Origin: Naegleria gruberi | Lineage: Eukaryota | Length of the DNA: 64,000 nt | Strand: one strand, 5' to 3' | NCBI GenBank assembly: GCA_000004985.1 | Contig: GG738845.1 | Part shown: positions 1 through 64,000 of the stretch, one piece after another | Position numbering within the stretch: the first letter of the stretch is position 1 | How the letters are laid out: the number at the start of each line of letters is the position of its first letter | The notes under the pieces: model-generated | Told to the model about the DNA's origin: nothing | Database searches by the model: none | What the model saw: only the letters and a program-made list of their open reading frames with translations | Translations under genes and position numbers: made by a program

Positions 1-372
1 TATTGTTGTTCGATCCAAAGCTGTAAACAGAGCCTGTGTCTGTATGCTGCCCAGTACCAATTTCAATAATCCTTCCTGCCCATGTTGAAGTATTAACAGG
101 CATTGGAATAAAATGGGATACGAAGTTTCCTGTACCTAGAGCACCATAATTGTTATCCCCAAATGAATATAGTCCACCATCTGAGGTGAGAATGAGAGTA
201 TGTACTGCTGAGCTTGAAATCTGCACTTTTGTTTTATCTGTAAGATAGTCAAATTGGAGAGGTAAAAATGAATACAAAAGATCAGTTCCTAGACTTCCTT
301 TGTGAGCTCCTGTTGCATAAAGGCTACTTGTTCCTCCCTTACATGATAAAGTACTAACATCAATAACTTTGC
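1..372 (-). CDS. Partial RCC1-repeat protein; the 5' portion is in the window and the gene continues past position 1
   Basis: Minus-strand translation reads ...VSTLSCKGGTSSLYATGAHKGSLGTD...LILTSDGGLYSFGDNNYGALGTGNFVSHFIPMPVNTSTWAGRIIEIGTGQHTDTGSVYSFGSNNN. These are repeated G.LY.FG.N.yG.LG motifs typical of RCC1 beta-propeller blades. No in-frame ATG follows the upstream TAG. A polypyrimidine-tract + TAG acceptor sits at about 373-376, so the first exon and start are unresolved. Confidence 0.45.
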
Positions 373-416
373 ACACTGACTAGCAAACAAAAAAGCACAA
401 CAACAAAAAAATCGGG

Positions 417-1511
417 ATGCGTGATGGAATGAGATACACTCTGATCAAAAAAATGTCATTATCTGATGAACACACCAAAATCATTTCTTCAGCTCTCTCT
501 TCATCTGATGATGTGAGAATTGGAGAAATTATTTTTGATGCTTCTAAATATATTTCTGAAATGGGATTGGATAAATTTATTGCACAATATGTTTCAAATA
601 ACACTAGTCTGGTACATGTTGCTGTTATAGGATTCCCTTTTGATGAAGGTGTAAAAAGAAACGGAGGAAGAGTAGGATCAAAACATGCACCAACTTCATT
701 CAGAAAGATGATACGACGTGCAGGAACTGTAGTAAATCCTGAAAATAATATTAATTGTAGTTCTCTTAGGATTGTAGATTTAGGAAATGTCGTAATTGAT
801 GATGAAACTAACCTTGAAGAGGCACACCAAAGATTAGAAGAATATGTATTTAAAGCTTTTAATATTTTACAAGCAGAAACTGTCTTTGTTATTGGAGGTG
901 GTAATGATGAAAGCTTTTCAAACGCAAAAGGATTATTAAGACATGTTCAACAATTTGATAAAGTAGGAGTGGTAAATATAGATGCACATTTAGATGTAAG
1001 AGATTTGAAAAATGGGCTTCACCATTCTGGTTCTCCATTTAGACGTTTATTGGAAACTGATGGATTTGTTGGAAAACATTTTGTGGAGTTTGGGGCTCAG
1101 GGCACTCAATGCTCACAAACACATGCAAATTTTGTGTATGAAAAGGAGGCAAAAATTTATTGGCTTTCAAAGGACATAAAGGATGAACAATCTGCCCTAC
1201 CAATATTTAAAAAAGTGATTGAAGAAGATTTCAAGAATACTGAGAAAATATTTGTGAGCTTTGATTTGGATTGTGTTTCAATGTCATGGGCAAGTGGTGT
1301 CTCTTGTCCTTCTCCACTTGGTTTAACTGCTCAAAACGCTTTGGATATTGCATTCTATTCTGGAAATAATTCAAAAGTTAAATTATTTGATTTAAGTGAA
1401 TACAATCCAATAATAGAGGAATACAATACTGGAAAGTTAGTTGCAGCAATTTTTGTCCAGTTTGTACTTGGAGTAGCAAGCAAAACAAAGATTGGATCGA
1501 GTACTATTTAA
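417..1511 (+). CDS. Arginase-fold ureohydrolase (arginase/agmatinase/formiminoglutamase family)
   Basis: Single 364-aa ORF. The three family motifs occur in canonical order: VIGGGNDESF (a variant of GGDHS), VNIDAHLDVRD (DAHxD) and SFDLDCVSMSW...SPLG (SxDxDxxDP-like). Confidence 0.8.
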   Translation: MRDGMRYTLIKKMSLSDEHTKIISSALSSSDDVRIGEIIFDASKYISEMGLDKFIAQYVSNNTSLVHVAVIGFPFDEGVKRNGGRVGSKHAPTSFRKMIRRAGTVVNPENNINCSSLRIVDLGNVVIDDETNLEEAHQRLEEYVFKAFNILQAETVFVIGGGNDESFSNAKGLLRHVQQFDKVGVVNIDAHLDVRDLKNGLHHSGSPFRRLLETDGFVGKHFVEFGAQGTQCSQTHANFVYEKEAKIYWLSKDIKDEQSALPIFKKVIEEDFKNTEKIFVSFDLDCVSMSWASGVSCPSPLGLTAQNALDIAFYSGNNSKVKLFDLSEYNPIIEEYNTGKLVAAIFVQFVLGVASKTKIGSSTI

Positions 1512-1544
1512 ATACCTTGGCAATCATTGTAAATAAAACCAAAA

Positions 1545-1766
1545 TACTAAAGGTTGTATTGGTCTTGTTGGGTAAATGAAATCCACATTTCTAAAAGATA
1601 TGTTTTCATTAATGACCTTCAACAAGACGGCTTCATTGATTTGGAAAATTCTGGAAAAATAGCAAAGGTCTGAATAAGACTCATCACTATCATCAAATAA
1701 TCTCTCAATGAGTGCGTGATATGGGCCAACTTCACATGCTACAAGATACCGAATAATGAAAAATAA
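1545..1766 (-). pseudogene. ABCB-type (MDR/TAP-like) ABC transporter relic: TMD-NBD linker and NBD start only
   Basis: Minus-strand translation reads ...VACEVGPYHALIERLFDDSDESYSDLCYFSRIFQINEAVLLKVINENISFRNVDFIYPTRP. This matches the ABCB signature preceding Walker A (A...RiF...D..p.id...G.I.F.NV.F.YP.RP). It is followed immediately by IQPLVFWFYLQ* and then the 3' end of the + strand ureohydrolase gene. There is no room for an NBD, and a polypyrimidine/AG acceptor lies upstream. I read it as a truncated remnant. Confidence 0.3.
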
Positions 1767-1772
1767 AAAAAA

Positions 1773-2897
1773 ATGTTGATTAAATTGTTTAGCACAATCC
1801 TTTACAAATATAATCCCATCATCTCCTTCTTTTCCCCATCTGAGAAAGTAAACTCGGAATCTTTAATATCTGATTTAAAAATCACCAATTCATCAAATAA
1901 CAACAAGAATTTTGAAAGGAATTTTTATACATTTACACAACAATCTACGGATGAGTTTATTCAATTCAATTTGAAAATAACAAAATATTATGAAATTTTA
2001 CTACACTTAAACCATTTGATATTGAATAACCATTTGGCATATTTTTATTTGATACTCTCTACAACAACAAGTCTACTAATATCTTTTAGTTTTGCCATTA
2101 TTATTTTAAAACATTTAATTTTTCTACAATATGAATCACTTTTTGATATTTTGTACATTATAATGGATTTGGTTATTCTCAGTTGTATTATATTTCCAAT
2201 TTTTAGTTTTTCTTATAATATTATTCTATTCTTATTGAATAATTTTCCATCTCCGATTCATTACGTTTACGATTTTGTACAAAAATTATCAAAAATTGAT
2301 ACAGATTCTACTTCAATACATTATTTTTCTTCAGAGAGCTTGAAAATTATTAATAATAGAGGTATTGAATTGGACAAACAATTATTGGATATCAGTAAAA
2401 TCCAAAGTACCAATCCTTCAACAAATCAACAAGTTTCACTCTCTCATTTACTTATTCTATTATTGAGATATCATTTTTCTATTACTACCAATACCAGTAT
2501 TGAATCAAGTCAAGAAATAACCTTCCATGAAAAGAGAAATCAGTTTATTCCATTCGAAGATGTTGAAATAGCTGTAATTAGAGAAGGGATATTCGAAGAT
2601 GGTCTAAAGAGTAAAGTGACTTCAAAAAATGATAAGAACGGAAACGTAATTGATGATAGAAATGTAATTATTGGTCAAAGTTGTGTCTCAAATGAATTCG
2701 TCTTGGACCCAGTTGCTTATCTTGTTTTTAGAGAAAATATTAAAAGAAAGAAAAAGATTCATGACCTCTCAGTAATTATGAAATCGCTCCATAGTAGAGA
2801 AATACTATTATTTGAAACAACAAGACCAAAATTAATGCACACAAAACAAATTTACAAGAAATTACGAGAAGTATTAAACGGCAATGTTAATAAATAA
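1773..2897 (+). CDS. Hypothetical membrane protein (hydrophobic N-terminal half, charged C-terminal half)
   Basis: A 374-codon ORF starting at a true ATG, which is unlikely by chance at this AT content. A sampled stretch of the minus strand has stops in all frames, so it is not obviously antisense of the ABC relic. No family recognised. Confidence 0.35.
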   Translation: MLIKLFSTILYKYNPIISFFSPSEKVNSESLISDLKITNSSNNNKNFERNFYTFTQQSTDEFIQFNLKITKYYEILLHLNHLILNNHLAYFYLILSTTTSLLISFSFAIIILKHLIFLQYESLFDILYIIMDLVILSCIIFPIFSFSYNIILFLLNNFPSPIHYVYDFVQKLSKIDTDSTSIHYFSSESLKIINNRGIELDKQLLDISKIQSTNPSTNQQVSLSHLLILLLRYHFSITTNTSIESSQEITFHEKRNQFIPFEDVEIAVIREGIFEDGLKSKVTSKNDKNGNVIDDRNVIIGQSCVSNEFVLDPVAYLVFRENIKRKKKIHDLSVIMKSLHSREILLFETTRPKLMHTKQIYKKLREVLNGNVNK

Positions 2898-2947
2898 AAA
2901 TTGAGTAACAATATTTAAAAAAATTTGTTATTAATTAAAACAAAAAA

Positions 2948-4207
2948 ATGAAAGCTGTTCGTATTGCCCGTCCTTGCCTTTCATCTGCAAAGATGAATAA
3001 AATTCAAATTTTTGCATCATCACAAAGAAATATCAGCAATTTTGTTATTGACAGTACTCTCACAGAAGAACAACTCCAATTAAGAGAAAGTATTAGACAA
3101 TTCGTAAAGGAAGAAATATCACCAATTGCCGCCCAAGTTGATCAAACAAACAGTGCTCCAGTCAGAGATTTGTGGAAGAAAATGGGTGATTTAGGTCTTT
3201 TGGGTATTACTATTGATCCAGAATATGGTGGTACTGGCTTAGGAGTTTTCGAACATACTCTTGCTGTTGAAGAACTTTCACGTGGTTCGGGCAGTATTGC
3301 ATTGAGTTATGGTGCTCATAGTAATTTGTGTGTTGATCGTATTTTCCGTATTGGTAATAAGGAACAAAAAGAAAAGTATTTACCAAAACTTATTAGTGGA
3401 GAACATGTTGGTGCTCTTGCTATGAGTGAACCAAACTCAGGTTCCGATGTTGTTTCAATGAAAACTAGAGCTGAGAAAAAAGGTGATAAATATATTTTGA
3501 ATGGTAATAAGATGTGGATTACTAATGGACCTGATGCAGATGTTTTAGTTGTTTATGCAAAAACTGATATTTCTGCTGGCTCAAAGGGTATTACTGCTTT
3601 TATTATTGAAAAGGGATTTAAAGGATTTTCTACTGCTCAAAAACTTGACAAGTGTGGTATGAGAGGAAGTAACACTTGTGAATTGGTTTTCCAAGATTGT
3701 GAAGTTCCTGTAGAAAATGTTTTGGGCAAAGTCAATGAAGGTGTTAAGGTTTTAATGTCTGGTTTGGATTATGAAAGATGTATTCTTGCTGGTGGTCCAC
3801 TTGGTCTTATGGAAGGATGTATGGATGTTGTTGTACCTTATGTACATGAGAGAAAACAATTTGGTCAATCAATTGGTGAATTCCAATTAATGCAAGGTAA
3901 ACTTGCTGACATGTACACCAAACTTAATGTTTGTCGTTCATATGTATACTCTGTTGCTCGTGCTTGTGATTTAAGTCCAACAAGTAAGCCATTGAGAAAG
4001 GATTGTGCTGGTGCTATTCTTTATGCAGCTGAGGGAGCAACATGGTTAGCATCCCAAGCTATCCAAACATTAGGTGGTAATGGTTACACTAAGGAATATC
4101 CAGTGGAAAGAATATGGAGAGATGCCAAGCTCTATGAAATTGGTGCTGGTACAAGTGAAATTAGAAGAATGCTTATCGGTAGAGAATTGTTCGAAGAAAC
4201 TAAATAA
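2948..4207 (+). CDS. IVD: Isovaleryl-CoA dehydrogenase (acyl-CoA dehydrogenase family, mitochondrial)
   Basis: 419-aa single exon. Very high similarity to IVD throughout, for example [51 protein letters not shown] and ...[20 protein letters not shown]. Confidence 0.9.
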
Positions 4208-4255
4208 ATCAGGGGCTAATACAAACGAATTTGGCGCCATTTCAAAAACAAAAAA

Positions 4256-5098
4256 ATGCTCAATCCGAATGATATTGAGGAACATTCCACTAGACCACTT
4301 TCTTCATCAATATTTTCTCCACTTTCCCCTACAAAGATGAGTATGAGAAAAAGTAAGAAAATAGGAAATCTTCTTAGACCAGGAACTGCAGCCAGTACTT
4401 TTTATCAAGTTTTAAACCAACCACAAACGGATCAAACCCTTCTCGGAAATTCTTCATCAAATAATATTCAAACAAATGGAAAAGGGACTTTCCTAGCTCC
4501 ACAAGATGAAAATCGTATGTTATTGACTCATCTCATTATTTAGATCTTTATAGTTATTGAAATTAATTCCGATCTCCCCCTTGCAATACTAATATATTTC
4601 CACAGCTTTTATTCGACAGCATGGTTATTGGTGACATTAGTATTACACATTTTGAAGCATAATTTTAATACAATTTCAACAACAGATACTGCTATTTTCT
4701 CTGTTATAATTGTTGTTTGGACAGTAATTGAATTTCCAAGATTATTGATTGGCTATTCAGGAAATTTGAAAGAGAAAGTGCCTAGAGTTTTTGCATTCAT
4801 GATTCTTTCCACTATTCAACCATTATTGTATATTTATTTCATTGTTTATCAACCTGTTGTATCTCCATTAGACTACATTATTTGTAGTATTCAGTTGCTT
4901 TTCTACATTTTGGAATATATTTTCGGAATCAGTTCTCTCAGAAATTTCACAAGAGTTAGCGGGATTAGATACAAATTGTACTTTAACAAGGATGGTACAC
5001 TAGCCCTTGATGAGGAGGAAGATGTCGAAAACAAAAATTTCGTGGAACCTTTTAATATCAATACTGAAGGTGATTTTAGTGATCATTCAGAAAACTGA
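4256..5098 (+). CDS. Hypothetical 3-TM membrane protein, two exons (4256-4514, 4620-5098)
   Basis: Exon 1 is Ser-rich (MLNPNDIEEHSTRPLSS...APQDENR). A GTATGT donor lies at 4515 and a cgacAG acceptor at 4618-4619. The join keeps frame (…ENR-P-WLLVTLVLHIL…). Exon 2 encodes three hydrophobic helices and an acidic tail. The intron is 105 nt, longer than typical here. Confidence 0.45.
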
Positions 5099-5165
5099 GT
5101 CAAATCCACCAACCATTCGTATTGTAAATCGGAAAAAAGAAGTCATCAAAAAAAATACCATCACA

Positions 5166-8100
5166 ATGTCAAACAATTTTACCAACGATAAACTTATACA
5201 CAATTTAGAGTATAATTTATCTGATTTATCTGACTTGAACAAATTACAATCTATATTAGAAATTTACTATTCTGGTAGTCTTTATGTCCATGGATCAAAC
5301 AACAGTCAACAACAAATTAATATTGAAACCATGCTTCAACATTATTTTGGTTCCGATAGAGATTGTTGGAAAAAAGGTATTTTACTTTTAGCTAATAGCA
5401 GTGGAAATTCTACAATGCAACACGTTCAATGGTTTGCATTAACTCTTTTAGAGGAGAGTGTGCATCATGTTGCTTATTGGCAGAATGAAATGAAGGATGA
5501 GGAGAGACAACAAGTGGAAAATGTACTTATGGTTAATGTTCTACCAAATTATAGGGTAGGTTAATATTTTAGTATGGTCTATTTATCATAATCATCAAAA
5601 AAAATATCAGCTTTATCCTGCTTCTATTTGGAGAAAGGCTTGTAAAGTTGTTGTGGAAATTGTAAAAATGGAATGGCCACAAAGATGGCCAAACTTTTTA
5701 AATCAAGTTTTTCAAATTGGAAACAATTCTGATACAGTAGTTGTTGCTCTTACTATTTTACAAATGTTATCTGAAGAAATTTCAAGTATGAGTGGAGAGA
5801 ATACCAGAGATAAAGATGATATTCCAGAAGATAGAAAAGAGGTTCTTTATCAATCTATGCTTTCTATTGTAGATGAATTGTTAACTTTTCTTTTAGGAAT
5901 TTTAACATCACTTCATGATGGTTATTTTGCCACATTATTTTCAAAGATACAATCCCAACAAAATATTGATGAAACAAGTTTCAAAGGATTTTGTGAAATT
6001 GTTACTTTCTCTCTTGATTGTTTGAATCATGTACTATCATGGGTTAGTCCTATTGAGCGATATCTTCTTTCACACTCAAATCTTTTCCCTTGCATTGTGA
6101 ATTATGTTAAAGTGTATTTCAATTTAATTTATTGCACTTCAGGAAATGGTATGTTCTTATTTTGGTTATGGTTTTATAAAATTTCATTAAAGAGTCAATC
6201 AAGGAAAGAATAGACGATCCAATGTACTCCATAACAACAAAGGCTTTGAGCTGTTTTAGTGAAGTTATTTCCAAATCAATCAAAACAACACAAGTAGATG
6301 ATAACTATGCTAGATCGCTTGGTATTTTAATGAATAACATGTATTCAGCTATGCTTGACCTTTTATCAACTTACAGTGGTATTTTTAATTTCGAGAATGG
6401 TATGTTTACAATATTTATATTATTAAACCATTTCAGAGAATACAAAATTGAAATTAATAGAATTATTTTCAGAAGGAGAACGTGAGGAACTTATTGTAAA
6501 ACTGCATTTAATGGTACAAGGATTCAGTGAATACCATTTGGGAAGAATATTTCTTGCTATGCATAATGATGATTTAGGTCATGGGTTGAATAAGCTTCAG
6601 TTAAACTTTGATATCAATGCATTTTTGGAACGTTTTTATAGATTTACAACTCTTCAATTCACTACTGATGATTATCAGACAGCAGTGGCAACTTGGCTCA
6701 CTATTATAGATACAGTTACAAACTCGTTTGAAGACGTTAGTGATACAAGTTTCTATCAAACCTACCACAATTGTATTAAACTCTTAATTAGAGATGTTAT
6801 AGGAAGAATTCAATTCAGAGAAATTAAGAAATATTTTTCTAATTCCCTCAAAGTTAATATTGAAAAAATTGATATCAAATATTTGGAAGATTTGGATGAT
6901 ACCAAAAAAGATAGCCAAAATTGCACTGATTTTTATAATCATTTAGATGTTTGTGTTGAATTAATAGGGGCTAGTATTGAAACCTTTAGAGATGAATTAG
7001 AAGTTGTAATGGAAAATTTCGAAAAAACTATTACAGATTTCAATTCTGTATTCAATAACCTTCTTCCTTCTTGCATTCAATCTCAAACACTTCCGGATAG
7101 GAAAACCTGGGATATTGTCACTATGATATTTAAAGATTTGAGAACTTTGATTTTTATCCTTACAAGATTATCAAACACATTCGTTTATGATTTTGAGAGC
7201 AAATTTAATATTACTGCCAATCTATTTACCAAAATTTTAGCTATACAAAATACTGGAATCAGAACAATATTTGATAACAATAGTCAATATGCTATGATAA
7301 TTCAAAAATTAGATCCATCACCTCATTCTATTGGGTTATATAGGTTAACAGAAGAAACTTTTTCATTCCTTCAACAATACATTAGATGGATTTTCCTCTT
7401 TGGTACAAATATTAGTGCCAAAATTGTTGAGCAAGTGGAAAAGAGTGGTTCAACCTCTGATGAATTATTACAAATGCAAACTAATTATATCTCTTTAGTG
7501 ACTAGTATCTGTGATAATATTGTGCAATGTCTATTAATAAGTAGTAATAGCGCAAGTTTTACATTACCATTCGATTTGACTGCTTCTTCTACCAGTCTTT
7601 TATTATTACTGTCTTCCTCACTTACTAATTTAAGTTTGAAACAACCAACAGCTACAAATCTTAATGGAATGGCCTATAAGCATTTTCTTTCTACCACTAT
7701 TGAAGAATTACCTTCATTTCAATCCCTAATTCTACCAAATTTGAATCAAATGATTTCTTCTATTGCATCCAAATATCCTCCAATTTTAGAGAATGCTGAA
7801 TTTATTCTTTCTAAAATATTTGTATCCATTTCTACCAGTATTTTAAGCAAAGTTAAAATAGCACCTTCTGTTTATCCTAATATGANNNNNNNNNNNNNNN
7901 NNNNNNNNNNNNNNNNNNNNNNNNNNNNNNNNNNNNNNNNNNNNNNNNNNNNNNNNNNNNNNNNNNNNNNNNNNNNNNNNNNNNNNNNNNNNNNNNNNNN
8001 NNNNNNNNNNNNNNNNNNNNNNNNNNNNNNNNNNNNNNNNNNNNNNNNNNNNNNNNNNNNNNNNNNNNNNNNNNNNNNNNNNNNNNNNNNNNNNNNNNNN

Positions 8101-9166
8101 NNNNNNNNNNNNNNNNNNNNNNNNNNNNNNNNNNNNNNNNNNNNNNNNNNNNNNNNNNNNNNNNNNNNNNNNNNNNNNNNNNNNNNNNNNNNNNNNNNNN
8201 NNNNNNNNNNNNNNNNNNNNNNNNNNNNNNNNNNNNNNNNNNNNNNNNNNNNNNNNNNNNNNNNNNNNNNNNNNNNNNNNNNNNNNCATGGAACTTATCA
8301 CAGGATCCATGCCTATCTTTATCAAAGACAATCATGGAAGAACAGTTTTAATACAATTACTCAAACTTTTAAAGGCTGTAGTATCTGATGGAAGTGGAAA
8401 GCTTTCCAGTACCATACCTAAAATAATTCATACTTGCAAAAATATTATTTATCCAGAGTTGAAGAGTATTGGGGAAGGTAAAACAATTGGAAATACTTCC
8501 TCAATTGAGGTTCTTCCATATTATTATGACTTATTGTATTGTATTTTAAATTATAACATGAAATATTTCTTCATATCTAATATTGTGAATGGAGTTATTC
8601 AAGAACAACAATGTACAAGTATTGAAACTTTAGATCAATTCTGTTTCATAATGGAATGTTTTTTGAATTCATTTTACTCAACAGATATTTCTATTTTTAA
8701 GAAAAATTTATCTTTGTTAGAGGATTTGAATGATAGGAACAAACTTTATGAAAGATTAGCTTTCAGACAAGTCTTGCCTGCTTTTGGTAATAATTCAATG
8801 ATGAATTGTTTTGCTACAATTTTTATTAATATTTTAATAGCCAAAAGTCACAACCTTTACAAGTCAGAATTAATAACATCACTTTATAATATGGTTAATG
8901 CTGGAAATTGGGAAAATTTTTCAGTTTTCATCCAACAATTTTTGAGCAGCGATAACAAGTTAGTGCAAAAGTTGAGTAATGACCAAAAACAACAATTACT
9001 TATTCGTCTGCTAGCTAAACCAAATCATATTGAGGATTCTGAATGGAGAAGAAGAGAAAGCTTTGCAAAAAGAGTATCCCAATTCACAAACGATATTTCT
9101 TACAGTGTAAAGCAAAACACACATTCTAACCTATCCTTCCTTGTTTTAAATTATATTAATAAATAA
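5166..9166 (+). CDS. XPO5: Exportin-5-like karyopherin; exons 5166-5555, 5611-6148, 6193-6399, 6437-7885 (runs into N gap), 8287-9166
   Basis: Exon 2 contains SIWRKACKVVVEIVKMEWPQRWPNFL, matching the exportin-5 motif ...IVVEMIKREWPQHWPDML. The splice sites are GTAGGT/AG (55 nt), GTATGT/AG (44 nt) and GTATGT/AG (37 nt), all frame-consistent. A 401-N gap interrupts the large exon. The C-terminal block is a long helical-repeat ORF. Confidence 0.7.
7886..8286. other. Assembly gap (401 N) inside the exportin-5-like gene
   Basis: A run of n characters. The true length and reading frame across it are unknown. Confidence 1.
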
Positions 9167-9234
9167 AACAAATTATTATTTTTAAATGGGTTGTATTAAA
9201 ATAATTTTTTTTTAAAAATTAAATATTAAAAAAA

Positions 9235-11694
9235 ATGGCTCCAAAGAAAAAGAAAAGTACCTCTGATAAACCAGCAAAGGAGTCAAAAAAAAAGAAAAAA
9301 TCGGAATCTTCATCTTCGGAAACAACAAATACTACAGTTGACACAACCAATAGTAATAAAATACAAGAAACTGTACCTGATGCACAAATAATATTACAAG
9401 AAGCTGATCAACAAGTGCTTCAGCAAGAACCAACAAAAGTAGTATCAACAGAACATGAAGAGACAAAAAAAAGAAAAACATCTCCAAATACATCTGATGA
9501 AGCATTACAACAACAAGAACCTCAACGTAAAAAATTTCAAATATCACTAAAAACTTTAGGAAGCAGGAACTATAGATTTACTCCACTTTCTTCTGATAAC
9601 TCTTCTACCTCCTCGCTTACAAATACTGAAAAAGGGGAAAAATGTAAAAATACTTGTTATATGTGTCAAATACATAGACAAAGAAGTGGTGAGCCTGAAC
9701 CCATTCCATATGTTGATAGATCTGAGCAACTGACTACCTCATATATGGAGGGCTTGTGTAAATTACATGGAGGTGGCCTAAAATTTAAGGAAACTACTCA
9801 TAAGTCATTATCAGATTTGTGTACAAATACAATACTGGAAGCAAATCAAGATATACTATCTGGTAGTAACATTGACGAAATTTTCAGATTTGAAAAGAAA
9901 ATAGATATTTTAACTGGATTACCTCCTTCTGTAGTAATCAAATTGTTTCCAGTCCATTTCATCCTAGAAGTGATGGACAATTCTCAAATTAATTCTTCAC
10001 AATCAAAAAGTCTAAAGTATACTGAAATGACCAAGCTTTTTCTTTCTCAAATATCAAAATGTAAACTAGTTCCAGATCTTTTCAGTGAGTTTAAAGATCT
10101 TAATTGTAATTTTTATGATGGCTCCGTTATAGTGCATATTATTGACATGAGAGGTCCAGAAAATCCTTCTAAAATGTATCCTTTGCAAGAAATAGTTTTA
10201 CGATCAGAACCTACAACCTTGGAAAAGGATATTTATGAATTTATTGATGATAACTCTTCTTCGAACCTTTCTGTTGAGCAGAGACTGGAAATTGTAAAAA
10301 GTATTGTGCATACTGTAAAAAATGATTTAAGTATCATTAGAAAGACTAATTCTATTTGTTTAGATCCTAATCCAAAAGTTAGTTTGGTTGCCAACTCTAT
10401 TCATTACAACAAGCTAAAGGCAGAGTTTAGAAGAAGAAGAAGACCTATTGTTCATTTTACTCAAAAACACAAATCACTATCTAATAATCAATCTATGGAA
10501 GGATTATCAGCAACCGGAGGAGCTCCAAAACAAGAGCATAACTTACTTAATTTTATTGCAAAATCTAAAACATGGAGTGAAAGTTTAATATCAAGAAAAG
10601 ACAAGGCAACCCTTCTTCATTTACCAAATAGCTCTATTGCTGGTAAAAAGAAGAAGCAGAAACTCTCATCCAAACAAAAGAAAAGCAAGGATAATGAAAC
10701 ATTTCCAAGAAATATTTCTTCAGAGTCAATTCCTGCCGAATATGCAAAAATTGTGGAGACAATATTAGTCAATTGCAAACCACCAAATAGGTGCCGTATT
10801 TTAAAATTCGAGTCATACGACAAGACAAAAACATGGAGAGTTGACATTCTTCCATATTTAGAGAATAGTGGAACAGATAACACCAAAAAATTCGAGGCAT
10901 ACATTTTACCTCCACATACATTCACACCAAATAATCAACCTGTTTTTTCACATGAACAACCATCTTCATGTATTGTTGGTGGAAGACATGCAGCTGAACT
11001 TTATGCAAGAAGATTGAAAGATATGTTTACCAGTAACGGAAAAACTAAACTAGTAATGGATCATGAAATTGATTTACAAACTTATATTACAGATAATAGA
11101 CTCACTAAACCACCTCACCTTTTGCAAAGATTAAGCAAACTTGGTTCTTCTTTACACAAACCTGCAGCACAAACACCTGTAACTAATGGTCAACCACCTA
11201 CAGTAGTTAATCCAAATGTTTCTACTCAACCAACCACAGTACCAACACCAAGCCAATATCCACAAGCAGGAACCAGTCAGCAAGCAACCATGGCTTACAC
11301 TAATGTAAATCCGCAAATGAATCCACGAAGTGCTACTGACAACATTCTAATCAAGAAGATGTTAAGTTCAATACCCCAAAGAGGTACACCAGTTGCTCCA
11401 ATCAATCCAACCACTGTTAACCCAATCAATCCAACAGCCCAAGTAGCCACTGGTAATCCAATCCAACAGGTTTTCTATCAACAGGTTCAAACAGGAATAG
11501 CAACTACAGCACTACACTATCTCAATAGTGTCATAAATCCTCAACAAGTTCCACAAAGGGCTAACTATGGAATTAATTATGTATTACCAAATAGCACACC
11601 ATTTCTTGCTGCAAACAGACAGCCTAATTCAGGCAATCCTAATCCCAATAACATAATTATCAATCCAAATCAACCAACACAAAATAAGCAATAA
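9235..11694 (+). CDS. Hypothetical nuclear protein: basic KKKK N-terminus and a long Q/P/N/T-rich low-complexity C-terminus
   Basis: 819-aa single ORF from a true ATG. It has NLS-like basic runs and a Pro/Gln/Thr-rich tail resembling activation domains. No domain recognised. Confidence 0.55.
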   Translation: MAPKKKKSTSDKPAKESKKKKKSESSSSETTNTTVDTTNSNKIQETVPDAQIILQEADQQVLQQEPTKVVSTEHEETKKRKTSPNTSDEALQQQEPQRKKFQISLKTLGSRNYRFTPLSSDNSSTSSLTNTEKGEKCKNTCYMCQIHRQRSGEPEPIPYVDRSEQLTTSYMEGLCKLHGGGLKFKETTHKSLSDLCTNTILEANQDILSGSNIDEIFRFEKKIDILTGLPPSVVIKLFPVHFILEVMDNSQINSSQSKSLKYTEMTKLFLSQISKCKLVPDLFSEFKDLNCNFYDGSVIVHIIDMRGPENPSKMYPLQEIVLRSEPTTLEKDIYEFIDDNSSSNLSVEQRLEIVKSIVHTVKNDLSIIRKTNSICLDPNPKVSLVANSIHYNKLKAEFRRRRRPIVHFTQKHKSLSNNQSMEGLSATGGAPKQEHNLLNFIAKSKTWSESLISRKDKATLLHLPNSSIAGKKKKQKLSSKQKKSKDNETFPRNISSESIPAEYAKIVETILVNCKPPNRCRILKFESYDKTKTWRVDILPYLENSGTDNTKKFEAYILPPHTFTPNNQPVFSHEQPSSCIVGGRHAAELYARRLKDMFTSNGKTKLVMDHEIDLQTYITDNRLTKPPHLLQRLSKLGSSLHKPAAQTPVTNGQPPTVVNPNVSTQPTTVPTPSQYPQAGTSQQATMAYTNVNPQMNPRSATDNILIKKMLSSIPQRGTPVAPINPTTVNPINPTAQVATGNPIQQVFYQQVQTGIATTALHYLNSVINPQQVPQRANYGINYVLPNSTPFLAANRQPNSGNPNPNNIIINPNQPTQNKQ

Positions 11695-11708
11695 ATTATA
11701 ATATTTAC

Positions 11709-12332
11709 TTAAATCATATTAGTATGTTTCTTGGTTGAACTAGTTGGTTGATTGGTTTTTTCCAAAATTGTTGAACCAGATTCAATTTTTTGGGAAACTT
11801 CGTTAACACTTTCCTCTGGTAATTTCTTTCTTAGTTCTGAAATTTCTTCTTTAGCTTGGACTAATTGATCCTCACTATCCAATAATAATTCCTTCACCAT
11901 TTCATAGTACATGACATCTCTTTGACGAGCAATTATCACAATTATCAAACAAATGATAAGTGCAGCATTAATAAAATGAAGTGGTCCTTTGACGGCAGAG
12001 TCCTTTGTAGCTCCTTGTTTCACATATTTTTCCAATAAATCTTCCAATTGATTTACATCTTGTGTTGTGAATGCTTTTTTCTCTGATAAATGTTGAAGTA
12101 TTTCCCTACTATTTTTTAATTTGGATGAAATTTCATCTTGTTGTGATTCGGAATCAGCGGCAAGTGCAGCTTCTTGTTGTTGTTTGAATTCCGCAGCAGT
12201 TTGTGCAGGTCTATTATTTCTTGGAGTATTTAGAATATTATTGGCGCCTCCTCCTAATGCTCTCAGGTTAGTCGAGAACTTTCTTGTATTAACTAAATGA
12301 GAGAGAATGGAACGACTATTCAGCCTGAGCAT
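11709..12332 (-). CDS. Hypothetical mitochondrial-targeted single-pass membrane protein with a coiled-coil
   Basis: 207 aa. The N-terminus MLRLNSRSILSHLVNTRKFSTNLRA looks like a presequence. There is one TM helix (AALIICLIIVIIA) and a C-terminal coiled-coil. Confidence 0.5.
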   Translation of the reverse strand: MLRLNSRSILSHLVNTRKFSTNLRALGGGANNILNTPRNNRPAQTAAEFKQQQEAALAADSESQQDEISSKLKNSREILQHLSEKKAFTTQDVNQLEDLLEKYVKQGATKDSAVKGPLHFINAALIICLIIVIIARQRDVMYYEMVKELLLDSEDQLVQAKEEISELRKKLPEESVNEVSQKIESGSTILEKTNQPTSSTKKHTNMI

Positions 12333-12383
12333 TTTTTATTGTTTGTGGATAATTTCAATTTAAATAAATTAATTTTAATAGAG

Positions 12384-12395
12384 CTTCGCGCCAAC
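12384..12395. promoter_or_regulatory. E2F-like GC box (CTTCGCGCCAAC) in an 89-nt divergent promoter
   Basis: TTCGCGCCAA sits between the divergent ATGs at 12332 (-) and 12422 (+). It is one of several recurring TTTSGCGCC/GGCGGGAAA elements and stands out in a roughly 75% AT background. Confidence 0.35.
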
Positions 12396-12421
12396 AGTAA
12401 TCGATTTTAACATTTAAAAAA

Positions 12422-13774
12422 ATGGAGTTTGCTTCACCCTCATCTGTTCACAACACAAACTACCCTGTTCAGAGAAGAAATTCTAACTCTGAACAATTTT
12501 TGACTCCCTATTCGGCCAATGAACCTCTGTACTTAGATGATGACAATGAAATTTGTTCTCCACAAATCCCGATCTCAACTGCAAAAACATTTTCTAAATC
12601 TGATAATTCTCTTGGTACTGATCTTCTCCCAAGTAATATGTCGTACGAAGTGGTTTGGAGAGAGGAAAAAATAAGGTTGCTTGAACAAGAGAGAAACTCC
12701 GCCCTATTAAAAATTGAGGAATTTGCTAAACAAAACCTTATTCTAAGAGAGGAGTTGAAAAAGAATCAGAAAAACACAAGCAATCCAACTAATGAGATCA
12801 ACCAATTAAAACATGAAAGAAATTCCATACAAGAATATGCTGAACAAATCCGCCAACAAAAGAACTTTCTTCAAGAACAACTAAATACGATAAAGCATGG
12901 CCAGGGAAATGTTGAAAGAGATTTAGAAAAAAAGGATATTCAAATTAGAAACCAAGAAAACCAAATAAGAGAATTATCTCACCAACTAGTTTCCCTCCAA
13001 AAGCAATGTGAGCAACTAATCTCAGAGAGAGAGAAAATGAAGAGTGATCTTATTGAGGCTCAAACCAATTTACATATCAAATCAGCTGAGCTAGAGGAAC
13101 TCAATGGAGTTCAAGAAGAATTGTTAAAGGCTATGAGCGAAGAAAAAAAGAAAACAACAGAACTGTTAAAACAGCAGAACTCTGAAAATGTTTCACGAGA
13201 GAAAATGAAAAAAGAAAATGAAAGATTGGAACTGTTGGTTGACAAGTTACAATCTGACTTTAAAAGGGAGCAACAAGAAAATTTTAATCAAAGATTAAAA
13301 TTTAATACAACACTCGAAGATACACAGATGAAAATGCAGGAAGAAATTGATAGGCTCACTAACAGTCTTTCCCAACTCAAGAGAGAAACAGAAGAAAAAG
13401 AAATACAACTAAAAAACCAAATTCATTCTCAGCAACACAAGATTGGTACATTGACAGATCAATTAAGAGAACAAATGGACAGGTATGAAAAGAATTTATC
13501 GTTATTAAAAACTGAAGAATCAGAAGAAAAGAACAAACACAACCAACAAGTCTCAAAATTTAAGAAGGAATTATCATCAAGCATTGAAATGATAAAACTG
13601 TTAAAGGAAGCAAACAAAAATTTGGAAGACAACTTTGTACAACATCAAAAAATAATATCTGCTTTAGAAGACCGTTTGAAAAAAGAAAAAGAAGAAAAGG
13701 AGGAATTGGCAGAAAATCTTGACATTCTAAAAAACAAATTACCTAAAATGCTTGCTTTGATTGCAGAAGACTGA
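12422..13774 (+). CDS. Coiled-coil protein (hypothetical)
   Basis: 450 aa from a true ATG, with a long heptad-rich E/K/Q/L region. Confidence 0.55.
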   Translation: MEFASPSSVHNTNYPVQRRNSNSEQFLTPYSANEPLYLDDDNEICSPQIPISTAKTFSKSDNSLGTDLLPSNMSYEVVWREEKIRLLEQERNSALLKIEEFAKQNLILREELKKNQKNTSNPTNEINQLKHERNSIQEYAEQIRQQKNFLQEQLNTIKHGQGNVERDLEKKDIQIRNQENQIRELSHQLVSLQKQCEQLISEREKMKSDLIEAQTNLHIKSAELEELNGVQEELLKAMSEEKKKTTELLKQQNSENVSREKMKKENERLELLVDKLQSDFKREQQENFNQRLKFNTTLEDTQMKMQEEIDRLTNSLSQLKRETEEKEIQLKNQIHSQQHKIGTLTDQLREQMDRYEKNLSLLKTEESEEKNKHNQQVSKFKKELSSSIEMIKLLKEANKNLEDNFVQHQKIISALEDRLKKEKEEKEELAENLDILKNKLPKMLALIAED

Positions 13775-13838
13775 AAATCAAACAAAAATTTAAAAATAAA
13801 TTTGTATTAAAGAACTCCCGCTTTACCAATACAAAAAA

Positions 13839-16800
13839 ATGTCTGAACTGGAAGACCTTGATGAGGAACCAACAAACAACACAAGACCATCCTCATCACA
13901 TATTCCCCAAAGCAAGAACGAATTAACAACAGATTTTCCCAAAAGACCAAAAACATCTCCCTCCAGAAATGATGAAGGGGCAATTGAACAACAACAGGAA
14001 GAACGGTCGGAGGATGTGGATCAAACCATCACCAAAAGAAGGAAAAAAAGAAGGACGAGAAGGCTTTTCGATGATGAACAAGAAGAGCAACCAGTTCTTG
14101 AATCTGAGGTAAATCAAGTAATCCAAACCAACGAAACAGAGGAAAGGATTCCAGAAAGGAGTGAATTCCAACAAAATGAACATCCTACAGAAGAGCCAGT
14201 TCAAGATTATCTTGAAGCTGAACCAATCACAAAAAAGTTGATTGAGAAAGATATTAAACAAGAAGAAAAGATTGTAGAGAGAAAGTTTCCAACAGTTATA
14301 AAAAAAGAACAAGCCAAGAAAAATCAGAATGAATGCTTGACACAAATCTCGGAAATAAGACCTGTGGTTGAAGGAGTTATTAAACAAATTCAGATTAGAG
14401 TTAGAGAGCTAGGAAAGCTTCAAGAATTTTATTTGTCAAAACAAAAAACTAAAGAAGCAGAAGAATGTAAAAGCTTGGCAGAAAAATTGAAAACATCCAC
14501 CGAAAAACTGTCCCAAGAATATTCTTCCAAATATAGATACTTTGATCCTCAAGAGGAGGGAATATTTGCTGACAAAAAGCCATTCATGTTGGAAAAAGGA
14601 CAACATTTACTTGAACATAGACTTTTAAGGGAATCTAATGGATTAACAAAATTTTTTGATGAAAATGGACAACTCATGGTTCAAATGGATCCAACTGCAA
14701 AAGTATTCACAAAACCTGGAGAAAATGATTTTGACTTTATTGACAATAGAACAATATCTCTTAAACGGACAATACCAACAAGAAGTATTCGTTCAACAAC
14801 AGCAACAAAACACTACAAGATAGAAATAGATCTTAGAGAAGTCTTATTTGAAGACCACCCTTTAATGTGTGAGGAGGAAATATTAGCTAGAAAAATACAT
14901 GAAGCATTCAAAATGTATAAGGAATTGAAAGAAAATGACAAATATACATACTTCCATAAGAGATTATTAGCTTTGCAAACAGAACTAGATAGACTTAGAG
15001 GCAAAAAAGACAAGGCGGTAAAAAAAACAAACCCACTTGATGAATTAAGCTATCTCACAAAAGAAACAAAAGAGTTGGAAAGAGAAATGTCTGTTCTAAG
15101 GTCTGAAATACGACAAAATAGACAAGATTTGGAAAATGAGGAGCAAAAAGAAATAATGCTAGTAAATTCAGTGATTGGAAATTGGAATGCCCTTTGCAAA
15201 GTTAGATCTACCAACAGATATAACGTAACAAACGTTAAATTGGGATTTAGAACAATTCCTCAAAACAAGGAGGATGACAGTTTTAGGATACAATACCAAA
15301 TCGAACAAGAGTTACAAGAATTGGAAGAGGATATGAGATGGAGTTACATTCAAAAATTAATTGAATTCAGAGAGCAACTTATTCCAAAACAGGAGCAAGA
15401 GTTTTCTTCCCTATATTTGATAGCAAAGAGCTCTCCCAAACTTGAATATTTTGATAAAGAAGAAGAAAAAAAGAAAATACTGACACGAATAGAGAAAACA
15501 ACAAGATATCCTGGGGAACCAATTGTTGTTCCAGAAATTTTGAAAATGGAAATAACAAAAGAATCAGAATTACCACCCGTAAGTATTTGCTTAAAATATG
15601 AAATAACTCGATCAGATGGAGGTCGAAAGAAGGAAGCAAATTAGCATGCTCTCATACCATATTAATTTATTGGTAAATGGAAACTATGTCTGTAAAACTA
15701 CCAATCAACAACTAAGATCTGATTTCACAATTAATTTTAATGAAATTGTTTCTGTTAGCGTTTTTAAATGGCCAGAATCAATCAGCTTGCAGATTTCTCA
15801 ATCTGGATGGTTCGAAAAGCCGCTCACTAATGTTTTTGTCCCTGTTCCAGGTTTAGAAAGATCTGGTAAAACAGATACTGAAAGTGTAAAACAAATTTCA
15901 TTTACTTCCCCGGAACCACATGTTCCAGTTTGGGATCTTCAGGCAACAGGCTCCTTTCCTCCTTCAATATTTCAAATATTCAAACCTGTTCTCTCTCCCA
16001 GTCATCATACCTACGGAAGTATTAAACTCTCTATTTCTTGGGTAAAGCCATCCGAAGAACGGACAGTGGAAGCCCCAAAACCACCAGTCGAAAAAACAAA
16101 GAAGAATCTTCCAACTGCAAGAGACTTACTCAACCTGAAACAAATAACTTCTTGGATGGAAACAAACAACATTGATCCCAATGACCCAAGAAACACTGGA
16201 CTTCTTTCCATGTTGAATGAATTAGACAGAGACGATCTTTCTAGCAAAGGTTTTTATTTGGCTGAGCAAGATGAAGACCTATTCTTTTTCGAGGAATTTA
16301 ATAGTTCTTCTTTCCAAAGACGTCTCCATTTATTGAAATTGAGGGATGAAGTAAAAGGAAAGGTACCATTACCTATGATTTCTTTGAATTTAGATCATAT
16401 CCAACCAAGGAATGTTAAAAATTATGAGGAAAGGATCATCCAATCACTCTCCAACGAGGCAAGATTATCATCATACGTAAATCAAGTTAGAAATTATACA
16501 AATAATGTTGTAATGAAGAAAGCAAAGAGACTAGTGAAGACAAATATGGAGTAAGTTATTTGGAAAATTAATTTCCTTACAAATATTTCTAGTGTATCTC
16601 AATATGTTAGAGAGCCTCCACTCCCAGAATTCCACCATTCCATTGATGCCATAATTGAAGTATTTGAAGAATACCGACCTTTAAATCCAAAAAGAGTTCA
16701 AAAGGAAGTACCTCCTATTAATGAAATTAATCAATGCAATATACTTATCCAAATAACAAGAGGATACAACTTCCCAGTCAGGAAAGGGCACGATGATGAG

Positions 16801-18651
16801 ACCTATAGAAACTACAGGCAAGAGAGATTGAAAAATGCTAGTGAAATTGGATTAGAAATGCAAATGGGAACTCGTGTTGCAACAAATGTACCAACCAATA
16901 TCTATGATCACACAATAGCTAATGCTGCCACATTACAAAAAGGACCCCAAGATACAATTAATTATATCACCATGGCTAAAAACACTCAAGAGCAGGGAAT
17001 GCCAGATGTAAGTACTAACTTTGCATTCTTAATTATTTAATTTCAACAGAGATTGCTCTCATTCGTTGCTATTAACTTTGATGGAGATATTCAAAGAACA
17101 AAATCTGTGGAAGGTCCATTCCCTCAATTCAATCAAACCCTATCAATACCTCTAAAAACTGTAAATAATGACTATAGCCCAGAATCACTGAAATTAATTG
17201 ATAAGGAAATTTACTTTGATGTTTTTGATGAAATAACCGTTGAAGGCCTAAGAGACGAAAGAGATTACAATACCATAAATCAAAGAGCTGAATTTAAGTG
17301 GTTAGGCTCTTACTCAGTACCATTCTCTACTCTGTACCAAAACGGAAAAATAATTGGTACCTTTAGACTTAAAACACCTCCTCTCTATCTGGGCTATGGA
17401 AAATCTGTTAATGATCAGAACGCTTACACAGCCTTAACCGTCTGTATTACACTGGATCCTCCTTTGCCAAGACCAGAGAAAGTTGAAGATTTCATAATTA
17501 CTGGAGAGGGACCTGAAGTGTATTCTTACTGTCAGTGGTGGTCTAAAGTTGTGAGAAAGTCCAAATATGCAAAAACCAGGAATGTGAAATGTCTTGTTCC
17601 AAATATTGAAGGAAAGGCAACTTTACTTACAAGGTACATTACTCCACAAGACCCTCCTCCTGAATTACAGACAGCTTCTGAACTAGCAAGATTTGTATCC
17701 CTCATTCCTCTTTTAAACGATTCATTAACGTTTGACGCAGGAGATATTTGGATTGGATCCCAAGAGTTTTTAGATACAAGGGCTGGTGATTGGGAAGAAC
17801 ATTCAATTCTTCTGTGCAACTATTTCCTTAGTTTGGGTAAAACAACTTTCTTTGTTCTTGGAAAAGGTGTCCCAGAAGGAGATACTGCATATGTTCTTAC
17901 AGTTGAAACCAGCGCAACAATTACACATAACAATAACCATTCGTATCAGGAAAATAGAAAGTGTTTATTGTTGTGGAACTCAGTAACCGGAGAGAAATAT
18001 TCAGTAGATGATCCTCTTTGTCCCCTTCAAGAAATACACTTAATTGCATCCCAAACAAATATTTGGATTAATGTGCAAAAACATGCCCAGCCATCCATGA
18101 TGAAATTTGATCTTAATGATATTTCACTATTTTATCCTCTATATAACCCAACAAGAGATTCTAACAGGATGATTGCTAAAGAATGTTGCGATCAAAAAGG
18201 AAAGATTCAATATAAGAAACTACTATACAATAAGTGCTCTCCAAATAATAGCATAAGACTAGAACAAGATATTAGACGAGCAATTGAGGAAGGATTTTCT
18301 TTATGGAGACACAAAGCTACGATATGGGACAACTCTGTTAGCAAAACATTTAAAGAGCTTTTACAAAGTTTCGAAGCAAGCAAAAAGCTAGACCAAGCAC
18401 TAAGTGATGAAAACCAACAACAAGTTTTGGCCATTGTAAATGAATCAAGTGCAGTGAATGGTTTTCCCCTTAATTTTTGTTTCAAGGATATTGAGGAAAT
18501 TGTTACAGAAGTACGAAACACCATGGTATACGATACATATGAGCCGGATGTAAAGTTTGCACTAGCTGTGTATGTAGAGCCATATGCTAATGATATTTGT
18601 AGTGTGTGGGTTTACGTTGCATCAATTATCAACAAGAGAGGGTATTATTAA
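13839..18651 (+). CDS. Large K/E-rich coiled-coil + C2-domain protein, CC2D2A-like (ciliary transition-zone type); exons 13839-15578, 15616-16550, 16593-17007, 17050-18651
   Basis: Three introns join four ORF blocks in frame: GTAAGT...AG (37 nt), GTAAGT...AG (42 nt) and GTAAGT...AG (42 nt). The protein is about 1580 aa: a charged coiled-coil N-terminal half, a C2-like beta-sandwich segment (…YFDVFDEITVEGLRD…FKWLGSYSVPFSTLYQNGKIIGTFRLKTPP…), then a large C-terminal domain. Overall size and architecture match CC2D2A/MKS6. The identification is from memory. Confidence 0.55.
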
Positions 18652-20252
18652 TCATAATATCACTCCACTTCCCAGATAGGATAACATGCTTCAATCGGCA
18701 TAAAAATCTACTTATTTCTCCCATTTCATCTTTCCTGTGGTAGAAGAATGTGAAACAGTCTCCCAAGGAAACATCATTAATTCCCTCAGCCTCTTTAATA
18801 TCTGGAAGAGGAATTTTACAAAATCCAAACCTGTTTACTCTGTCACCAAGGGATAATTGTCCAAAATCGTTTCTCCCTTAAAAGAAATAATTATAATAGA
18901 GATTACAAAATAACAAACCTGAAAAATAAAACTCATTTCTATCTGTAATTAATATTGAACGAAAATTTCCACATTTGATAAATTTGATTTTCTCCTTGAA
19001 TTCTATTTTGTTTAAATATCCGCTTGTTAGCTCAGTACACTTTGAGACACCCAATTGTCCATACATATTATTCCCAAAGCTATATAATTCGTTAACTCGA
19101 TTAAGTATAAGTACATGTGAAGCTCCCACAGAAATCATGTCAATCCAACCAATATTAATATTAACGGGTGTAAAAGTATTTCTCTGAATACAGTCAGGAA
19201 ATCCAAGTTGTCCAAATGTATTTTCTAATTAATCTAATATTCAGTGTCATCACTAAAAATTGAAACAAACCTCCACAAGAATAAATTGTATTCTTTCTTG
19301 TTAAAATCACTGTATGAGAATGCCCAAATCCGAAATCCTTAACTGAGTCTGTAATATAATCTATATGGGTAAATGAAGGCACTATAGTGACATTTTGCAA
19401 TCCCAATTGTCCATTTTGATTATTTCCTGCAAGATATAATTTTCCAGATCTTGTTAGGAATCCAGTTTTATGAAGTCCACATTTAAGCAATATTATTTCT
19501 TCACAAAATTGATTGGCATTCGTGGGATGAAAAGTATTACATTCTATCAATTGACCAATCCCTAATTGACCAAACTCGTTATCTAAAAATTATTAACTAT
19601 AAACTTAATTTGAAATTTACCTCCACAACAATAAACTTGATTGTCCAATGTCAATAAAGCAGAATGATACGATTTACTGGCTATTGCTTTAATGGACAGA
19701 GATTTCACTCCCATAACTTGAATAAATTCGAGAACACTTTCGTTGTGACCTAAAAGTTTCTAAAAATCCAAAAGAAAATATATTTACCTAAACCTATTAT
19801 TCACTTTTGTCAAAAACATTAAAATAATAATACAAACCTAATTGCCCACTGTAATTCCTTTGAAATTTAAATAAAATTCAAGAAATTATTACTCACCATC
19901 CTAAAAAGAATGTCACCTGGCAATTTATAATAAATTATAACATACCACACACCCACAATTCATTCCCAAATGTTAATATCATAGAGTGGCTTGCTCCTAG
20001 TTCTATCTGTTTAATTTCCTTTAAAATGTTTTTAGCTGTTTCTTCTACTGTAGAAATCCACTTGGTACTATTGTTGTTATTGTTTGATATTGATAATTGT
20101 CCATAATAGTTTCTTCCACAACAAAGTACTTTATATTTCCTCTGTTCATTCATTTGTTTTGCATCTTCATCACAAGATGAGAATAAAACCCTGTTCGTAA
20201 ATATTTTATTATCATCAAGTTGCAAATGATTTTCCTCTTGATAATTGTTCAT
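18629..20252 (-). CDS. RCC1-repeat protein, multi-exon; exon blocks around 20252-19976, a micro-exon near 19826-19845, 19550-19194, 19138-18878 and 18868-18629
   Basis: Repeated blade motifs: VLCCGRNYYGQLS, ASHSMILTFGNELWVCG(M)NYSGQLGL (via the micro-exon), LAGNNQNGQLGLQ, FGFGHSHTVILTRKNTIYSCGG, FGNNMYGQLGV and GRNDFGQLSLGD. It is interrupted by several short introns. Exact boundaries and the 3' end are uncertain; the last exon may overlap the convergent upstream gene by about 20 nt. Confidence 0.5.
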
Positions 20253-20266
20253 TTTTTATTATCAAT

Positions 20267-21586
20267 TTATTTTCTAAATCCGAACCAGCCACCAGAAGCT
20301 TGTTTCTTGTCTTCAACAGGTTGTTGTTGTTGTTGAGCTTTCTTAATGTTTTGTAATTTTGTAATAAAATCACGAGCTATTTGTTGTGCTGGTTTGTCTC
20401 TGTTTCCGTATTCATTTAAAATTGTCCTCACATCAATTTTACCAGATTTACTGGCTACAAGCTCCAAGAATGGTACTAAATCTGTCAGTAATCTGTCGGA
20501 TGTATCTCCTTTCCATGGCTCAACAACAAGTGTATTTTCAGGTTGCTTACTATAGGCTTCAGCACGGTGGTCAATCAAAACAATCCTTTCGATAGGTCTG
20601 TTCATCAATGACAGATCCTTAATAGTTTTACCATTCTCCATAGTTGTAGAATCCTTGAAGAGTTTGTGAGCATATTGATTTGGATCAAGTCTTTCAATAA
20701 TTTGTTGAACAGATGTCATATAATTTTCACTGAAAAATACCAATTCATAGTATTGACTAATTGTCTTGAGGAAATTATCCAATCCAGGACGTTTTTGTGT
20801 TTTCCAACCTGTACGTGGTGTGTAATAAGTATGAATCAAAAGGTCTTCGACTGCTAAAATCAAAACAGGTTTTTGAGGAGATCCTTCTGCAAGATCAGGA
20901 AGGAGTTTAGAATTGGTTGGTTTGGTTAATGGTGCCATGAGTTCATCAATTTTCTCTTTCAAATTATCAAAGCTAAATCCTATTTCGGAGTATAATCCAT
21001 ACATTGCATAGAGTCCCATCATCATAAAGAAGGGAAGTGAATATTTTACACCATATGCATGCCAGTTTGGTTTTGTACGAATTTTTTCAGTAGCTTGTTG
21101 GTCTCCCATATCCTCATAGTCTGCACCAGTTGTTTTCTTTTTTTCATTTGTCTTTTGTTCTTGTTGTGAATCCTTTTTTTCATTTGTCTTTTTTTCTTTC
21201 TTTGGTTCTTCTGCTTTCTTTTCTTCTTCAGCTGTTGAAGCTTCTTCTTGTTCCTCGGCTTCTTCTGGTTGTGGTGGAGGAGGATTGTTCTTTCTTTCCT
21301 CAGCCTTCATCTTTTTAATTCTTTCGGCTTTTTCTCTCAAATTATAATCATCTTCATTGGATGGTTTTGAACCAACACGAAGAAGAACTTTAGTAGACGA
21401 AGTGAAGGCTCTGTTTTGTTCCAAAGGTTGGAAAGAAAGGAATTTGTTTGTATTAATGTGGTTAAGAATTGATAAGTACATCACTAATAATTGTGAATAA
21501 GTGTAATATTAAAAACATACATTGCTCCTTCCTGGAAAGCTGTCTTCCCGTAGCTTTGGTGAGGGCAGGTAATAAATGTTTGAGCA
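20267..21586 (-). CDS. TIM50: Mitochondrial import inner-membrane translocase subunit TIM50; exons 21586-21520 and 21482-20267
   Basis: FCP1-homology domain PVLILAVEDLLIHTYYTPRTGWKTQKRPGLDNFLKTISQYYELVFFSENYMTSVQQIIERLDP...VLIDHRAEAYSKQPENTLVVEPWKGDTSDRLLTDLVPFLE is a strong TIM50 match. An upstream 67-nt exon MLKHLLPALTKATGRQLSRKEQ(-) looks like a presequence and joins through a 37-nt GTATGT...TAG intron. Confidence 0.8.
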
Positions 21587-21721
21587 TTTTTTAAAGATTT
21601 GTTGGAAATAAAAATTCAATCAATTTATTATATAAAAATATTATTCTAATTCAAAGATTAAATATTTAATATTAATTGTTTGAGGGAAAATTATTTTATC
21701 GCTAACATTAAATATAATTAT

Positions 21722-23384
21722 TTAATGATCTAAAATTTTACTTTTCAATAATTGCTTCTTAGAGAATGATGTTAATTGTCTTACATGGCTGTCCAAAGCA
21801 TCAGAAAATTTGTTGTAAATAGTATAGGAGACATTGTTTTCCTTGCATACCTTTTTAACAATTGGTAAAATTTTTGGGTACAACCATGGATTAATACCAG
21901 GGAATAAGTGATGAATAACTTGGTAGTTCAAAAAACCAGAAAGATATGTCCAGAGGTAACTGTCATGACAATAATCAATGCAGGTAGTGACTTGAATAGC
22001 AGCCCAATCCAAATCGTCATTTCCACCATTGCCTTCATTGCTGTTATCGACCATCTCATTAATAGCATTTGATGGCCAAGCACATTTTTCAGAGATATGA
22101 TTAATTTGAGAAAGGAAGCCAAACATTACTCCAGCAACGATTTCAGTAGCAATAAAGGTCAAAACAGTTTCCATAACATTACGACCAATTAAACCCCCTG
22201 TCTTGTTAAATAAAAAGATTGGTAAAACTATTCTATAAATAAAGAAGAATATCTTACTTCCATAGAAATGGAAAGTAGTAGAGCTAAATGTGGGTGTGGC
22301 AAATGCAATACCTTCACTGACATGTCTTGTCCAATAATGGATAAAATCAACAATTTGCATGTAAAAGATCAATGAAGCATACAAGAAAGGCAATGATCCA
22401 AAAGAACCAGTCTTTGCCATGATATCTACAGGAACAGATGTATAATCCTTTGGTTCAGAATACATTTTAGCAATCAAATCAACCTTTTCATTTTTTGAAC
22501 AAGTGGCCTTAGTTGCTGAAGATGGAGTATTATCAATGTGTCTGTTCCAAGTGTAGACACCAACATCAGGATCAATCTCACTCATGTTAGTATAACTGTT
22601 TTGATAATTAGAAAAGAAAAATACCTAATACATACACGTGATGACCAACATTATGTCTAATGGTCCAAACATAAAAGGATTGGCCCAAAACATATGATCC
22701 AAAATTACCAATCAATCTCCACACTGTTGGAAAATCAGTGAAAGAACCATGACCTAAATCATGAACTACATGAACCAATGCAAGATGATGGAATAAACCA
22801 GCTAATAAACCCAATAAAATTGCAACTCCCAAATTGATTGATGGAAAATATTGAGAGAGAATTTGGCAAGTTAATAGACCTGTGAAAATAAAAATTGCAT
22901 TGCAAAGTCTAAGGCCTGAAACTCTTCTTATGTTCTTTTTGAATCCACTACTTTCATTCTTAATTAATTCATCTCTAATACGTTGTTTCATAATTTCATA
23001 AATATTTGTTTTGTTTGTTGATTGCTTTGGGCCAGAAAGAGGTGATTGGAAAGTGAATTTAATTGCAGCATCATTTGGTAGTTCATCTTGATTAAGAGGA
23101 AGCTTTCCTACTTTGGCACTTTCAACATCGAACTCTCCCACATACTTGATAGAACCTCCAGTGCCTTTGAGGTAGGATCTTGCAATTGATTCGGATGATA
23201 AATGGTATGATTCAAACAAGGCAGTAGCATCACGGGCGCAAGCAGATTCTATCATCTCACGACCACCAGGGTGCTTATCGGCAAACTCCGTCAAATCATA
23301 AACTTTATCGTAGAGAACTGTCCATAAACGAGTGTTCTTTACTCCATCATGCTCTTGAAGTTGTTCGAGTGTAATTTTACTCAT
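21722..23384 (-). CDS. Front-end (delta-5/delta-6-type) fatty-acid desaturase with N-terminal cytochrome b5 domain; exons 23384-22636 and 22595-21722
   Basis: The b5 motif is ...LTEFADKHPGGREMIE. His boxes are HDLGH, HNVGHH and a third QVIHHLFP (QxxHH, the front-end hallmark). A 40-nt GTATGT...CAG intron joins ...HNVGHH-V-YTNMSEIDPDV in frame. Confidence 0.85.
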
Positions 23385-23864
23385 TTTTTTTTTGATGTTT
23401 CACAATGCGAAATGTGAAAATATATTGTAATTAAATTGAATTGAAGCCTTTTCGGTTATAAGATAACTTTGGAGGAGTCCACACTTGTTATTCAACACCT
23501 GACTTTGTTTTTTTTGAAAAGGTCAACATTATAATTCATCGTAATGAATGGGGAGGTTTCATTAACTAGAGAGTGATGACTCGAGTAATCATATGCCATA
23601 TTTTGATTACAATGTTTTGAAAACTAAATAGTAAGGTTTGTTTTAAGGAATTTAGACAAGTTTGGTCGTTTCCTCTAACCCGTTCTGCTCTTTCATTAAT
23701 AATTTCATTAAATGTTGCTAATACCATTAAAAAATCTAATGTGTTATTATTATATGTAATAGGCCTGTAAATCATGCATAATTAATTGTCAAGTATTGTT
23801 TGCCATCTATGATAGTTGATTGTTTCATCATATCCATTTTACTTTTATTAAAAAAATATTAAAA

Positions 23865-26243
23865 ATGAAAGGGTTCAGTCTCTCTCTCCCTCTTGCTAAA
23901 GTTGTTACGGTTGGCGAGGAGGTTGATAACCAAAATGTACAACCTACAACAATTACACAACAAAATTCACAAATAGAACCTAATATTGCTTCTGTTCCTT
24001 TGATATCAAAATTGAACATCTCTTTAAATATGTCAAATACTTCAGCACAAAACAATATTTCTGAAGATGAAGGCATGATACAAAAACCAACTGATTCTTT
24101 TTTTTCCTCTATATCTATTGATAACGAACCAGTAGAAATTGAAAACATCGCTAAACTTTCATCATCTTCATCACCATCACAATACACTAGTAATATTAAA
24201 ATTTATGAATGTTTTGATGATTCTCCTTTTGGTACTGATAGCAACAAACCTTGGAAGAAAGATTTTAAATGTAGAGCATTTCCTCTTTTGAATGGAAAAG
24301 ATTCAAAATTTAAAGTATCATCATGCTATATTGTCATACATTTATTCCAACACCTAGATCAACAAACCAAGAACCGTGATGAGACCAGGGATGAAAATAA
24401 CTTTAAAATGATAGAGCAATTATTCACTTGGGGAACTATTGGCTCATTTAAAGATCAAAGTTATCATGATCTGTCATTCACTCCTCGTGGCTTGGAACAT
24501 CCATTTTCTAGTTCAAGAATTGATCAAAACAACAGGTTTAACTTTGATTTATACGTATGGTATGGTAAAGAATCAACCGATTTTGTAAAGAGTAGAACTA
24601 TTGAAAAAGCTTTAAAATTAGAATCCCAGTTACAACAACCATCAATTGTAGAGAGTTTATTCACATCCGGAAAACCTCAATCTTTTGAAGATTTAATCAA
24701 ATCTGGTAATGCTACTTATCCTTCTAACGTGCCATCAATTTCAATATCAAAAAACCATCACTTACTTTCCCGAATTAGATCTTTAATGGTAGGAGTTAAT
24801 AATATCAACAAATGTAAATTTTTGTTTGATGAGTTATCTACAACACCACCCGATGAAAATTCCAATGAGAAACTCAACAGTTTGCTACAATTACGAAAGC
24901 GACCAATGGCTGGTGTTACTAATCATGAGGATTCACTAGAATCTCCAAGAAAAAAAGAGAGAACCCAACTAAGTCCTATCAATACTCGTGAAGTTGAACA
25001 TGTCGAGGAACCCAAAGTAATGAGTGGAAGAGAATTAGCAAAAGCCTGCCATTATGTTTGTTCTAAAATTACTGATTTCCTATTTCTTGGAAGCGCTGCT
25101 GTAGCACAAGACAAGAAGAAATTAAATGATAACGGAATTACTCATATAATTAATGCAGCTGCTAGTGTTTATTGTGATAATTATTTCCCTAATGATTTTA
25201 CTTACTATTCTCTCAGCTTATATGATGATCCTAACGAATCTATCATTGGTTCTTTTTATGGAGTTATAGAATTTATTGAAAATGCAATCAAGAAAGGCGG
25301 TAAAATTTATGTACATTGTCAAATGGGAGTTTCCAGATCATGCTGTTTATGTATTTCATATATGATGTGGAAATATAGAATGAACTTTAATCAAGCACTA
25401 GAGGATGTGAAAACAAAGAGAGCATGTTGCTCTCCTAATGCTGGTTTTTTAGTACAACTTACTCAATGGGAAACAATACTAGGATTGAGTGATAAGTCAA
25501 AAAAAGAACCAAATGCATATCTCTATCGCATTAGTCCTCTAAATAACTTTTATGCCATTCACAAAGAATTAGTTCCAAAGCTATGTCACAATACTAGACA
25601 TTTAGATTCAAGAACATGTTTCTTGCTTCAATCAAAGAGTCATTTGTTCCTTTGGGTTGGATCACAAAGTACAAACGAACTCTTAGAAGCTGCCAACAAG
25701 TTTATTGAGATATTGAGATCATACTCTCCTAATTCTTTGAATGCATGCATTCAAATGCAAGAAGGTCAAGAAAATGATGAATTCAACCAAATTTTAAATT
25801 CTTTAGAAATTGATACTAGGCGTGCCCCTACCGAATATCAAGATTTAAAGTATCTTCAAATGACACAAGAGGATGCTATGGAGTTAATGAATCAAATTAA
25901 AACAACATCTGGCGAACCTGTTGATCCTGAAACTGAAAAGGAAATGAAAAATTACAAAACTGGAACTTTGTACAGTTATGAAGATAGATCATTTAGCGAG
26001 TTTGATTATTTTGATAGTGAGGATATTTTAGATGATATGTGTTATGTTATGCTGCCTGAAAATGAAGATCACATTCTTGTAATGATTGGTTATGATGTAG
26101 ATCTTGGTGATGACAGTTTGGATGATAGGGGAGAAGAAATTGGAGAGCTCTTTATTGCATGGAAAAAACTACCTGAAAGTACTTCCATTAGGGTTTGTGA
26201 AGAGGATGATCCTGATTTCTTTAGGTACTTTAAGAATGGTTAA
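23865..26243 (+). CDS. Dual-specificity protein phosphatase with a C-terminal gelsolin-like domain
   Basis: Catalytic loop VHCQMGVSRSCCLCISYMM (HCxxGxxRS). The downstream segment ...HLDSRTCFLLQSKSHLFLWVGSQSTNELLEAANKFIEIL resembles a gelsolin-repeat core (LDsxDCFiLD..g.iyvWvG..a...E). True ATG at 23865; the track's 23820 start is a non-ATG. Confidence 0.7.
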   Translation: MKGFSLSLPLAKVVTVGEEVDNQNVQPTTITQQNSQIEPNIASVPLISKLNISLNMSNTSAQNNISEDEGMIQKPTDSFFSSISIDNEPVEIENIAKLSSSSSPSQYTSNIKIYECFDDSPFGTDSNKPWKKDFKCRAFPLLNGKDSKFKVSSCYIVIHLFQHLDQQTKNRDETRDENNFKMIEQLFTWGTIGSFKDQSYHDLSFTPRGLEHPFSSSRIDQNNRFNFDLYVWYGKESTDFVKSRTIEKALKLESQLQQPSIVESLFTSGKPQSFEDLIKSGNATYPSNVPSISISKNHHLLSRIRSLMVGVNNINKCKFLFDELSTTPPDENSNEKLNSLLQLRKRPMAGVTNHEDSLESPRKKERTQLSPINTREVEHVEEPKVMSGRELAKACHYVCSKITDFLFLGSAAVAQDKKKLNDNGITHIINAAASVYCDNYFPNDFTYYSLSLYDDPNESIIGSFYGVIEFIENAIKKGGKIYVHCQMGVSRSCCLCISYMMWKYRMNFNQALEDVKTKRACCSPNAGFLVQLTQWETILGLSDKSKKEPNAYLYRISPLNNFYAIHKELVPKLCHNTRHLDSRTCFLLQSKSHLFLWVGSQSTNELLEAANKFIEILRSYSPNSLNACIQMQEGQENDEFNQILNSLEIDTRRAPTEYQDLKYLQMTQEDAMELMNQIKTTSGEPVDPETEKEMKNYKTGTLYSYEDRSFSEFDYFDSEDILDDMCYVMLPENEDHILVMIGYDVDLGDDSLDDRGEEIGELFIAWKKLPESTSIRVCEEDDPDFFRYFKNG

Positions 26244-26344
26244 TAACCCACAACTCTACAACTCTGTAAATTACTTAAACAACAATAAATACAAATCAAT
26301 AATGCTATTTATTGTTGGACTATGTTCTATCAAACAAAATAAAA

Positions 26345-26947
26345 ATGACCGACTCCAACAACAAATCTCTAACACCTCTTTCCGAATTTCGATTGAGGAA
26401 TCCGAGAGATTTTATAAGAATACAAACAGAAGACATACACAATATGTTTTTTGAGTTGAGGAGAACGGAGCAAGATGCAGACAAAAGATTGTTTTCAAAT
26501 TCAGAAAAATTATTAAAACAAATGCAAGATCTAGCCGAGGAACAAAAGAGAGTTCTTAGTGGATATAACTATAATGCCTTGGTGGAGGATAATCACTCAA
26601 TAAGGAATGAAATTGTAAATAGAAGCCTTGTAAAACAACAAGATATTCAAAGAAGACATTCTATCAAGAAACTTGAAAAACAAATCAGGCAAGATCATTC
26701 TAGATATCAACGAGAAGACCAGATTGACCAAAAATCAGAAGGATTTTTCAGAGGAGGTCAAGAAAATGGAGCATTTCATGAAGTTGCATTTCTTAACTTG
26801 AAAAACAACAATATTCAGGCAACCATTGATACAAATTTTCTAGACAATACATATTTTGAAAATTGTATCGAACAAGAAAACAGTCAAGAAAACAAAACAC
26901 CTCCTATTAGAATGTTTCATTCCAAGAGTCTAAGGAGGAAATGCTAA
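26345..26947 (+). CDS. Hypothetical charged/coiled-coil protein (about 200 aa)
   Basis: In-frame true ATG at 26345 (MTDSNNKSL...). Basic/acidic mixed sequence, no domain recognised. Confidence 0.45.
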   Translation: MTDSNNKSLTPLSEFRLRNPRDFIRIQTEDIHNMFFELRRTEQDADKRLFSNSEKLLKQMQDLAEEQKRVLSGYNYNALVEDNHSIRNEIVNRSLVKQQDIQRRHSIKKLEKQIRQDHSRYQREDQIDQKSEGFFRGGQENGAFHEVAFLNLKNNNIQATIDTNFLDNTYFENCIEQENSQENKTPPIRMFHSKSLRRKC

Positions 26948-26997
26948 GTAAATAGAACACATTTAAAAAATACAATCAACTCTCCCTTGCCAAAAAC

Positions 26998-29823
26998 ATG
27001 GGAAATAATAATACATCGTCAAGTACAGTTAATGCAAACAATAACACCATCTCCGTAGGGTCATCAAACTATCAAAATTATAATGTACAAAGTAAATTTC
27101 ATCCACAGCAACAATTGCAATTATATTGCGAATTTATTCCTGGAGATGAAGTGAGAGTAAAAAGACCTTTAATCTCCAACAATAACATCAATTTACCAAT
27201 CTCTAACCCCACTTTAAACCCACAACAAGCTACAAATATTTATCCAAGTTTTGAATCTTACGATTCCGTACTACCAACCCCATCTCAAACATACATCAAC
27301 AGTAATACGATCCAAACATCTAAAAAGAACCCACAACTCAAGATTGGAACAACAAAAACAAGAATAGTGGATGATTTTGTGATGGTTGATCCAGGAAGTC
27401 CTGCTCTTAACCCACCAACAACTACTTCAATCAATAATAATGTCACACTATCTGATCCATCGAATATTAGATATGATATTAGCTTTCAACCTTCTTCCTA
27501 TCAAACACCTCAGAGTGTACATCATGAGAGTTTTTATTCTTCTTCAAATTCTTTCAACAATTCAAACCCGAATCAAAATTCAGGATATTACGGACAGCCT
27601 GGAGGTACTCCAATCACTGGCAAAGAACATCCACAATATGTTATGCCACCTCCTCCAACTGGTGATATTTACCAATTTCCACAGAATCAAACTTTTAGTC
27701 AAATGTCATACTTTTATCCTCAACTATTTAGTGCTGAATTTTACAGCTCTAACCACATAGTTAAAACTGTAAATGTAAAAACAGTTCCCACAGCAACTTT
27801 TGGACAATACACTTCTGTTGTGGAAATTACTCTTGAAGATGATCCTTATAAGCTAATTTTCTATTCCAACGAGTTAGAACAAATATTTAATGAAAAACAT
27901 CATCAAAGAAGAGTTGAGTATAGGATCATAGAGAGATATGTTCAAATGTGTAGACAAACTCAAACCTATTTATCTACATCTAATTGTACAATACCCATTA
28001 TTGATCCTATCCCAACAGTTTTGGACCTATACACCGAGCATATAAAGAAAGGTACAGCTGTTGTAAGATTGGATCTTGTAGGAATAGGACTTGGTGATGA
28101 GGATGCCAAGGCAGTGGCTTGGACCCTACTTCCACCTTGGTCTATTGGTTCCTCTGTAAGAAGATTGAATTTAAGCGGAAATAAGCTGACATCTAAAGGA
28201 GCTCAATACGTTTCAAACGCCTTCATGTCCCCTTCTACCCAATATTTGAAAAATTTTAATAATACTGGTTCATTTTCTGTAAAGGAGCTAGATTTGAGTT
28301 TTAATAGAGAAATAGGTTTAGCTGGAGCTCAACATTTAGCAAACATGTTATCAAAAAATACTTCATTGACATATGTAAATTTCGCTCAGACTGGTATAAC
28401 TGCTGTAGGATGTGATTTGATAATATCAGCACTTATTCAAAACACAAACTCTTCTGTAATTAAGTTGGATTTAAGACACGACCTAATTGGAGAGGATCAG
28501 ATAGCAAAATTGTGTACCTTAGTAGAAAAAAGAAATTGTTTGTGTTTTCTTGAAATTTATCCTTATAAGGAGATTTCAATGAATGATTCTTTAGAAGATG
28601 ATAATGATGGATGGTTATCATACGATGGATGGGTAAAACACTCACTATTAAGAGAATTACTGGAAAAAAATATGGACTATATGAAGAACCATCCTAAAAA
28701 ACTTCAAAAGAAAGCATCATTAAGTATCAACAAAACACCAACTGCTTCGCCTTCTACAACAGATACTAATGTTGAAATATTAAGCTCATTTATTAATTCA
28801 ATGTTTTCCACTACCACTAAGGTAAACGAGGAACCAAGTGTAACTAATAAGGAGATTGATGACACAGAGTTATCATTCGATAATGATATTTTTAGTTTGA
28901 GCGTTTCTGATCCGCTGAAAAATGATAGAGTTGTAAATTATTTAAAATTGGCTGGAGACGAACATAATCACATGCCAATGGATGATGGTTCTAGTGTCAT
29001 TACCTGTTCCATTTGTTATGAGGATAATAGACCAACAGATGGTACTGTTTTCTTCATGGAGGATTGTGAACATAGATTCTGTTGTACGTGCATTTATGAC
29101 TATGTTAAAGATAAGATTCAAAAAGGAGAGGTGGATAGTATTAAATGTCCAGAATGTGATAGACAATTAACGGTAGTTGAAGTCAAACAGATTTTGAGCC
29201 AAGGTAGAGTTAACAAGATATCCCAATCACATTACTCACAAGCAGAAGATGAAAATTTGTTCAGCAAATTTGAAGAATTTTCTCTAAAGAGAGCTTTAGG
29301 AGGTATGAAAGATTTAGTGTGGTGTCCAAATCCAAAATGTGGAAATGCCATTATAGTAGAGAGTCCAAATATTAACTCTGACCTTCCCACATCACCTCTT
29401 CCTCTATCTCCTTCAACTGTAAAACACAAACCCCACACAACACAAAATACTTCTCCTAATCCACAACTTTCTAGCTCTTTCCGAAAGAAAATGCCAGCTA
29501 TCAAAGTGCATTGCTCTCATTGTTCTTGGGATTCATGCTCTAAATGTATGCAAAAATGGCATGCAGGTCTGACTTGTGAAGAAAATGAAGAGCGAACCAA
29601 AACAAAACAAGACGAACAATTCAAAGAGTGGATGAAAGATCAAGGGGCAAAGGTTTGTCCAACATGTGGGGCCGTAATTCAAAAAACTAGAGGTTGTAAT
29701 TCGATGCTTTGTACTCAGTGTAACACCAAGTTTTGTTATTTTTGTGGTAAATCTTTTTCAACTTCAGAAAAAGAGCATTACAAAAGTTGTTATAAGTGGA
29801 GTCTATTTGGATTTAATTTATAA
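26998..29823 (+). CDS. RBR-type (RING1-IBR-RING2) E3 ubiquitin ligase with RNI-type leucine-rich repeats and an N/Q-rich N-terminus
   Basis: RING1 CSICYEDNRP...CEHRFCCTCIYDY...CPECD; IBR WCPNPKCGNAII...CSHCSWDSCSKCMQKWH; RING2 CPTCGAVIQKTRGCNSMLCTQCNTKFCYFCG. The preceding LRRs (LNLSGNKLTSKGAQYVSNAF..., LDLSFNREIGLAGAQHLANML...) are of ribonuclease-inhibitor type. Confidence 0.8.
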   Translation: MGNNNTSSSTVNANNNTISVGSSNYQNYNVQSKFHPQQQLQLYCEFIPGDEVRVKRPLISNNNINLPISNPTLNPQQATNIYPSFESYDSVLPTPSQTYINSNTIQTSKKNPQLKIGTTKTRIVDDFVMVDPGSPALNPPTTTSINNNVTLSDPSNIRYDISFQPSSYQTPQSVHHESFYSSSNSFNNSNPNQNSGYYGQPGGTPITGKEHPQYVMPPPPTGDIYQFPQNQTFSQMSYFYPQLFSAEFYSSNHIVKTVNVKTVPTATFGQYTSVVEITLEDDPYKLIFYSNELEQIFNEKHHQRRVEYRIIERYVQMCRQTQTYLSTSNCTIPIIDPIPTVLDLYTEHIKKGTAVVRLDLVGIGLGDEDAKAVAWTLLPPWSIGSSVRRLNLSGNKLTSKGAQYVSNAFMSPSTQYLKNFNNTGSFSVKELDLSFNREIGLAGAQHLANMLSKNTSLTYVNFAQTGITAVGCDLIISALIQNTNSSVIKLDLRHDLIGEDQIAKLCTLVEKRNCLCFLEIYPYKEISMNDSLEDDNDGWLSYDGWVKHSLLRELLEKNMDYMKNHPKKLQKKASLSINKTPTASPSTTDTNVEILSSFINSMFSTTTKVNEEPSVTNKEIDDTELSFDNDIFSLSVSDPLKNDRVVNYLKLAGDEHNHMPMDDGSSVITCSICYEDNRPTDGTVFFMEDCEHRFCCTCIYDYVKDKIQKGEVDSIKCPECDRQLTVVEVKQILSQGRVNKISQSHYSQAEDENLFSKFEEFSLKRALGGMKDLVWCPNPKCGNAIIVESPNINSDLPTSPLPLSPSTVKHKPHTTQNTSPNPQLSSSFRKKMPAIKVHCSHCSWDSCSKCMQKWHAGLTCEENEERTKTKQDEQFKEWMKDQGAKVCPTCGAVIQKTRGCNSMLCTQCNTKFCYFCGKSFSTSEKEHYKSCYKWSLFGFNL

Positions 29824-29847
29824 ATATTCAGGATTTACAGTGTAAAT

Positions 29848-32800
29848 CTAATTATCAACGCTTACAAGTTTAAATAAATCAGAAAGGTTTACCATTTGTC
29901 TGGCGTTTCTTTGTAGGTATTTGGAAACATGTTTGTAGATTTTGCCAAGCTCGTCTATTTCTTGTTTTTGCATTTCTTGTACAACAGCTTTCAATTTTTC
30001 TAATGAAGAATATTGTTCCTTGTCTATTTTCTTGAAAGTTGCTTTTACACAGGAAGACCAATCAAACATACGAGCTAAATATCTCAATCTAACCTGCAGA
30101 TCTTGAGGAGTAAAGGTTTGTTTGACAGATACAACAGATCCATTAAAAACGCCATAACCCCCAGGTTGCATAGATATAACATGAGTCGATGAATCCGAGA
30201 TGTTGGCTCTATAGTTACTAGCAGAAGGCTTTAACTCATTTGAGTAATATTTCTTGATGAGTTCTCTAATATTTAGTTGTGAAAGATTGACAATTTTGTT
30301 TGTGGACATTCTAGATTTGCAATGAGGACAATCAAGAATGGTAATACTCTGCATCATGTCTGTATCTGTTGTGCTAATAGCATTCGTCAAAGTTGAAACA
30401 AGGTCAAGGTTTACCTTGTTCGAACAGTGATCACAAGTAAAGTTGACAGGTAGTTCAATACCTTCAAATTCATCGTATTCTTCCTGCCTAGAGAGTATTT
30501 TATACTCTTCCATGTTATCATCGTCACCATAGCTAGTTCTGAAATATTTCTTCTCTAGTCCCAAGCATTCGGCTATCAGAGCTTTGTCTGTTTGTTGTAA
30601 ATATTCACACAAACGAGAAACTGGAGGGAATACTTGTTGAGCAAGATACCATTCATAATCAAGTTCCAAATTATTATCTTTTTGCTCTGCTCTGAAGGTA
30701 TCTGGATGAACAGCTCTTTCAGAAACTTTGGAGGAAGAAGTACCATCCTTTCTTAAGGTGATAACGAAGGGAATACGTTGATGCAGTCTAACAGCTTGAC
30801 CATTTCTTCTCATTTCTAAAGCAACCTGAACATGAGGATGATTAATGGCATCTGTATATTGTTCAGGTTCTTTTGTGAGTGCTGTTGTGAGAATATATTG
30901 TTCAAGTGGAACTCTATTATTTCTTACATCGTCAGCAATTTCTCTAAGGTGGGTATGGATGTTAGCAACTATTTCTTCTGGTGTTGGTTGTGTTTGGCAG
31001 TCTACAGGTTCATTTGGTCTTAATATTTGATCAATAATGTATTGAGAAACGTTTCTAGAAAGATCACACCAATCTCTTCTGACCATATCAAGGCCTTTAA
31101 GTTCAAGTTTTGGGATAATTGTGCCTTGCTTATTTTTAGTATGAATTAGGGCACCATATTTCTTCTTTCTAAGGAGTAACATTCTTCTAAATAAACCATC
31201 AATATCAATTTCCAATTTTCCTTTACCTTTTCTAAAGGAATTGTTAATTTCCTTTTTGATTTCCTCACCCTTAGATAGAGCCTCATCATAGTTTGTAGTG
31301 TCGGTGGCAATCATAACAGAGTCAGTATCACCATAGATAACGCTGAATCTCAAACTATTCTCAATTAATTGTTTAGTTTGAGTCAAAATGTTTCTTCCTT
31401 CTACTGTAATTGATTCTGCCATTTGCTTGCAAAAAAATCTACTAAAAGTAAAACCTAAACAACCATAGGTAGAGTTTGCTGTCAATTTCAAAGCACGTTG
31501 ACGCATGTCATATTGCCATCTTTGTACACCAGTTGCTTGTTCCATTTGTCTTTGAGCTTGTCTTCTTCTTGAAAGTAGTGTTTCAATAACTAGAGGCAAT
31601 ACGGTTTTATCATTCTTGTGTTCCTCTCTCTCTTCTTCAGTGTATAAAAAATTAGAGAAACAAATATTATTTTCCAAAATGATAGATGGGTAAAGAGAGT
31701 TGAAATCCAAAAGAAGTACATAATTGTGATGAAAACCTGATTTAGGATCTAAAACTAAACCACCAGAATATTTTGGTTTTCTGCCACCACGTTTTCCAAA
31801 AGCACGTGATTTGTCTGGCAAAATATATTTTTGTTTGTAGAACTCATGAAGCAATAGATACTCAATACGTTCACTTCTAGATCCAATGAGAGTTCTATTC
31901 CATAAATTACCTGCTGCATTTGTAAGTTCCTTGGTAAGAGGGATTAAACTTAATTTTTCCATCAAATCCATTGACACTTGTGCATCATGTTCTACAAAGG
32001 CACAGAATTTTTCTACACCCTCAACACTTGAAAAATATTTTGCTGTCAGAATCAGATTACCATCATAAAGAGGATTACGAATATCCTTCTCGAGAGGAGT
32101 TTCTCCCAATTGAGAAACTCTTAAATCTTCAAGAGAATATGACTTTTCTCTTAAGTACTCCTTAACAGCGATATATGTATCACATACTAATCTACCAGCA
32201 AGAGACTCTTTTTCAGATTTGGTAGACTCATTCATACCTCCTGGCAATGGTTGAAGCATAGGATATCGACTTAATCTCAATCTGCCAACACGAGACCACA
32301 AAACTCCATCTGTTCCCTTAAGAGCTTTCCAACGTTGCAATATAATATCAAGTTCAAAACTAAGGAAGCTGTGTCCAATATACATATCTGGGTCGTACTG
32401 TTGAATTTGAGCCATCAAACGATTAATGAGGGATGTTTCATTAAATTCTAGTTCTATTCCATTAGAGTCAACTGAATTGTCATCAACTTTTCTGGCAACA
32501 ATGAACTTCTTTCGTTGACTTTGCTGACCGGTAAAAGAATACTCTTGAAGTATGCAACAAACAGCAACTATTTCGTTAACTTTCTTTTCTTCGTTGTGGA
32601 TAGTTTTAACTTTCAATGACATTAAAACCAATGGAGGTGGTGATCTATCATCATTGATAACAGAAATATTTGTTGGTTCATCTGTACTAACTTCAAATTT
32701 ACACCAACTCAATTGACCGGATGATTTGACATGGAATTTTTGAATAGAAAGCCATGAAGGTCCCATCAACTTTCTTTTCAAAATAAATTCTTCCAATCCA

Positions 32801-33468
32801 CTAGTAGTTGCGTGGAAAACCTTGCTGAATAACTTAGAACCTCTAAACTCTTGTAAATGTGGTTTTAAATTCTTAACATCAAATATAACAACTTTAACCA
32901 TGGTAATGCTCTTGTTGTATGGTACATCAGCATCCTCAAATATGTATTTTCTTTCCTTGAATTTAAAACCAAATTTCTCTGGTGAAATTTTCAATACTTC
33001 AGATAATTCTTCTTGTATTCTTGATTCTTGTTCTTGATTGACAAGTTTTGCCTCTATTGGCTCACGAGGAAGAAAATAGATAGTTTTTTGTACTTTTTCA
33101 AGTCTGACACAGCAACTGGCGTAATTATTTGGAAGGGTTTCGATTTTACCAAACAAAATAATTCTACCATCAAGTTCACAAGAATCAACAAAATAAAAAT
33201 CCAGTTTGCTCTTTCCTTCTAAAGAAAATCCCACTGTCTGATTCTTGATGAATTGGTCCTGTTGTTCGATGAAGGGAATTTTGCTTTTAAAATCATCAGG
33301 AAGTATTGAAATTTCTTTCACATCACCCGATTTTGTACTACTAAATAATTTATGTCTCTTTTGTTGAGGGGAGGCTGATATTTCATCCTCATCGCTCATG
33401 GCAGAGGTGTTTACATCAAAATCTTCCTCTTGCTCACTGTCACTTTCTTCGTGTGAACGTCTTTTCAT
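29848..33468 (-). CDS. POLA1: DNA polymerase alpha catalytic subunit (family B), N-terminally reduced (1206 aa)
   Basis: DFNSLYPSII (motif A), YGDTDS (motif C), KLTANSTYGCLGF, a C-terminal zinc module CDHCSNK...CPHCKS, and FYFVDSCELDGRIILFGKIE...CCVRLEKVQKTIYFLPRE aligning to Pol-alpha N-terminal-domain landmarks. Single exon. Confidence 0.9.
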   Translation of the reverse strand: MKRRSHEESDSEQEEDFDVNTSAMSDEDEISASPQQKRHKLFSSTKSGDVKEISILPDDFKSKIPFIEQQDQFIKNQTVGFSLEGKSKLDFYFVDSCELDGRIILFGKIETLPNNYASCCVRLEKVQKTIYFLPREPIEAKLVNQEQESRIQEELSEVLKISPEKFGFKFKERKYIFEDADVPYNKSITMVKVVIFDVKNLKPHLQEFRGSKLFSKVFHATTSGLEEFILKRKLMGPSWLSIQKFHVKSSGQLSWCKFEVSTDEPTNISVINDDRSPPPLVLMSLKVKTIHNEEKKVNEIVAVCCILQEYSFTGQQSQRKKFIVARKVDDNSVDSNGIELEFNETSLINRLMAQIQQYDPDMYIGHSFLSFELDIILQRWKALKGTDGVLWSRVGRLRLSRYPMLQPLPGGMNESTKSEKESLAGRLVCDTYIAVKEYLREKSYSLEDLRVSQLGETPLEKDIRNPLYDGNLILTAKYFSSVEGVEKFCAFVEHDAQVSMDLMEKLSLIPLTKELTNAAGNLWNRTLIGSRSERIEYLLLHEFYKQKYILPDKSRAFGKRGGRKPKYSGGLVLDPKSGFHHNYVLLLDFNSLYPSIILENNICFSNFLYTEEEREEHKNDKTVLPLVIETLLSRRRQAQRQMEQATGVQRWQYDMRQRALKLTANSTYGCLGFTFSRFFCKQMAESITVEGRNILTQTKQLIENSLRFSVIYGDTDSVMIATDTTNYDEALSKGEEIKKEINNSFRKGKGKLEIDIDGLFRRMLLLRKKKYGALIHTKNKQGTIIPKLELKGLDMVRRDWCDLSRNVSQYIIDQILRPNEPVDCQTQPTPEEIVANIHTHLREIADDVRNNRVPLEQYILTTALTKEPEQYTDAINHPHVQVALEMRRNGQAVRLHQRIPFVITLRKDGTSSSKVSERAVHPDTFRAEQKDNNLELDYEWYLAQQVFPPVSRLCEYLQQTDKALIAECLGLEKKYFRTSYGDDDNMEEYKILSRQEEYDEFEGIELPVNFTCDHCSNKVNLDLVSTLTNAISTTDTDMMQSITILDCPHCKSRMSTNKIVNLSQLNIRELIKKYYSNELKPSASNYRANISDSSTHVISMQPGGYGVFNGSVVSVKQTFTPQDLQVRLRYLARMFDWSSCVKATFKKIDKEQYSSLEKLKAVVQEMQKQEIDELGKIYKHVSKYLQRNARQMVNLSDLFKLVSVDN

Positions 33469-33493
33469 TTTTTTTAACTGATTCTTTTAAAAG

Positions 33494-33523
33494 TGTGGCG
33501 GGAAAAATGTGGCGCCAAGTTTG
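33494..33523 (-). promoter_or_regulatory. Tandem E2F-like sites upstream of DNA pol alpha (reads CTTGGCGCCACATTTTTCCCGCCAC on the gene strand)
   Basis: TTTCCCGCC and TTGGCGCC lie 26-55 nt upstream of the Pol-alpha ATG (33468). They fit the E2F consensus TTTSSCGC. Pol alpha is a classic E2F target in animals and plants. Confidence 0.45.
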
Positions 33524-33675
33524 TTGTAAAACAAAGCAGCACTTTAAAAGACTTTACACTAATTGGAAAATTGAATAATTATAAGCAAATTCTTTAAAAG
33601 TAAAATATGATATCTGATTCTTGTACGTTATCTTGAAGTTTTTAGAGCAATCTTAAGGCATTCTAACAGAAAAAA

Positions 33676-34758
33676 ATGGAAGATCAAGCCGAAACTTCAC
33701 TGCACTATTTTGAATTTCAATCTCCTCTAAATAACAATAACTCTTTGACATTTGTTGATATGACAAAAGATGTTGCTTTCAAAATTAAGTACGAAGGACA
33801 TAAATGTTTAAAAGTTAACAAACACTTTAGAAACAATGAGCTTTTTCAAAATAACTTCTTTGTCTTTAAGAATGAAGATTCCAACGATTCAAGCTCATTT
33901 CCGCAACAAGAATGTGAAGATTTTAATATCTTAGAACCATCAGCCAATCAACTTGAAGGAGTATCAAGTATTTGTACACAAAGACAGAAGCAAAAGTCTT
34001 TCGATGAATCGAAACCTTCTCAAGAGAAGCCTTGTTCGTTTACATTCATTAGTTCTTCCCCTCACAACAATTTTACTGCCAATTACAATACATCCTTTGA
34101 AAAGCAGGCCTCAAAGAAAAGAAAGCAACAGTCCTTCAAGAATCAAGTTGAAACCTCTCCAAAAAAAAGGAAGAAAAGAAGAAATAGTGTGCATGCTGCT
34201 TCTGATCATTCAACCAAAGATAATAGAAAAAGAAACAGAGCTGGAAGTTTGGACTCTTCTACTTTCTATTCAATTGACCAAATTAATTCTTGCACATTTC
34301 CAGAAGATGAAGCTAATTTAGATAGCTCATACACAGATTTGAGAGAAGATCATGGTTTAATTTATTCACTCCTATTTCCCACTCAGCAAGAAAATGTCAC
34401 AGAAGATCATTTCCTTCCAAACACTCCTTCAATTCAACAGAACGTCGATCTCAATTTTAATGAAATTGATGAATTATTGAATGACTTTTCCATGGTGTCA
34501 GAATTGACCCTGTCTTCTAATGAACAATCTCTTCATTCTATTGATAACAATCTCATTGAAGAAGCTACTGAACTCAAAATACTGAATTCAGACGAAGAAT
34601 TCTGTGGTGATACTCTTATTGATTTTCAGCACGGCGAGGAAATAATTGAATCCATCAACAATTTACCACCACTCTTCGATATTCAATCAGACTTAATTGA
34701 AGAGCACGATATTTCTGATCTAGATACTCTCTTTGCAAATATTGAAAATAGTTTATAA
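33676..34758 (+). CDS. Hypothetical acidic nuclear protein (360 aa) with a KRKKRR NLS
   Basis: Single ORF from a true ATG. Ser/Asn/Glu-rich, basic cluster SPKKRKKRRNS. No domain recognised. Confidence 0.5.
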   Translation: MEDQAETSLHYFEFQSPLNNNNSLTFVDMTKDVAFKIKYEGHKCLKVNKHFRNNELFQNNFFVFKNEDSNDSSSFPQQECEDFNILEPSANQLEGVSSICTQRQKQKSFDESKPSQEKPCSFTFISSSPHNNFTANYNTSFEKQASKKRKQQSFKNQVETSPKKRKKRRNSVHAASDHSTKDNRKRNRAGSLDSSTFYSIDQINSCTFPEDEANLDSSYTDLREDHGLIYSLLFPTQQENVTEDHFLPNTPSIQQNVDLNFNEIDELLNDFSMVSELTLSSNEQSLHSIDNNLIEEATELKILNSDEEFCGDTLIDFQHGEEIIESINNLPPLFDIQSDLIEEHDISDLDTLFANIENSL

Positions 34759-35099
34759 ATTAAATTCAAGTCAACTTTATGTCAATCTCGTTGTAAATCT
34801 TCAAGTTGTTTTACATGTTCTGCCGTCTCACGTATGACCTGTTTTCAATGAAAGGAGGATATGATGAGTGAGGTTGTGATGATCATTAAAATTCATCAAT
34901 TATTCATCATCGGAAAACTCGTCATCGCTGTCACCATCACTATCATCATTATCGAGGCCATTACCATCCTTAGCATCCTTTTTTCTATCTTCTTCAGCCA
35001 ATTTTTCTGCTTCTCTCATAATATTATGTTGTTTTCTAAGACTCATTGTACTCATTTGTCTTTCCAACTAAATATTTCCACAATAATAGGTTAAATTAT

Positions 35100-35468
35100 T
35101 TAAATTTTGAAACTAACCTCTTCCAAACTTTGAATTTCATCTGCCAATTGTTCATCACCAACTAACTTATCATCATACGACTCACAACATTTGGCACATT
35201 TTTTCTGTTTTTTGGCACAAGCATCACAGATAACGTGATAGGCCAGTGTGATAGTTTTTTGTTGACAAACATTACATCTTCTTGGTTGTGTTAGTGGTTT
35301 ATACTTTCTGTAAGCTTTCTTCCATTCAATAATGTCGTGACATCTTTTACAAAGTCCAACATTCGGAGTAGAAAGAATTTTAGCAGTTAATTTAGAAGCC
35401 TTGTTGTGTTTGAAAGCATAATCGTTTTGGTGGCGAGGTTTTGGACCATCTCTTCTGATTTGTGTCAT
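35100..35468 (-). CDS. DUF2039 / C9orf85-like small zinc-ribbon protein
   Basis: MTQIRRDGPKPRHQNDYAFKHNKASKLT...CKRCHDII...CNVCQQK...CDAC...CAKCC resembles the conserved N-terminal motif and Cys clusters of the C9orf85 family. True ATG at 35468. A possible spliced acidic C-terminal exon (35067-34900) is listed in findings. Confidence 0.5.
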   Translation of the reverse strand: MTQIRRDGPKPRHQNDYAFKHNKASKLTAKILSTPNVGLCKRCHDIIEWKKAYRKYKPLTQPRRCNVCQQKTITLAYHVICDACAKKQKKCAKCCESYDDKLVGDEQLADEIQSLEEVSFKI

Positions 35469-35534
35469 TTTTATTAATATCGCAAATTGCTCATTTACCA
35501 AACATCAACTCAACAAGAATGATGAAGAAAAAAA

Positions 35535-36788
35535 ATGCTTTCTCGTTATTGTTCCGATAACAATGAACTAGAAAATAAAATAGTTGAAGGAAATAACCAT
35601 CTCGATAACAAATCATACCAGTTGGCTTTAGATTGTTTTAACAAATCATTAATTTTATATAATGATCATGTAGAAACAAGAAAATCTAATCCAATAACAA
35701 GTCCATCTTTTACGGCAACAACACTCTTGGCTGTTATTTACTACAAGGTTGGACTTGGTCACTTTTATTTAGATCAACAAGAACAAGCTATTCCGTATTT
35801 TGAAAAAGCAATTGAAAGCGATCCTACTGGATATGCCAATGCCTGTACAATGCTATTTAACTCATTATGGAAATTGAACAGTTGTGTTTATGCAATAATG
35901 GTTGTTCATGATTTTTTAAATAACTTCCCTCAAAAGAGGAAAGCTATTGAACCTATTTTGAATAATTTGAGAGAATCAAAGTTTTGGTATTTAGATCCAA
36001 GACTAAGAATTGTAAAATTGTCTCATGATAATTATTGTGTACAAGCTATTGAGGATATACCTGTTGAGGAAGTAATTAAAATTTATGATGAGAATGGAGA
36101 AAGAGAGGAATATAGAGGTGTCACAATTGTAAAAGATTCATTACTCTGTCATGATCAATTTATTACAGGTGCATGCTTATCATCAGATGAGAGTATTGTT
36201 ACTGTTGGTATTACTCTCAAACATTTGATTCAGAATTTAAAGAAATTCCAGAATGCATTGAGAGGATTACATCCTAGAAAAATTGATGAGGCTCCTAAAA
36301 TTTTTGACAAAGAATGGAGAGAATTCTTTTTCGAACATTTACAACTCGTAAAACAAAATATTGGTATAAAGGAGGAATTTGAAGGTATGTCACTGGAAGA
36401 AATTGAATATCTTGAAAACGACAAGGAAAGGCTTGAGGAAGTACTCAGACTTACCATGGCTATCAAATTGAATGGTTTTGTAGGAGGTGTGTATGGTTTG
36501 GCGTGCCTTTTCAATCATTCTTGTGAGGAAAATTGTGAGAAAATAGATGAAAAAATCGTAACAACCAGAAATATTAAGGCAGGAGATTTTGTTTGTTTAA
36601 ATTATATGGGATTTGATGATACATTGGGAAACAGAAGAAAGTATTTGATGGAACACTTTGCCTTTGAATGTGAATGTTCTAGATGTCAAAGAGAAATAAT
36701 GGCAGGTATGTCTCTAGACGCTGATGAAGAAGCAGATGATGTTATGGAAGAGCAAGAAGTTACAGTGACAGAAAAGGATTTGGAATAA
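35535..36788 (+). CDS. SET-domain protein (putative lysine methyltransferase) with helical N-terminal region
   Basis: SET core ...GLACLFNHSCEENCEKIDEKIVTTRNIKAGDFVCLNYMGFDD... followed by a post-SET FECECSRCQ. Confidence 0.7.
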   Translation: MLSRYCSDNNELENKIVEGNNHLDNKSYQLALDCFNKSLILYNDHVETRKSNPITSPSFTATTLLAVIYYKVGLGHFYLDQQEQAIPYFEKAIESDPTGYANACTMLFNSLWKLNSCVYAIMVVHDFLNNFPQKRKAIEPILNNLRESKFWYLDPRLRIVKLSHDNYCVQAIEDIPVEEVIKIYDENGEREEYRGVTIVKDSLLCHDQFITGACLSSDESIVTVGITLKHLIQNLKKFQNALRGLHPRKIDEAPKIFDKEWREFFFEHLQLVKQNIGIKEEFEGMSLEEIEYLENDKERLEEVLRLTMAIKLNGFVGGVYGLACLFNHSCEENCEKIDEKIVTTRNIKAGDFVCLNYMGFDDTLGNRRKYLMEHFAFECECSRCQREIMAGMSLDADEEADDVMEEQEVTVTEKDLE

Positions 36789-36797
36789 ACTCACATT

Positions 36798-37264
36798 TTA
36801 CTTTAGAAACAGTGTTACAAAATGCAAAGGATTATTTAGATCTCTCCAATCAGAATTTACAAAATTAAAAGTGGAAACAAGACAGTGACTGGTTTTAAGG
36901 ACTGTTGAATATTCAATCCAAATTGGGATTGATTTGAAAGCAGAACCGCCACCTCCTTTTGCTTCAGGTTCCTTGTTGAACAATTTCACTATATCAACAT
37001 TTGTACTTGTAATAGAAANNNNNNNNNNNNNNNNNNNNNNNNNNNNNNNNNNNNNNNNNNNNNNNNNNAATTGTTTTAAAATCCGACTTTGTCATGAAAG
37101 ATATCCAAGCAAATAATAATTCCAATATTCACAATCAGAAAATTTTTTCACTTCACAGTTTCGAGAAAGAGGATCACTGTTTAGGGATTCTATGAATTTT
37201 GCAAAGGTGGGATCGGAAGTTTTTGTTGGTGTGGTTAGAATATCTGTTAGTTGCATTTTTTTGG
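36798..37264 (-). CDS. Possible small hypothetical protein spanning the 50-N gap
   Basis: Minus [57 protein letters not shown] (37264-37100) and, on the far side of the gap, ...[32 protein letters not shown]...* (to 36798). Whether they are linked is unknown. Confidence 0.2.
37019..37068. other. Assembly gap (50 N)
   Basis: A run of n characters. Confidence 1.
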
Positions 37265-37390
37265 CAATGGTTTTTTAATTTATTGTTGTAACGTTTTAAA
37301 ATAGTTCCAACTATTTCTAAATTGTAATAATCTTTTACAAGAATCTCATTAAATAACTCATAGTCAGTCTGTAAATGTTGAAAAATCCAC

Positions 37391-38070
37391 TTAAAGGCCA
37401 GCCCCCATTCTGTCAACATCCTATGAAATTGATAAAGAAAATGTTCAATATGAAAAAAACCTACTGGAAGTCTTTCAACAGTGTATTGTCTACTTCTTAT
37501 GTACATTAGAGGAACGCCAGGAATTTTTCTTAATCTTCTTTTTAAATCCTTGTCACAAGTTCCAACAATATAAACAGGATTGGCACTAACTCTATTCACA
37601 ATACAATCGTCAGCATAACAACCCTTGTGTGTGCATTTTAGTCTAACAAAACGAGGATCTTTAGCAGCTCGGAGAGCTACTTTAAACTTTGGTCCAAGTT
37701 TCTCCAATTCTGCAATGACACAATCTGTGATACAAGGAATGCATTTAGCATAAAGACAATCCATACCAGCTTTGATAATGTCAAGTTTGTTTTGGATTGA
37801 AAAGTTAATAAAGTTGGTATCTAGAAGAATTCTGTATGGAGGTCCAAGGGCTTCGTTATGAGAGAAAAACATGCTGCTGACTTGTTGTGGTTTGTGTGTA
37901 ATCATTGGTTTAATTTTGCTTTGTTCCTTTTTTAAAATTTCCTCTTTCACTTGTTTTTTAATTCCTGTTGCTTTATTCCAAGTCTTGTTTTTTTCTATTG
38001 TTCTTGATGAAATCAACTTTTTGCGGAGTTTAGATCCAACGCTCACTTTCTTATTCTTTGAGACGACCAT
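37391..38070 (-). CDS. FCF1: rRNA-processing protein FCF1 (PIN domain, SSU processome); exons 38070-37465 and 37420-37391
   Basis: Near-identical to FCF1 orthologs: [82 protein letters not shown]...[19 protein letters not shown]. The unspliced ORF gives a roughly 100-aa non-homologous tail. A 44-nt GTAGGT...TAG intron after ...ERLP gives a short normal-length C-terminus (…[13 protein letters not shown]). Confidence 0.8.
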
Positions 38071-38167
38071 TGCTATTGTTGTGCTATTTTTTTTTTGAAT
38101 TTTATCAATAAATTTGAAGTTGTACCAATTCCCTCCAATTTTAAATACGTTTTTAATTAATCAAAAA

Positions 38168-40429
38168 ATGACAAAGAGTGGATGGAAGGCTAATCCAGAC
38201 TTTTTCAAACAACAACAAAACAATAATGATATACAGGTTTTTGTTGGAAAACGACCTACTACAAGCAATATTGCTTCATCATCTACAAAAATACAACAAG
38301 TATCCACAAGACCTTCAACAAGTATTCAACCGGAAGAGACAAAACTTTCATCAAGATTATTAAGTAACAAATCAAAACCAAGAAAAGAGCCAATACCCCC
38401 ACAACAGGAGTCATTATACGAGATGACAAAGTATTTAAACAAACAGACGAGGGATATTTACAATAATGAAGATAGTTTTCAGCTTGATGACTCAGATTCA
38501 CGACTTTTCAAGCCTGCCAGGCAACATACTCTACATATGGATGATTTAGAGGACTCTTTCAATGAAAGTGACACACAAGAGCAAGAAGATGAGTATGATC
38601 CGAGGAGCCCACAATCAATACATGAATCTCCAATTAAAAAACCACTTCCTTCCCATAGAAGATCATTATCGGCTAGAATGCTTCCTAATATGGGAAGGGG
38701 GTTTGCTACCACAAAAAGAGAAGAGTCAGAAGAAGACTCTCCCATTAAGGAGCAATTGAGAGAAGAAGTAATACCAAAAAGAAAGGCTCCTAGGTACCCT
38801 TCATCTCTTTTAAATAAGAACACTAACTCAGAGCAAGTAATGGAAGAAATTACTCCTTCAAATGCTCAATTAAGAAAATCACAGGAAGAAATAACCAAAC
38901 TTTCAGGAGAAGTTACCTTCCTAAGGAAAGAAAAGGCAGAACAATCAAAAAGTCACAACGAAAAAGTAAGATCGCTGCAGGAAAGACACACTGAAGAGCT
39001 TCAAATTCAACAAAAGCGATTTGAAACCATTCTTGGGGATAAGGAAACTAGAATAACTGATCTTCAACGTGAAAATGAAAGATTGAGAGAACAACTTGGT
39101 GTCATCGATAGGAGCAAAGATGGGCAGGATACGAATAAGTTATTAAATGATTTGGATAATAAGCGGAAATCAATAGCTAATATGGAAAATGAGAAGATGG
39201 TGTTGATGGATCAAATAGAAAAAATGAAATATGATCTGGGAGAATGCACTAGACAATTAAAAGAAAGTGAAGCCAAAATAAGGAACAAAGAGGAAACATT
39301 AAATGGGTTGTCAAACAAGATTGAAACTCAAGAAAAGGAGATTAAAAATTTAAAAGAAAGAGAATTTAAGGAAATTAATGAGCGAGAAAAGGCTTTAGCC
39401 ATGTACACTGAGAGCGACAAGACCAATCAACAACTTCAAGAAAAATTGAAGAACTTGGAATTCCAATCTAAACAAATTCAAAGAGAGAATGAGATTCTCT
39501 CTCAAAGATATAATTCTATAGAAACAACAAAGATTCAACTTGAAAAAACCAATGACCAATTAAGGGCTAAAATTCAAATTACTGAGGAAGAGTTAAATCA
39601 CAATTCTCAAGAGCAATCAATATTTCATCAAGATAGAGAACAATACCAACTCAATAAGCAAAGATCTCAACAGGAGTTGGAAAATTGTAGAAGAGAAATA
39701 CTACACCTTCGTGAAACAATTAACATTCTCAAGAATGAAAAATCTACTCACTCCAACAGTTACATGATAAAAAGTGTAAATGACCATGCCTCCTTTCCAA
39801 TTAATGATATTGAAAACAATACTCCAAACTATACCTACCACCAATCGAACTTGAATTACAACAGGAAAAATACAAACATTCCATTATCTTCATACTCAAC
39901 TCAGAGTTTAATTGGAAATGAAGCAACAACTTCATTTACAGGTACCTCCACAAATACTAACGCTAGAGAAGCTAGTCATTATGATTATGCTGCTAGAGAC
40001 CAAAATCTTCAGCGAACCCAAAATCTCCAAAATAATCGATATCAACAACCAGAAATAAGCAAAGAACATGCAATTGTTGATACCCCAAAACAAAGTGCCA
40101 CTACTGCGAAAGTAATGTCTATCATCAACAGAGAAAGCCCAAAAGAGAGGCAGTACAATAGAAACAAAATTATGGGTACTTCATACAGCCTTACTCCTTT
40201 CGCGCTGGATGATAATATTTCAAGTTTACAAACAGCTAACATTGATGAACAGTTAATGCAACTCTCTCTCGAAAAAACAAGATTAGAAGGTGATATGCAA
40301 AAGCTATTTTCAATGGGGATAAAGAGTATTGCAGCTAAAAAACAAAAAATGAGCTTGGAGCTAAGGTTAGAAGAAATTGAAAAACAAAGCTCCCAGCTTA
40401 AAATGAGATTGAGGAATATGAATTACTAA
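38168..40429 (+). CDS. Long coiled-coil protein (hypothetical), about 750 aa
   Basis: True ATG at 38168 (MTKSGWK...). A central heptad-rich region of about 450 aa with EKxKxLE repeats. Its stop codon overlaps the convergent gene's stop. Confidence 0.55.
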   Translation: MTKSGWKANPDFFKQQQNNNDIQVFVGKRPTTSNIASSSTKIQQVSTRPSTSIQPEETKLSSRLLSNKSKPRKEPIPPQQESLYEMTKYLNKQTRDIYNNEDSFQLDDSDSRLFKPARQHTLHMDDLEDSFNESDTQEQEDEYDPRSPQSIHESPIKKPLPSHRRSLSARMLPNMGRGFATTKREESEEDSPIKEQLREEVIPKRKAPRYPSSLLNKNTNSEQVMEEITPSNAQLRKSQEEITKLSGEVTFLRKEKAEQSKSHNEKVRSLQERHTEELQIQQKRFETILGDKETRITDLQRENERLREQLGVIDRSKDGQDTNKLLNDLDNKRKSIANMENEKMVLMDQIEKMKYDLGECTRQLKESEAKIRNKEETLNGLSNKIETQEKEIKNLKEREFKEINEREKALAMYTESDKTNQQLQEKLKNLEFQSKQIQRENEILSQRYNSIETTKIQLEKTNDQLRAKIQITEEELNHNSQEQSIFHQDREQYQLNKQRSQQELENCRREILHLRETINILKNEKSTHSNSYMIKSVNDHASFPINDIENNTPNYTYHQSNLNYNRKNTNIPLSSYSTQSLIGNEATTSFTGTSTNTNAREASHYDYAARDQNLQRTQNLQNNRYQQPEISKEHAIVDTPKQSATTAKVMSIINRESPKERQYNRNKIMGTSYSLTPFALDDNISSLQTANIDEQLMQLSLEKTRLEGDMQKLFSMGIKSIAAKKQKMSLELRLEEIEKQSSQLKMRLRNMNY

Positions 40430-41772
40430 TTTATTGATCCGCTTTGATAATTTGGGAAGGATTGGAAATTCTCATCATCAACATAAACATTTTCATCAAT
40501 TTCAGTAGGTTTCCTTCTCTTATTCTTTTTAATATTAGTCATTAAAGTTTGAATTCTTTCTTCTTCATTTTCTTCAGAAGGATCAAATACTCTGTCAATT
40601 GCAATTATATGAGCAGAAGGAGAAGAGGTCACATTGCCTGCATTATTATTCGCTTCTGTTTCAAGAGTAATTTGCTCATAAACTGATCTATTCAAATTGC
40701 CATCTAGGAATGTAAAATATAATACTGGTCCAAAAAGGGCAAAATAAAGTACCCTAGATGACATTGTAAAACAAATTCCAACGCTTTGACATGTTAGTAA
40801 TAGTACACCTCCAACGAAATTTACAGAATGTAGTGTCATTAAAAATAATATGTACAAATAAAATGATTTCCTCTGAGGAACTCTATCCTTCATAAATCCT
40901 ATACACGGTAAAATGATAATAACAATATACATAATGGTAAATAATCCTCTCACAATAGTTTCTTGTAGGGCTGATTCGAGAACATTTGTTGTCATAATTG
41001 ATGGAAAACCTGTTTCATTATAGAAAGGAAATATGAACATTACTGAAACAGCAGCTGCATTATCTAAAACAGAGACTAGTCCAGCAATAATTGCACTTCT
41101 AACTAAAACTTTAAGATTACTCAGTGATGCTATCAATTTTCTTGGAGAGAAATGATGCATCATATATACTACAACACAAAGTTCAATAAATTCCATCAAT
41201 AGATTAAGTATCGAGAGGCATACCTTTGTTGCAATATCCAACTCATTTGATGGAATGTTTTGAGTAGATATTAAAGAGATATGATTATTAGGATGTGGTG
41301 GTACAGGTTGGGAATTATTTACATTGTACTGATACAAGGGTGAGGTTTGTAAATTTTCTTCAATATAGAAAATATTTTCTCCAATTAATGCAACGCTTGC
41401 TGTTGACAAACACGTGACTAAATGCACTACACATACACACCATACAAATGTATAAAGGGCTGGCAGTAGTAAACTATCCGTTTTCTTTAAAATTTTAACG
41501 GAAATTTTTAATTTAAATAATAAATATAATATAAATATCAAGTTTGGAATTAATGTAATAAAATAATATAAATCTAATCCACCTAAAATTCTTAAAAACA
41601 TAATATCAACACAAAATTCCGATGTTCCTTGGTTGTTGTTGCTAGGAATATTATTAAAAAAAGGACAAACTGGAAGAAAATGATTTCCCGTTGAATGTTT
41701 ATGATGATGATTGTGGTGAGAGTGATTACTTGCAAAAACAAGACCTCCACCTACAGTCTTGTCGATAAGCAT
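40426..41772 (-). CDS. Multi-pass (about 7 TM) membrane protein, hypothetical
   Basis: 448 aa with seven hydrophobic helices, an N-terminal His-rich segment and an acidic C-terminal tail. Its stop TAG (minus, 40426-40428) overlaps the + gene's stop TAA (40427-40429). Confidence 0.55.
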   Translation of the reverse strand: MLIDKTVGGGLVFASNHSHHNHHHKHSTGNHFLPVCPFFNNIPSNNNQGTSEFCVDIMFLRILGGLDLYYFITLIPNLIFILYLLFKLKISVKILKKTDSLLLPALYTFVWCVCVVHLVTCLSTASVALIGENIFYIEENLQTSPLYQYNVNNSQPVPPHPNNHISLISTQNIPSNELDIATKVCLSILNLLMEFIELCVVVYMMHHFSPRKLIASLSNLKVLVRSAIIAGLVSVLDNAAAVSVMFIFPFYNETGFPSIMTTNVLESALQETIVRGLFTIMYIVIIILPCIGFMKDRVPQRKSFYLYILFLMTLHSVNFVGGVLLLTCQSVGICFTMSSRVLYFALFGPVLYFTFLDGNLNRSVYEQITLETEANNNAGNVTSSPSAHIIAIDRVFDPSEENEEERIQTLMTNIKKNKRRKPTEIDENVYVDDENFQSFPNYQSGSIN

Positions 41773-41807
41773 TTTTTATTGAAAATGTGCCACTAAAAAT
41801 ACTAAAA

Positions 41808-42374
41808 ATGAAGCCAAACAGAACTCAAAACATTAAGAGGAAACACAACAACTCTCAACCACTACTACTATCATCATCAACTATTAAAAATTTTGAAATA
41901 AGGGACAATTTGTGGACATTAAAAGTATTATATTTCCTTTCATTAATTTATTTTTCTATAATTTCAATTGTTCATATTATTAATGCTCTTTCTGAGATTA
42001 AATTTTTCAAATCATTAGATATTCATGGTGAAATTATTCCGACCCTATTTGATTATCATCCAATACTGAACATTATTTTGTTGTTCGTTTATTTTGGTTT
42101 GATATCATTGAGCACTTTTCACAGTTTGAAATATTCAAGATCTTTGAATCTCTACTTGTTCATTCAATTTGGTTTGATGGGAATGACATTTGTTTGGTTT
42201 TTCTCTTTAATCAATCATGTTTTCTACTACTTTACAAGTTTGGAACATACATACTCCTATTTAACTCTCATTATTTCAAGTGTTTTGAATGGTTATGGTG
42301 TTTTTATTTCATCTATGATAGTTTATTACGGGTACAAACTCAAGAAATCGCTCAGATGTCAAACCTCTAAATAA
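41808..42374 (+). CDS. Small 4-TM membrane protein, hypothetical
   Basis: True ATG at 41808, only 35 nt from the divergent ATG of the 7-TM gene. It has four hydrophobic segments. Confidence 0.45.
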   Translation: MKPNRTQNIKRKHNNSQPLLLSSSTIKNFEIRDNLWTLKVLYFLSLIYFSIISIVHIINALSEIKFFKSLDIHGEIIPTLFDYHPILNIILLFVYFGLISLSTFHSLKYSRSLNLYLFIQFGLMGMTFVWFFSLINHVFYYFTSLEHTYSYLTLIISSVLNGYGVFISSMIVYYGYKLKKSLRCQTSK

Positions 42375-42376
42375 AG

Positions 42377-44230
42377 TTAAAAGTAATTAAGAGAAATGTT
42401 ATAATCAGTTTCTCCAGAATTCCAACGAGCTCCATTCAATAACAACTTTTCCTTACTCTTCTCCTTCTTCTTTGGTAATACCATTCCTGAGCTAATGATA
42501 CCTAATTCACTCTTCACTAGAGATAATTGTTTAAGTTGTGAAATACTGCTCTTAATTCTTGTTTGAATCGTTTGAATAACTTCTAAGCAATCCTTTTTAA
42601 GTAAAAATTCTCCAAAATGTGAATGAACCAATATTTGTGTCCAAACCATACATGATTCAATATGAACTGCTTCATCTTTCAATAAATTCAAAACCGTAAC
42701 AACTGCTTCAAAATCTAAAGTCTTGACAAATTTCATCATACTCAATAATTGTACATTTCTGTACTGGCTATTCAATACAAGTCTTAAACCTTCCTGATAA
42801 TTTTCTCTGTTGTAAATACTGATATAACGAATAATTTGTTCATCTGATAAAATGAGCAATTTTACAATGAGATTCAAACTTGTTCTATACTTTGCACTAT
42901 AATTGTCCAATAAATAATTAACTATCTTATTCATAATACCAATATGAATACTTGTCATTCCATCACTTCTTTCAATTTGGGTATAATTAGAAAGTAAATA
43001 ATCTAAGCAGGGTAAGACATTATCATTGGAAATATTATTGAAAACATGTTCCAATAAAATCTGATAATATTCAATCAATGGTAATTGTTTGATATATTCT
43101 AATAAATTAGAAGAATTCTTCAGTAAAGCATCTAGAATATTTAAACGTTTTTGTTGTAATTCTGTTTCAATCTTATTCCATTGAGATGAATCGTGAATAG
43201 AAAACACAAAACCATTATCAGTCTTGTGGGAGTCAACAAAAATGTTGGTCAATTTTCTATTCTTGATTTGGATAGCCTTTGTAAACTTTATACCATCAAA
43301 TTTGAACATTTTGAATAAACACTTATCAAAAATAACAAAAGGTTGGTTATAAGCAACAAATCTCAAATTATTCTTGATTAGTGCATATTTCATTACTGTT
43401 GTTAAATCCTTATTCCAAATTTGGATAATTGTGGAGTTTTGGTTGTTCATTGTAAGTAATAAGTAGTCATTGTCATATTTTGAAATATTAATATTCTTGA
43501 ACAATTTTTTGAAAGTAACCAATTTAGTATTTTGGTCTTTAATAAAATTATAGGAAAATAATGTATTGGTTGAAATATCTAAGTAAATCAAACATGATTC
43601 AGTACTATATTTATACTCGTATTGCTCAACATTGGTTAATAATTTCTTCAAAGAAATGCTAATAGATGATCCTTGAATTGTATGTAAAACATGTTCATGA
43701 TTAATGTGAATAAATTCATTTTCAAATATATTTTTAACTATTTGGTAGAATTTGATATCCTTTACATGATTTACAATCTTTGATTGATTACCATCTACAG
43801 TATGTTCCGTAATAGATGACTTATTCTTAGTATAGTAAACTAGCGAGTCATTATTAAAATATATTCTAGATGAATTACTTTTTGTGCTGTAGGTAGTCAA
43901 ATTTTCAATTTGGTCCTTCAACTTTTCAAATCTAGTGAATGAAAAGTTATCATTCTCTTGTTTCACGGAAAGAATATATTGTGATGATGATTCCAATCCA
44001 ATGATTTCTTTTATGGATTCATTATTAATTTTTCCTTCCAAAGATTTATCACAAGATAAGATACACTTGATTGAAGATGTATTATTAATTAAATCATAAT
44101 TTGTTGTATCACTTTCAACATTGTTACTAGTATTTGACTCCGTAATATTGTTGCTGGGTGGTAAACTTTTTGTTGGGCTGGTAATGTTTGGTGCTGCTTT
44201 TGAAGGTGTTGTGGAACGCTTTTTTGTCAT
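42377..44230 (-). CDS. Hypothetical 617-aa protein (beta-rich N-terminal half, helical C-terminal half)
   Basis: Single long ORF with a true ATG. No family recognised. Confidence 0.55.
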   Translation of the reverse strand: MTKKRSTTPSKAAPNITSPTKSLPPSNNITESNTSNNVESDTTNYDLINNTSSIKCILSCDKSLEGKINNESIKEIIGLESSSQYILSVKQENDNFSFTRFEKLKDQIENLTTYSTKSNSSRIYFNNDSLVYYTKNKSSITEHTVDGNQSKIVNHVKDIKFYQIVKNIFENEFIHINHEHVLHTIQGSSISISLKKLLTNVEQYEYKYSTESCLIYLDISTNTLFSYNFIKDQNTKLVTFKKLFKNINISKYDNDYLLLTMNNQNSTIIQIWNKDLTTVMKYALIKNNLRFVAYNQPFVIFDKCLFKMFKFDGIKFTKAIQIKNRKLTNIFVDSHKTDNGFVFSIHDSSQWNKIETELQQKRLNILDALLKNSSNLLEYIKQLPLIEYYQILLEHVFNNISNDNVLPCLDYLLSNYTQIERSDGMTSIHIGIMNKIVNYLLDNYSAKYRTSLNLIVKLLILSDEQIIRYISIYNRENYQEGLRLVLNSQYRNVQLLSMMKFVKTLDFEAVVTVLNLLKDEAVHIESCMVWTQILVHSHFGEFLLKKDCLEVIQTIQTRIKSSISQLKQLSLVKSELGIISSGMVLPKKKEKSKEKLLLNGARWNSGETDYNISLNYF

Positions 44231-44427
44231 TTTTTTTTAATCAAAATTTTAGTTGATGTTTTTTTTCAATTAATTAAAAATATGAATCATCAAGTAAATA
44301 AATTAAATATTCTAAAAACCTGTTTTTCGTTTCCAAAATACAACTTGCAAGTGAAATACTAATACAAACTATTAAATATAAAATTAAATTGAAAACACGT
44401 AGTGATTCAATACAAATTGGTTAATAA

Positions 44428-44444
44428 TTTGTGCGCCCGCCAAT
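44428..44444. promoter_or_regulatory. GC box TTTGTGCGCCCGCCAAT (E2F-like core plus CCAAT) in a divergent promoter
   Basis: It lies between the ATGs at 44230 (-) and 44499 (+). It is the only GC-only 9-mer in a 268-nt, roughly 80% AT spacer. Confidence 0.3.
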
Positions 44445-44498
44445 ATGTTATTGAAAGCGCTCTAATTTAATTGCATTTCAATTAGATTTTCAAAAAAG

Positions 44499-46760
44499 AT
44501 GGCTGCAGTGATTCCGTTAAGATCCGGTTATGAATTCCTCCAAGATACATCATCAAAATTGGTGGACGAAGGAATGACCAAAGTAGTTGTTGCCATGTTG
44601 ATGAATCACATCTTACCACAACTCTATGTTAGTCAATTATCCAAATTCGAAACATTTTCTGTTCCTTCACCTCTTTCTATTGAGGGAGAAGAGAACAATG
44701 ATCACTTTTTACTATTTGAAAAAGAAGCATCAACAAGTGGCAACAATTGCTCCAAGTGCCGTTATTTTGAAAACCTTGCCTTTTCTTCTTCATTCAACAA
44801 GTATTGCCAAGTAAATTGTACAAATTGCGACTGTTGTAATAACTCCAAAGAATTAACTCTTGATTCTCCTACAAACAATTACAACTTTGATTCTTATCAT
44901 CAACCCATCATGGTTCTTCCAACCTCAAATAATAATCATTCAAGCAATGAAACAAATACTGGTAATTCTCAATATGTTAGAGATTACCTTCTCAACTCAT
45001 TATTTCAATCAGATTTGCATACTGGCAACTCTCTTTCCAACATGCAACAACAAACTCAAAATGACAAGAACTATTTCCTTTCGAATGAAGGTTCCACTAT
45101 TCAAGAACCAAAAAATATGGTTTTTCCAGATATAAATAGAAAAAACCAAAACGAAAAAAAATCAATGACAATACTACCACAAACAACCCAAACTTTATAT
45201 CAAAACTCATTCATAGAAACTATTAATAATACTCACTCAAGTGAAGAGGAAGATGCATCATCCAGTAGCTGTTTGAGCAATTCTTCTGCCTTTTCGAATC
45301 AATCTTTTAATGTTAAACGAGAGAGTTTCATCTCAAATGAAAGGTCATGGAAGGTTGCTTTTGAATCGGAGGAGTATAAAGGATTATTAAGAAATACATC
45401 ATTCAAAATCAAGACAAGAACTGACGATATTGAAGTAAACATTTCCTCTCAACTGTACTCCAGTTTAAAGTATCAGTTTAACATTTCAACATTTATTAAT
45501 AAGAAAAGAGCCACCGAATTGGCAATTAATCAAAAAAGTTATGGAGGTATCATAATAGCCACAGTAGAATCGCTTATTGTTAAAAATGAAGAGGATGACG
45601 ATACAGACGAAGAAACTTTGAAGAAGGACGAAATATGCCAAGATGTTTTGAAAGGTGAGTCAGAATTAGCACTACAACCTATAGAATCAATAGAAGCTAC
45701 TGAATCAAAAGCTTTCAAACCATTCCTTCAACAATTAAGAAGAGAAATAAGTAAAGAGGACAATGATTGTGATGAAAGGGAATGGATATGCCTATTAAAT
45801 AAGACTAAGATGCAATTTTCTGATCAATCACAACACAATAAGAAAAATTCCTACGTTATGAGAGTTAGTTTTTATCTCAACAAGGAATTTAAGGAAAGAA
45901 AACCAATAATTATTTTCGATAGTGCTCCTTTCAAAATATATGCAAGAAGAAGCAAGAAATTGGACGAATCAGAAGAACCTAGAAAGAGAAAGAGGAAAAT
46001 CAAAAGCAAAACAACCTCAAAGAAACAAAAAAGTAATGATATTTCTCTTTTATCAAAATTTGAATCGGAATTGGGAGAATTGGTTCAATTCATTGGTGAA
46101 ATGACAAATTCAACTGAAAGAAATAGAGCAGTACAAGCTTTTATCACCAATCTAGTTTCACTAGAAAGTATCCAAGATAGAGCAGAGCCCATAGCCCCAA
46201 TACATATAGATACATCTTTTGGAAGGCAACCAGGAACTGCAGCAAAACTATTGAATGAGAGGATTCCAGAACTGAATCCTTATCCATTTTTTGATAGTAC
46301 TTTCTATGGAAATTATTCAAATAGAGAAGAAAATTCATTAGAATCATCAATATCCAAGGATATGCTGCTTTCTATTGGTCAATCTAGTGTTCTAGATAGC
46401 CCACATACACCTGATCTAATGAAAGGAAGTGAATCAAAACCACATCAAAATCACCCTCCAAGAATTTTACAATTATTGAACCAACCAAGTAGTAGACTAG
46501 ATTTAAGTAAGGTGAAAAATATTGGTTCAATGAATCCTTCAATGCTAAATAAGTATTTGCAAGATGATGTACAAACTCCAACATTAATGAACTCACAACA
46601 ATCCAATAACTTGATCGGAATGGAAAATAGTTTAGATATATTTGATGTAAGCCCTTTACCTATTCAAGGAAATATCAGTAATAGTTTACCAAACGAAACA
46701 AATGCATTCGATCAGTTACTATTCGATATTCACAGAACCCAACCCAAGAAAGAGAAATAA
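44499..46760 (+). CDS. Hypothetical Ser/Asn-rich protein (753 aa)
   Basis: Single ORF from a true ATG. Cys-rich patch CSKCRYF...CQVNCTNCDCCNN near the N-terminus. No domain recognised. Confidence 0.55.
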   Translation: MAAVIPLRSGYEFLQDTSSKLVDEGMTKVVVAMLMNHILPQLYVSQLSKFETFSVPSPLSIEGEENNDHFLLFEKEASTSGNNCSKCRYFENLAFSSSFNKYCQVNCTNCDCCNNSKELTLDSPTNNYNFDSYHQPIMVLPTSNNNHSSNETNTGNSQYVRDYLLNSLFQSDLHTGNSLSNMQQQTQNDKNYFLSNEGSTIQEPKNMVFPDINRKNQNEKKSMTILPQTTQTLYQNSFIETINNTHSSEEEDASSSSCLSNSSAFSNQSFNVKRESFISNERSWKVAFESEEYKGLLRNTSFKIKTRTDDIEVNISSQLYSSLKYQFNISTFINKKRATELAINQKSYGGIIIATVESLIVKNEEDDDTDEETLKKDEICQDVLKGESELALQPIESIEATESKAFKPFLQQLRREISKEDNDCDEREWICLLNKTKMQFSDQSQHNKKNSYVMRVSFYLNKEFKERKPIIIFDSAPFKIYARRSKKLDESEEPRKRKRKIKSKTTSKKQKSNDISLLSKFESELGELVQFIGEMTNSTERNRAVQAFITNLVSLESIQDRAEPIAPIHIDTSFGRQPGTAAKLLNERIPELNPYPFFDSTFYGNYSNREENSLESSISKDMLLSIGQSSVLDSPHTPDLMKGSESKPHQNHPPRILQLLNQPSSRLDLSKVKNIGSMNPSMLNKYLQDDVQTPTLMNSQQSNNLIGMENSLDIFDVSPLPIQGNISNSLPNETNAFDQLLFDIHRTQPKKEK

Positions 46761-46847
46761 TTTAGAAATACATCGAATTAATTCTTTGACACAACACCAA
46801 CCAAACATCTATAAAATAAATACAAATTAAACAAAATATGATAAAAC

Positions 46848-47201
46848 TTACTTTTCTAATATGAAATCAGAATTTACGAAAGCATGATATTCATCAAACA
46901 ACTTGGTGCAATCTTTTCCTAAAATTTCATCCAAAATATCAACCCCTCCTGGGTGATGTAGTAAAAAATCTGTTATATCATAAACATATCCTCGTAAAAT
47001 TACCCAAGCATCTGATCTGGTATTGTGTTTTACAATTTCACTGTTTGTTATTTGTTTAGTTTTGTTTTGAGTAGTTGTGGGCATTTTCATGGCTTGTCTG
47101 GACCAATGCATTAAACCAAAACCACTTGGAAGAGGTACTTTTTGGCGAGTTCTTGTTGTATTGCTGGTAGATGGCAATGAGTGAGGTTCCGAAGAAGACA
47201 T
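46848..47201 (-). CDS. Cytochrome b5-like heme-binding domain protein (Ncb5or/CYB5R4 N-terminal-like)
   Basis: ...VPLPSGFGLMHWSRQ...EIVKHNTRSDAWVILRGYVYDITDFLLHHPGGVDILDEILGKDCTKLFDEYHAFVNSDFIL matches the PG.SLMDW + b5 (HPGG) arrangement. It terminates without a reductase domain. Confidence 0.7.
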   Translation of the reverse strand: MSSSEPHSLPSTSNTTRTRQKVPLPSGFGLMHWSRQAMKMPTTTQNKTKQITNSEIVKHNTRSDAWVILRGYVYDITDFLLHHPGGVDILDEILGKDCTKLFDEYHAFVNSDFILEK

Positions 47202-47257
47202 TTTTCTTAATTCTAAAAATAAGTTGAATAAAAATTTAAAACATCACCACAGTAAAT

Positions 47258-47834
47258 ATGTTTAAAATTGTGGATGGTAGACTTTTGGTGGACATTAAAT
47301 TATATTCGGAACATATTATTCAAGATTTAATATTATATTTTTCGTATGAGAGAATTTTAATCGGATTTATTCTGTTATTTATTTCATATTATATTATCAA
47401 AAAGATTGTAAAGAGAAGAACACTTGTTGGCAAATGTTGGAATTGTGGAGAAACATTTTATTTAACAAAAAGACAAGTGAATTTGGGATGGAAATGTCCA
47501 ACGAGGAATTGTCACTCTTTTAATAGTGGTCCTTCTTCTAATTCACAATCCTTANNNNNNNNNNNNNNNNNNNNNNNNNNNNNNNNNNNNNNNNNNNNNN
47601 NNNNTTTCTATTTATTCCTTCTTTTTGATGAACTTGTTACATATTATACTATTATTGATTGGTGGTGAAAAGTGTAAAAGTTTATTTAGAATGTCAATAG
47701 AACAAGCTGAATTCAAACTCTATATTACACAATTAGTATTCTTATTGGCAACAATTTTTGGATGTACAATATGTGGTCACAGTATTGGATTTTGTGTATG
47801 TATTCAACTTGTTGATTTTTACTCAAATTTATAA
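47258..47834 (+). CDS. Small TM + CxxC protein interrupted by a gap (hypothetical)
   Basis: MFKIVDGRLL..., a TM helix, then CWNCGETFY...CPTRNC, then a 50-N gap, then ...ICGHSIGFCVC...*. Frame continuity across the gap is unknown. Confidence 0.3.
47555..47604. other. Assembly gap (50 N)
   Basis: A run of n characters. Confidence 1.
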
Positions 47835-47996
47835 GATCCTAATTGTTTTACTTACTTTCCTTTCCTTCAAATTTATTACATTTAAACTCTTTTTTATAGC
47901 CATCATTTCTGTGTTAACATTGATGGTAAGTAAATGAATATTTTTCAAATCTAGATTTTGTAGAAAATTCTTAAAATCAATTCTCAAACAATTGAA

Positions 47997-48641
47997 ATGG
48001 GTATGGGGGATGAACAAGATTTTGAAAGGTATGTGGAGGAGAGGTATCTTCAAAAGCAATATCAACAAGTAGAGGAACAAGTGGGTTCTCATGAAAGTAA
48101 TTCAGAAATTGAGGATGAAGATTTTTCTAAATTGTCACTAGCTGATCCTAATTCTGATTCTGAAGAATTATTCCTATCTGAAAGAGATATTAACCCATGG
48201 GCCAAAGAAGATAAATTCAAAAAACCTCCAAAATATGCTATAGATTCTCGACAATTATTTAATGATGCTCAATCAATAGTTAATCCTCCCAATGAAAGAG
48301 ATAACAGAGAAATATTAGAAGATGAAAACATGACAGATAGTGCTGACAAAACAGGAGAAAATCAAATTATTGATAAGAACATAGTGTCTTCCGATTTACC
48401 TCTTCAGGATATCATTTCTAACGAAAGTGACAAAAGAGAAATAATACCAGAAACACTGTTACCAAATTTTGAACAGCAAAACCTGATAGATTACAAGAAA
48501 GAAATCGTTGAATCATCAAATATTGAAAAAAAAACACTTTCAAGGTTGCACTGGATTGGCATTACATCATTCATGGTAGCAGTAATTTCTGTGCTTGTAA
48601 TCACATTTCTTGATATTTACCAAACAGCTAAACATGGATAA
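47997..48641 (+). CDS. Acidic tail-anchored protein (hypothetical)
   Basis: 214 aa. Highly acidic and Ser-rich, with a single C-terminal TM helix (WIGITSFMVAVISVLVITFL). Confidence 0.45.
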   Translation: MGMGDEQDFERYVEERYLQKQYQQVEEQVGSHESNSEIEDEDFSKLSLADPNSDSEELFLSERDINPWAKEDKFKKPPKYAIDSRQLFNDAQSIVNPPNERDNREILEDENMTDSADKTGENQIIDKNIVSSDLPLQDIISNESDKREIIPETLLPNFEQQNLIDYKKEIVESSNIEKKTLSRLHWIGITSFMVAVISVLVITFLDIYQTAKHG

Positions 48642-48661
48642 TAATAATTTATTGGATAAAT

Positions 48662-51600
48662 TTACACTTTAAGGTTTGCTTCAAAGGCCTTAATAAGGTC
48701 ATCAGCCAAATCTTTGATAAGCATAGAGCTTTCAGTTTCTCTAATGCGGAAGATTACAGAATAAAGTTCGGTTGTCATAATCTTAGGATTTTCACACCAT
48801 TTGTATAAGCTTTGCACAATCTTAAGTTGATCAGATCGTACTTTTTTGTCAGAATGGGGTTGAAGAAGGGCATGTTTTACAACTTTGGTAATGAACTCGT
48901 TAGATTGACTTAAAGCCTTGCTTAATTTGACAGAGCTTGATATTATACTAAGAAGAGGAGACGAAACAAAACGAGAGGGTGCGCTACAAAACACGTCTAC
49001 TAGTTTGTTAATATTCTCTGATTTGGCAAGAACAGATTCTACACGTTCCTTGTCTTCATTTAACCATTTGCTCAAAGACTCCATAGCTTTAAGTTGCCAA
49101 TTTTGTACTCCTAATACTTTGATGTAGAACTCTAACATTTTGCTATCTTTCAACTCTTTTCTTACGCTTGGAACGTTCACTCTTACAATTTCACATAACA
49201 TGTCAACAGCAAAGGTTTTTAAAATACTATCATTACTGATAAAATATTGTATCTCAGGAACAATACCAGCTTCCACAGCAATGATTTGACGTTTTTTGTT
49301 AAAGCGAGTAAGGTGGAGTATGGCTGTTATCATTTGGTTACCTATGGAAGCATCTCTTTCGGCTAATATTTTTACAAGGACTGGAATACCATCAGCTTTT
49401 TCAAATGATTCAAATGTGACAGGATAGGTAGCGAGATTTTTTGTTACAATAGCTAGGCTTAGCTTGAATTCTTTCTGATCCTCATTGTTTGTATCGAGAG
49501 TAGAGAAAGATTGTAAAATTCTCTTGAGAGAAGCAACTTCTGCCATATGTGCTCTGACTACTGAATCCATATTTGAGAATAGCAAGAGAAGCGATATTGT
49601 CTTGTCCAAATACTTTTTGGTAACCACATCATTGGTGTTAAGAGAAAATCTTTTCACAAGTAATAACAAAACTTCGCTTAGTCTTGGCATTAACCCGTTT
49701 TTGGAGAATAATCTGCAAAAATCATTCTTTGGAGTTTTGATAGCTTCTTGAGGTAAATCAAAAACTTGTTCAATATTCTCTATTGTTTCGTAAACTAATT
49801 CTATACCATCTTCAAGACGATCATTGTCATGGGCCAACAAGTCAACAAGTACTCTAATTCCTTGACATCCAATAAACATTCTCACTGTAAAATGGCTAGT
49901 CTTGAAAATACTTCTAATAAACGATCCAGCTTGATATCTAACAGCATATGGATAGTTTTTGTGGCAAAATTGCATAATATTTGGAAGTATACCAACTAAA
50001 CACAAAGTCTCTTTAAAGTGAATACTCTCTTGAAACCAGGCAATATCATCCTCTAGAATGAATTGGTTGATGAGCTTTAGGGCTGCCTCTATAGTTTTGT
50101 ATGATGAAGAATACTGTTGAGACATTGAGAGAAGTTCTACAAATGGTATTGGAACAACTGATTTCACTCTACACTTTAATCTAGCGAACTCTGTAAGTAT
50201 GGAAATAAGTTTTTCACATTGCACAACAAACAAGTCTTCTGTCATTACATCCTGTTGAAATTTTTCCAAAAGCATGTTAAAATCCTTCTCTGGTTTTAAT
50301 AGTTCATCATCATTTTGTTTGTCCATATCATCAAAAATATCTTCAAATGTATCTTGGAAGAATAGATCATCCTCAATTGCTTCCTCTGCTCTTCCTTGAA
50401 CTTTTTGCATTTTTGCAAATAAATCTTCAGTAGAATTCTTGTCTCCTTTTCCATCCCATGGATCCAAATCATCCTCCCATTCATCATCGTCATCTTCAAC
50501 ATAGATTGATAAATTTTTCTTACTATTTCCTCCTGGAAAGAATGGTTTTGGAAGGAATTTTTCTTTATCCTTTGGAGCTATGTTAACCATATTTGAGAAA
50601 GGATTTACATCGTCATCATCATCAAAAGGATTATCCTCTCTAGGAGATTTAAGCTTGTTTCCGATTTTTAAAGCAAGTCCATCATCATCATCTCCAAAAT
50701 CAAAATTATCCTCTTCTTCATCTTCATTATATTTTTCGAGTTGTGTTGTCTTGATTTCGCCTTCCTTTTCTTTGGTTGTAACTGGTGTTGGTTGTGTTTG
50801 CTTTTTTCCTTGTAAAATCCAAGGATGTTGTAACAGTTGTTCAGCTGTTTTTCTTGATGTTGGATGCTTTTTAAAACAATCCATTAAAAAGTCTTCACAT
50901 TCCGCTGAGATACCTGTTGGTAGTGGAGGATGTTGATCTTGCACAATTCTATACAATGCAGGCATGGCATCCAAATTAAAATATGGAGGTTCTCCATTTA
51001 AAAGTTCAATAACAGTAGCACCCAAACTCCAAATATCAGAAGCAGGTGTGGAAGGGTTCATTTCAATAATTTCGGGAGCCACTATTAAAGGTTAAAATAA
51101 AAGACGATCAAAAGTTTTACTTACTCCAATACGGTGTACCAACAGGATTGTCATCCACATCTGCTAAAGTTGCAGCCACACCACTATGAAAAGTTATTAC
51201 AAAGGAATTAAATAGTTTTCACTTACAAGTCTGCTAGTTTAATGTCACCTTCCTTTGTTGTTAGAATGTTTGCACCTTTAATATCTCTGTGAATAACACC
51301 TTCAGAGTGTAGGTATTGCAAACCTTCCAATACTTGAGCAACATATTTGCAAACAACATTTTCCTTCATATTACCATATTTTTGTACAATATCCAACAAT
51401 GAACCAGTTTCCACAAACTCAATCACAATATATAATTTACTCTTAGAGGGTATATGATCCACATATCTTACTATTCTATTATGTTTTAACTTTTTCAACA
51501 AATTGATTTCGGTCTGCACATAGAGATCGGATCATGATAATAATAATTAAAACGTACATGAATTGTTTCTATTTGTTCTTTTGAACATTTCTTGACCGTT

Positions 51601-51805
51601 ATTCTTTTTACAGCAACAAATTCACCAGTGTCCGTATTGTAGGCTTTATAAACAACGCCAAAACCACCTCTACCTAATACCTCTCCCAATCTCTTTTAAT
51701 AACACTATTAACAACATACTAATATCATTAACCTACATATTTGTTGCCTATAGTTTTAACCTTGTCCTTCTTTTTCTTTGATTTCTTATCTGTCTCACCC
51801 ACCAT
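48662..51805 (-). CDS. Cdc7(S. pombe)/Cdc15/SepH-type serine/threonine kinase with long C-terminal helical (ARM/HEAT-like) repeats; exons 51805-51737, 51692-51558, 51513-51227, 51183-51125, 51081-48662
   Basis: Spliced N-terminus [23 protein letters not shown]|[17 protein letters not shown]...AVKRI...EQIETIH|[17 protein letters not shown]...[25 protein letters not shown]|[19 protein letters not shown]|MAPEIIEM...[21 protein letters not shown]...HPPLP. Identity to the Cdc7/SepH kinase-domain landmarks is very high. Four introns of 44, 44, 43 and 43 nt (GTAGGT/GTACGT/GTAAGT...AG) all keep frame. Confidence 0.85.
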
Positions 51806-51891
51806 TTTATTAGAGCAGTTGGTTCCGGACAGATGAAACCGTCAATTTTTTCTAATTAAAAAATTTAATTGTTATTATTATTTACAAATTA

Positions 51892-53376
51892 TTATTCTTC
51901 ATCGTTATCTTGTGGTTCGTCCTTCTTTGGAGGGATAAACTTTTTCATGTCTTCTATTGTTGGATCTAATTGTTGGCATAATTTCACTTCTTCATATTCG
52001 TTCAATATTGGAAGTAAGAACTGTGGAGAGAATGCGCCACCCTTATAACCGTAACCAATGTAAACATTGGAAAATACCATATCTTTCGAGTTCCTCTTGT
52101 AACCAACCGTAAAGGCACCATTCCATAATCTATTTGAAAGACAAATAACCTCATTATCAAGACTTTGATGTGATGATCTTATTGTCCAATTTTCTTTTGA
52201 AATTGAGGATAATGGTTTAGGTATTCTTTCAACTGTTTTCTTCAATTGATCAAAGTCTGGGTTTTCTTTTTCCTCAGAAGTCCAGAAGAATGAACATCTT
52301 CCTTGTTTTCTTAGTATCGGTGGAAGAAGGTTAACCCAACTGTTATGTTTAGAAATATCTAGCTTTGCCAATTGCTCTTCAAATTCAGTATTTTGTTCAA
52401 TAGCAGCAAGGGTTTCATTTGCAATAGTTAAATTAGGTGGAAGATTCAATTCTGGATCTACCTCGTCTTCATCTGCGCTAAGCTTCATTCTTCCCAATGG
52501 AGCTAGGATGCAAGAGTGAGAGATTCTTGCAATCTGACATCTCAATAGTTCCATTTCTGTGCCTTTGAATGGAGGGTGTGACAAAACTTGTTGGTCCAAT
52601 CTTCCAGTAAAAAACTTTTTGATTTTTCTGCTTCTGTTAATGCTCTCTGGGTTTGAATCTGGAAGTCTTGTCCAAGTATCAGCATTTCCGCCAACATTAT
52701 TTGATACATAGTAAATGTATTTGTTTGTTCCATCAGTTTCGGGTGGAATTCCATTTTCCTTTTTTTCATTTTCATCATTGTCTTGTTCTGGTTCATCAGT
52801 CTTCTTAGTTTGTTCTGTCTCTAGTATGTAATAATTTTTCTCTATTCCCAGTATTTTGCCAAAGAAACGAATGGAATCTATGTCATTGTTTGATGAAACA
52901 ACTGATTTCATTGAAACCAATAACCGGATGAGTTCCATTTCTCCAATTCCAATACCTACATCCCTGAATAATTTTCCTTCATAGAGAATATCAGACATTT
53001 TGAGTGTATCCAATCCTTCCTCCCCTTCTTCTGTGTTGTCTACATCTTCATCTGTTTTTTTCTTTGGCTTTATTGGTGGATTTATAAGGGCAAGGTATTG
53101 TTCGGATCTCTTGAAATCCTTTTCCAAAATATTTTCATCATCTACTCCCATCCATGGTTTGTACAGTTTTGTTAAACGTTCAAAGGCTGATCTTTCCTTT
53201 GCAGGAACGAAGCTTCCTTCCTTTACTAAATTACAAAATTGTTCAATTTTAGAGAATGGATTTTTAGGCTTTTCTTGAAGTAATCTGAAAATTACTTCTG
53301 AAAAGAAATCCTCAATCGTAATTTTTTCCTTTTCCTCACCAAGATCCGTACATTTAACCTTTGATACAAAAGACAT
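51892..53376 (-). CDS. Radial spoke head protein 4/6-like (RSP4/RSP6/RSPH4A family)
   Basis: The N-terminal ...ITIEDFFSEVIFRLLQEKPKNPFSKIEQFCNLVK matches the remembered RSP4/6 N-terminal pattern (LYDHLVEVLLKIL.ENPKDA...FEQFS..VK). Its size (494 aa) and acidic C-terminus fit. Assignment from memory. Confidence 0.45.
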   Translation of the reverse strand: MSFVSKVKCTDLGEEKEKITIEDFFSEVIFRLLQEKPKNPFSKIEQFCNLVKEGSFVPAKERSAFERLTKLYKPWMGVDDENILEKDFKRSEQYLALINPPIKPKKKTDEDVDNTEEGEEGLDTLKMSDILYEGKLFRDVGIGIGEMELIRLLVSMKSVVSSNNDIDSIRFFGKILGIEKNYYILETEQTKKTDEPEQDNDENEKKENGIPPETDGTNKYIYYVSNNVGGNADTWTRLPDSNPESINRSRKIKKFFTGRLDQQVLSHPPFKGTEMELLRCQIARISHSCILAPLGRMKLSADEDEVDPELNLPPNLTIANETLAAIEQNTEFEEQLAKLDISKHNSWVNLLPPILRKQGRCSFFWTSEEKENPDFDQLKKTVERIPKPLSSISKENWTIRSSHQSLDNEVICLSNRLWNGAFTVGYKRNSKDMVFSNVYIGYGYKGGAFSPQFLLPILNEYEEVKLCQQLDPTIEDMKKFIPPKKDEPQDNDEE

Positions 53377-53408
53377 TTTTTTTGTTGTTTACTGATGAAT
53401 ATGTACAA

Positions 53409-53448
53409 TTTTGGCGGGAAAAAATCGTTTATCCAATTACCGCCAAAT
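53409..53448. promoter_or_regulatory. E2F-like sites TTTTGGCGGGAAAAAA and (reverse) ATTTGGCGGTA in a 116-nt divergent promoter
   Basis: They lie between the ATG at 53376 (-) and the ATG at 53493 (+). TTTGGCGGGAAA is a canonical E2F element. Confidence 0.35.
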
Positions 53449-53492
53449 CTACATACAAATCAGTTTAGATAAAAAATACATTAGATTAAAAA

Positions 53493-55909
53493 ATGGACGT
53501 ACTCAAGGAAAAGCAATTCATGATAACCTCGGAAAGGTGGCAATTATTGGAGAAGGAAAGATTGGAGATGTAAGTGTAATCAATTAATGTAATACTTATT
53601 ATTCAGACTAAGGAAGAGAGAATTAATTGAACACAGGATTGATTTACGATATCACTCAGAGGAAGGATTGGAGCAACATAGATCTGATTATTATAAGAGA
53701 CTTTTGAAAAAGGTGGAAGACAATTTGGAAAAGAGTAAAATTAGGAACAAACTTTTGGTGAACAAAGCAGATGATCTTCTACAAAGCGTCTCAGTATCAA
53801 ACTCAAACAACCTTGTAAAGTCAAAAGTCAAGTTAGAGGTTGCAAAGGTAAGGAATAATTTCTCAAATTTCTTACACTCAAAAGAAACAATTTTTACAAT
53901 CCTTCCAGGACAGAGTAAAGGAATATGAGGAATTGGGGAGACACCAAAAACTCAAACAAATCAGAAAGACAGAAGAGGAAATTGAAATTGAGAGAAGGAA
54001 ATTGAGGGAGTCTACATTGGAATGGGAAAGAGAAAAGAAAGTTAATAATGATCTTCAAGAAAAAATTAAAGAGCTCATTGTAACAAAAGAAATATCAAAA
54101 AAAGAGGCTATTGAGAGGGAGGCAGAAAGAAAGGCTATTCTTGAAGGAGAGAGAAAAATCCAAAGAGCTGTTGAACAAACATCCGTTGATGCGTCAAAAA
54201 GATATTTGGAGAAAGAAGAAAAGAGGAAATTAGAAGCTGTTGACGGTAAAGATATTAAATACAAAGGTAAGAAGAAACTGGAAACATCTTTAATTTTAAC
54301 AACCTTAACAGGTCTTGTCGAAGAAGTGTACGAAGGAAAAATTGGAATTGCTGCTAGAGAAAAATTTGTGTCTCAAGAATCGTTTGAAATACAATCTCAA
54401 CAAGTTCAAAAACCTGTTGATGAATTATACTATAATGACGGATATAGCAGCTTTGAAGAAAAGCATAATCCAAACAGTTTTGCAAAATTTAAAGAATGGC
54501 AGAAAAAACAAACTGTTGACAAGAAGAAACCCGAAATGTCTCAAACACAAAAGCCAAAACATCAAACCCAGCAACAAACCCCAATTACTCAACCAATGAG
54601 GGAAAATTGTGTTGAAAAAAATTATAGACAGGAAGAGTTCAAAGAAATTAAGCCAGCACGAGAAGATTACAAAGAAATTAAGCACGAGGTCAGGGAGGAG
54701 GAAATAAAACCAACTCCTGTGTCCCAGACGACAAAGGACGTGCTTGGAGATAGCATTGGATCAATTGAAGATAGGGAATCTGAGAGTGATGACATCACCA
54801 AATCATTCTTGGAATCTATCAAAAAACCAATGTTGGTTTCAGCTTTGAGTAAGAAGGATGACAAGACTTCTCCCATCTCATCAATGATAAAACCATCAAG
54901 CCCAAAGAACATAGTTATCACTCCAGAAGAAACAAAGAATAATAACTTTGTTAAAATTCAGTCTCCTAAATCCTTTACAAGTACTTCACCACAACAAAAT
55001 AGAACAAACCAAACCTTTGCAAACCAACAAGCAACCTCAATCTCCCCAACAAAATCTACACCCCCTCCAAATCCTGTTATTGAAAAAAAGAAGGAAATTG
55101 AAACTAAAAAAGATCCAGAAAAAGATCCAGTAGAACACAAGGAAGGTGATTCAAAAACGAAAAAGATCAAAAGTTTCTTTTCTGCAGCATTCAAATTTAA
55201 TGGGAAGAAGAAGGAAGAAGAAAAATCAGAGGAGACTGAATCATCCTCTGAAAATGATTCAAATGCACAAGACAAAGAAGGAGACAATATGGTCCAACAA
55301 AGAGTCAAAAAGTTAAACCAATCAAAACTGGTTACAACTCTGTCTTCTTACATGCTAGAGTTAGAAAATCACCTTAAAGAACAAAAAGAAAGGTACAACA
55401 AAATGTCCTTAAACTACAAGCTGGAAAATAAGGAGAGTCAAGAAACGTTGGTATACTCAAACTGCCCAAAGATAAATGGGAAAAATAGAGTACTGAATAT
55501 TGAATCATCCAAGAAAGAAATTGAGCCAGTCATGAAGTGCGTGGCTTGTTTAGATATAATACAGTATCTCCCATCACCATTAATAAGTGTTGAAATATTG
55601 GATGAATATTTAGAAAAAGACACTGAGTATGAAATTGAACAACTTTCGAAGTATTTGAATTCATTTGGCTTAGAAGTTTGGCGATTAATAATAACACATG
55701 TTTCCAACTTGTCAAAGTTGGAACCCAAGTGGAGAGAGCCCTTACTGAAAGTGTTTTCTGAATCAATTTGCAAAACCCTTCCACCAAGTAAGAACACAAC
55801 TGAAGCTAAAAACAAAACAAAGACCCTGCTGAAAACTTATATTTCAACCAAAAAATCCAACACTACTATTCCTGACACAACAACACTCGAACAACCAAAA
55901 AAGAAGTAA
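53493..55909 (+). CDS. E/K-rich coiled-coil protein (hypothetical, possibly axonemal); exons 53493-53569, 53607-53847, 53909-55909
   Basis: The first exon MDVLKEKQFMITSERWQLLEKERLE ends with a split codon (at|GTAAGT), then a 37-nt intron, then exon 2 ...ILRKRELIEHRIDLRYHSEEGLEQHRSDYYKRLL... A 61-nt GTAAGG...CAG intron leads into the large exon. All junctions keep frame. Confidence 0.55.
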
Positions 55910-55949
55910 GTAACTTACTGTATTATTGCAATTAATGTTTTAAAGTTCT

Positions 55950-56333
55950 ATGGAAAAAACAAGAGAACCAGAAGCCAAGGAGGTCCCTAAAAAATCAATT
56001 TTGGATGACAGTGAGGAAGACAATATATTTGATAAACCATTAACGCAAGTGACAAGACCTCTTAGTTCAGCTGCAAATAACAAATTTAAAAAATCAACAA
56101 GACTCATAACAAGTGTCAGTGCTTTCAATCCAACATCGTTCGCTAAACTTAATAAGAATATTTTGAATGAAGATACTTCAGATTCAGATATTGACAATAT
56201 TATTGCAAGACCAAGAAATATTTCTTCAGCTCCAACAGAGAGAACCAGCAAATCAGTAACACCCGTTCCAGCTGTGACTGTAACATCTGGTAGTAACGCT
56301 AAGGATTTTGATGATGATGACCTGGATTTTTAA
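55950..56333 (+). CDS. Small acidic Ser-rich protein (hypothetical)
   Basis: 127 aa from a true ATG, acidic termini. Confidence 0.35.
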   Translation: MEKTREPEAKEVPKKSILDDSEEDNIFDKPLTQVTRPLSSAANNKFKKSTRLITSVSAFNPTSFAKLNKNILNEDTSDSDIDNIIARPRNISSAPTERTSKSVTPVPAVTVTSGSNAKDFDDDDLDF

Positions 56334-56378
56334 AGCTGATCTTTGTGATCATAGACCTTTATTATCACATTTCTTAAG

Positions 56379-59300
56379 CTACCACAGTAAGTGGTAAAAG
56401 TGCAACTCTCTTATCAATAATTTCCTGTACTCATCGTATAAAAGTATTAGAATACCATAAAATACTGGAAGTAGCCAAAACAACCAAATCATATTTCTTG
56501 TTCCAAAAATATAATCACCAATAAAAGGTACATAAATAGCAATACAAGCTATGCATACAGAAAATATTATTCCCATGTAAATGGCCAAATTACTAAACAT
56601 TCCTTGCATAAGTAAAGATGTTCTTCTGGTTCTAGAGCTTACTAAAGCAAACCATTGACAAACAACTATTGCAAGGAAGTAAGCCGTTTGGGCTGTTGCT
56701 AGAATATTCCATTGGGCAGATGGAGATAGAAAAAGCCCTGTTTCTGCAATATACAAGTATTGGGTAGTCGAAAGAGAAAAAAAGCCAGGTACACTTCTAA
56801 ATAGGTAATGAGGAGGAATTCCATAGTAGGCCAAAGCAAAGAAGAAGGAGGTAAAGGCGGCCAATGTTTCAATAACACCAACCTGCATATATGAAAATGA
56901 AAGTACTCTCACACCAACAAGAAGCTCTGATTTTGGTCTTGGAGGAACTGTCATAATGTCGCTCTCTTTTGTCTCATACGATAAACTAATTGCTGCCACC
57001 AACTCAGTACCGAGGTCTATGCACAACACTAATAAACCAGTTATTGCTGGAGGCATTCCAATAATTATTACAAGTATTCCACAAAGTTCTGGGAGTAAAT
57101 GAATAAGAGTATAACTAATACTCTTTTTCAGGTTATCAAAAATCAATCTTCCTTCCTCTACTCCATTTACAATTGAGGCAAAATTGTCATCCATTAAAAT
57201 AATGGCAGCAGCTTCTTTTGAAACGTCTGAACCAGATATATTCATAGCAATGCCAATATCTGCCTTTTTTAGTGCTGGTGAATCATTTACACCGTCCCCA
57301 GTAACTGCAACACAATTTCCAGCTTCTTGAAATTTGCTAACAATGACCAATTTTTGTTGAGGAGAGGTTCTAGAAAATACAATCTGCTTTTTCTTCAAAA
57401 TATATTTCCATTCTATGTCTTTTAATTTATCTATTTCCTCTCCATTAAGAACCACTGCATCAACATCTGGTCTTTTGTACTCAATTATTTCTGGTGGAAA
57501 ACCCTCCTCAGCAGCAATGTCATCTCTCGTTTTACTATTTGATTCAAGAATACCAACCTGTTTTGCTATTGCTTTGGCAGTTGTGGGATGGTCACCTGTT
57601 ACCATTACAACTTGAATCCCTAAAAGAAATTAATTACAAATTTTCATAATGAATTCACTTACCTGCATGTTTACATTTGGTAATAGCATCTGTAACTCCA
57701 ACTTTTGGTGGGTCAGTCAATCCCACAAGCCCTATAAATGTAAACCCATTTAAAGGTAATTGTTGGTTAGTATCATCAGAAACTGCAATAGTACTACCGG
57801 TAGGATCTCCTCCAATCTTAACTGTACCTGTTTCTTCTCTCTCTTTTACTTGATTTACTAAATCAGTGGTGGTAAATCTTTGAGCTAATCCTAATACACG
57901 TTGTCCCTTACTGGCAAAAAAAGAGTAGGCATCTTGAAAGTGTTGTCTTAAATCATCATTGATGGATATTGCCTGACTATTCAAATAAATGGAATCACAT
58001 TTTTCCAATACTCTCTCTGGTGCTCCTTTCAACAGCATTAGTGAGTTCGCATTATCAAAACATTGACCTTGACAAGAGTGAATGGTGAGCATCCACTTGT
58101 TCTTTGAATTGAAGGGAATTTCATAAAGTTTTGGAAAACCATTTCTAATATCCATTAAGCTGGCATACTCTGATCTTGTTTCTACAAATTTTACAAGTGC
58201 TATTTCTGATGCATCTCCAATGCATTCCCTGTCTAGGATTGGTTTGTTTAAATTCTCTTCAGATTCAACGAAAATGGTCTTGGAACAGAGTGCGGAACAT
58301 CTAATGAGTTTTTGTGGAGTTGATAAATTTACCTCTTCAATGTTAGCAAAGTTTGGGAGTGATTCTACGTTTGGTTTGGATTTCATCATTCTATTTTGAT
58401 AACAGACATCTGAAAGTGATCCATCACACCACTGTTCTACAACCGTCATTCTGTTCTGAGTGAGGGTGCCTGTTTTATCAGAGCAAATTACATTTACACC
58501 ACCCAATGTTTCTACATGCTCTAATTTCTTTACCAATACGTTAATATCTGATAATCTCTTTGCAGAAACTGTCAAACATAATGTCATTGTTGCAATCAAA
58601 CCTTGTGGAATGTTGGCAGCAATAATTCCAGTACTGAAAAGAACACACTGAAACCATGGATTTCCTAATGCAAGCCCAATCACAAAAAATACAACAGCTA
58701 AAATTAGCGACATAGAACCTAAAGTTCTTACAAAAGTGTCTATTTGCCTTCTTAGAGGTGTTTTTAAGGGAGAAGCTTGGGCCATTAGAGCAATTTGGCC
58801 AATAACTGTTTGACCACCAGTCCTAATAACAATACCAATTGCACTCCCTTCAACAACAATAGTTCCAAAGAATGCAAGATTTGAAGATTCTAAAGGATTA
58901 TGAGAAGATGATTCAACAGTTCTGGACTGTGGCTCAGATTCTCCTGTCAATGAACTGTTATCCATTTTCAAACCATTTACGAATAATAGTCTTAAATCAG
59001 CTGGAACTTTAGAGCCAGGTTCAATATGAATCAAATCTCCGACTACAACTTCTGAAACATCTATTCTTTGTAAATTTCCCTCTCTTATAACCATACAGTT
59101 AGCTGTTTGTAAAGCTAAAAAGGCAGCAATAACTTTTTCAGAGCTATGTTCTTGCCATAGAGTAATTGTTGCGTTCATAACCACCACAAACCAGAGTATG
59201 GCCCCTAAAAATATATTTGGATAAGAGGCAGGTGTACGGTCAATGGCAACATTAATGAAACTCAATAACCCAGCAAATAACATTAGTAAAGAGAAGAGGG

Positions 59301-60006
59301 TTGTTAATTGATCGATAACTTTCCAAATAAACTTTTCTCGTTTTGGTGGAGTGAAAATATTTGGTCCATTGATTTTGAGTCTTTGGGTTGCTACTTCTTT
59401 TGAAAGCCCATACGAAGATTGTGGATTATCAATATTGAAAGAAGTATTATATAATTCACAAACTTTTTCAGAACTCATTTCATGCTCTTCAATAATTACT
59501 GCTTTCTTTTTTGCTTTTTGAATATGCTTTTTCTTGTGCTTTCGGTGGCGATGAATGACTTTATCCTTTCCTTTAGAAATTTCATCGTGCATAATATCAA
59601 TAGATTGCCTAACTTCTTCAAACAGCCTTGGAATCTCACTTACTTGAGGAGCTGTTGCAACATTCAGAGAAGGATTGGGAAGAAAGGTAGAAAGAACAGA
59701 AGATCTTCTTGTAAAGGTTGGAACTGTTTCGGTAGGTTGAGGTATTTTAGAAGGATTCATACTGTATCTTCTTCCCAACTCTGTCAAGTCTTCATCTGGT
59801 CTTACATTCGATAAATCTATTGAATAAAGTCTGTTAGGATCTATGAAGCTTGCTCTTCTTATAGGATAAGTGCTTGGAGATGGTAGAGGATAATCGGCAT
59901 CATTATTGGGAAAACTATCTTGAACAGGTTCATTCGAGTCATTTGATTGTGGATTATTCACCAAGTTGGTACTTGGAAAACGGAAGCTATCTAAATTACT
60001 GCTCAT
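56379..60006 (-). CDS. Type IIC P-type ATPase alpha subunit (Na+/K+- or H+/K+-ATPase family); exons 60006-57663 and 57619-56379
   Basis: DNSSLTGESEPQSRT, ICSDKTGTLTQNRMTV, KCKHAG|IQVVMVTGDHPTTAKAIA, VTGDGVNDSPALKKADIGIAMNISGSDVSKEAAAIILMDDNFASIVNGVEEGRLIFDNLKKSISYTL and a C-terminal ...YDEYRKLLIR all match Na,K-ATPase alpha. One 43-nt GTAAGT...TAG intron, frame-preserving. Confidence 0.9.
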
Positions 60007-60192
60007 ATTATGGCGTAGAAGTTTTAGTTGTAAAGTGAATAATTTTTATATTCTTGTTAATATCAAGCCTCCTCCATGCATCTACTCTTTTCAATTTGTT
60101 TAGAATGTCTATTTGGTAATTTGACATATTTGTATACATTATTTAAAATAATTTAGATTCCAGTAATGTATTGGATTAGGTTAAAATCCATT

Positions 60193-60983
60193 TTAATTAT
60201 CCTTAAATAAATACACTTCAATATTAGCCAGTGAATCTGCAAGTGTTAATAATTCTTTTTCCATAATATAGATCGCATCCTGAGATTGTGGAGCATAAGA
60301 ATATGCTTCAACTGCTAATAATCCTGCATCGAGTATTTCAAAAGGCTCTGGTTGATTTTTATCAAAATTTGTTGTAACATTAGCTCTCTTTTTCACTTTT
60401 TTCACAACAAATACGTCTACAAAATATCCAGTTTTAGATACAAAACGGTTTCCTTCTTTCACATATTCATGAGAAAAACTATTAAATCAAATATTTTCAT
60501 TAACATTATTAAATAAATTACTTACTCACAACCCATCATTTCCGACATTACAAGTGGATTGCCTCCATATATTGTACTTAGTGTGACAGTTCTAACAGTA
60601 GATTTGAAAGGAGCCTCCTTCTTTGGAATAACTATTTTTCCAAGTGATTTAATTTCTCTCCAAATAACTTGTTCAATAGATTTTGTTTGATTAAGCTTCT
60701 CTACCACAATATCAGCTAAAATATGAAATTCAACTTCTTTACTCTTAGAAAGAGAAATCATAGAGGCATCTTCTGATGTAGAAATATTGCTATTAGTAGA
60801 AACAACAGGAGGAAGGGATGATTTGGTACGGTAAACATTGATCCACTCTTTAAAAGGTTTTGGTTTTGATCCGATGATTGATGTTAATCTAGAGATTAGT
60901 ATTTCTTTTTGTTCATCTTGAATACAGCCTGTAATTTTAATTTCGTTGGTTATTGTATTTACAGGAAGGGAAGATAAATTCAT
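60193..60983 (-). CDS. Hypothetical protein of about 248 aa; exons 60983-60526 and 60478-60193
   Basis: Two ORF blocks joined by a 47-nt GTAAGT...TAG intron (…SEMMGC-D-FSHEYVKEGNRF…), in frame. No family recognised. Confidence 0.5.
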
Positions 60984-61004
60984 TTTTTTATTATTTTTTT
61001 AATA

Positions 61005-63992
61005 TTAATCGGTAATACTTTTAATAAAATTGAAAAATCGCCCTGCATACATGTTTGGATCAACCACACTCACACCACTTTCACCACCAAAATAGAGAGT
61101 TTTGATAAGGTTTTCTCCTCTCTTTTTTAGGCCATACTGAATCAAAATATCAATTATTCCAACAAAATAATATTCATCTCCTAGGCTTGATCTCATACCT
61201 CCACATTCTTCTTGATAGAATGTTCTTGGAGGAGGAGAAATATGGAAAGGATCATTATAATTAATTGGTTTTTCTCGTAACTTGTTGATTTCATGAACAC
61301 CAACAAGCATTGAATAATCTATTATTTCATTTGCCTCCAAAAATTTGGTGTCTGACTCAACCTGTCTCAAGAACCACTCCTTCTTGGATCCTAAATTTAA
61401 AGATTGCTCAGAATCTTTCCAATTTAAATCTTTTAATATTCCAACACCAGATGAATTGAATCTACCAATTGTACTTCCTTTCAAATCATAAATTTTGTCA
61501 ATAGGTAATTGAGTGTCAAAAGCATTTCCCATTACAATGAAGTAGGTATCATTAATTCTATGAAGACCGTATATTCTAGTAAGGAGTGTATTCCTGTTTC
61601 TATGTAAATAAGTATAATACTGAGATAAAAATACTAGTGCTGTTTCGAATTCTGATGTAGAAATAGTTTTACATAAAAATCTACCATTATTTGTATAGAA
61701 GAAGAAATTTCCACTTTTTCCATCAGTTAGTCTTTCACTCAGTGAGGTTAATCTTCCTACTAATAAATTACTAATAAACATTTCAGGCCCAAAAGACAAA
61801 GCATATTCCTCCTCTGAAACTCCAAATATTGCTCTAATATTTCTAAATACTAGAGGAGCAAAATCTGTAAATGTGATATGTTCATCAATGTACCTGGTCG
61901 ATTCATCATTACCACTAACTCCATCTTGCTTGATGCATGTCAAAAATTTTGCTAGTGGGATCTCAAAAGAATAAGTATATTTGAAATCTCTCATATAAAG
62001 ATAGTCATTTGAAAAGTTAGATCTATTTTCCTGTGCAGCTCTAATACCTAACATCATTGATAAAACCTTATGAAATGAAGGATGGCCAAATAAAACCGGA
62101 TACCCACCATTTCTCGGAAGATTTTTCATTAATTTGGATTGTAAATTTGAATCTATTGGAAATTGTGAAAATCCAAGTATTAAGAAGGGATTTTGTTTGA
62201 TTGCTTTCAAATAATCTTGAGCCGTAAAAGAATCATTGTTGGTAATACAGCTGAAAATTCTATCAGCTACACTACCAGCATAATTAAGAGTTTCACTAGT
62301 TCCTATTAGAACAAAGTTTGAAGGAGAAGTAGGACTTAAGGCCGAGTTGGAAACATAAAGTCCCATATATTCCAGAATTGAAAATATTTGTTGAAATAAC
62401 AATTTAAATTCTTGTCTTGTTACACTACCATTTCCTTCCTTATCCATAATATTGAATCCAAATAATATTTGTTCATCAACAATATTGTTAGAATATAACA
62501 ATGCAAGGTTTTCTTTGAAATCTGACATTTCTATTAATCCACTCCTGTTAGAATCAAATGCATTAAAAATTCTACCTCCAAAACTATTAAGAATTTTTGA
62601 TTTCTTCACTGTTGGATATGGTGCTGAAAAATCAAATAAAAACTCCTTATCAAACGCAACCAAGGATAAATGCTTTACAAATTCATGAATATCCAAAACA
62701 TTATCTTTTGTTTGTCCGTCTATATAACCAAATACAGCATTGAAATATTTGTGTTCTTCATCTGAAAGCTTATTAGTAAGCTCTCTTTTTTGAATATTGC
62801 TGATCATTCTTTGAGATAGTGACTTTCTCTTTGATTTTTTCTGAGTTACTTGGAATTCAGATTGAGATCTTTGTAAGTTCTTTTTTTCTTCAAACTTTGG
62901 TGTGCCTTTTGCGCTATCCATTGATTGGTTAACTGGTTGTATTGGTTGAGGCGGAAAATTAAGAGGAGGTATGACCGGTGTGCTCTTTATGGAGAGATTG
63001 TATGGATCATTACTGTTAGGAGAGGATTTTTGTTGAGAAGTTGGTGTTTGACTTTTCAGTTCCTTTTGTACTGGTTTTTCAGGGGTTGTGTTATTCATAG
63101 CTTGTTCAAAAAGAGCAGAAAGATGTTTAACTGATCCTGATGGTTTTGCTGATTTTTCATCTTCAACTGTTTTACAAAGTCTTTTTTCATCTTGAAGATT
63201 GTCCTTAGATACAATTTTAGGTGGAACCTTTGGCTTTGGTCTTTCAGGTGATTCTCTTTGAAGGGACAATGATGGCACTTCTGATAAACTCTTTCTTTTG
63301 AAAGGAGGGGGAGTTCTTTTTCTTGTTGAATTTTCATTAGTGGAAGGAGTATTGTTTACAGAAACGTTAGTGGGTGGTAAAGGTTTTGTCAGAGAAGTTC
63401 GATCTCCTCTGGGTGATCTATCTAAGATATAACTTGAACTATTAGTTACAGTAAGAGAGCTGGAGGAAGAAGTGTTTGAGCTGGTTGGTGGTGTGGAAGT
63501 TGAATTATTAGTGAAAAAGGATGATCCATTCTTTGTAAATATTTTGATTCTACTACTGTTAGAATCGGAGAATGATGAAGATGAGTGTAAACCAAACTCT
63601 TGATTGCCAAGTATTAATCCGCCACCACTTCCAATCTTTTTAGTGGATGATTCTACAGGTGTTCCTAATGAGGGATAAATTGTGGAGTCTTCTTCATTGG
63701 TTCCCCTCTCATCATTTGAATCATCAATACCACCAAAGTAACTTTTCCTATTCTTTAAAATTAATTCACTCCTATAGAGGCATTCTCTAGCAAAGAAGAA
63801 TAATTGTTGTGAACCCAAATCAACAGACCAAGATGTGCCCTTCTCCGATTTATCACCAGTAGTTAATTGTCTAAGTTGAGAGGTAATTAAATCAATACAA
63901 CACAAATACTGAGCAAACGCTTCTACATAATTCTTATCATCCTCATATTTTAAAGCATTTGAAAGTGAGAGTCTAACCTGATTCAGAGACAT
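61005..63992 (-). CDS. Phosphatidylinositol 4-phosphate 5-kinase (PIPK core) with a long N-terminal S/T/P-rich region and an EF-hand-like segment
   Basis: PIPK catalytic landmarks: ...GKSGNFFFYTNNGRFLCKTISTSEFETALVFL..., ...DYSMLVGVHE..., ...YFVGIIDILIQYGLKKRGENLIKTL... Two EF-hand-like loops (DSNRSGLIEMSDF and DKEGNGSVTRQEF). Single 995-aa ORF with its start at 63992. Confidence 0.85.
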   Translation of the reverse strand: MSLNQVRLSLSNALKYEDDKNYVEAFAQYLCCIDLITSQLRQLTTGDKSEKGTSWSVDLGSQQLFFFARECLYRSELILKNRKSYFGGIDDSNDERGTNEEDSTIYPSLGTPVESSTKKIGSGGGLILGNQEFGLHSSSSFSDSNSSRIKIFTKNGSSFFTNNSTSTPPTSSNTSSSSSLTVTNSSSYILDRSPRGDRTSLTKPLPPTNVSVNNTPSTNENSTRKRTPPPFKRKSLSEVPSLSLQRESPERPKPKVPPKIVSKDNLQDEKRLCKTVEDEKSAKPSGSVKHLSALFEQAMNNTTPEKPVQKELKSQTPTSQQKSSPNSNDPYNLSIKSTPVIPPLNFPPQPIQPVNQSMDSAKGTPKFEEKKNLQRSQSEFQVTQKKSKRKSLSQRMISNIQKRELTNKLSDEEHKYFNAVFGYIDGQTKDNVLDIHEFVKHLSLVAFDKEFLFDFSAPYPTVKKSKILNSFGGRIFNAFDSNRSGLIEMSDFKENLALLYSNNIVDEQILFGFNIMDKEGNGSVTRQEFKLLFQQIFSILEYMGLYVSNSALSPTSPSNFVLIGTSETLNYAGSVADRIFSCITNNDSFTAQDYLKAIKQNPFLILGFSQFPIDSNLQSKLMKNLPRNGGYPVLFGHPSFHKVLSMMLGIRAAQENRSNFSNDYLYMRDFKYTYSFEIPLAKFLTCIKQDGVSGNDESTRYIDEHITFTDFAPLVFRNIRAIFGVSEEEYALSFGPEMFISNLLVGRLTSLSERLTDGKSGNFFFYTNNGRFLCKTISTSEFETALVFLSQYYTYLHRNRNTLLTRIYGLHRINDTYFIVMGNAFDTQLPIDKIYDLKGSTIGRFNSSGVGILKDLNWKDSEQSLNLGSKKEWFLRQVESDTKFLEANEIIDYSMLVGVHEINKLREKPINYNDPFHISPPPRTFYQEECGGMRSSLGDEYYFVGIIDILIQYGLKKRGENLIKTLYFGGESGVSVVDPNMYAGRFFNFIKSITD

Positions 63993-64000
63993 ATTATTCA

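Follow-up and report, generated by a model that had tools for sequence, protein, structure and literature searches.

Probable E2F-type promoter elements of Naegleria gruberi at DNA polymerase alpha and at cilium-related genes

Canonical sites of the E2F/DP-RB system in animals and plants (TTTSSCGC) combine a [C/G]GCGC[G/C] or GGCGGG core with T/A flanks, as in the Arabidopsis motif TTTCCCGCC (PMC3734150). In Cryptosporidium parvum, the E2F-like upstream motifs TGGCGCCA/DTTGSCGCCH and TTTGGCGGGAAV have been attributed to E2F/DP; no other motif is as abundant in the upstream regions of this species, 163 of 200 expression clusters show it over-represented, and no RB is found (PMC3734150). In multiciliated cells of animals, the E2F4/5-DP-Multicilin/GEMC1 programme (reviewed in PMC12183034) ties an E2F-family factor to the building of basal bodies and cilia after cell-cycle exit. 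Its targets in animals are chiefly genes for centriole biogenesis and regulators; structural cilia genes are under RFX and FOXJ1. Atypical E2F7/8 (DEL) proteins, which are RB-independent repressors in animals and plants, recognize the site TTCCCGCCAAAA, as in the E2F8-DNA structure 4YO2.

The window, the whole 64-kb stretch of DNA that was analysed, is nuclear DNA of Naegleria gruberi NEG-M. Its AT content is 67.5% overall and 70% in non-ORF DNA, lower than the 75-80% background assumed in the original prediction, and CpG is depleted (observed/expected 0.36-0.45). The five motif clusters quoted in that prediction were all recovered in place, the third and the second half of the fifth having been written as minus-strand letters. 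The quoted distances to start codons (13 nt between 4242 and the ATG at 4256; 26-55 nt for DNA polymerase alpha) are correct, and the list contained essentially all strong sites, to which we add one weak variant, CTCCCGCTTT, at 13815-13824 on the plus strand.

Within 10.9 kb of non-ORF DNA, TTTSSCGC was observed 3 times (0.25 expected), TTSSCGC 5 times (0.56 expected), and TGGCGSS 6 times (0.26 expected). Each of these counts was reached in 0/1000 dinucleotide-preserving shuffles, which puts the recurrence well outside chance expectation. The motif density there is 6- to 25-fold above that of ORFs. An unbiased k-mer scan of the non-ORF DNA returned GGCGCCA as the most enriched 7-mer (4 vs 0.04, p 1e-7) and placed the 6-mers GCGCCA, CCGCCA, and CGCCAA all within the top nine. 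All strong SSCGS cores located in true spacer DNA precede a start codon, with site-to-ATG distances of 14-62 nt in the window and up to ~110 nt among orthologs. The sites comprise a 6-bp CG core and a T/A flank, and are strongly biased in orientation, the prevailing sense-strand form being SSCGCCA(A/C)A. They are present in 5-6 of the ~33 spacer/promoter regions of the window and in 9-10/85 control promoters over all loci; ~10-15% of promoters carry one.

The gene for the DNA polymerase alpha catalytic subunit (29848..33468, minus strand; exact match to XP_002683378; Pfam DNA_pol_B, DNA_pol_B_exo1, and zf-DNA_Pol) has a site cluster at 33494-33523, reading TGTGGCGGGAAAAATGTGGCGCCAAGTTTG on the plus strand, 26-55 nt upstream of its ATG at 33468. 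This cluster contains a tandem pair of E2F-type sites on the minus strand, one proximal (33497..33507; GGCGGGAAAAA, sense strand TTTTTCCCGCC; ~29 nt from the ATG) and one distal (33510..33519; TGGCGCCAAG, sense strand CTTGGCGCCA; ~43 nt from the ATG). The pair is kept near the ATG in 4/4 species examined, where the flanking DNA otherwise does not align: TTGGCGCCA + TTTTTCCCGCC in N. gruberi, GCCGCCAAAA + AGCGCCAAC in N. fowleri, CCCGCCAAAAA + TTTGGCGCCAC in Willaertia magna, at a locus of only 24% GC, and CTTGGCGCCC + ACCGCCAAAT in ENA contig L002 of an uncultured relative, where the near-perfect E2F form TTTTGGCGCGAAA occurs. Pol alpha is a classical E2F target, the human and Drosophila genes included, and the tandem pairs of the other three species support the E2F-type placement first proposed for the N. 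gruberi gene. A further replication/chromatin gene, W. magna SSRP1/POB3 (FACT complex), has TTTTTTTGGCGCCATT 29 nt upstream of the ATG.

The radial spoke head protein gene RSP4/6 (NAEGRDRAFT_44954; 51892..53376, minus strand; exact match, Pfam Radial_spoke E = 3e-82) has a site at 53409..53424 on the minus strand (TTTTGGCGGGAAAAAA; RSP4/6 sense strand TTTTTTCCCGCCAAAA), 32 nt upstream of the ATG at 53376. The RSP4/6 promoters of five genomes keep a site 22-66 nt upstream of the ATG, namely CCCGCCAAAA in N. gruberi and N. fowleri, GCCGCCAAAA in W. magna, TTTTTGGCGCC in ENA contig L005, and GGCGCCAAC in GCA_016850925. In N. fowleri and W. magna the next gene upstream runs in the same direction, which assigns the site to RSP4/6. 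A TMEM17-like gene (4256..5098, plus strand; ORF pieces 4256-4543 and 4628-5098; Pfam Transmemb_17 E = 3.7e-20), whose exon 1 is conserved in loci L007 and L008 (tblastn), is preceded by TTTGGCGCCATTT at 4230..4242, which has a palindromic GGCGCC core and ends 13 nt before the ATG. The ortholog promoter in ENA contig L008 reads ATTTGGCGCCAAC + GAAGGCGCCTTG, and that in N. lovaniensis (L007) has a weaker match, TTTAGCGCGGTAA, which fails the strict pattern; the site is thus kept in 2/3 species by the strict pattern, with a weaker match in the third. The weak variant CTCCCGCTTT (core TCCCGC) lies 14 nt upstream of the ATG at 13839 of a predicted CC2D2A/MKS6-like gene (ORFs 13839-18651; CC2D2AN-C2 plus CEP76 peptidase/C-terminal domains). 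The link to cilia consists of the two genes with conserved sites and this one weak variant seen in N. gruberi. Apart from Pol alpha, the site-bearing genes had been described as unrelated, but they are not a random set: the membrane protein is TMEM17, of a ciliary transition-zone family, and RSP4/6 is axonemal.

The remaining sites adjoin genes at 12422, 44499, 53493, and 11709 that have no recognisable function. An 89-nt divergent spacer contains CTTCGCGCCAAC (12384..12395; reverse complement GTTGGCGCGAAG), 30 nt upstream of a plus-strand gene for a 450-aa coiled-coil protein (12422..13774, by translation) and 56 nt upstream of the start, at 12332, of a minus-strand gene for a 207-aa protein (11709..12332), the N-terminus of which resembles a mitochondrial presequence and for which no Pfam family matched. 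The latter is one possible client; the coiled-coil gene is the likelier one, and the sense-strand reading for it, CGCGCCAAC, has the orientation found elsewhere. At 44428..44444 (plus strand), TTTGTGCGCCCGCCAAT carries the sense-strand core CCCGCCAA 55 nt upstream of the ATG at 44499; its likely client is the gene for the 753-aa predicted protein NAEGRDRAFT_44951 (44499..46760, plus strand), and a divergent Utp12-like gene lies ~200 nt away. The site TACCGCCAAAT (53438..53448, plus strand) is sense-oriented for a predicted multi-exon coiled-coil gene (53493..55909, plus strand) divergent from RSP4/6, with the ATG at 53493 located 44 nt downstream.

Conservation was assessed in ortholog promoters from N. 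fowleri, N. lovaniensis, W. magna, and uncultured relatives, the data comprising the one 64-kb window and ~140 kb of orthologous loci, a small sample. Sites were found in 7/8 orthologous target promoters and in 5-6/56 controls (Fisher p ~1e-5), with the ortholog set picked from genes in which the motif had already been seen. They are retained though the surrounding promoter DNA of the orthologs is unalignable.

The E2F and DP genes to be expected of such a system are both present: N. gruberi encodes a single copy each of E2F, DP, DEL, and RB (NgruE2F, NgruDP, NgruDEL, and NgruRB; Medina 2016 supplements, PMC4862756). Their domains were confirmed with the Pfam models E2F_TDP, E2F_CC-MB, and DP. 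The DNA-binding domain of NgruE2F matches that of human E2F4 (PDB 1CF7) with E = 7e-25, and its RRIYD recognition helix is unchanged. Among solved structures, NgruE2F is closest to E2F4/5, with 4YO2 also among the matches, whereas NgruDEL has two DNA-binding domains and is E2F7/8-like.

The proposed match to the E2F/DP consensus holds, with the core and T/A flanks described in PMC3734150, and the motif forms agree with DTTGSCGCCH and TTTGGCGGGAAV of C. parvum and TTTCCCGCC of Arabidopsis. Judged from sequence, the boxes are probably E2F-family cis-elements bound by the single E2F with DP and/or by the two-domain DEL. As in the canonical system, the sites are promoter-proximal and form a tandem pair at a replication gene, the organism has E2F, DP, and RB, and the recognition helix is identical. 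The differences from the canonical system are the heterolobosean (Discoba) host, whose spacers measure tens of nucleotides, the marked sense orientation of the sites, and their conservation at flagellar structural genes as well. C. parvum likewise has an AT-rich compact protist genome, with the same two motif forms over-represented in short upstream regions, but in Naegleria the motif marks only ~10-15% of promoters and RB is present. The likeness to the multiciliated-cell programme lies in an E2F closest to E2F4/5 in an organism that forms basal bodies de novo during differentiation; in contrast to that programme, the Naegleria sites adjoin the structural genes themselves, those of the radial spoke head and the transition zone. 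RFX and FOXJ1 are absent from Naegleria (PMC12183034, PMC10530576). The commonest Naegleria form, (T)TCCCGCCAAAA, also matches the atypical E2F7/8 site, and N. gruberi encodes a two-domain DEL; by sequence alone, DEL and E2F/DP are not separable. DEL as the reader would give a regulatory logic other than that of E2F/DP.

The elements could be real and conserved yet read by another, possibly lineage-specific protein (CGCCAA/CGCCAT), such as a YY1-like C2H2 zinc finger or an AP2/ERF-like GCC-box binder, the E2F likeness being convergent. What varies least is (T)TGGCG / CGCCA(A/C), not the palindrome as a whole, and the strong sense-strand bias is, to our knowledge, not typical of animal E2F sites. 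Some sites read CGCCATT or GCCGCC; because GGCGCCATTT and GCCGCCATT are also compatible with a YY1-like CGCCAT core and GCCGCC is similar to a plant GCC-box, a different factor is possible for some of them. Nevertheless, the sites include the two classical E2F forms (T/A-flanked GGCGCC and TTTGGCGGGAAA), TTTTGGCGCGAAA of L002 and TTTTGGCGGGAAAAAA of the window are near-perfect, the organism has E2F, DP, and DEL with the recognition helix unchanged, and the presence of the motif at Pol alpha and SSRP1 fits the replication/chromatin class. We consider this explanation unlikely, though the most serious competitor of an E2F-family reader.

The original prediction offered as a fallback a general core-promoter element, which would substitute for TATA or Inr at most Naegleria genes. 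The tiny spacers, the orientation bias, and the closeness to start codons (14-62 nt) would suit such a role; however, a site on only ~10-15% of promoters does not fit a general element. The strict site is absent from every spacer of the N. lovaniensis locus L007 (13 genes), and none occurs at the window housekeeping genes for acyl-CoA dehydrogenase, arginase, P-type ATPase, desaturase, and Fcf1. We regard the fallback as very improbable. Slightly less probable still is a role after or outside initiation, as a 5'UTR signal for translation or stability, a target of CpG methylation/TET, or a marker of replication origins. The TMEM17 site is close enough to its ATG to be transcribed, the window is CpG-depleted, and N. 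gruberi has a TET-type enzyme, but ATG distances that range from 14 to ~110 nt between orthologs fit a DNA element over a fixed mRNA signal, and palindromic cores and sites common to divergent pairs better fit DNA recognition. Short motifs do recur randomly and the pattern was chosen after the sequence had been viewed, but chance, composition, or a dispersed-repeat remnant is ruled out by the shuffles, which fail to reach the counts even for the a priori consensus, by the rank of the motif in the unbiased scan, and by its conservation across four or five species at orthologous promoters, the unaligned flanks making a repeat family unlikely.

With E2F-family elements as the preferred reading, the sites in the short promoters of a minority of genes would be read by E2F/DP and/or DEL. 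By analogy with animals and plants, the Pol alpha tandem pair would most likely tie transcription of the gene to the onset of S phase by way of E2F/DP and the RB homolog. Growing amoebae are expected to express Pol alpha, and differentiating cells that do not divide are expected to express flagellar genes; a single simple activator would not account for the two patterns. The element conserved at RSP4/6 and TMEM17, with its weak variant at CC2D2A, suggests that the E2F network may also control part of the cilium programme, either keeping cilium genes repressed while the amoebae are cycling or turning them on when cells leave the cycle, during the amoeba-to-flagellate switch. E2F-type elements are themselves of a known kind, and sites at Pol alpha are expected; those at flagellar genes are unexpected, and the possible link to cilia is a new lead.

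The window is compact, with ATG-initiated ORFs of at least 90 codons covering 83% of its length and intergenic spacers often spanning just 20–250 nt. Its GC content is 32.5% overall and 30% in non-ORF DNA, and the background of 75–80% AT assumed in the original prediction was thus too high. CpG is strongly depleted across the window (observed/expected 0.36 in ORFs and 0.45 outside; GpC near 0.8–0.9), which makes boxes with a CG core stand out more. The gene map was built from the ATG-ORF map and Pfam annotation of the whole window, with predicted multi-exon models for TMEM17, CC2D2A, and the gene at 53493. Three window proteins are exact matches to Naegleria gruberi NEG-M entries. The DNA polymerase alpha catalytic subunit (29848–33468, minus strand) matches XP_002683378 exactly, and the radial spoke head protein RSP4/6 (51892–53376, minus strand) was assigned by an exact match to NAEGRDRAFT_44954 and by Pfam. 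Three runs of N mark assembly gaps (7886–8286, 37019–37068, and 47555–47604), the first of which breaks an exportin-like multi-exon gene.

E2F sites are defined by a 6-bp CG core, [C/G]GCGC[G/C] or GGCGGG, between T-rich and A-rich flanks, TTTSSCGC (PMC3734150). Each of the motif strings originally quoted was found at its position, two having been given on the minus strand, and all five clusters (4230–4242, 12384–12395, 33494–33523, 44428–44444, and 53409–53448) fit the E2F/DP consensus, as had been proposed. A full listing of SSCGS cores outside ORFs returned these clusters and one weak extra core at 13817; two further non-ORF cores, at 4959 and 36946, probably lie in an unannotated exon or 3' sequence. 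For the true spacer sites in the window, the nearest downstream ATG is 14–62 nt away. Compared with 1000 shuffled versions of the non-ORF segments that kept their dinucleotide composition, we observed three copies of TTTSSCGC (0.25 expected), five of TTSSCGC (0.56 expected), and six of TGGCGSS (0.26 expected), and 0/1000 shuffles reached the observed count of any of the three patterns. The expected enrichment over a composition-matched background was therefore borne out in the window's non-ORF DNA, the a priori consensus lying 10- to 20-fold above the shuffles, and the site density outside ORFs was 6–25 times that within them. GC-only hexamers as a class showed no enrichment in non-ORF DNA (6 observed versus 5.1 expected), indicating that the signal is specific to CG-containing E2F-like words rather than to general GC-richness. 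An unbiased 6-/7-mer scan of the same DNA placed GGCGCCA first among 7-mers (4 versus 0.04, p 1e-7, surviving correction for 4023 words), with GCGCCA second, CCGCCA seventh, and CGCCAA ninth among 6-mers. Other over-represented non-ORF words were TGTGGA/TCCACA (17 versus 4.9), AGTGTA/TACACT (16 versus 4.8), AATACAA, and CAACAA runs, some of which may come from unannotated exons.

Both classical E2F forms occur, namely the GGCGCC palindrome with T/A flanks and TTTGGCGGGAAA; the same two forms have been described in Cryptosporidium parvum, and the second in Arabidopsis (PMC3734150). Read on the sense strand in gene orientation, the sites are mostly SSCGCCA(A/C)A, as in CCCGCCAAAA, GCCGCCAAAA, GGCGCCACA, AGCGCCAAC, and ACCGCCAAAT. 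This orientation was found in eight of the nine non-palindromic cores at Pol alpha and RSP4/6, and the divergent RSP4/6 spacer holds a separate sense-oriented copy for each of its two genes. Some of the sites may be read by a different factor, one that recognises CGCCA(A/T).

In the bipartite CDE/CHR cell-cycle element, the CHR, TTTGAA, is set 4 nt after a GGCGG-like CDE. A scan for TTTCAA (the reverse CHR orientation) within 14 nt found it after 3 of 39 SSCGCC cores versus about 0.5 expected (p ~0.014), a marginal, post hoc result. In these cases TTTCAA(A) lies 1–5 nt after a GGCGCC-type site, and it also follows one AGCGCC core in N. fowleri (window 4233–4249 and, in relatives' loci, L006 14648–14667, L008 91–107, and L001 9973–9992), where it could be an initiator-like or a reversed CHR-like partner.

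A protein search with Pol alpha recovered three orthologs, with 78% identity in N. fowleri, 74% in an ENA metagenome contig, and 61% in Willaertia magna. Together with that of N. gruberi, this gives four promoters, each with two E2F-like sites near the ATG in DNA that otherwise does not align: CTTGGCGCCA and TTTTTCCCGCC in N. gruberi, GCCGCCAAAA and AGCGCCAAC in N. fowleri, CCCGCCAAAAA and TTTGGCGCCAC in W. magna, whose locus is just 24% GC, and CTTGGCGCCC and ACCGCCAAAT in the ENA contig. In the ENA gene call, the start was set about 66 nt upstream of where it should be (L002, the Pol alpha contig, 2857–2925); the resulting ORF extension covers both sites, and ATGAAGCGA, which matches the other species, was found downstream of them. 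The retention of the tandem pair in four species supports the proposed conserved E2F-type code at Pol alpha. Both replication/S-phase genes covered by the analysis carry a site, namely Pol alpha in the four species and W. magna SSRP1/POB3, a replication- and chromatin-linked FACT subunit that is one of the site-positive "control" promoters described below. The Pol alpha proteins of Naegleria and Willaertia (29848–33468 and orthologs P0004–P0006) are short, at 1206–1239 aa, and lack PF12254, the N-terminal Pfam domain with which most other eukaryotic matches are annotated. The W. magna locus (L003) also contains the E2F-like sequences TTTTTGGCGCTAT and TTTTCCCGCCAATTTT, 34 nt apart, within a continuous 496-codon ORF (6984–7027), a pair that could reflect either a promoter within the gene or an erroneous gene call. 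Two sequences that resemble each other, TGTGGCGG(T/A)T(A/G)TTTTTCA, at L003 14086 and 20452 in large unannotated spacers may be parts of uncalled genes or of a repeat.

At RSP4/6, the site was found as AAAACCCGCCAAAAA 66 nt upstream of the ATG in N. fowleri, TTTTTGGCGCCGG 47 nt upstream in an ENA contig, GCCGCCAAAA 27 nt upstream in W. magna, and GGCGCCAAC about 22 nt before the true ATG of a more distant RSP4/6 (35% identity) in assembly GCA_016850925. In both N. fowleri and W. magna, the next gene upstream points the same way as RSP4/6, across spacers of just 75 and 62 nt, and the site there therefore belongs to RSP4/6 rather than to a divergent partner. The TMEM17 promoter of an ENA relative carries GAAGGCGCCTTG and ATTTGGCGCCAAC 80–105 nt upstream of the ATG, and that of N. 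lovaniensis only the weaker TTTAGCGCGGTAA, about 75 nt upstream. Of the three ciliary genes examined, RSP4/6 thus retains the site in five organisms and TMEM17 in two, a third TMEM17 promoter having a weaker match.

In the loci outside the window, which served as an independent test, a strict site was present in 7 of 8 target promoters and in 5–6 of 56 other promoters (Fisher p ~1e-5), the sample being small and the ortholog set picked from genes already bearing the motif. With the window added, the counts were 10/11 and 9–10/85; the GCA_016850925 contig, fetched after the test, is left out of both comparisons. Selection appears to have kept the site in promoters whose flanks have diverged too far to be aligned. 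The fallback originally offered, a general core-promoter element, is ruled out by the occurrence of the site in only about one promoter in ten (~10–15%), and its distance from the ATG is not fixed, ranging from 14 to ~110 nt.

Judged by Pfam annotation of the whole window, the genes with a site are not a chance assortment. Those earlier described as unrelated include RSP4/6 and a member of the TMEM17 ciliary transition-zone family (4256–5098, predicted multi-exon model), which has a site upstream. The site-bearing genes without a recognisable family encode a 450-aa coiled-coil protein (12422–13774), a 753-aa protein (44499), and a coiled-coil protein (53493, predicted model); the divergent neighbour of the 12422 gene, a 207-aa protein with a presequence-like N-terminus and likewise no recognisable family, is a possible further client. 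The unnamed site-adjacent proteins are mostly coiled-coil or low-complexity. A PDB sequence search with 12422, 33676, 42377, and 44499 and permissive Pfam on all six unnamed site-adjacent genes gave nothing usable between them, the matches being one coiled-coil match at chance level and sub-threshold Ten1_2/YEATS and Utp12 matches. About 14 annotated window genes of other classes have no site, including those for arginase, acyl-CoA dehydrogenase, an exportin-like protein, Spt20, NIF phosphatase, a desaturase, DSP phosphatase, an RBR ligase, SET, Fcf1, a kinase, a P-type ATPase, and PIP5K.

Three cilium genes are recognisable in the 64-kb window: the TMEM17-like gene, RSP4/6, and a CC2D2A/MKS6-like gene (13839–18651, predicted multi-exon model) with CC2D2AN-C2 and CEP76-type peptidase/C-terminal domains. 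An E2F-like core precedes the ATG of each by 14–32 nt, that of CC2D2A being the weak variant CTCCCGCTTT (13815–13824), 14 nt before the gene. A single long CC2D2A gene (12422–18651) was rejected; the 64-nt gap at 13775–13838 contains no GT-AG intron and ends in an A-rich start context, which makes 12422–13774 a separate coiled-coil gene. In W. magna, the called gene at L003 6349–7839 has another copy of the decamer CTCCCGCTTT in the spacer about 194 nt upstream (L003 8031–8040), and this decamer may represent a weaker variant class of the E2F-type element.

N. gruberi has one E2F, one DP, one DEL (an E2F7/8-like protein with two DNA-binding domains), and one RB (Medina et al. 2016 supplements, PMC4862756). 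The anticipated E2F/DP genes thus exist, and Pfam confirmed the domains of the sequences, with E2F_TDP scoring 1e-28 and 2e-18 and both E2F_CC-MB and DP also matched. The NgruE2F DNA-binding domain aligns with human E2F4 of the E2F4–DP2–DNA structure (1CF7) at E = 7e-25, including an identical 22-residue stretch, and the winged-helix domain of the E2F/DP proteins is intact. The C-terminus of the E2F reads GEGVSDLF, which we take to resemble the RB-binding motif of animal E2Fs. The best-supported reading of the boxes is that they are E2F-family binding sites, given the sequence match, enrichment, position, orientation bias, and conservation observed and the presence of the factors. Binding at these predicted sites, its regulatory sign, and the involvement of RB are what we infer from the sequences.

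The putative sites at Pol alpha form a textbook E2F arrangement, now in a heterolobosean. That flagellar structural genes share this conserved box is unexpected. Cycling amoebae should express Pol alpha and non-dividing, differentiating cells the flagellar genes, and with such opposite timing a single activator model would not fit both. At cilia genes, the element could recruit a repressive E2F/DP–RB or DEL complex during growth; alternatively, an activating complex would be recruited on cell-cycle exit. According to reviews, Naegleria lacks RFX and FOXJ1, and the regulators of its cilia genes are not known (PMC12183034, PMC10530576). As a possible functional analogue of the RFX X-box, the element of a cilia-gene regulon, the E2F-type box was seen here at the three cilium genes examined, at CC2D2A only as a weak variant.

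That E2F/DP/RB proteins exist in Naegleria was already known; our literature search returned no report of E2F target sites in any heterolobosean, nor of Naegleria promoter motifs or E2F sites. With E2F sites conserved at Pol alpha even in so deep-branching a lineage, there would be further evidence that the E2F S-phase cis-code dates from the last eukaryotic common ancestor. The conserved box 22–66 nt upstream of RSP4/6, also present upstream of TMEM17, is a concrete candidate for flagellar-gene induction and a moderately interesting lead towards possible E2F control of flagellar genes. We advance only tentatively, as a rather doubtful proposal, that in Naegleria and its relatives, without RFX/FOXJ1, E2F/DP(/DEL)–RB controls much of the flagellar/basal-body set in addition to S-phase genes. 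If so, the E2F-type box would be the cis-code for rapid, coordinated flagellar-gene induction in the amoeba-to-flagellate switch, and the E2F–cilia link of animal multiciliated cells would represent an ancient coupling of cell-cycle transcription to centriole/cilium assembly.

Follow-up and report, generated by a model that had tools for sequence, protein, structure and literature searches.

A gene-dense 64-kb window, almost certainly from a Naegleria gruberi NEG-M chromosome, with predicted flagellar genes and a Cdc15-type kinase

The window analysed here, meaning the whole 64-kb stretch of DNA, is almost certainly a gene-dense piece of a nuclear chromosome of Naegleria gruberi NEG-M which, judging from its sequence, carries flagellar genes and a Cdc15-type kinase among ordinary neighbours. 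A first-pass annotation had argued that the DNA came from a non-animal eukaryote bearing flagella or cilia, with a small, compact genome read in the standard genetic code, and not from a dictyostelid. The source, a member of the Heterolobosea within the Discoba, bears out that reading, but the candidates named, a standard-code ciliate or a zoosporic fungus, were wrong, and the actual lineage falls solely under its catch-all of ‘another compact protist’. The literature already covers the sequence, the organism and the fact that Naegleria has flagellar, transition-zone and MEN-type genes, and nothing here is new. The genes that carry the argument are as follows.

2948-4207, plus strand: isovaleryl-CoA dehydrogenase (IVD), mitochondrial-type, 419 aa, with all three ACAD domains (Pfam)
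4256-5098, plus strand: TMEM17/TMEM216/TMEM80-family gene, transition-zone-type, 267 aa; exons 4256-4514, 4554-5098
13839-18651, plus strand: CC2D2A/MKS6 orthologue, 1563 aa; exons 13839-15578, 15616-16550, 16593-17007, 17050-18651
18629-20252, minus strand: RCC1-repeat gene with seven repeats, 443 aa; exons 20252-19946, 19900-19897, 19857-19838, 19793-19788, 19749-19621, 19582-19271, 19224-18919, 18876-18629
20267-21484, minus strand: TIM50-like protein with an NIF/FCP1-type phosphatase domain (Pfam NIF, E 3.6e-35)
48662-51805, minus strand: Cdc15/Cdc7(pombe)/SepH/MAP3K-epsilon-type kinase, 989 aa; exons 51805-51737, 51692-51558, 51513-51227, 51183-51125, 51081-48662
51892-53376, minus strand: radial spoke head RSP4/6 (RSPH4A/6A family), single exon, 494 aa, Pfam Radial_spoke
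56379-60006, minus strand: type IIC P-type ATPase (Na,K/H,K-ATPase alpha-like), 1194 aa; exons 60006-57663, 57619-56379

We assign the window to NEG-M because of exact protein matches. Seven of the 15 ORFs queried are identical over their full length (up to 1206 aa) to annotated NEG-M proteins; they span 9.2-64 kb, all lie on one 1,555,553-bp contig, and the UniProt accessions of the matched proteins follow the order of the window, from D2UXH1 to D2UXJ1.

Exact NEG-M matches, 9.2-64 kb: EFC50284, EFC50634, EFC50289-cluster, EFC50637, EFC50291, EFC50640, EFC50642

The other queried ORFs had no exact match to the annotated models, a result that could speak for another strain or species of Naegleria, or for another heterolobosean. 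Set against the seven full-length identities, however, such an origin is highly improbable: the nearest species other than N. gruberi are just 48-81% identical, and the runs of N at 7886-8286, 37019-37068 and 47555-47604 look like the usual scaffold gaps of draft assemblies, of which the Sanger assembly of NEG-M is one (PMC9928731). Most likely, the published models for the ORFs without an exact match use other starts or introns. The NEG-M genome was published by Fritz-Laylin et al. in 2010 (Cell 140:631; cited in PMC3144413 and PMC9928731).

With its flagellar genes, standard code, low GC and short introns, the window would also suit a standard-code ciliate or a zoosporic fungus (chytrid), and chytrid and other fungal proteins are found among the kinase matches. 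The probability of either source is nevertheless negligible, as the exact matches are Naegleria proteins, heteroloboseans (N. fowleri, N. lovaniensis, Willaertia, Acrasis, Percolomonas) supply all the nearest relatives of the radial spoke protein, of the kinase and of CC2D2A, and fungal and other matches are far weaker. The best matches belong to Naegleria and its relatives and do not fall uniformly in an aciliate lineage.

The composition of the window was only partly as first described. Coding sequence makes up about 74% of it, at about one gene per 2.2 kb, and GC content is 0.338 in coding sequence, 0.299 in the remainder and 0.328 overall; the earlier estimate of roughly 27% for coding GC was too low. 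The NEG-M genome has a GC content of 35% and a size of 40.9 Mb (PMC9928731). The poly-N/Q inserts reported at first proved negligible, with three N or Q runs of at least 4 residues in 16,461 aa, the longest of 5. Introns of about 40 nt were correctly recognized (16 delimited introns of 37-46 nt, median 42.5), as was the standard genetic code: genes terminate in all three stop codons (TAA 21, TGA 3, TAG 3), and under table 11/standard code the longest uninterrupted frame has 1206 codons. Scans for tRNAs and Rfam families over the 64-kb window gave no match.

The identification of the CC2D2A-like transition-zone gene stood up to profile search. Its three GT..AG introns, read from the sequence (15579-15615, 16551-16592 and 17008-17049; 37, 42 and 42 nt), yield a spliced ORF whose one stop is terminal. 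In the spliced protein, Pfam places the CC2D2A-specific N-terminal C2 domain PF15625 at residues 558-732, covering the profile almost completely (1-174/176, E 1.7e-46), together with the CEP76-type peptidase-like domain PF24656 (E 5.3e-32) and the CEP76_C domain PF24652 (E 4.7e-14). The central PKC-type C2 domain gave no Pfam C2 match at E ≤ 0.001 in the spliced protein; the region in question (query 1-230 of exon 4) can be aligned to its equivalent in animal CC2D2A. An orthologue of like architecture is present in N. lovaniensis (74% identity). Relatives beyond the genus were sought by an exhaustive search with exon 4 as query, followed by a look-up of names. Exon 4 matched the C-terminal ~520 residues of animal CC2D2A at 35-39% identity (E 1e-79 to 1e-84), and all four animal matches whose names were looked up are ‘coiled-coil and C2 domain-containing protein 2A’ of 1600-1700 aa, with the match reaching their C-terminus; the closest relatives beyond the genus are in this respect CC2D2A proteins and not CEP76. 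CC2D2A, CEP76 and related C2/TGL proteins occur in all major ciliated lineages, including heteroloboseans, in a data set that contained N. gruberi (PMC3495828).

The radial spoke gene was likewise upheld. Its product matches Radial_spoke (PF04712) over nearly the whole profile (10-491/493, E 3.3e-82) and is 100% identical to XP_002683384.1 / NAEGRDRAFT_44954, with identities of 64% to the N. fowleri protein and 48% to that of Willaertia. The best solved relatives are RSPH4A (8j07, 7dmp), RSPH6A, and chains named flagellar radial spoke protein 6 and 4 (7jr9, 7jtk); the nearest solved and named relatives are members of the RSPH4A/6A/RSP4/RSP6 group, and not RSP9 or other spoke proteins.

The TMEM17-family gene contains one 39-nt GT..AG intron, and its product matches the full profile of PF09799 Transmemb_17 (1-107/107, E 9.7e-25), which we take to be the family of TMEM17, TMEM80 and TMEM216. 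It lies outside the range considered in the first-pass annotation, where it was missed.

A kinase of the Cdc7(pombe)/Cdc15/SepH type had also been proposed, and both its domain and the names of its matches agree with this. Removal of four introns (44, 44, 43 and 43 nt) gives an ORF with one stop and a complete N-terminal Pkinase domain (1-263/263, E 7.5e-78, Pfam on the spliced protein). The C-terminal region shows a weak match to ARM_ARMC5 (26.5 bits, below the Pfam cutoff of 79.9), a domain that is precomputed on nearly all of the top kinase matches. Named matches come from N. fowleri (81%), Willaertia, Acrasis, Percolomonas and dictyostelids, and further include plant ‘MAP3K epsilon’, fungal ‘SepH’ and a Balamuthia ‘Mitotic Exit Network’ kinase. 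The first-pass annotation had taken the family to be missing from Metazoa. Among the best 120 matches (at least 499 bits), drawn from 8000 word-sharing candidates that were scored, there were plants, fungi, amoebozoans and an ichthyosporean (Chromosphaera), and no animal proteins. Orthology between Cdc15 and Hippo/MST is disputed (PMC7761452, PMC4576864).

Two RCC1-repeat genes had been counted as ciliary markers, and neither the number nor the use as a marker held. A six-frame motif scan found seven GQLG/GQLS motifs in order on the minus strand, and motif and Pfam scans together give one protein with seven repeats at 18629-20252; no second RCC1 gene was detected by the motif scan or by Pfam on the other long ORFs of the window. 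RCC1 repeats are, moreover, not specific to cilia. The protein matches WD40_RLD (E 1.7e-72) as well as RCC1 and RCC1_2, and its scores against solved structures are practically equal for RPGR (127 bits), HERC1 (124) and UVR8 (119), and these matches do not tell the subfamilies apart. RCC1-domain genes unrelated to this one occur at both of the other Naegleria loci examined, around CC2D2A in N. lovaniensis and RSP4/6 in N. fowleri, and such genes therefore look common in the genus. The N. lovaniensis gene adjoining CC2D2A was ruled out as an orthologue, being just 24-29% identical to the RCC1 gene described here, and the N. fowleri gene adjoining RSP4/6 gave no tblastn match whatsoever.

Restoring the second RCC1 repeat (WVCGWNYSGQLGLGHNESV) needs four introns of 38-45 nt inside about 200 nt, and the resulting model contains three consecutive micro-exons of 4, 20 and 6 nt (19897-19900, 19838-19857 and 19788-19793). 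We lean slightly towards these micro-exons being real, which would make the gene an extreme example of how micro-exons are defined in a protist whose introns are very short. If so, the gene is a probable trap for public gene models.

Descriptions of the ATPase and IVD as ‘strikingly animal-like’ were accurate as to family and overstated as to resemblance. The ATPase, with a 43-nt intron and an N-terminal extension of ~150 aa, is a type IIC pump of the Na,K type (Na,K-ATPase alpha 773 bits, H,K-ATPase 735, SERCA 334), nearer to the Na,K/H,K alpha group than to SERCA or other IIA/IIB pumps. Over 846 aligned positions it shares 46% identity with the alpha subunit of a solved Na,K-ATPase (8jbk). 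All IIC-type chains among its PDB matches are named Na,K- or H,K-ATPase and are presumably animal proteins, which in part accounts for the impression. The identity of IVD was correct; its closest solved matches are 4o5m (602 bits, 71% identity), which we take to be a bacterial IVD, and 4kto (590 bits), ahead of human IVD (555 bits, 64%). The putative TIM50-like gene was upheld at the level of its NIF domain.

Naegleria is an amoeba whose basal bodies and flagella arise de novo on its conversion into a flagellate (PMC3144413). According to the literature, the flagellar genes would be present because the amoeba transiently differentiates into a biflagellate with newly assembled basal bodies and 9+2 axonemes. 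Orthology predicts that RSP4/6 makes up the radial spoke head, the part in contact with the central pair. For CC2D2A and the TMEM17-family protein it predicts a place in the MKS module of the transition zone, the gate to the flagellar compartment. On the same grounds, the kinase would most likely head an NDR-MOB cascade of the MEN/SIN/Hippo-like kind that governs mitotic exit or cytokinesis. IVD, the TIM50-like protein, the ATPase and others are ordinary neighbours of the flagellar genes.

The occurrence of TMEM17-like, CC2D2A and RSP4/6 genes within 50 kb raises the question of whether they form a functional, co-regulated cluster and are not together by chance. Two MKS-module-type genes lie ~9 kb apart (4256-5098 and 13839-18651), with a third flagellar gene in the same 64 kb, so that three flagellar genes are found among about 30 where, on a rough estimate, about one would be expected. 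However, six to seven unrelated genes intervene (exportin-like, Spt20-like and others), N. lovaniensis has no called PF09799 gene within 10 kb of CC2D2A and its gene order is not conserved, and the neighbourhood of RSP4/6 in N. fowleri is entirely different, with no Cdc15-type kinase nearby. As the observation was also made post hoc, we consider co-regulation very unlikely; nothing in the window points to a functional cluster.

Overall, the first-pass observation was partly confirmed: its interpretation is supported, and several of its supporting details were wrong or overstated. The outcome is mainly methodological and carries little biological weight. Gene content, namely ciliary genes combined with a kinase family unseen among animal matches, correctly pointed to a ‘flagellated non-animal protist’, while GC content and homopolymer runs estimated by eye, and impressions of animal likeness, proved unreliable.

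Compared with known systems, the window agrees with the NEG-M genome in composition and gene density, and nothing substantive differs. The spliced models of CC2D2A, the kinase and the RCC1 gene were not recovered as exact annotated products, and the public NEG-M models for these three genes may differ from ours in detail. The CC2D2A protein shares with animal CC2D2A/MKS6 its length class (1563 aa versus about 1600-1700 aa) and its domain order, from the N-terminal C2 domain through the TGL/CEP76-type peptidase-like domain to the C-terminal domain, but its N-terminal 550 residues are low-complexity or coiled-coil and show no detectable similarity. RSP4/6 resembles RSPH4A, RSPH6A, RSP4 and RSP6 in its full-length Radial_spoke domain, and its best solved matches are spoke-head subunits from axoneme structures, although identity is only 25-35% and the mammalian RSPH4A/6A are longer (about 716 aa versus 494 aa). 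The ATPase aligns with animal Na,K-/H,K-ATPase alpha at 46% identity over ~850 residues, with a score more than twice that of SERCA, and differs in bearing an N-terminal extension of ~150 residues. Finally, the kinase is built like S. cerevisiae Cdc15, S. pombe Cdc7, Aspergillus SepH, plant MAP3K-epsilon and Dictyostelium SepA, with an STE-type kinase domain at the N-terminus and a long ARM-like region towards the C-terminus, and its best named matches bear the names of this family; its 989 aa fall short of the 1300-1500 aa of the fungal and plant members.

The window forms part of an already published genome, since an exact-sequence look-up showed seven of its ORFs, spread from 9.2 kb to 64 kb, to be identical from first to last residue to annotated proteins of N. 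gruberi NEG-M, all seven of which are assigned to a single contig of 1,555,553 bp.

Window ORFs with exact matches to NEG-M proteins
EFC50284: Spt20-like protein
EFC50634: DNA polymerase alpha
EFC50289 cluster
EFC50637: Mic1-domain protein
EFC50291
EFC50640 / XP_002683384.1 / NAEGRDRAFT_44954: RSP
EFC50642: PIP5K

The content of the window is entirely known already. N. gruberi is placed in Discoba, Heterolobosea, and the NEG-M genome is a Sanger assembly of 40.9 Mb with a reported GC content of 35% (PMC9928731). The sequence is interrupted at three places by runs of N, as is usual for scaffold gaps; the first two lie in or beside the genes named below.

Assembly gaps and adjoining genes
7886-8286: N run of 401 nt, splitting an exportin-like gene whose Xpo1 domain lies at 5653-6213 and whose ORFs extend to 9166
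37019-37068: N run of 50 nt, at a distance of about 100 nt from the Fcf1 ORF (37174-38070, minus strand), on its low-coordinate side
47555-47604: N run of 50 nt

The window is AT-rich (GC 0.328), with long ORFs densely packed on both strands. Coding GC is 0.338 rather than approximately 27% (non-coding, 0.299). The first-pass annotation described the composition as Dictyostelium-like, which was overstated, because the supposed poly-N/Q inserts amount to three runs of at least four N or Q residues, none of them longer than five, among 16,461 residues. Its compact introns and standard genetic code stand: the 16 introns delimited measure between 37 and 46 nt, each of the three standard stop codons is used to end genes, and ORFs remain open for up to 1206 codons. 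Very short intergenic spacers occur throughout, and the ORF at 38114-40429 (plus strand) overlaps that at 40426-41772 (minus strand) by 4 nt.

The flagellar content of the window is carried by three genes: an RSP4/6 gene and the two listed here.

Transition-zone candidates
4256-5098, plus strand: TMEM17/TMEM216/TMEM80-family gene (PF09799), two exons, 39-nt intron, 267 aa
13839-18651, plus strand: CC2D2A, spliced 1563-aa ORF

The proposed CC2D2A-like gene is borne out at several levels. Once GT..AG introns of 37, 42 and 42 nt are removed, the three ORF fragments read as one ORF, and the spliced protein covers the entire profile of the CC2D2A-specific N-terminal C2 domain (E 1.7e-46), as well as carrying a CEP76-type peptidase-like domain and a C-terminal domain. 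An orthologue in N. lovaniensis has the same architecture and 74% identity. When the last exon served as query, an exhaustive search returned 339 representatives at E <= 1e-30, many of them 1300-1700 aa long and matched at their C-terminal end. The four animal matches whose names were checked align at 35-39% identity (E 1e-79 to 1e-84), and each is called ‘coiled-coil and C2 domain-containing protein 2A’; proteins of Willaertia, Chromosphaera and Prymnesium rank above them. The RSP4/6-like assignment also holds. One exon encodes all 494 aa, and the Radial_spoke domain is present at full length (E 3.3e-82). Among solved structures, the nearest to the protein are RSPH4A, RSPH6A and the chains designated flagellar radial spoke protein 6 and 4. 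After the N. gruberi ‘predicted protein’ (100% identity), the nearest sequences are from N. fowleri (64%) and Willaertia magna (48%).

The TMEM17-family gene lies approximately 9 kb upstream of CC2D2A, beyond the range of the first-pass annotation and absent from it, and strengthens the ciliary signal of the window. Its product covers the full Transmemb_17 profile (E 9.7e-25), a family to which TMEM17, TMEM216 and TMEM80 of the transition zone belong. The three flagellar genes probably do not constitute a ciliary gene cluster, because unrelated genes intervene between them and their surroundings are not kept at the loci compared in two other Naegleria species: in N. lovaniensis the 10 kb on either side of CC2D2A hold no called Transmemb_17 gene, and the surroundings of RSP4/6 in N. 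fowleri are wholly unlike those in the window.

RCC1 repeats, by comparison, are uninformative on cilia. Two RCC1-repeat genes had been counted as ciliary-type; by a six-frame motif scan and Pfam scans of the remaining long ORFs, the window holds one (18629-20252, minus strand), and seven GQLG/GQLS motifs all fall within its single seven-repeat protein, for which PDB matches to RPGR are not separable from those to HERC1 or UVR8. Both of the other Naegleria loci fetched contain unrelated RCC1-domain genes, which removes the value of such genes as ciliary markers.

RCC1-domain genes in the other loci
N. lovaniensis locus L001, 15173-17119: adjoins CC2D2A; 24-29% identity to the RCC1 gene of the window
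N. fowleri locus L002, 8488-9925: adjoins RSP4/6; no tblastn match to the RCC1 gene of the window

These values rule out both neighbours as orthologues, and RCC1-like genes seem to be abundant in Naegleria. The convergent coding regions of CC2D2A (plus) and RCC1 (minus) share 23 nt at their 3′ ends (18629-18651). The only mildly unusual item in the window is a run of three predicted micro-exons in the RCC1 gene, of 4 (19897-19900), 20 (19838-19857) and 6 nt (19788-19793), all on the minus strand and set among introns of 45, 39, 44 and 38 nt. The model needs them to keep the frame and to restore the second RCC1 repeat, ‘WVCGWNYSGQLGLGHNESV’. The frame of the model demands the 4-nt exon; the 6-nt exon is dispensable if a single 88-nt intron spans it.

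The Cdc7/Cdc15/SepH-type kinase was correctly recognized.

Kinase gene
48662-51805, minus strand: interrupted by four introns, each 43 or 44 nt long

Removal of the introns restores a complete kinase domain (Pkinase 1-263/263), followed by approximately 700 residues with weak ARM similarity. The best named relatives are heterolobosean and dictyostelid kinases, plant MAP3K-epsilon, fungal SepH/‘cell division control’ kinases and a Balamuthia ‘Mitotic Exit Network’ kinase. The best 120 matches include no animal protein, which fits, without proving, the absence of the family from Metazoa put forward in the first-pass annotation. The relation of Cdc15 to Hippo/MST is disputed in reviews (PMC7761452, PMC4576864).

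The TIM50 candidate has the expected NIF domain. In the PDB, the product of the P-type ATPase gene (two exons, 43-nt intron) reaches 773 bits with Na,K-ATPase alpha (46% identity), compared with 735 bits for H,K-ATPase and 334 bits for SERCA. IVD had been called strikingly animal-like, but PDB entry 4o5m (71% identity) is closer to it than human IVD (64%). Both 4o5m and 4kto, a further PDB match of IVD, are alphaproteobacterial enzymes. The animal-like look is thus no more than what a slowly evolving mitochondrial enzyme would show.

Several further genes were observed.

Other genes of the window
21722-23384, minus strand: fatty-acid desaturase fused to cytochrome-b5; an intron divides it between two ORFs
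23820-26243, plus strand: 807 aa, dual-specificity phosphatase domain and gelsolin repeat
26998-29823, plus strand: RBR (RING-IBR-RING) E3 ligase with leucine-rich repeats
46848-47201, minus strand: small separate cytochrome-b5-domain gene
61005-63992, minus strand: PIP5K whose kinase domain is preceded by a pair of EF-hands

The PIP5K and RBR combinations are somewhat unusual, and the phosphatase-gelsolin architecture recalls that of plant MKP1. The long plus-strand ORFs 12422-13774, 38114-40429 and 53933-55909 have no Pfam match and are lysine/glutamate-rich and coiled-coil-looking; the last stops exactly where the first-pass annotation ended, and was not among the genes named there.

Overall, the earlier observation is partly confirmed and the core of its interpretation is supported: the source is flagellated, non-animal, compact in genome and not a dictyostelid, but the candidate ciliate and zoosporic fungus were wrong, the organism being a heterolobosean. 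Judged by orthology, RSP4/6 would form the spoke head, the transition-zone MKS module would be made up by CC2D2A and the TMEM17-family protein, and a MEN/SIN/Hippo-like cascade would have the kinase at its top. In Naegleria amoebae, both basal bodies and flagella arise de novo (PMC3144413). Zhang and Aravind, whose data set included N. gruberi, found CC2D2A and its relatives across every major ciliated lineage, heteroloboseans among them (PMC3495828).

What the first reader, a model, noticed from the sequence alone, without database searches (positions are those of the whole stretch)
20252..61010. Hyper-compact gene packing: nt-scale spacers, overlapping convergent stop codons, and a uniform 37-47 nt intron class
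Examples read directly from the sequence:
- The TIM50 stop (20267-20269) is only 14 nt from the next same-strand ORF's ATG (20252), with no AG between them.
- The PIP5K stop (~61005) is about 25 nt (all A/T) from the next same-strand ATG (60983).
- The divergent ATGs at 41772 (-) and 41808 (+) are 35 nt apart.
- Convergent CDSs at 40426-40429 share overlapping stop codons (TAA on +, TAG on -).
- Convergent genes at 29823/29848 and 48641/48662 are about 20 nt apart.

Most introns I could define fall in 37-47 nt (37, 37, 37, 40, 42, 42, 43, 43, 43, 44, 44, 44, 47) with GTAAGT, GTATGT or GTAGGT donors. Same-strand spacing this tight implies overlapping transcription units, polycistronic transcription, or extremely short UTRs. 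All three are unusual.
Basis: seen in the sequence. Interest (0 to 1): 0.6.

Follow-up and report, generated by a model that had tools for sequence, protein, structure and literature searches.

The report
Dense gene packing in Naegleria gruberi
This is an ordinary but extremely gene-dense stretch of the published Naegleria gruberi nuclear genome: genes almost touch or slightly overlap and introns are about 40 bases long, so neighbouring transcription units must overlap, which is a known consequence of genome compaction rather than a new mechanism.

Summary
The window is a Naegleria gruberi NEG-M nuclear scaffold; nine of my gene products are identical to deposited proteins.

My re-annotation gives 34 genes in 64 kb and about 92% coding sequence. 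Median gaps between coding sequences are 67 nt (same strand), 97 nt (divergent) and 17 nt (convergent). Two convergent pairs overlap, by 23 and 4 nt. There are 27 introns with a median of 42 nt, and 24 fall within 37-47 nt.

The tight same-strand starts are real:
- The N-terminus of the Med18-like gene is conserved in two relatives.
- The TIM50 to RCC1-like pair is syntenic in a relative, with a 34-nt spacer.
- Both ATGs carry the local A-rich start signature and score as coding.
- An independent assembly reproduces three junctions, so they are not assembly collapses.

Strand orientation switches almost every gene, and the 14- and 21-nt spacers contain no AG. This argues against polycistronic or spliced-leader expression. 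It favours single-gene transcription units with minimal untranslated regions that overlap their neighbours. That behaviour is known from microsporidia and nucleomorphs, and prokaryote-like gene density is already noted for Naegleria. Interest is low to moderate.

The parts
20267..21481 (-). TIM50-like gene (NIF phosphatase domain), single exon, stop TAA at 20267-20269
   Evidence: Pfam NIF E=3.6e-35. An ortholog with a conserved C-terminus is present in relative L006. The start at 21481 has a poor A-rich context, so the start is less certain.
20253..20266 (-). 14-nt same-strand spacer ATTGATAATAAAAA between the TIM50 stop and the RCC1-like ATG
   Evidence: Read; it contains no AG. AATAAA overlaps the TIM50 stop codon. 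In relative L006 the same gene pair is separated by 34 nt.
18629..20252 (-). RCC1-like gene, 7 exons, 441 aa. No identical or near-identical protein was found in the protein collection.
   Evidence: Pfam RCC1 hits. Exon structure. No hit above 37% identity. Ortholog exon-1 ORF P0149 is 59% identical and ends at the same WVCG exon boundary. Start context scores 6.98 bits against a 99th percentile of 3.93 for other ATGs. Codons 1-33 score 0.37 bits per codon.
19897..19900 (-). Candidate 4-nt micro-exon GATG between a 45-nt intron (19901-19945) and a 39-nt intron (19858-19896)
   Evidence: It is needed to keep the reading frame and yields ELWVCGWNYSGQLG. Relative L006 encodes that same peptide with a single intron after WVCG.
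61005..63992 (-). PIP5K gene, 995 aa, stop TAA at 61005-61007
   Evidence: Identical to EFC50642 / XP_002683386. Pfam PIP5K E=4e-69.
60984..61004 (-). 21-nt all-A/T same-strand spacer between the PIP5K stop and the Med18-like ATG
   Evidence: Read. It is identical in an independent assembly. The orthologous spacers are 67 nt (L003) and 226 nt (L001).
60193..60983 (-). Med18-like gene, 2 exons (60526-60983, 60193-60478), 247 aa
   Evidence: Weak Pfam Med18 hit. The deposited model P0131 starts at internal Met75. The first 75 residues are nevertheless conserved in P0133 and P0134, which start at the same Met. Start context scores 5.51 bits against -14.2 for Met75.
40426..41772 (-). Tmemb_40-family membrane protein gene, 448 aa
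   Evidence: Pfam hit. Both the N- and C-terminus align with the N. fowleri ortholog P0135 at 71% identity.
40426..40429 (.). 4-nt overlap CTAA of convergent coding sequences (TAA on +, TAG on -)
38168..40429 (+). Coiled-coil protein gene, 753 aa, whose stop overlaps the Tmemb_40 stop
   Evidence: ORF listing. Coding score is highest in the annotated frame. No Pfam hit and no ortholog check.
41773..41807 (.). 35-nt spacer between divergent ATGs; it contains a 3-codon upstream mini-ORF at 41786-41797
   Evidence: Both ATGs have an A-rich context, 4.87 and 4.56 bits.
41808..42374 (+). 188-aa predicted membrane protein gene
   Evidence: ORF listing. Best coding score among the six frames, although low at 0.11 bits per codon. 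No Pfam hit.
42375..42376 (.). 2-nt gap between convergent stop codons (42372-42374 on +, 42377-42379 on -)
   Evidence: The minus-strand partner is identical to EFC50637.
29824..29847 (.). 24-nt convergent spacer between the RBR E3 ligase gene and the DNA polymerase alpha gene. It holds the palindrome ATTTACAGTGTAAAT, which reads TGTAAAT on both strands.
   Evidence: DNA polymerase alpha is identical to EFC50634.
48642..48661 (.). 20-nt convergent spacer between gene g28 and the kinase gene
   Evidence: The same 20-nt gap is present in independent contig L007.
18629..18651 (.). 23-nt overlap of convergent coding sequences (1563-aa gene on +, RCC1-like gene on -)
   Evidence: The RCC1-like C-terminus (WSDI.I plus 8-9 residues) is conserved in L006.
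35469..35534 (.). 66-nt divergent spacer between the DUF2039 gene and the SET/TPR gene
   Evidence: The DUF2039 start equals the deposited start. A TPR hit at residues 66-98 of the SET gene supports a longer N-terminus than deposited model P0286. Independent contig L009 gives the same spacing.
26948..26997 (+). 50-nt same-strand spacer (gene 26345-26947 to the RBR gene ATG at 26998)
   Evidence: The upstream gene is identical to EFC50287.
51806..51891 (-). 86-nt same-strand spacer (radial-spoke-head gene stop to kinase ATG at 51805)
   Evidence: Both flanking models are identical to deposited proteins.
51082..51124 (-). Kinase intron, 43 nt
   Evidence: The spliced product equals EFC50639.
51184..51226 (-). 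Kinase intron, 43 nt
51514..51557 (-). Kinase intron, 44 nt
51693..51736 (-). Kinase intron, 44 nt
22596..22635 (-). Desaturase intron, 40 nt
   Evidence: The spliced product equals EFC50633.
35068..35117 (-). DUF2039 intron, 50 nt
   Evidence: It reproduces deposited protein P0007.
37421..37464 (-). Fcf1 intron, 44 nt
   Evidence: It gives a 211-aa Fcf1 protein ending ...[13 protein letters not shown]. Not checked against a deposited model.
57620..57662 (-). P-type ATPase intron, 43 nt
   Evidence: It joins two ORFs carrying consecutive P-type ATPase domains.
60479..60525 (-). Med18-like intron, 47 nt
   Evidence: The spliced C-terminal part is identical to P0131.
53570..53606 (+). Intron, 37 nt, in gene 53493-56333
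53848..53884 (+). Intron, 37 nt (GTAAGG donor), same gene
55906..55945 (+). Intron, 40 nt, same gene
47796..47835 (+). Intron, 40 nt, in the gap-containing gene 47258-48641
47926..47963 (+). Intron, 38 nt, same gene
18877..18918 (-). RCC1-like intron, 42 nt. The other introns of this gene are 19225-19270 (46), 19583-19620 (38), 19750-19837 (88), 19858-19896 (39) and 19901-19945 (45).

Best explanation
The window is a typical euchromatic stretch of the Naegleria gruberi NEG-M nuclear genome in which non-coding DNA has been squeezed to a minimum.

Each gene is most likely its own transcription unit. An A-rich tract sits directly in front of the ATG, so the 5' untranslated region is probably very short or nearly absent. 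Where a spacer exists, compact promoter elements lie within about 25-45 nt upstream. 3'-end signals (AATAAA-like and TGTAAAT) lie at or just after the stop codon.

The spacers are shorter than a promoter plus two untranslated regions. The following consequences are therefore inferred, not shown:
- The promoter of a downstream same-strand gene lies inside the upstream coding region.
- The 3' end of the upstream mRNA runs into the downstream coding region.
- Convergent mRNAs overlap antisense at their 3' ends.

Introns are held near a minimal spliceable size of about 37-47 nt, with a GTAAGT/GTATGT donor consensus.

Shown here: organism identity, gene content, exact spacers, intron set, validity of the start and stop codons at the tight junctions, and independence from the assembly.
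Inferred: positions of transcript ends, promoters embedded in neighbouring genes, and transcript overlap.
For: Identity
- Nine products are identical to N. gruberi NEG-M proteins on a 1.56-Mb scaffold.

Density
- 34 genes and about 92% coding sequence. Median gaps are 67 nt (same strand), 97 nt (divergent) and 17 nt (convergent); 14 of 33 gaps are 50 nt or less.

Starts next to the tight spacers
- Med18-like gene: the N-terminal 75 residues are conserved in two relatives that start at the same Met.
- TIM50 to RCC1-like pair: syntenic in relative L006, with a 34-nt spacer and a CAACAAAAAATG start.
- Tmemb_40 gene: both termini are conserved with N. fowleri.
- 24 of 32 starts have at least 5 A in positions -6 to -1, against 57 of 2268 other ATGs. 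The disputed starts score 4.6-7.0 bits, above the 99th percentile of other ATGs.
- The N-terminal segments score as coding only in the annotated frame.

Not an artefact
- Contigs from run ERR1078381 are 99.8-99.96% identical and colinear across three junctions.

Single-gene transcription units
- 19 strand switches among 34 genes, mean same-strand run 1.7 genes (the later addition of g21b changes neither figure).
- The paired genes are functionally unrelated.
- The orthologous spacer length varies (21, 67 and 226 nt), so each gene keeps its own start.
- Heterolobosea show about 2 genes per same-strand run.

Compact control signals
- E2F-like TTTSSCGC sites sit 25-43 nt upstream of ATGs, including two in front of DNA polymerase alpha. 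Five of eight sites lie in the ~8% of the window that is non-coding.
- AATAAA occurs in 16 gene 3' flanks and TGTAAAT in 9, where 0.8 are expected.
- The TGTAAAT downstream of PIP5K lies at +42, inside the Med18-like coding sequence.

Precedent
- Overlapping transcripts and very short 5' untranslated regions are documented in compact microsporidian genomes.
- Naegleria gene density is described as prokaryote-like.
Against: - No transcript data could be examined, so no transcript start or polyadenylation site is shown.
- The A-tract, AATAAA/TGTAAAT and E2F-like motifs are enrichments in one AT-rich 64-kb window. They are not tested signals.
- The RCC1-like start rests on context, coding score, synteny and a weak similarity (NRVLFSSC versus NYHVFEKQC). 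It does not rest on clear N-terminal conservation. Starting at in-frame Met34 instead would give a 113-nt spacer.
- The 188-aa gene at 41808 has no homolog and only a low coding score.
- Published genome-wide figures (57.8% coding, mean intron 203 bp) differ greatly from this window. The window is therefore either denser than average or the deposited annotation is incomplete, and I could not tell which.
Confidence: 0.8

Rival explanations
1. The tight same-strand pairs (TIM50 plus RCC1-like, PIP5K plus Med18-like) are co-transcribed as dicistronic or polycistronic RNAs. The downstream protein would then be made after spliced-leader trans-splicing, or by translation re-initiation.
For: - The 14- and 21-nt spacers leave no room for a promoter.
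- Both pairs are syntenic in relatives.
- Heterolobosea are the sister group of Euglenozoa, which do use polycistrons.
Against: - There is no AG acceptor in either spacer.
- Strand orientation switches almost every gene, with a mean same-strand run of 1.7 genes.
- Heterolobosean genomes lack long same-strand gene runs.
- The Rfam scan of the window found nothing, including no spliced-leader RNA; this is weak evidence because the window is only 64 kb.
- The upstream ORFs are 404 and 995 codons long. From general knowledge of eukaryotic translation, re-initiation or leaky scanning after such long ORFs is implausible.
- Orthologous spacers of 67 and 226 nt show that the downstream gene works with an ordinary upstream region.
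Confidence: 0.08
2. The downstream genes really start at internal ATGs, or are not genes at all, so the real spacers are ordinary. On this view the first-ATG assignment is an ORF-reading artefact.
For: - The deposited Med18 model starts at Met75 and the deposited SET model at Met122.
- No identical or near-identical protein was found for the RCC1-like gene.
- Elsewhere in the window the first ATG of an ORF is not the start: at 5010 versus 5166.
Against: - Med18-like residues 1-74 are conserved in two species.
- The SET N-terminal extension carries a TPR domain.
- The RCC1-like ortholog also has an N-terminal extension, and it sits 34 nt after the TIM50 stop with an A-rich start.
- Start-context scores strongly favour the upstream ATGs.
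- The coding score of the disputed N-terminal segments equals that of confirmed genes.
- Convergent overlaps depend only on stop codons, and those of Tmemb_40 and the RCC1-like gene are supported by orthologs.
Confidence: 0.07
3. The tiny spacers are assembly collapses or other sequence errors in the draft scaffold.
For: The window holds three runs of N: 7886-8286, 37019-37068 and 47555-47604.
Against: - None of the N runs is at a cited junction.
- Contigs assembled independently from run ERR1078381 match at 99.8-99.96% and are colinear across 61005/60983, 48641/48662 and 35468/35535.
- Relatives show similarly tight spacing of 34, 27 and 67 nt.
Confidence: 0.01

Closest known systems
Overlapping transcription in compacted eukaryotic genomes (microsporidia Encephalitozoon cuniculi and Antonospora locustae; nucleomorphs; Williams et al. 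2005, cited through PMC3629993)
   Same: - Coding density around 90%.
- Spacers too short for separate untranslated regions and promoters.
- Mixed strand orientation.
- Transcripts expected to start in upstream genes or end in downstream genes.
- Very short 5' untranslated regions.
- Gene pairs kept together in relatives.
   Different: - Naegleria is a free-living organism with a 41-Mb genome and about 15,700 genes, not a reduced parasite or endosymbiont remnant.
- It keeps many introns.
- Transcript overlap is inferred here from geometry, not observed.
Published Naegleria genome descriptions (N. gruberi: Fritz-Laylin 2010, figures as tabulated in PMC8296547; N. fowleri gene density in PMC9465069)
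   Same: - Same organism and same scaffold.
- High gene density and frequent small introns are implicit in the published annotations. N. fowleri is reported as 71-73% coding, a minimum intron of 30 nt was used for read mapping, and its gene density is described as 'more typical for prokaryotes'.
   Different: - This window is far denser (about 92% coding, median intron 42 nt) than the published N. gruberi averages (57.8% coding, mean intron 203 bp).
- Several genes here appear truncated in, or missing from, the deposited protein set.
Polycistronic transcription with spliced-leader trans-splicing (Euglenozoa; nematode and Oikopleura operons)
   Same: Very short same-strand gaps between functionally unrelated genes. 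Heterolobosea are the sister lineage of Euglenozoa.
   Different: - No long same-strand gene clusters.
- No AG acceptor in the tightest spacers.
- No spliced-leader RNA found in the window.
- Divergent and convergent pairs are packed just as tightly.
Minimal-intron classes of other compact protist and fungal genomes (for example Paramecium at about 25 nt and fission yeast at about 40-50 nt; from general knowledge, not checked here)
   Same: Narrow length distribution near a lower limit, canonical GT...AG ends, and an extended GTAAGT-like donor.
   Different: The mode here is about 37-47 nt. One gene appears to place two such introns only 4 nt apart.

Membership tests
Naegleria gruberi NEG-M nuclear genome | Encoded proteins are identical to deposited NEG-M proteins from one scaffold | tested here: met
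   Nine exact matches (EFC50284, 50287, 50291, 50633, 50634, 50637, 50638, 50639, 50640, 50642 series), all on a 1,555,553-bp contig. GC content is 0.33, as published.
Compact eukaryotic genome with overlapping single-gene transcription units (microsporidian / nucleomorph type) | Gaps between coding sequences are too short for a promoter plus two untranslated regions, in all three orientations | tested here: met
   Median gaps are 67, 97 and 17 nt. The minimum is 14 nt for same-strand pairs and 35 nt for divergent pairs; convergent coding sequences overlap by up to 23 nt.
Compact eukaryotic genome with overlapping single-gene transcription units (microsporidian / nucleomorph type) | Gene orientation is mixed, with no long same-strand clusters | tested here: met
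   Same-strand runs are 6,1,2,3,3,1... genes long, mean 1.65.
Compact eukaryotic genome with overlapping single-gene transcription units (microsporidian / nucleomorph type) | mRNAs that begin inside the upstream gene or end inside the downstream gene | not testable with these tools
   No transcript data for N. gruberi were reachable. Spliced products that were found in the protein collection came only from the genome annotation sources (NCBI, UniRef), not from run-level assemblies.
Polycistronic transcription with spliced-leader trans-splicing | Long runs of same-strand genes | tested here: not met
   Mean run is 1.65 genes and the maximum is 6. Heterolobosea average about 2 genes per run with no heavy tail.
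Polycistronic transcription with spliced-leader trans-splicing | A 3' splice acceptor (AG) in the spacer upstream of each downstream ORF | tested here: not met
   There is no AG in the 14-nt or the 21-nt spacer.
Polycistronic transcription with spliced-leader trans-splicing | Spliced-leader RNA genes, and a leader sequence on mRNA 5' ends | tested here: inconclusive
   No Rfam family hit in the 64-kb window. Spliced-leader genes could lie elsewhere in the genome, and mRNA 5' ends were not available.
Minimal spliceosomal intron class | Narrow length distribution with canonical GT...AG ends and an extended donor consensus | tested here: met
   24 of 27 introns are 37-47 nt. All have GT...AG ends. 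GTAAGT, GTATGT or GTAGGT donors account for 19 of 27. Three spliced models reproduce deposited proteins.

The most novel reading that the evidence does not exclude
Naegleria, a free-living eukaryote with a large gene repertoire, may run much of its genome with physically interleaved transcription units:
- promoters of downstream genes embedded in the last codons of upstream genes;
- polyadenylation signals fused to stop codons, or shared as palindromes by convergent genes (for example ATTTACAGTGTAAAT at 29830-29844);
- pervasive antisense overlap of 3' ends.

A further consequence would be that the reference annotation misses or truncates a sizeable share of genes exactly where packing is tightest, so the true coding fraction would be well above the published 57.8%.
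Probability: 0.45. Interest if true: 0.4.

Novelty: new member of a known kind. Interest (0 to 1): 0.25.

Why it matters
- It shows that near-microsporidian packing can occur in a free-living, gene-rich eukaryote. That bears on whether compaction needs parasitism or reduction.
- It has a practical consequence. Gene finders tuned to ordinary eukaryotic spacing appear to truncate or skip genes here: the Med18-like and SET models are shortened, and no match was found for the RCC1-like gene. Naegleria proteomes used in reconstructions of the last eukaryotic common ancestor and in pathogen comparisons may therefore be incomplete.
- The conserved gene pairs with collapsing spacers (226 to 67 to 21 nt) offer a natural series for studying how promoters and terminators migrate into neighbouring coding sequence.

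Tried and rejected
- Looking up gene tables for the scaffold by exact protein found nothing, so I built the gene models by hand.
- The full-length RCC1-like query returned only generic RCC1 proteins at 37% identity or less.
- A concatenated query (RCC1-like exon 1, TIM50 tail, Tmemb_40 and the 188-aa protein) returned just three hits. The word pre-filter appears to have been swamped by low-complexity words, and only the N. fowleri Tmemb_40 ortholog was useful.
- The metagenome scan with TIM50 found no relative. The TIM50/RCC1-like ortholog locus was reached instead through an exhaustive search with exon 1.
- The Fritz-Laylin 2010 and Williams 2005 papers are not held. Several literature searches gave nothing on Naegleria untranslated regions or transcript overlap.
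- My first-pass intron scans were too permissive and were replaced by scans restricted to pairs of adjacent same-strand ORFs.
- My first models for Fcf1 and DUF2039 treated read-through ORF tails as coding. They were corrected after comparison with the deposited protein and the C-terminal motif.
- I considered and rejected a TIM50-RCC1-like or PIP5K-Med18-like fusion gene. Each gene has its own stop codon and its own A-rich ATG, and the spacer lengths differ between species.
- No tRNA or Rfam RNA lies in the larger spacers.

Full report
**Identity**

The window is AT-rich, with GC about 0.33 throughout, and is filled with long ORFs on both strands. Exact-sequence look-ups show that nine of the encoded proteins are identical to deposited Naegleria gruberi NEG-M proteins, all from one 1,555,553-bp scaffold. 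They include:
- DNA polymerase alpha, EFC50634
- PIP5K, EFC50642
- a serine/threonine kinase, EFC50639
- a cytochrome-b5 desaturase, EFC50633
- a radial spoke head protein, EFC50640

The finding is therefore about the known nuclear genome of a free-living heterolobosean amoeboflagellate.

**Checking the observation**

- The TIM50-like gene (Pfam NIF) stops at 20269-20267. The next minus-strand ATG is at 20252. The 14 nt between them, ATTGATAATAAAAA, contain no AG.
- PIP5K stops at 61007-61005 and the next ATG is at 60983. The spacer is 21 nt, all A/T, not about 25.
- The divergent ATGs at 41772 and 41808 are 35 nt apart.
- At 40426-40429 the sequence CTAA is a TAA stop on the plus strand and a TAG stop on the minus strand.
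- The convergent gaps at 29823/29848 and 48641/48662 are 24 and 20 nt.

- stop codons 2 nt apart at 42374/42377
- a 23-nt overlap of convergent coding sequences at 18629-18651
- a 14-nt convergent gap at 11694/11709
- same-strand gaps of 48-50 nt at three places
- divergent gaps of 56 and 66 nt

**Gene models**

No gene table could be retrieved, so I built the models by hand. I used ORF maps, three-frame translations, Pfam hits and intron searches between adjacent same-strand ORFs. The result is:
- 34 genes in 64 kb
- about 92% coding sequence
- 33 gaps between coding sequences with a median of 66 nt

By orientation, the gaps are as follows:

| Orientation | Number of pairs | Median gap (nt) |
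|---|---|---|
| Same strand | 14 | 67 |
| Divergent | 9 | 97 |
| Convergent | 10 | 17 |

Fourteen gaps are 50 nt or less. The models are anchored in several ways:
- My five-exon kinase and two-exon desaturase reproduce the deposited proteins residue for residue.
- The DUF2039 model reproduces EFC50635 once its 50-nt intron is used.
- Five further single-exon models are exact matches.

**Introns**

The 27 introns I could define measure 37-55 nt, with one of 88 nt. The median is 42 nt and 24 fall within 37-47 nt. All have GT...AG ends. Donors are GTAAGT (10), GTATGT (6), GTAGGT (3), GTTTGT (3) and five others, each seen once. The published mean of 203 bp for N. gruberi must be driven by a long tail or by doubtful models, because none of the introns needed here is long.

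**Are the starts next to the tight spacers real?**

This is the weak point of any ORF-based reading. Elsewhere in the window the first ATG of an ORF is demonstrably not the start (5010 versus 5166). Four lines of evidence bear on the disputed starts.

1. Med18-like gene. The deposited model begins at internal Met75. However, two homologs from other species (54% and 49% identical) begin at the same Met as my model and conserve the first 75 residues.
2. TIM50 to RCC1-like pair. An exhaustive search with exon 1 found an orthologous exon-1 ORF (59% identical, ending at the same WVCG exon boundary). Its contig shows TIM50 followed 34 nt later by this gene, with the start context CAACAAAAAATG.
3. 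Start context. Start codons in this window have a strong signature. 24 of 32 have at least five A in the six positions before the ATG, against 57 of 2268 other ATGs. In a leave-one-out position-weight score, the disputed starts reach 4.6-7.0 bits, and the 99th percentile of other ATGs is 3.9. The in-frame alternatives score 2.4 (RCC1-like Met34) and -14.2 (Med18-like Met75).
4. Coding score. A codon-usage score trained on confirmed genes gives 0.37 bits per codon for RCC1-like codons 1-33 and for Med18-like codons 1-74. This is within the range of confirmed genes (0.27-0.57), and all other frames score lower.

For the overlapping stop codons, both termini of the Tmemb_40 gene align with its N. 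fowleri ortholog. The C-terminus of the RCC1-like gene is conserved in the relative. The least secure items are the RCC1-like start, which lacks clear N-terminal sequence conservation, and the 188-aa gene at 41808, which has no homolog and a low coding score.

**Assembly artefact?**

The window has three runs of N (7886-8286, 37019-37068, 47555-47604). None is at a cited junction. Contigs assembled independently from run ERR1078381 are 99.8-99.96% identical to the window. They are colinear through the PIP5K/Med18-like junction, the 48641/48662 junction and the 35468/35535 junction. Assembly collapse is therefore excluded for those three. It is implausible for the rest, because relatives show similar spacing of 34, 27 and 67 nt.

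**How it most likely works**

Orientation changes 19 times among the 34 genes, with a mean same-strand run of 1.7 genes (the later addition of g21b changes neither figure). Divergent and convergent neighbours are packed as tightly as same-strand ones. The two tightest same-strand spacers have no AG that could serve as a trans-splice acceptor. No RNA family, including spliced-leader RNAs, is detected. A recent comparative study finds about two genes per same-strand run, and no polycistron signature, in Heterolobosea. The genes in each tight pair are functionally unrelated. The orthologous PIP5K to Med18-like spacer is 21, 67 or 226 nt depending on species, so the downstream gene clearly functions with its own upstream region.

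I therefore favour single-gene transcription units with minimal untranslated regions that overlap their neighbours. Three observations fit this:
- E2F-like TTTSSCGC sites lie 25-43 nt upstream of ATGs, including two in front of DNA polymerase alpha, a classic target. Five of eight such sites fall in the ~8% of the window that is non-coding. This places promoter elements very close to the ATG.
- 3' flanks are enriched for AATAAA (16 genes, often overlapping the stop codon, as in TIM50) and TGTAAAT (9 genes, 0.8 expected).
- The TGTAAAT after PIP5K lies 42 nt downstream, inside the Med18-like coding sequence. The 24-nt spacer between the RBR ligase gene and the polymerase alpha gene is essentially a palindrome that reads TGTAAAT on both strands.

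None of these signals is tested, and transcript ends remain inferred. For convergent pairs whose coding sequences overlap, antisense overlap of the two mRNAs is unavoidable if both genes are expressed.

**Comparison with what is known**

This is the pattern described for compacted microsporidian and nucleomorph genomes: overlapping transcripts, transcription initiating in upstream genes or terminating in downstream genes, and very short 5' untranslated regions. High gene density is already on record for Naegleria. N. fowleri is reported as 71-73% coding, and its gene density is described as being 'within a range more typical for prokaryotes'.

What goes beyond the record I could search is the degree of packing here: 92% coding against the published 57.8% for N. 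gruberi. There is also an apparent cost to annotation:
- The deposited Med18 and SET models are truncated at the N-terminus.
- The RCC1-like gene has no counterpart in the protein collection.
- Several other ORFs have no exact match.
- The accession series leaves fewer slots than there are genes. This last point is only an inference from numbering.

I found no open-access statement on Naegleria untranslated-region lengths or transcript overlap.

**Verdict**

The phenomenon belongs to a known kind (genome compaction with overlapping transcription units and minimal introns) in an already sequenced organism. Interest is low to moderate. The most useful follow-ups are mapping transcript ends and re-annotating with compaction-aware settings.

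Noticed in passing
window 19897-19900 (-), with introns 19901-19945 and 19858-19896: Candidate 4-nt micro-exon GATG in the RCC1-like gene, flanked by canonical 45-nt and 39-nt introns. It is required to keep the reading frame and gives ELWVCGWNYSGQLG. A relative (L006:6100-6180) encodes the same peptide with only one intron, so N. gruberi seems to have gained an intron inside the Trp codon.
   Followed up: partly
window 18629-20252 (-): A seven-exon RCC1-like gene, conserved in a relative, has no identical or near-identical entry in the protein collection. It therefore appears to be missing from the deposited N. gruberi annotation.
   Followed up: partly
window 60193-60983 (-) and 35535-36788 (+): The deposited models for the Med18-like gene (173 versus 247 aa) and the SET/TPR gene (296 versus 417 aa) start at internal Met codons. 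The missing N-termini are conserved in relatives (Med18-like) or carry a TPR domain (SET).
   Followed up: yes
All gene starts in the window, for example 20253-20262, 60984-60993, 53483-53492: There is a strong A-tract immediately upstream of start codons. 24 of 32 starts have at least 5 A in positions -6 to -1, against 2.5% of other ATGs. This may be a translation-initiation context or a transcription initiator for near-leaderless mRNAs.
   Followed up: partly
window 29830-29844, and 3' flanks generally: TGTAAAT occurs within 60 nt after 9 stop codons (0.8 expected) and AATAAA after 16. The palindrome ATTTACAGTGTAAAT between two convergent genes reads TGTAAAT on both strands. These are candidate polyadenylation signals, in this case shared between the two genes.
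   Followed up: partly
window 4230, 12385, 33497, 33511, 53413: E2F-like sites (TTTSSCGC / GCGSSAAA) lie 25-43 nt upstream of ATGs. There are two in front of DNA polymerase alpha and one in the 116-nt divergent spacer at 53377-53492.
   Followed up: partly
window 7886-8286, 37019-37068, 47555-47604: Three runs of N (assembly gaps) lie inside or next to genes. The independent contig L009 spans the 37019-37068 gap and there gives an uninterrupted 159-aa ORF (MQLTD..., ATG at 37256 with an AAAAAAATG context). This is probably an additional small gene ending 9 nt from the SET gene's stop.
   Followed up: partly
window 41786-41797 (+): A three-codon upstream mini-ORF (ATG TGC CAC TAA) sits inside the 35-nt divergent spacer, ahead of the ATG at 41808. 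If it is transcribed, it would be an upstream ORF on a very short leader.
   Followed up: no
L001 3700-3927, L003 2312-2380, L006 5636-5671: Both tight same-strand pairs are syntenic in related heteroloboseans recovered from metagenomes and sequencing-run assemblies, but with different spacer lengths: PIP5K to Med18-like 226, 67 and 21 nt; TIM50 to RCC1-like 34 and 14 nt. This suggests progressive loss of spacer sequence with the gene order retained.
   Followed up: partly
window 21481 (-): The TIM50 start at 21481 has an atypical, non-A-rich context (-6.4 bits). In-frame Met58 has a good context (3.7 bits). The true TIM50 start is therefore uncertain.
   Followed up: no
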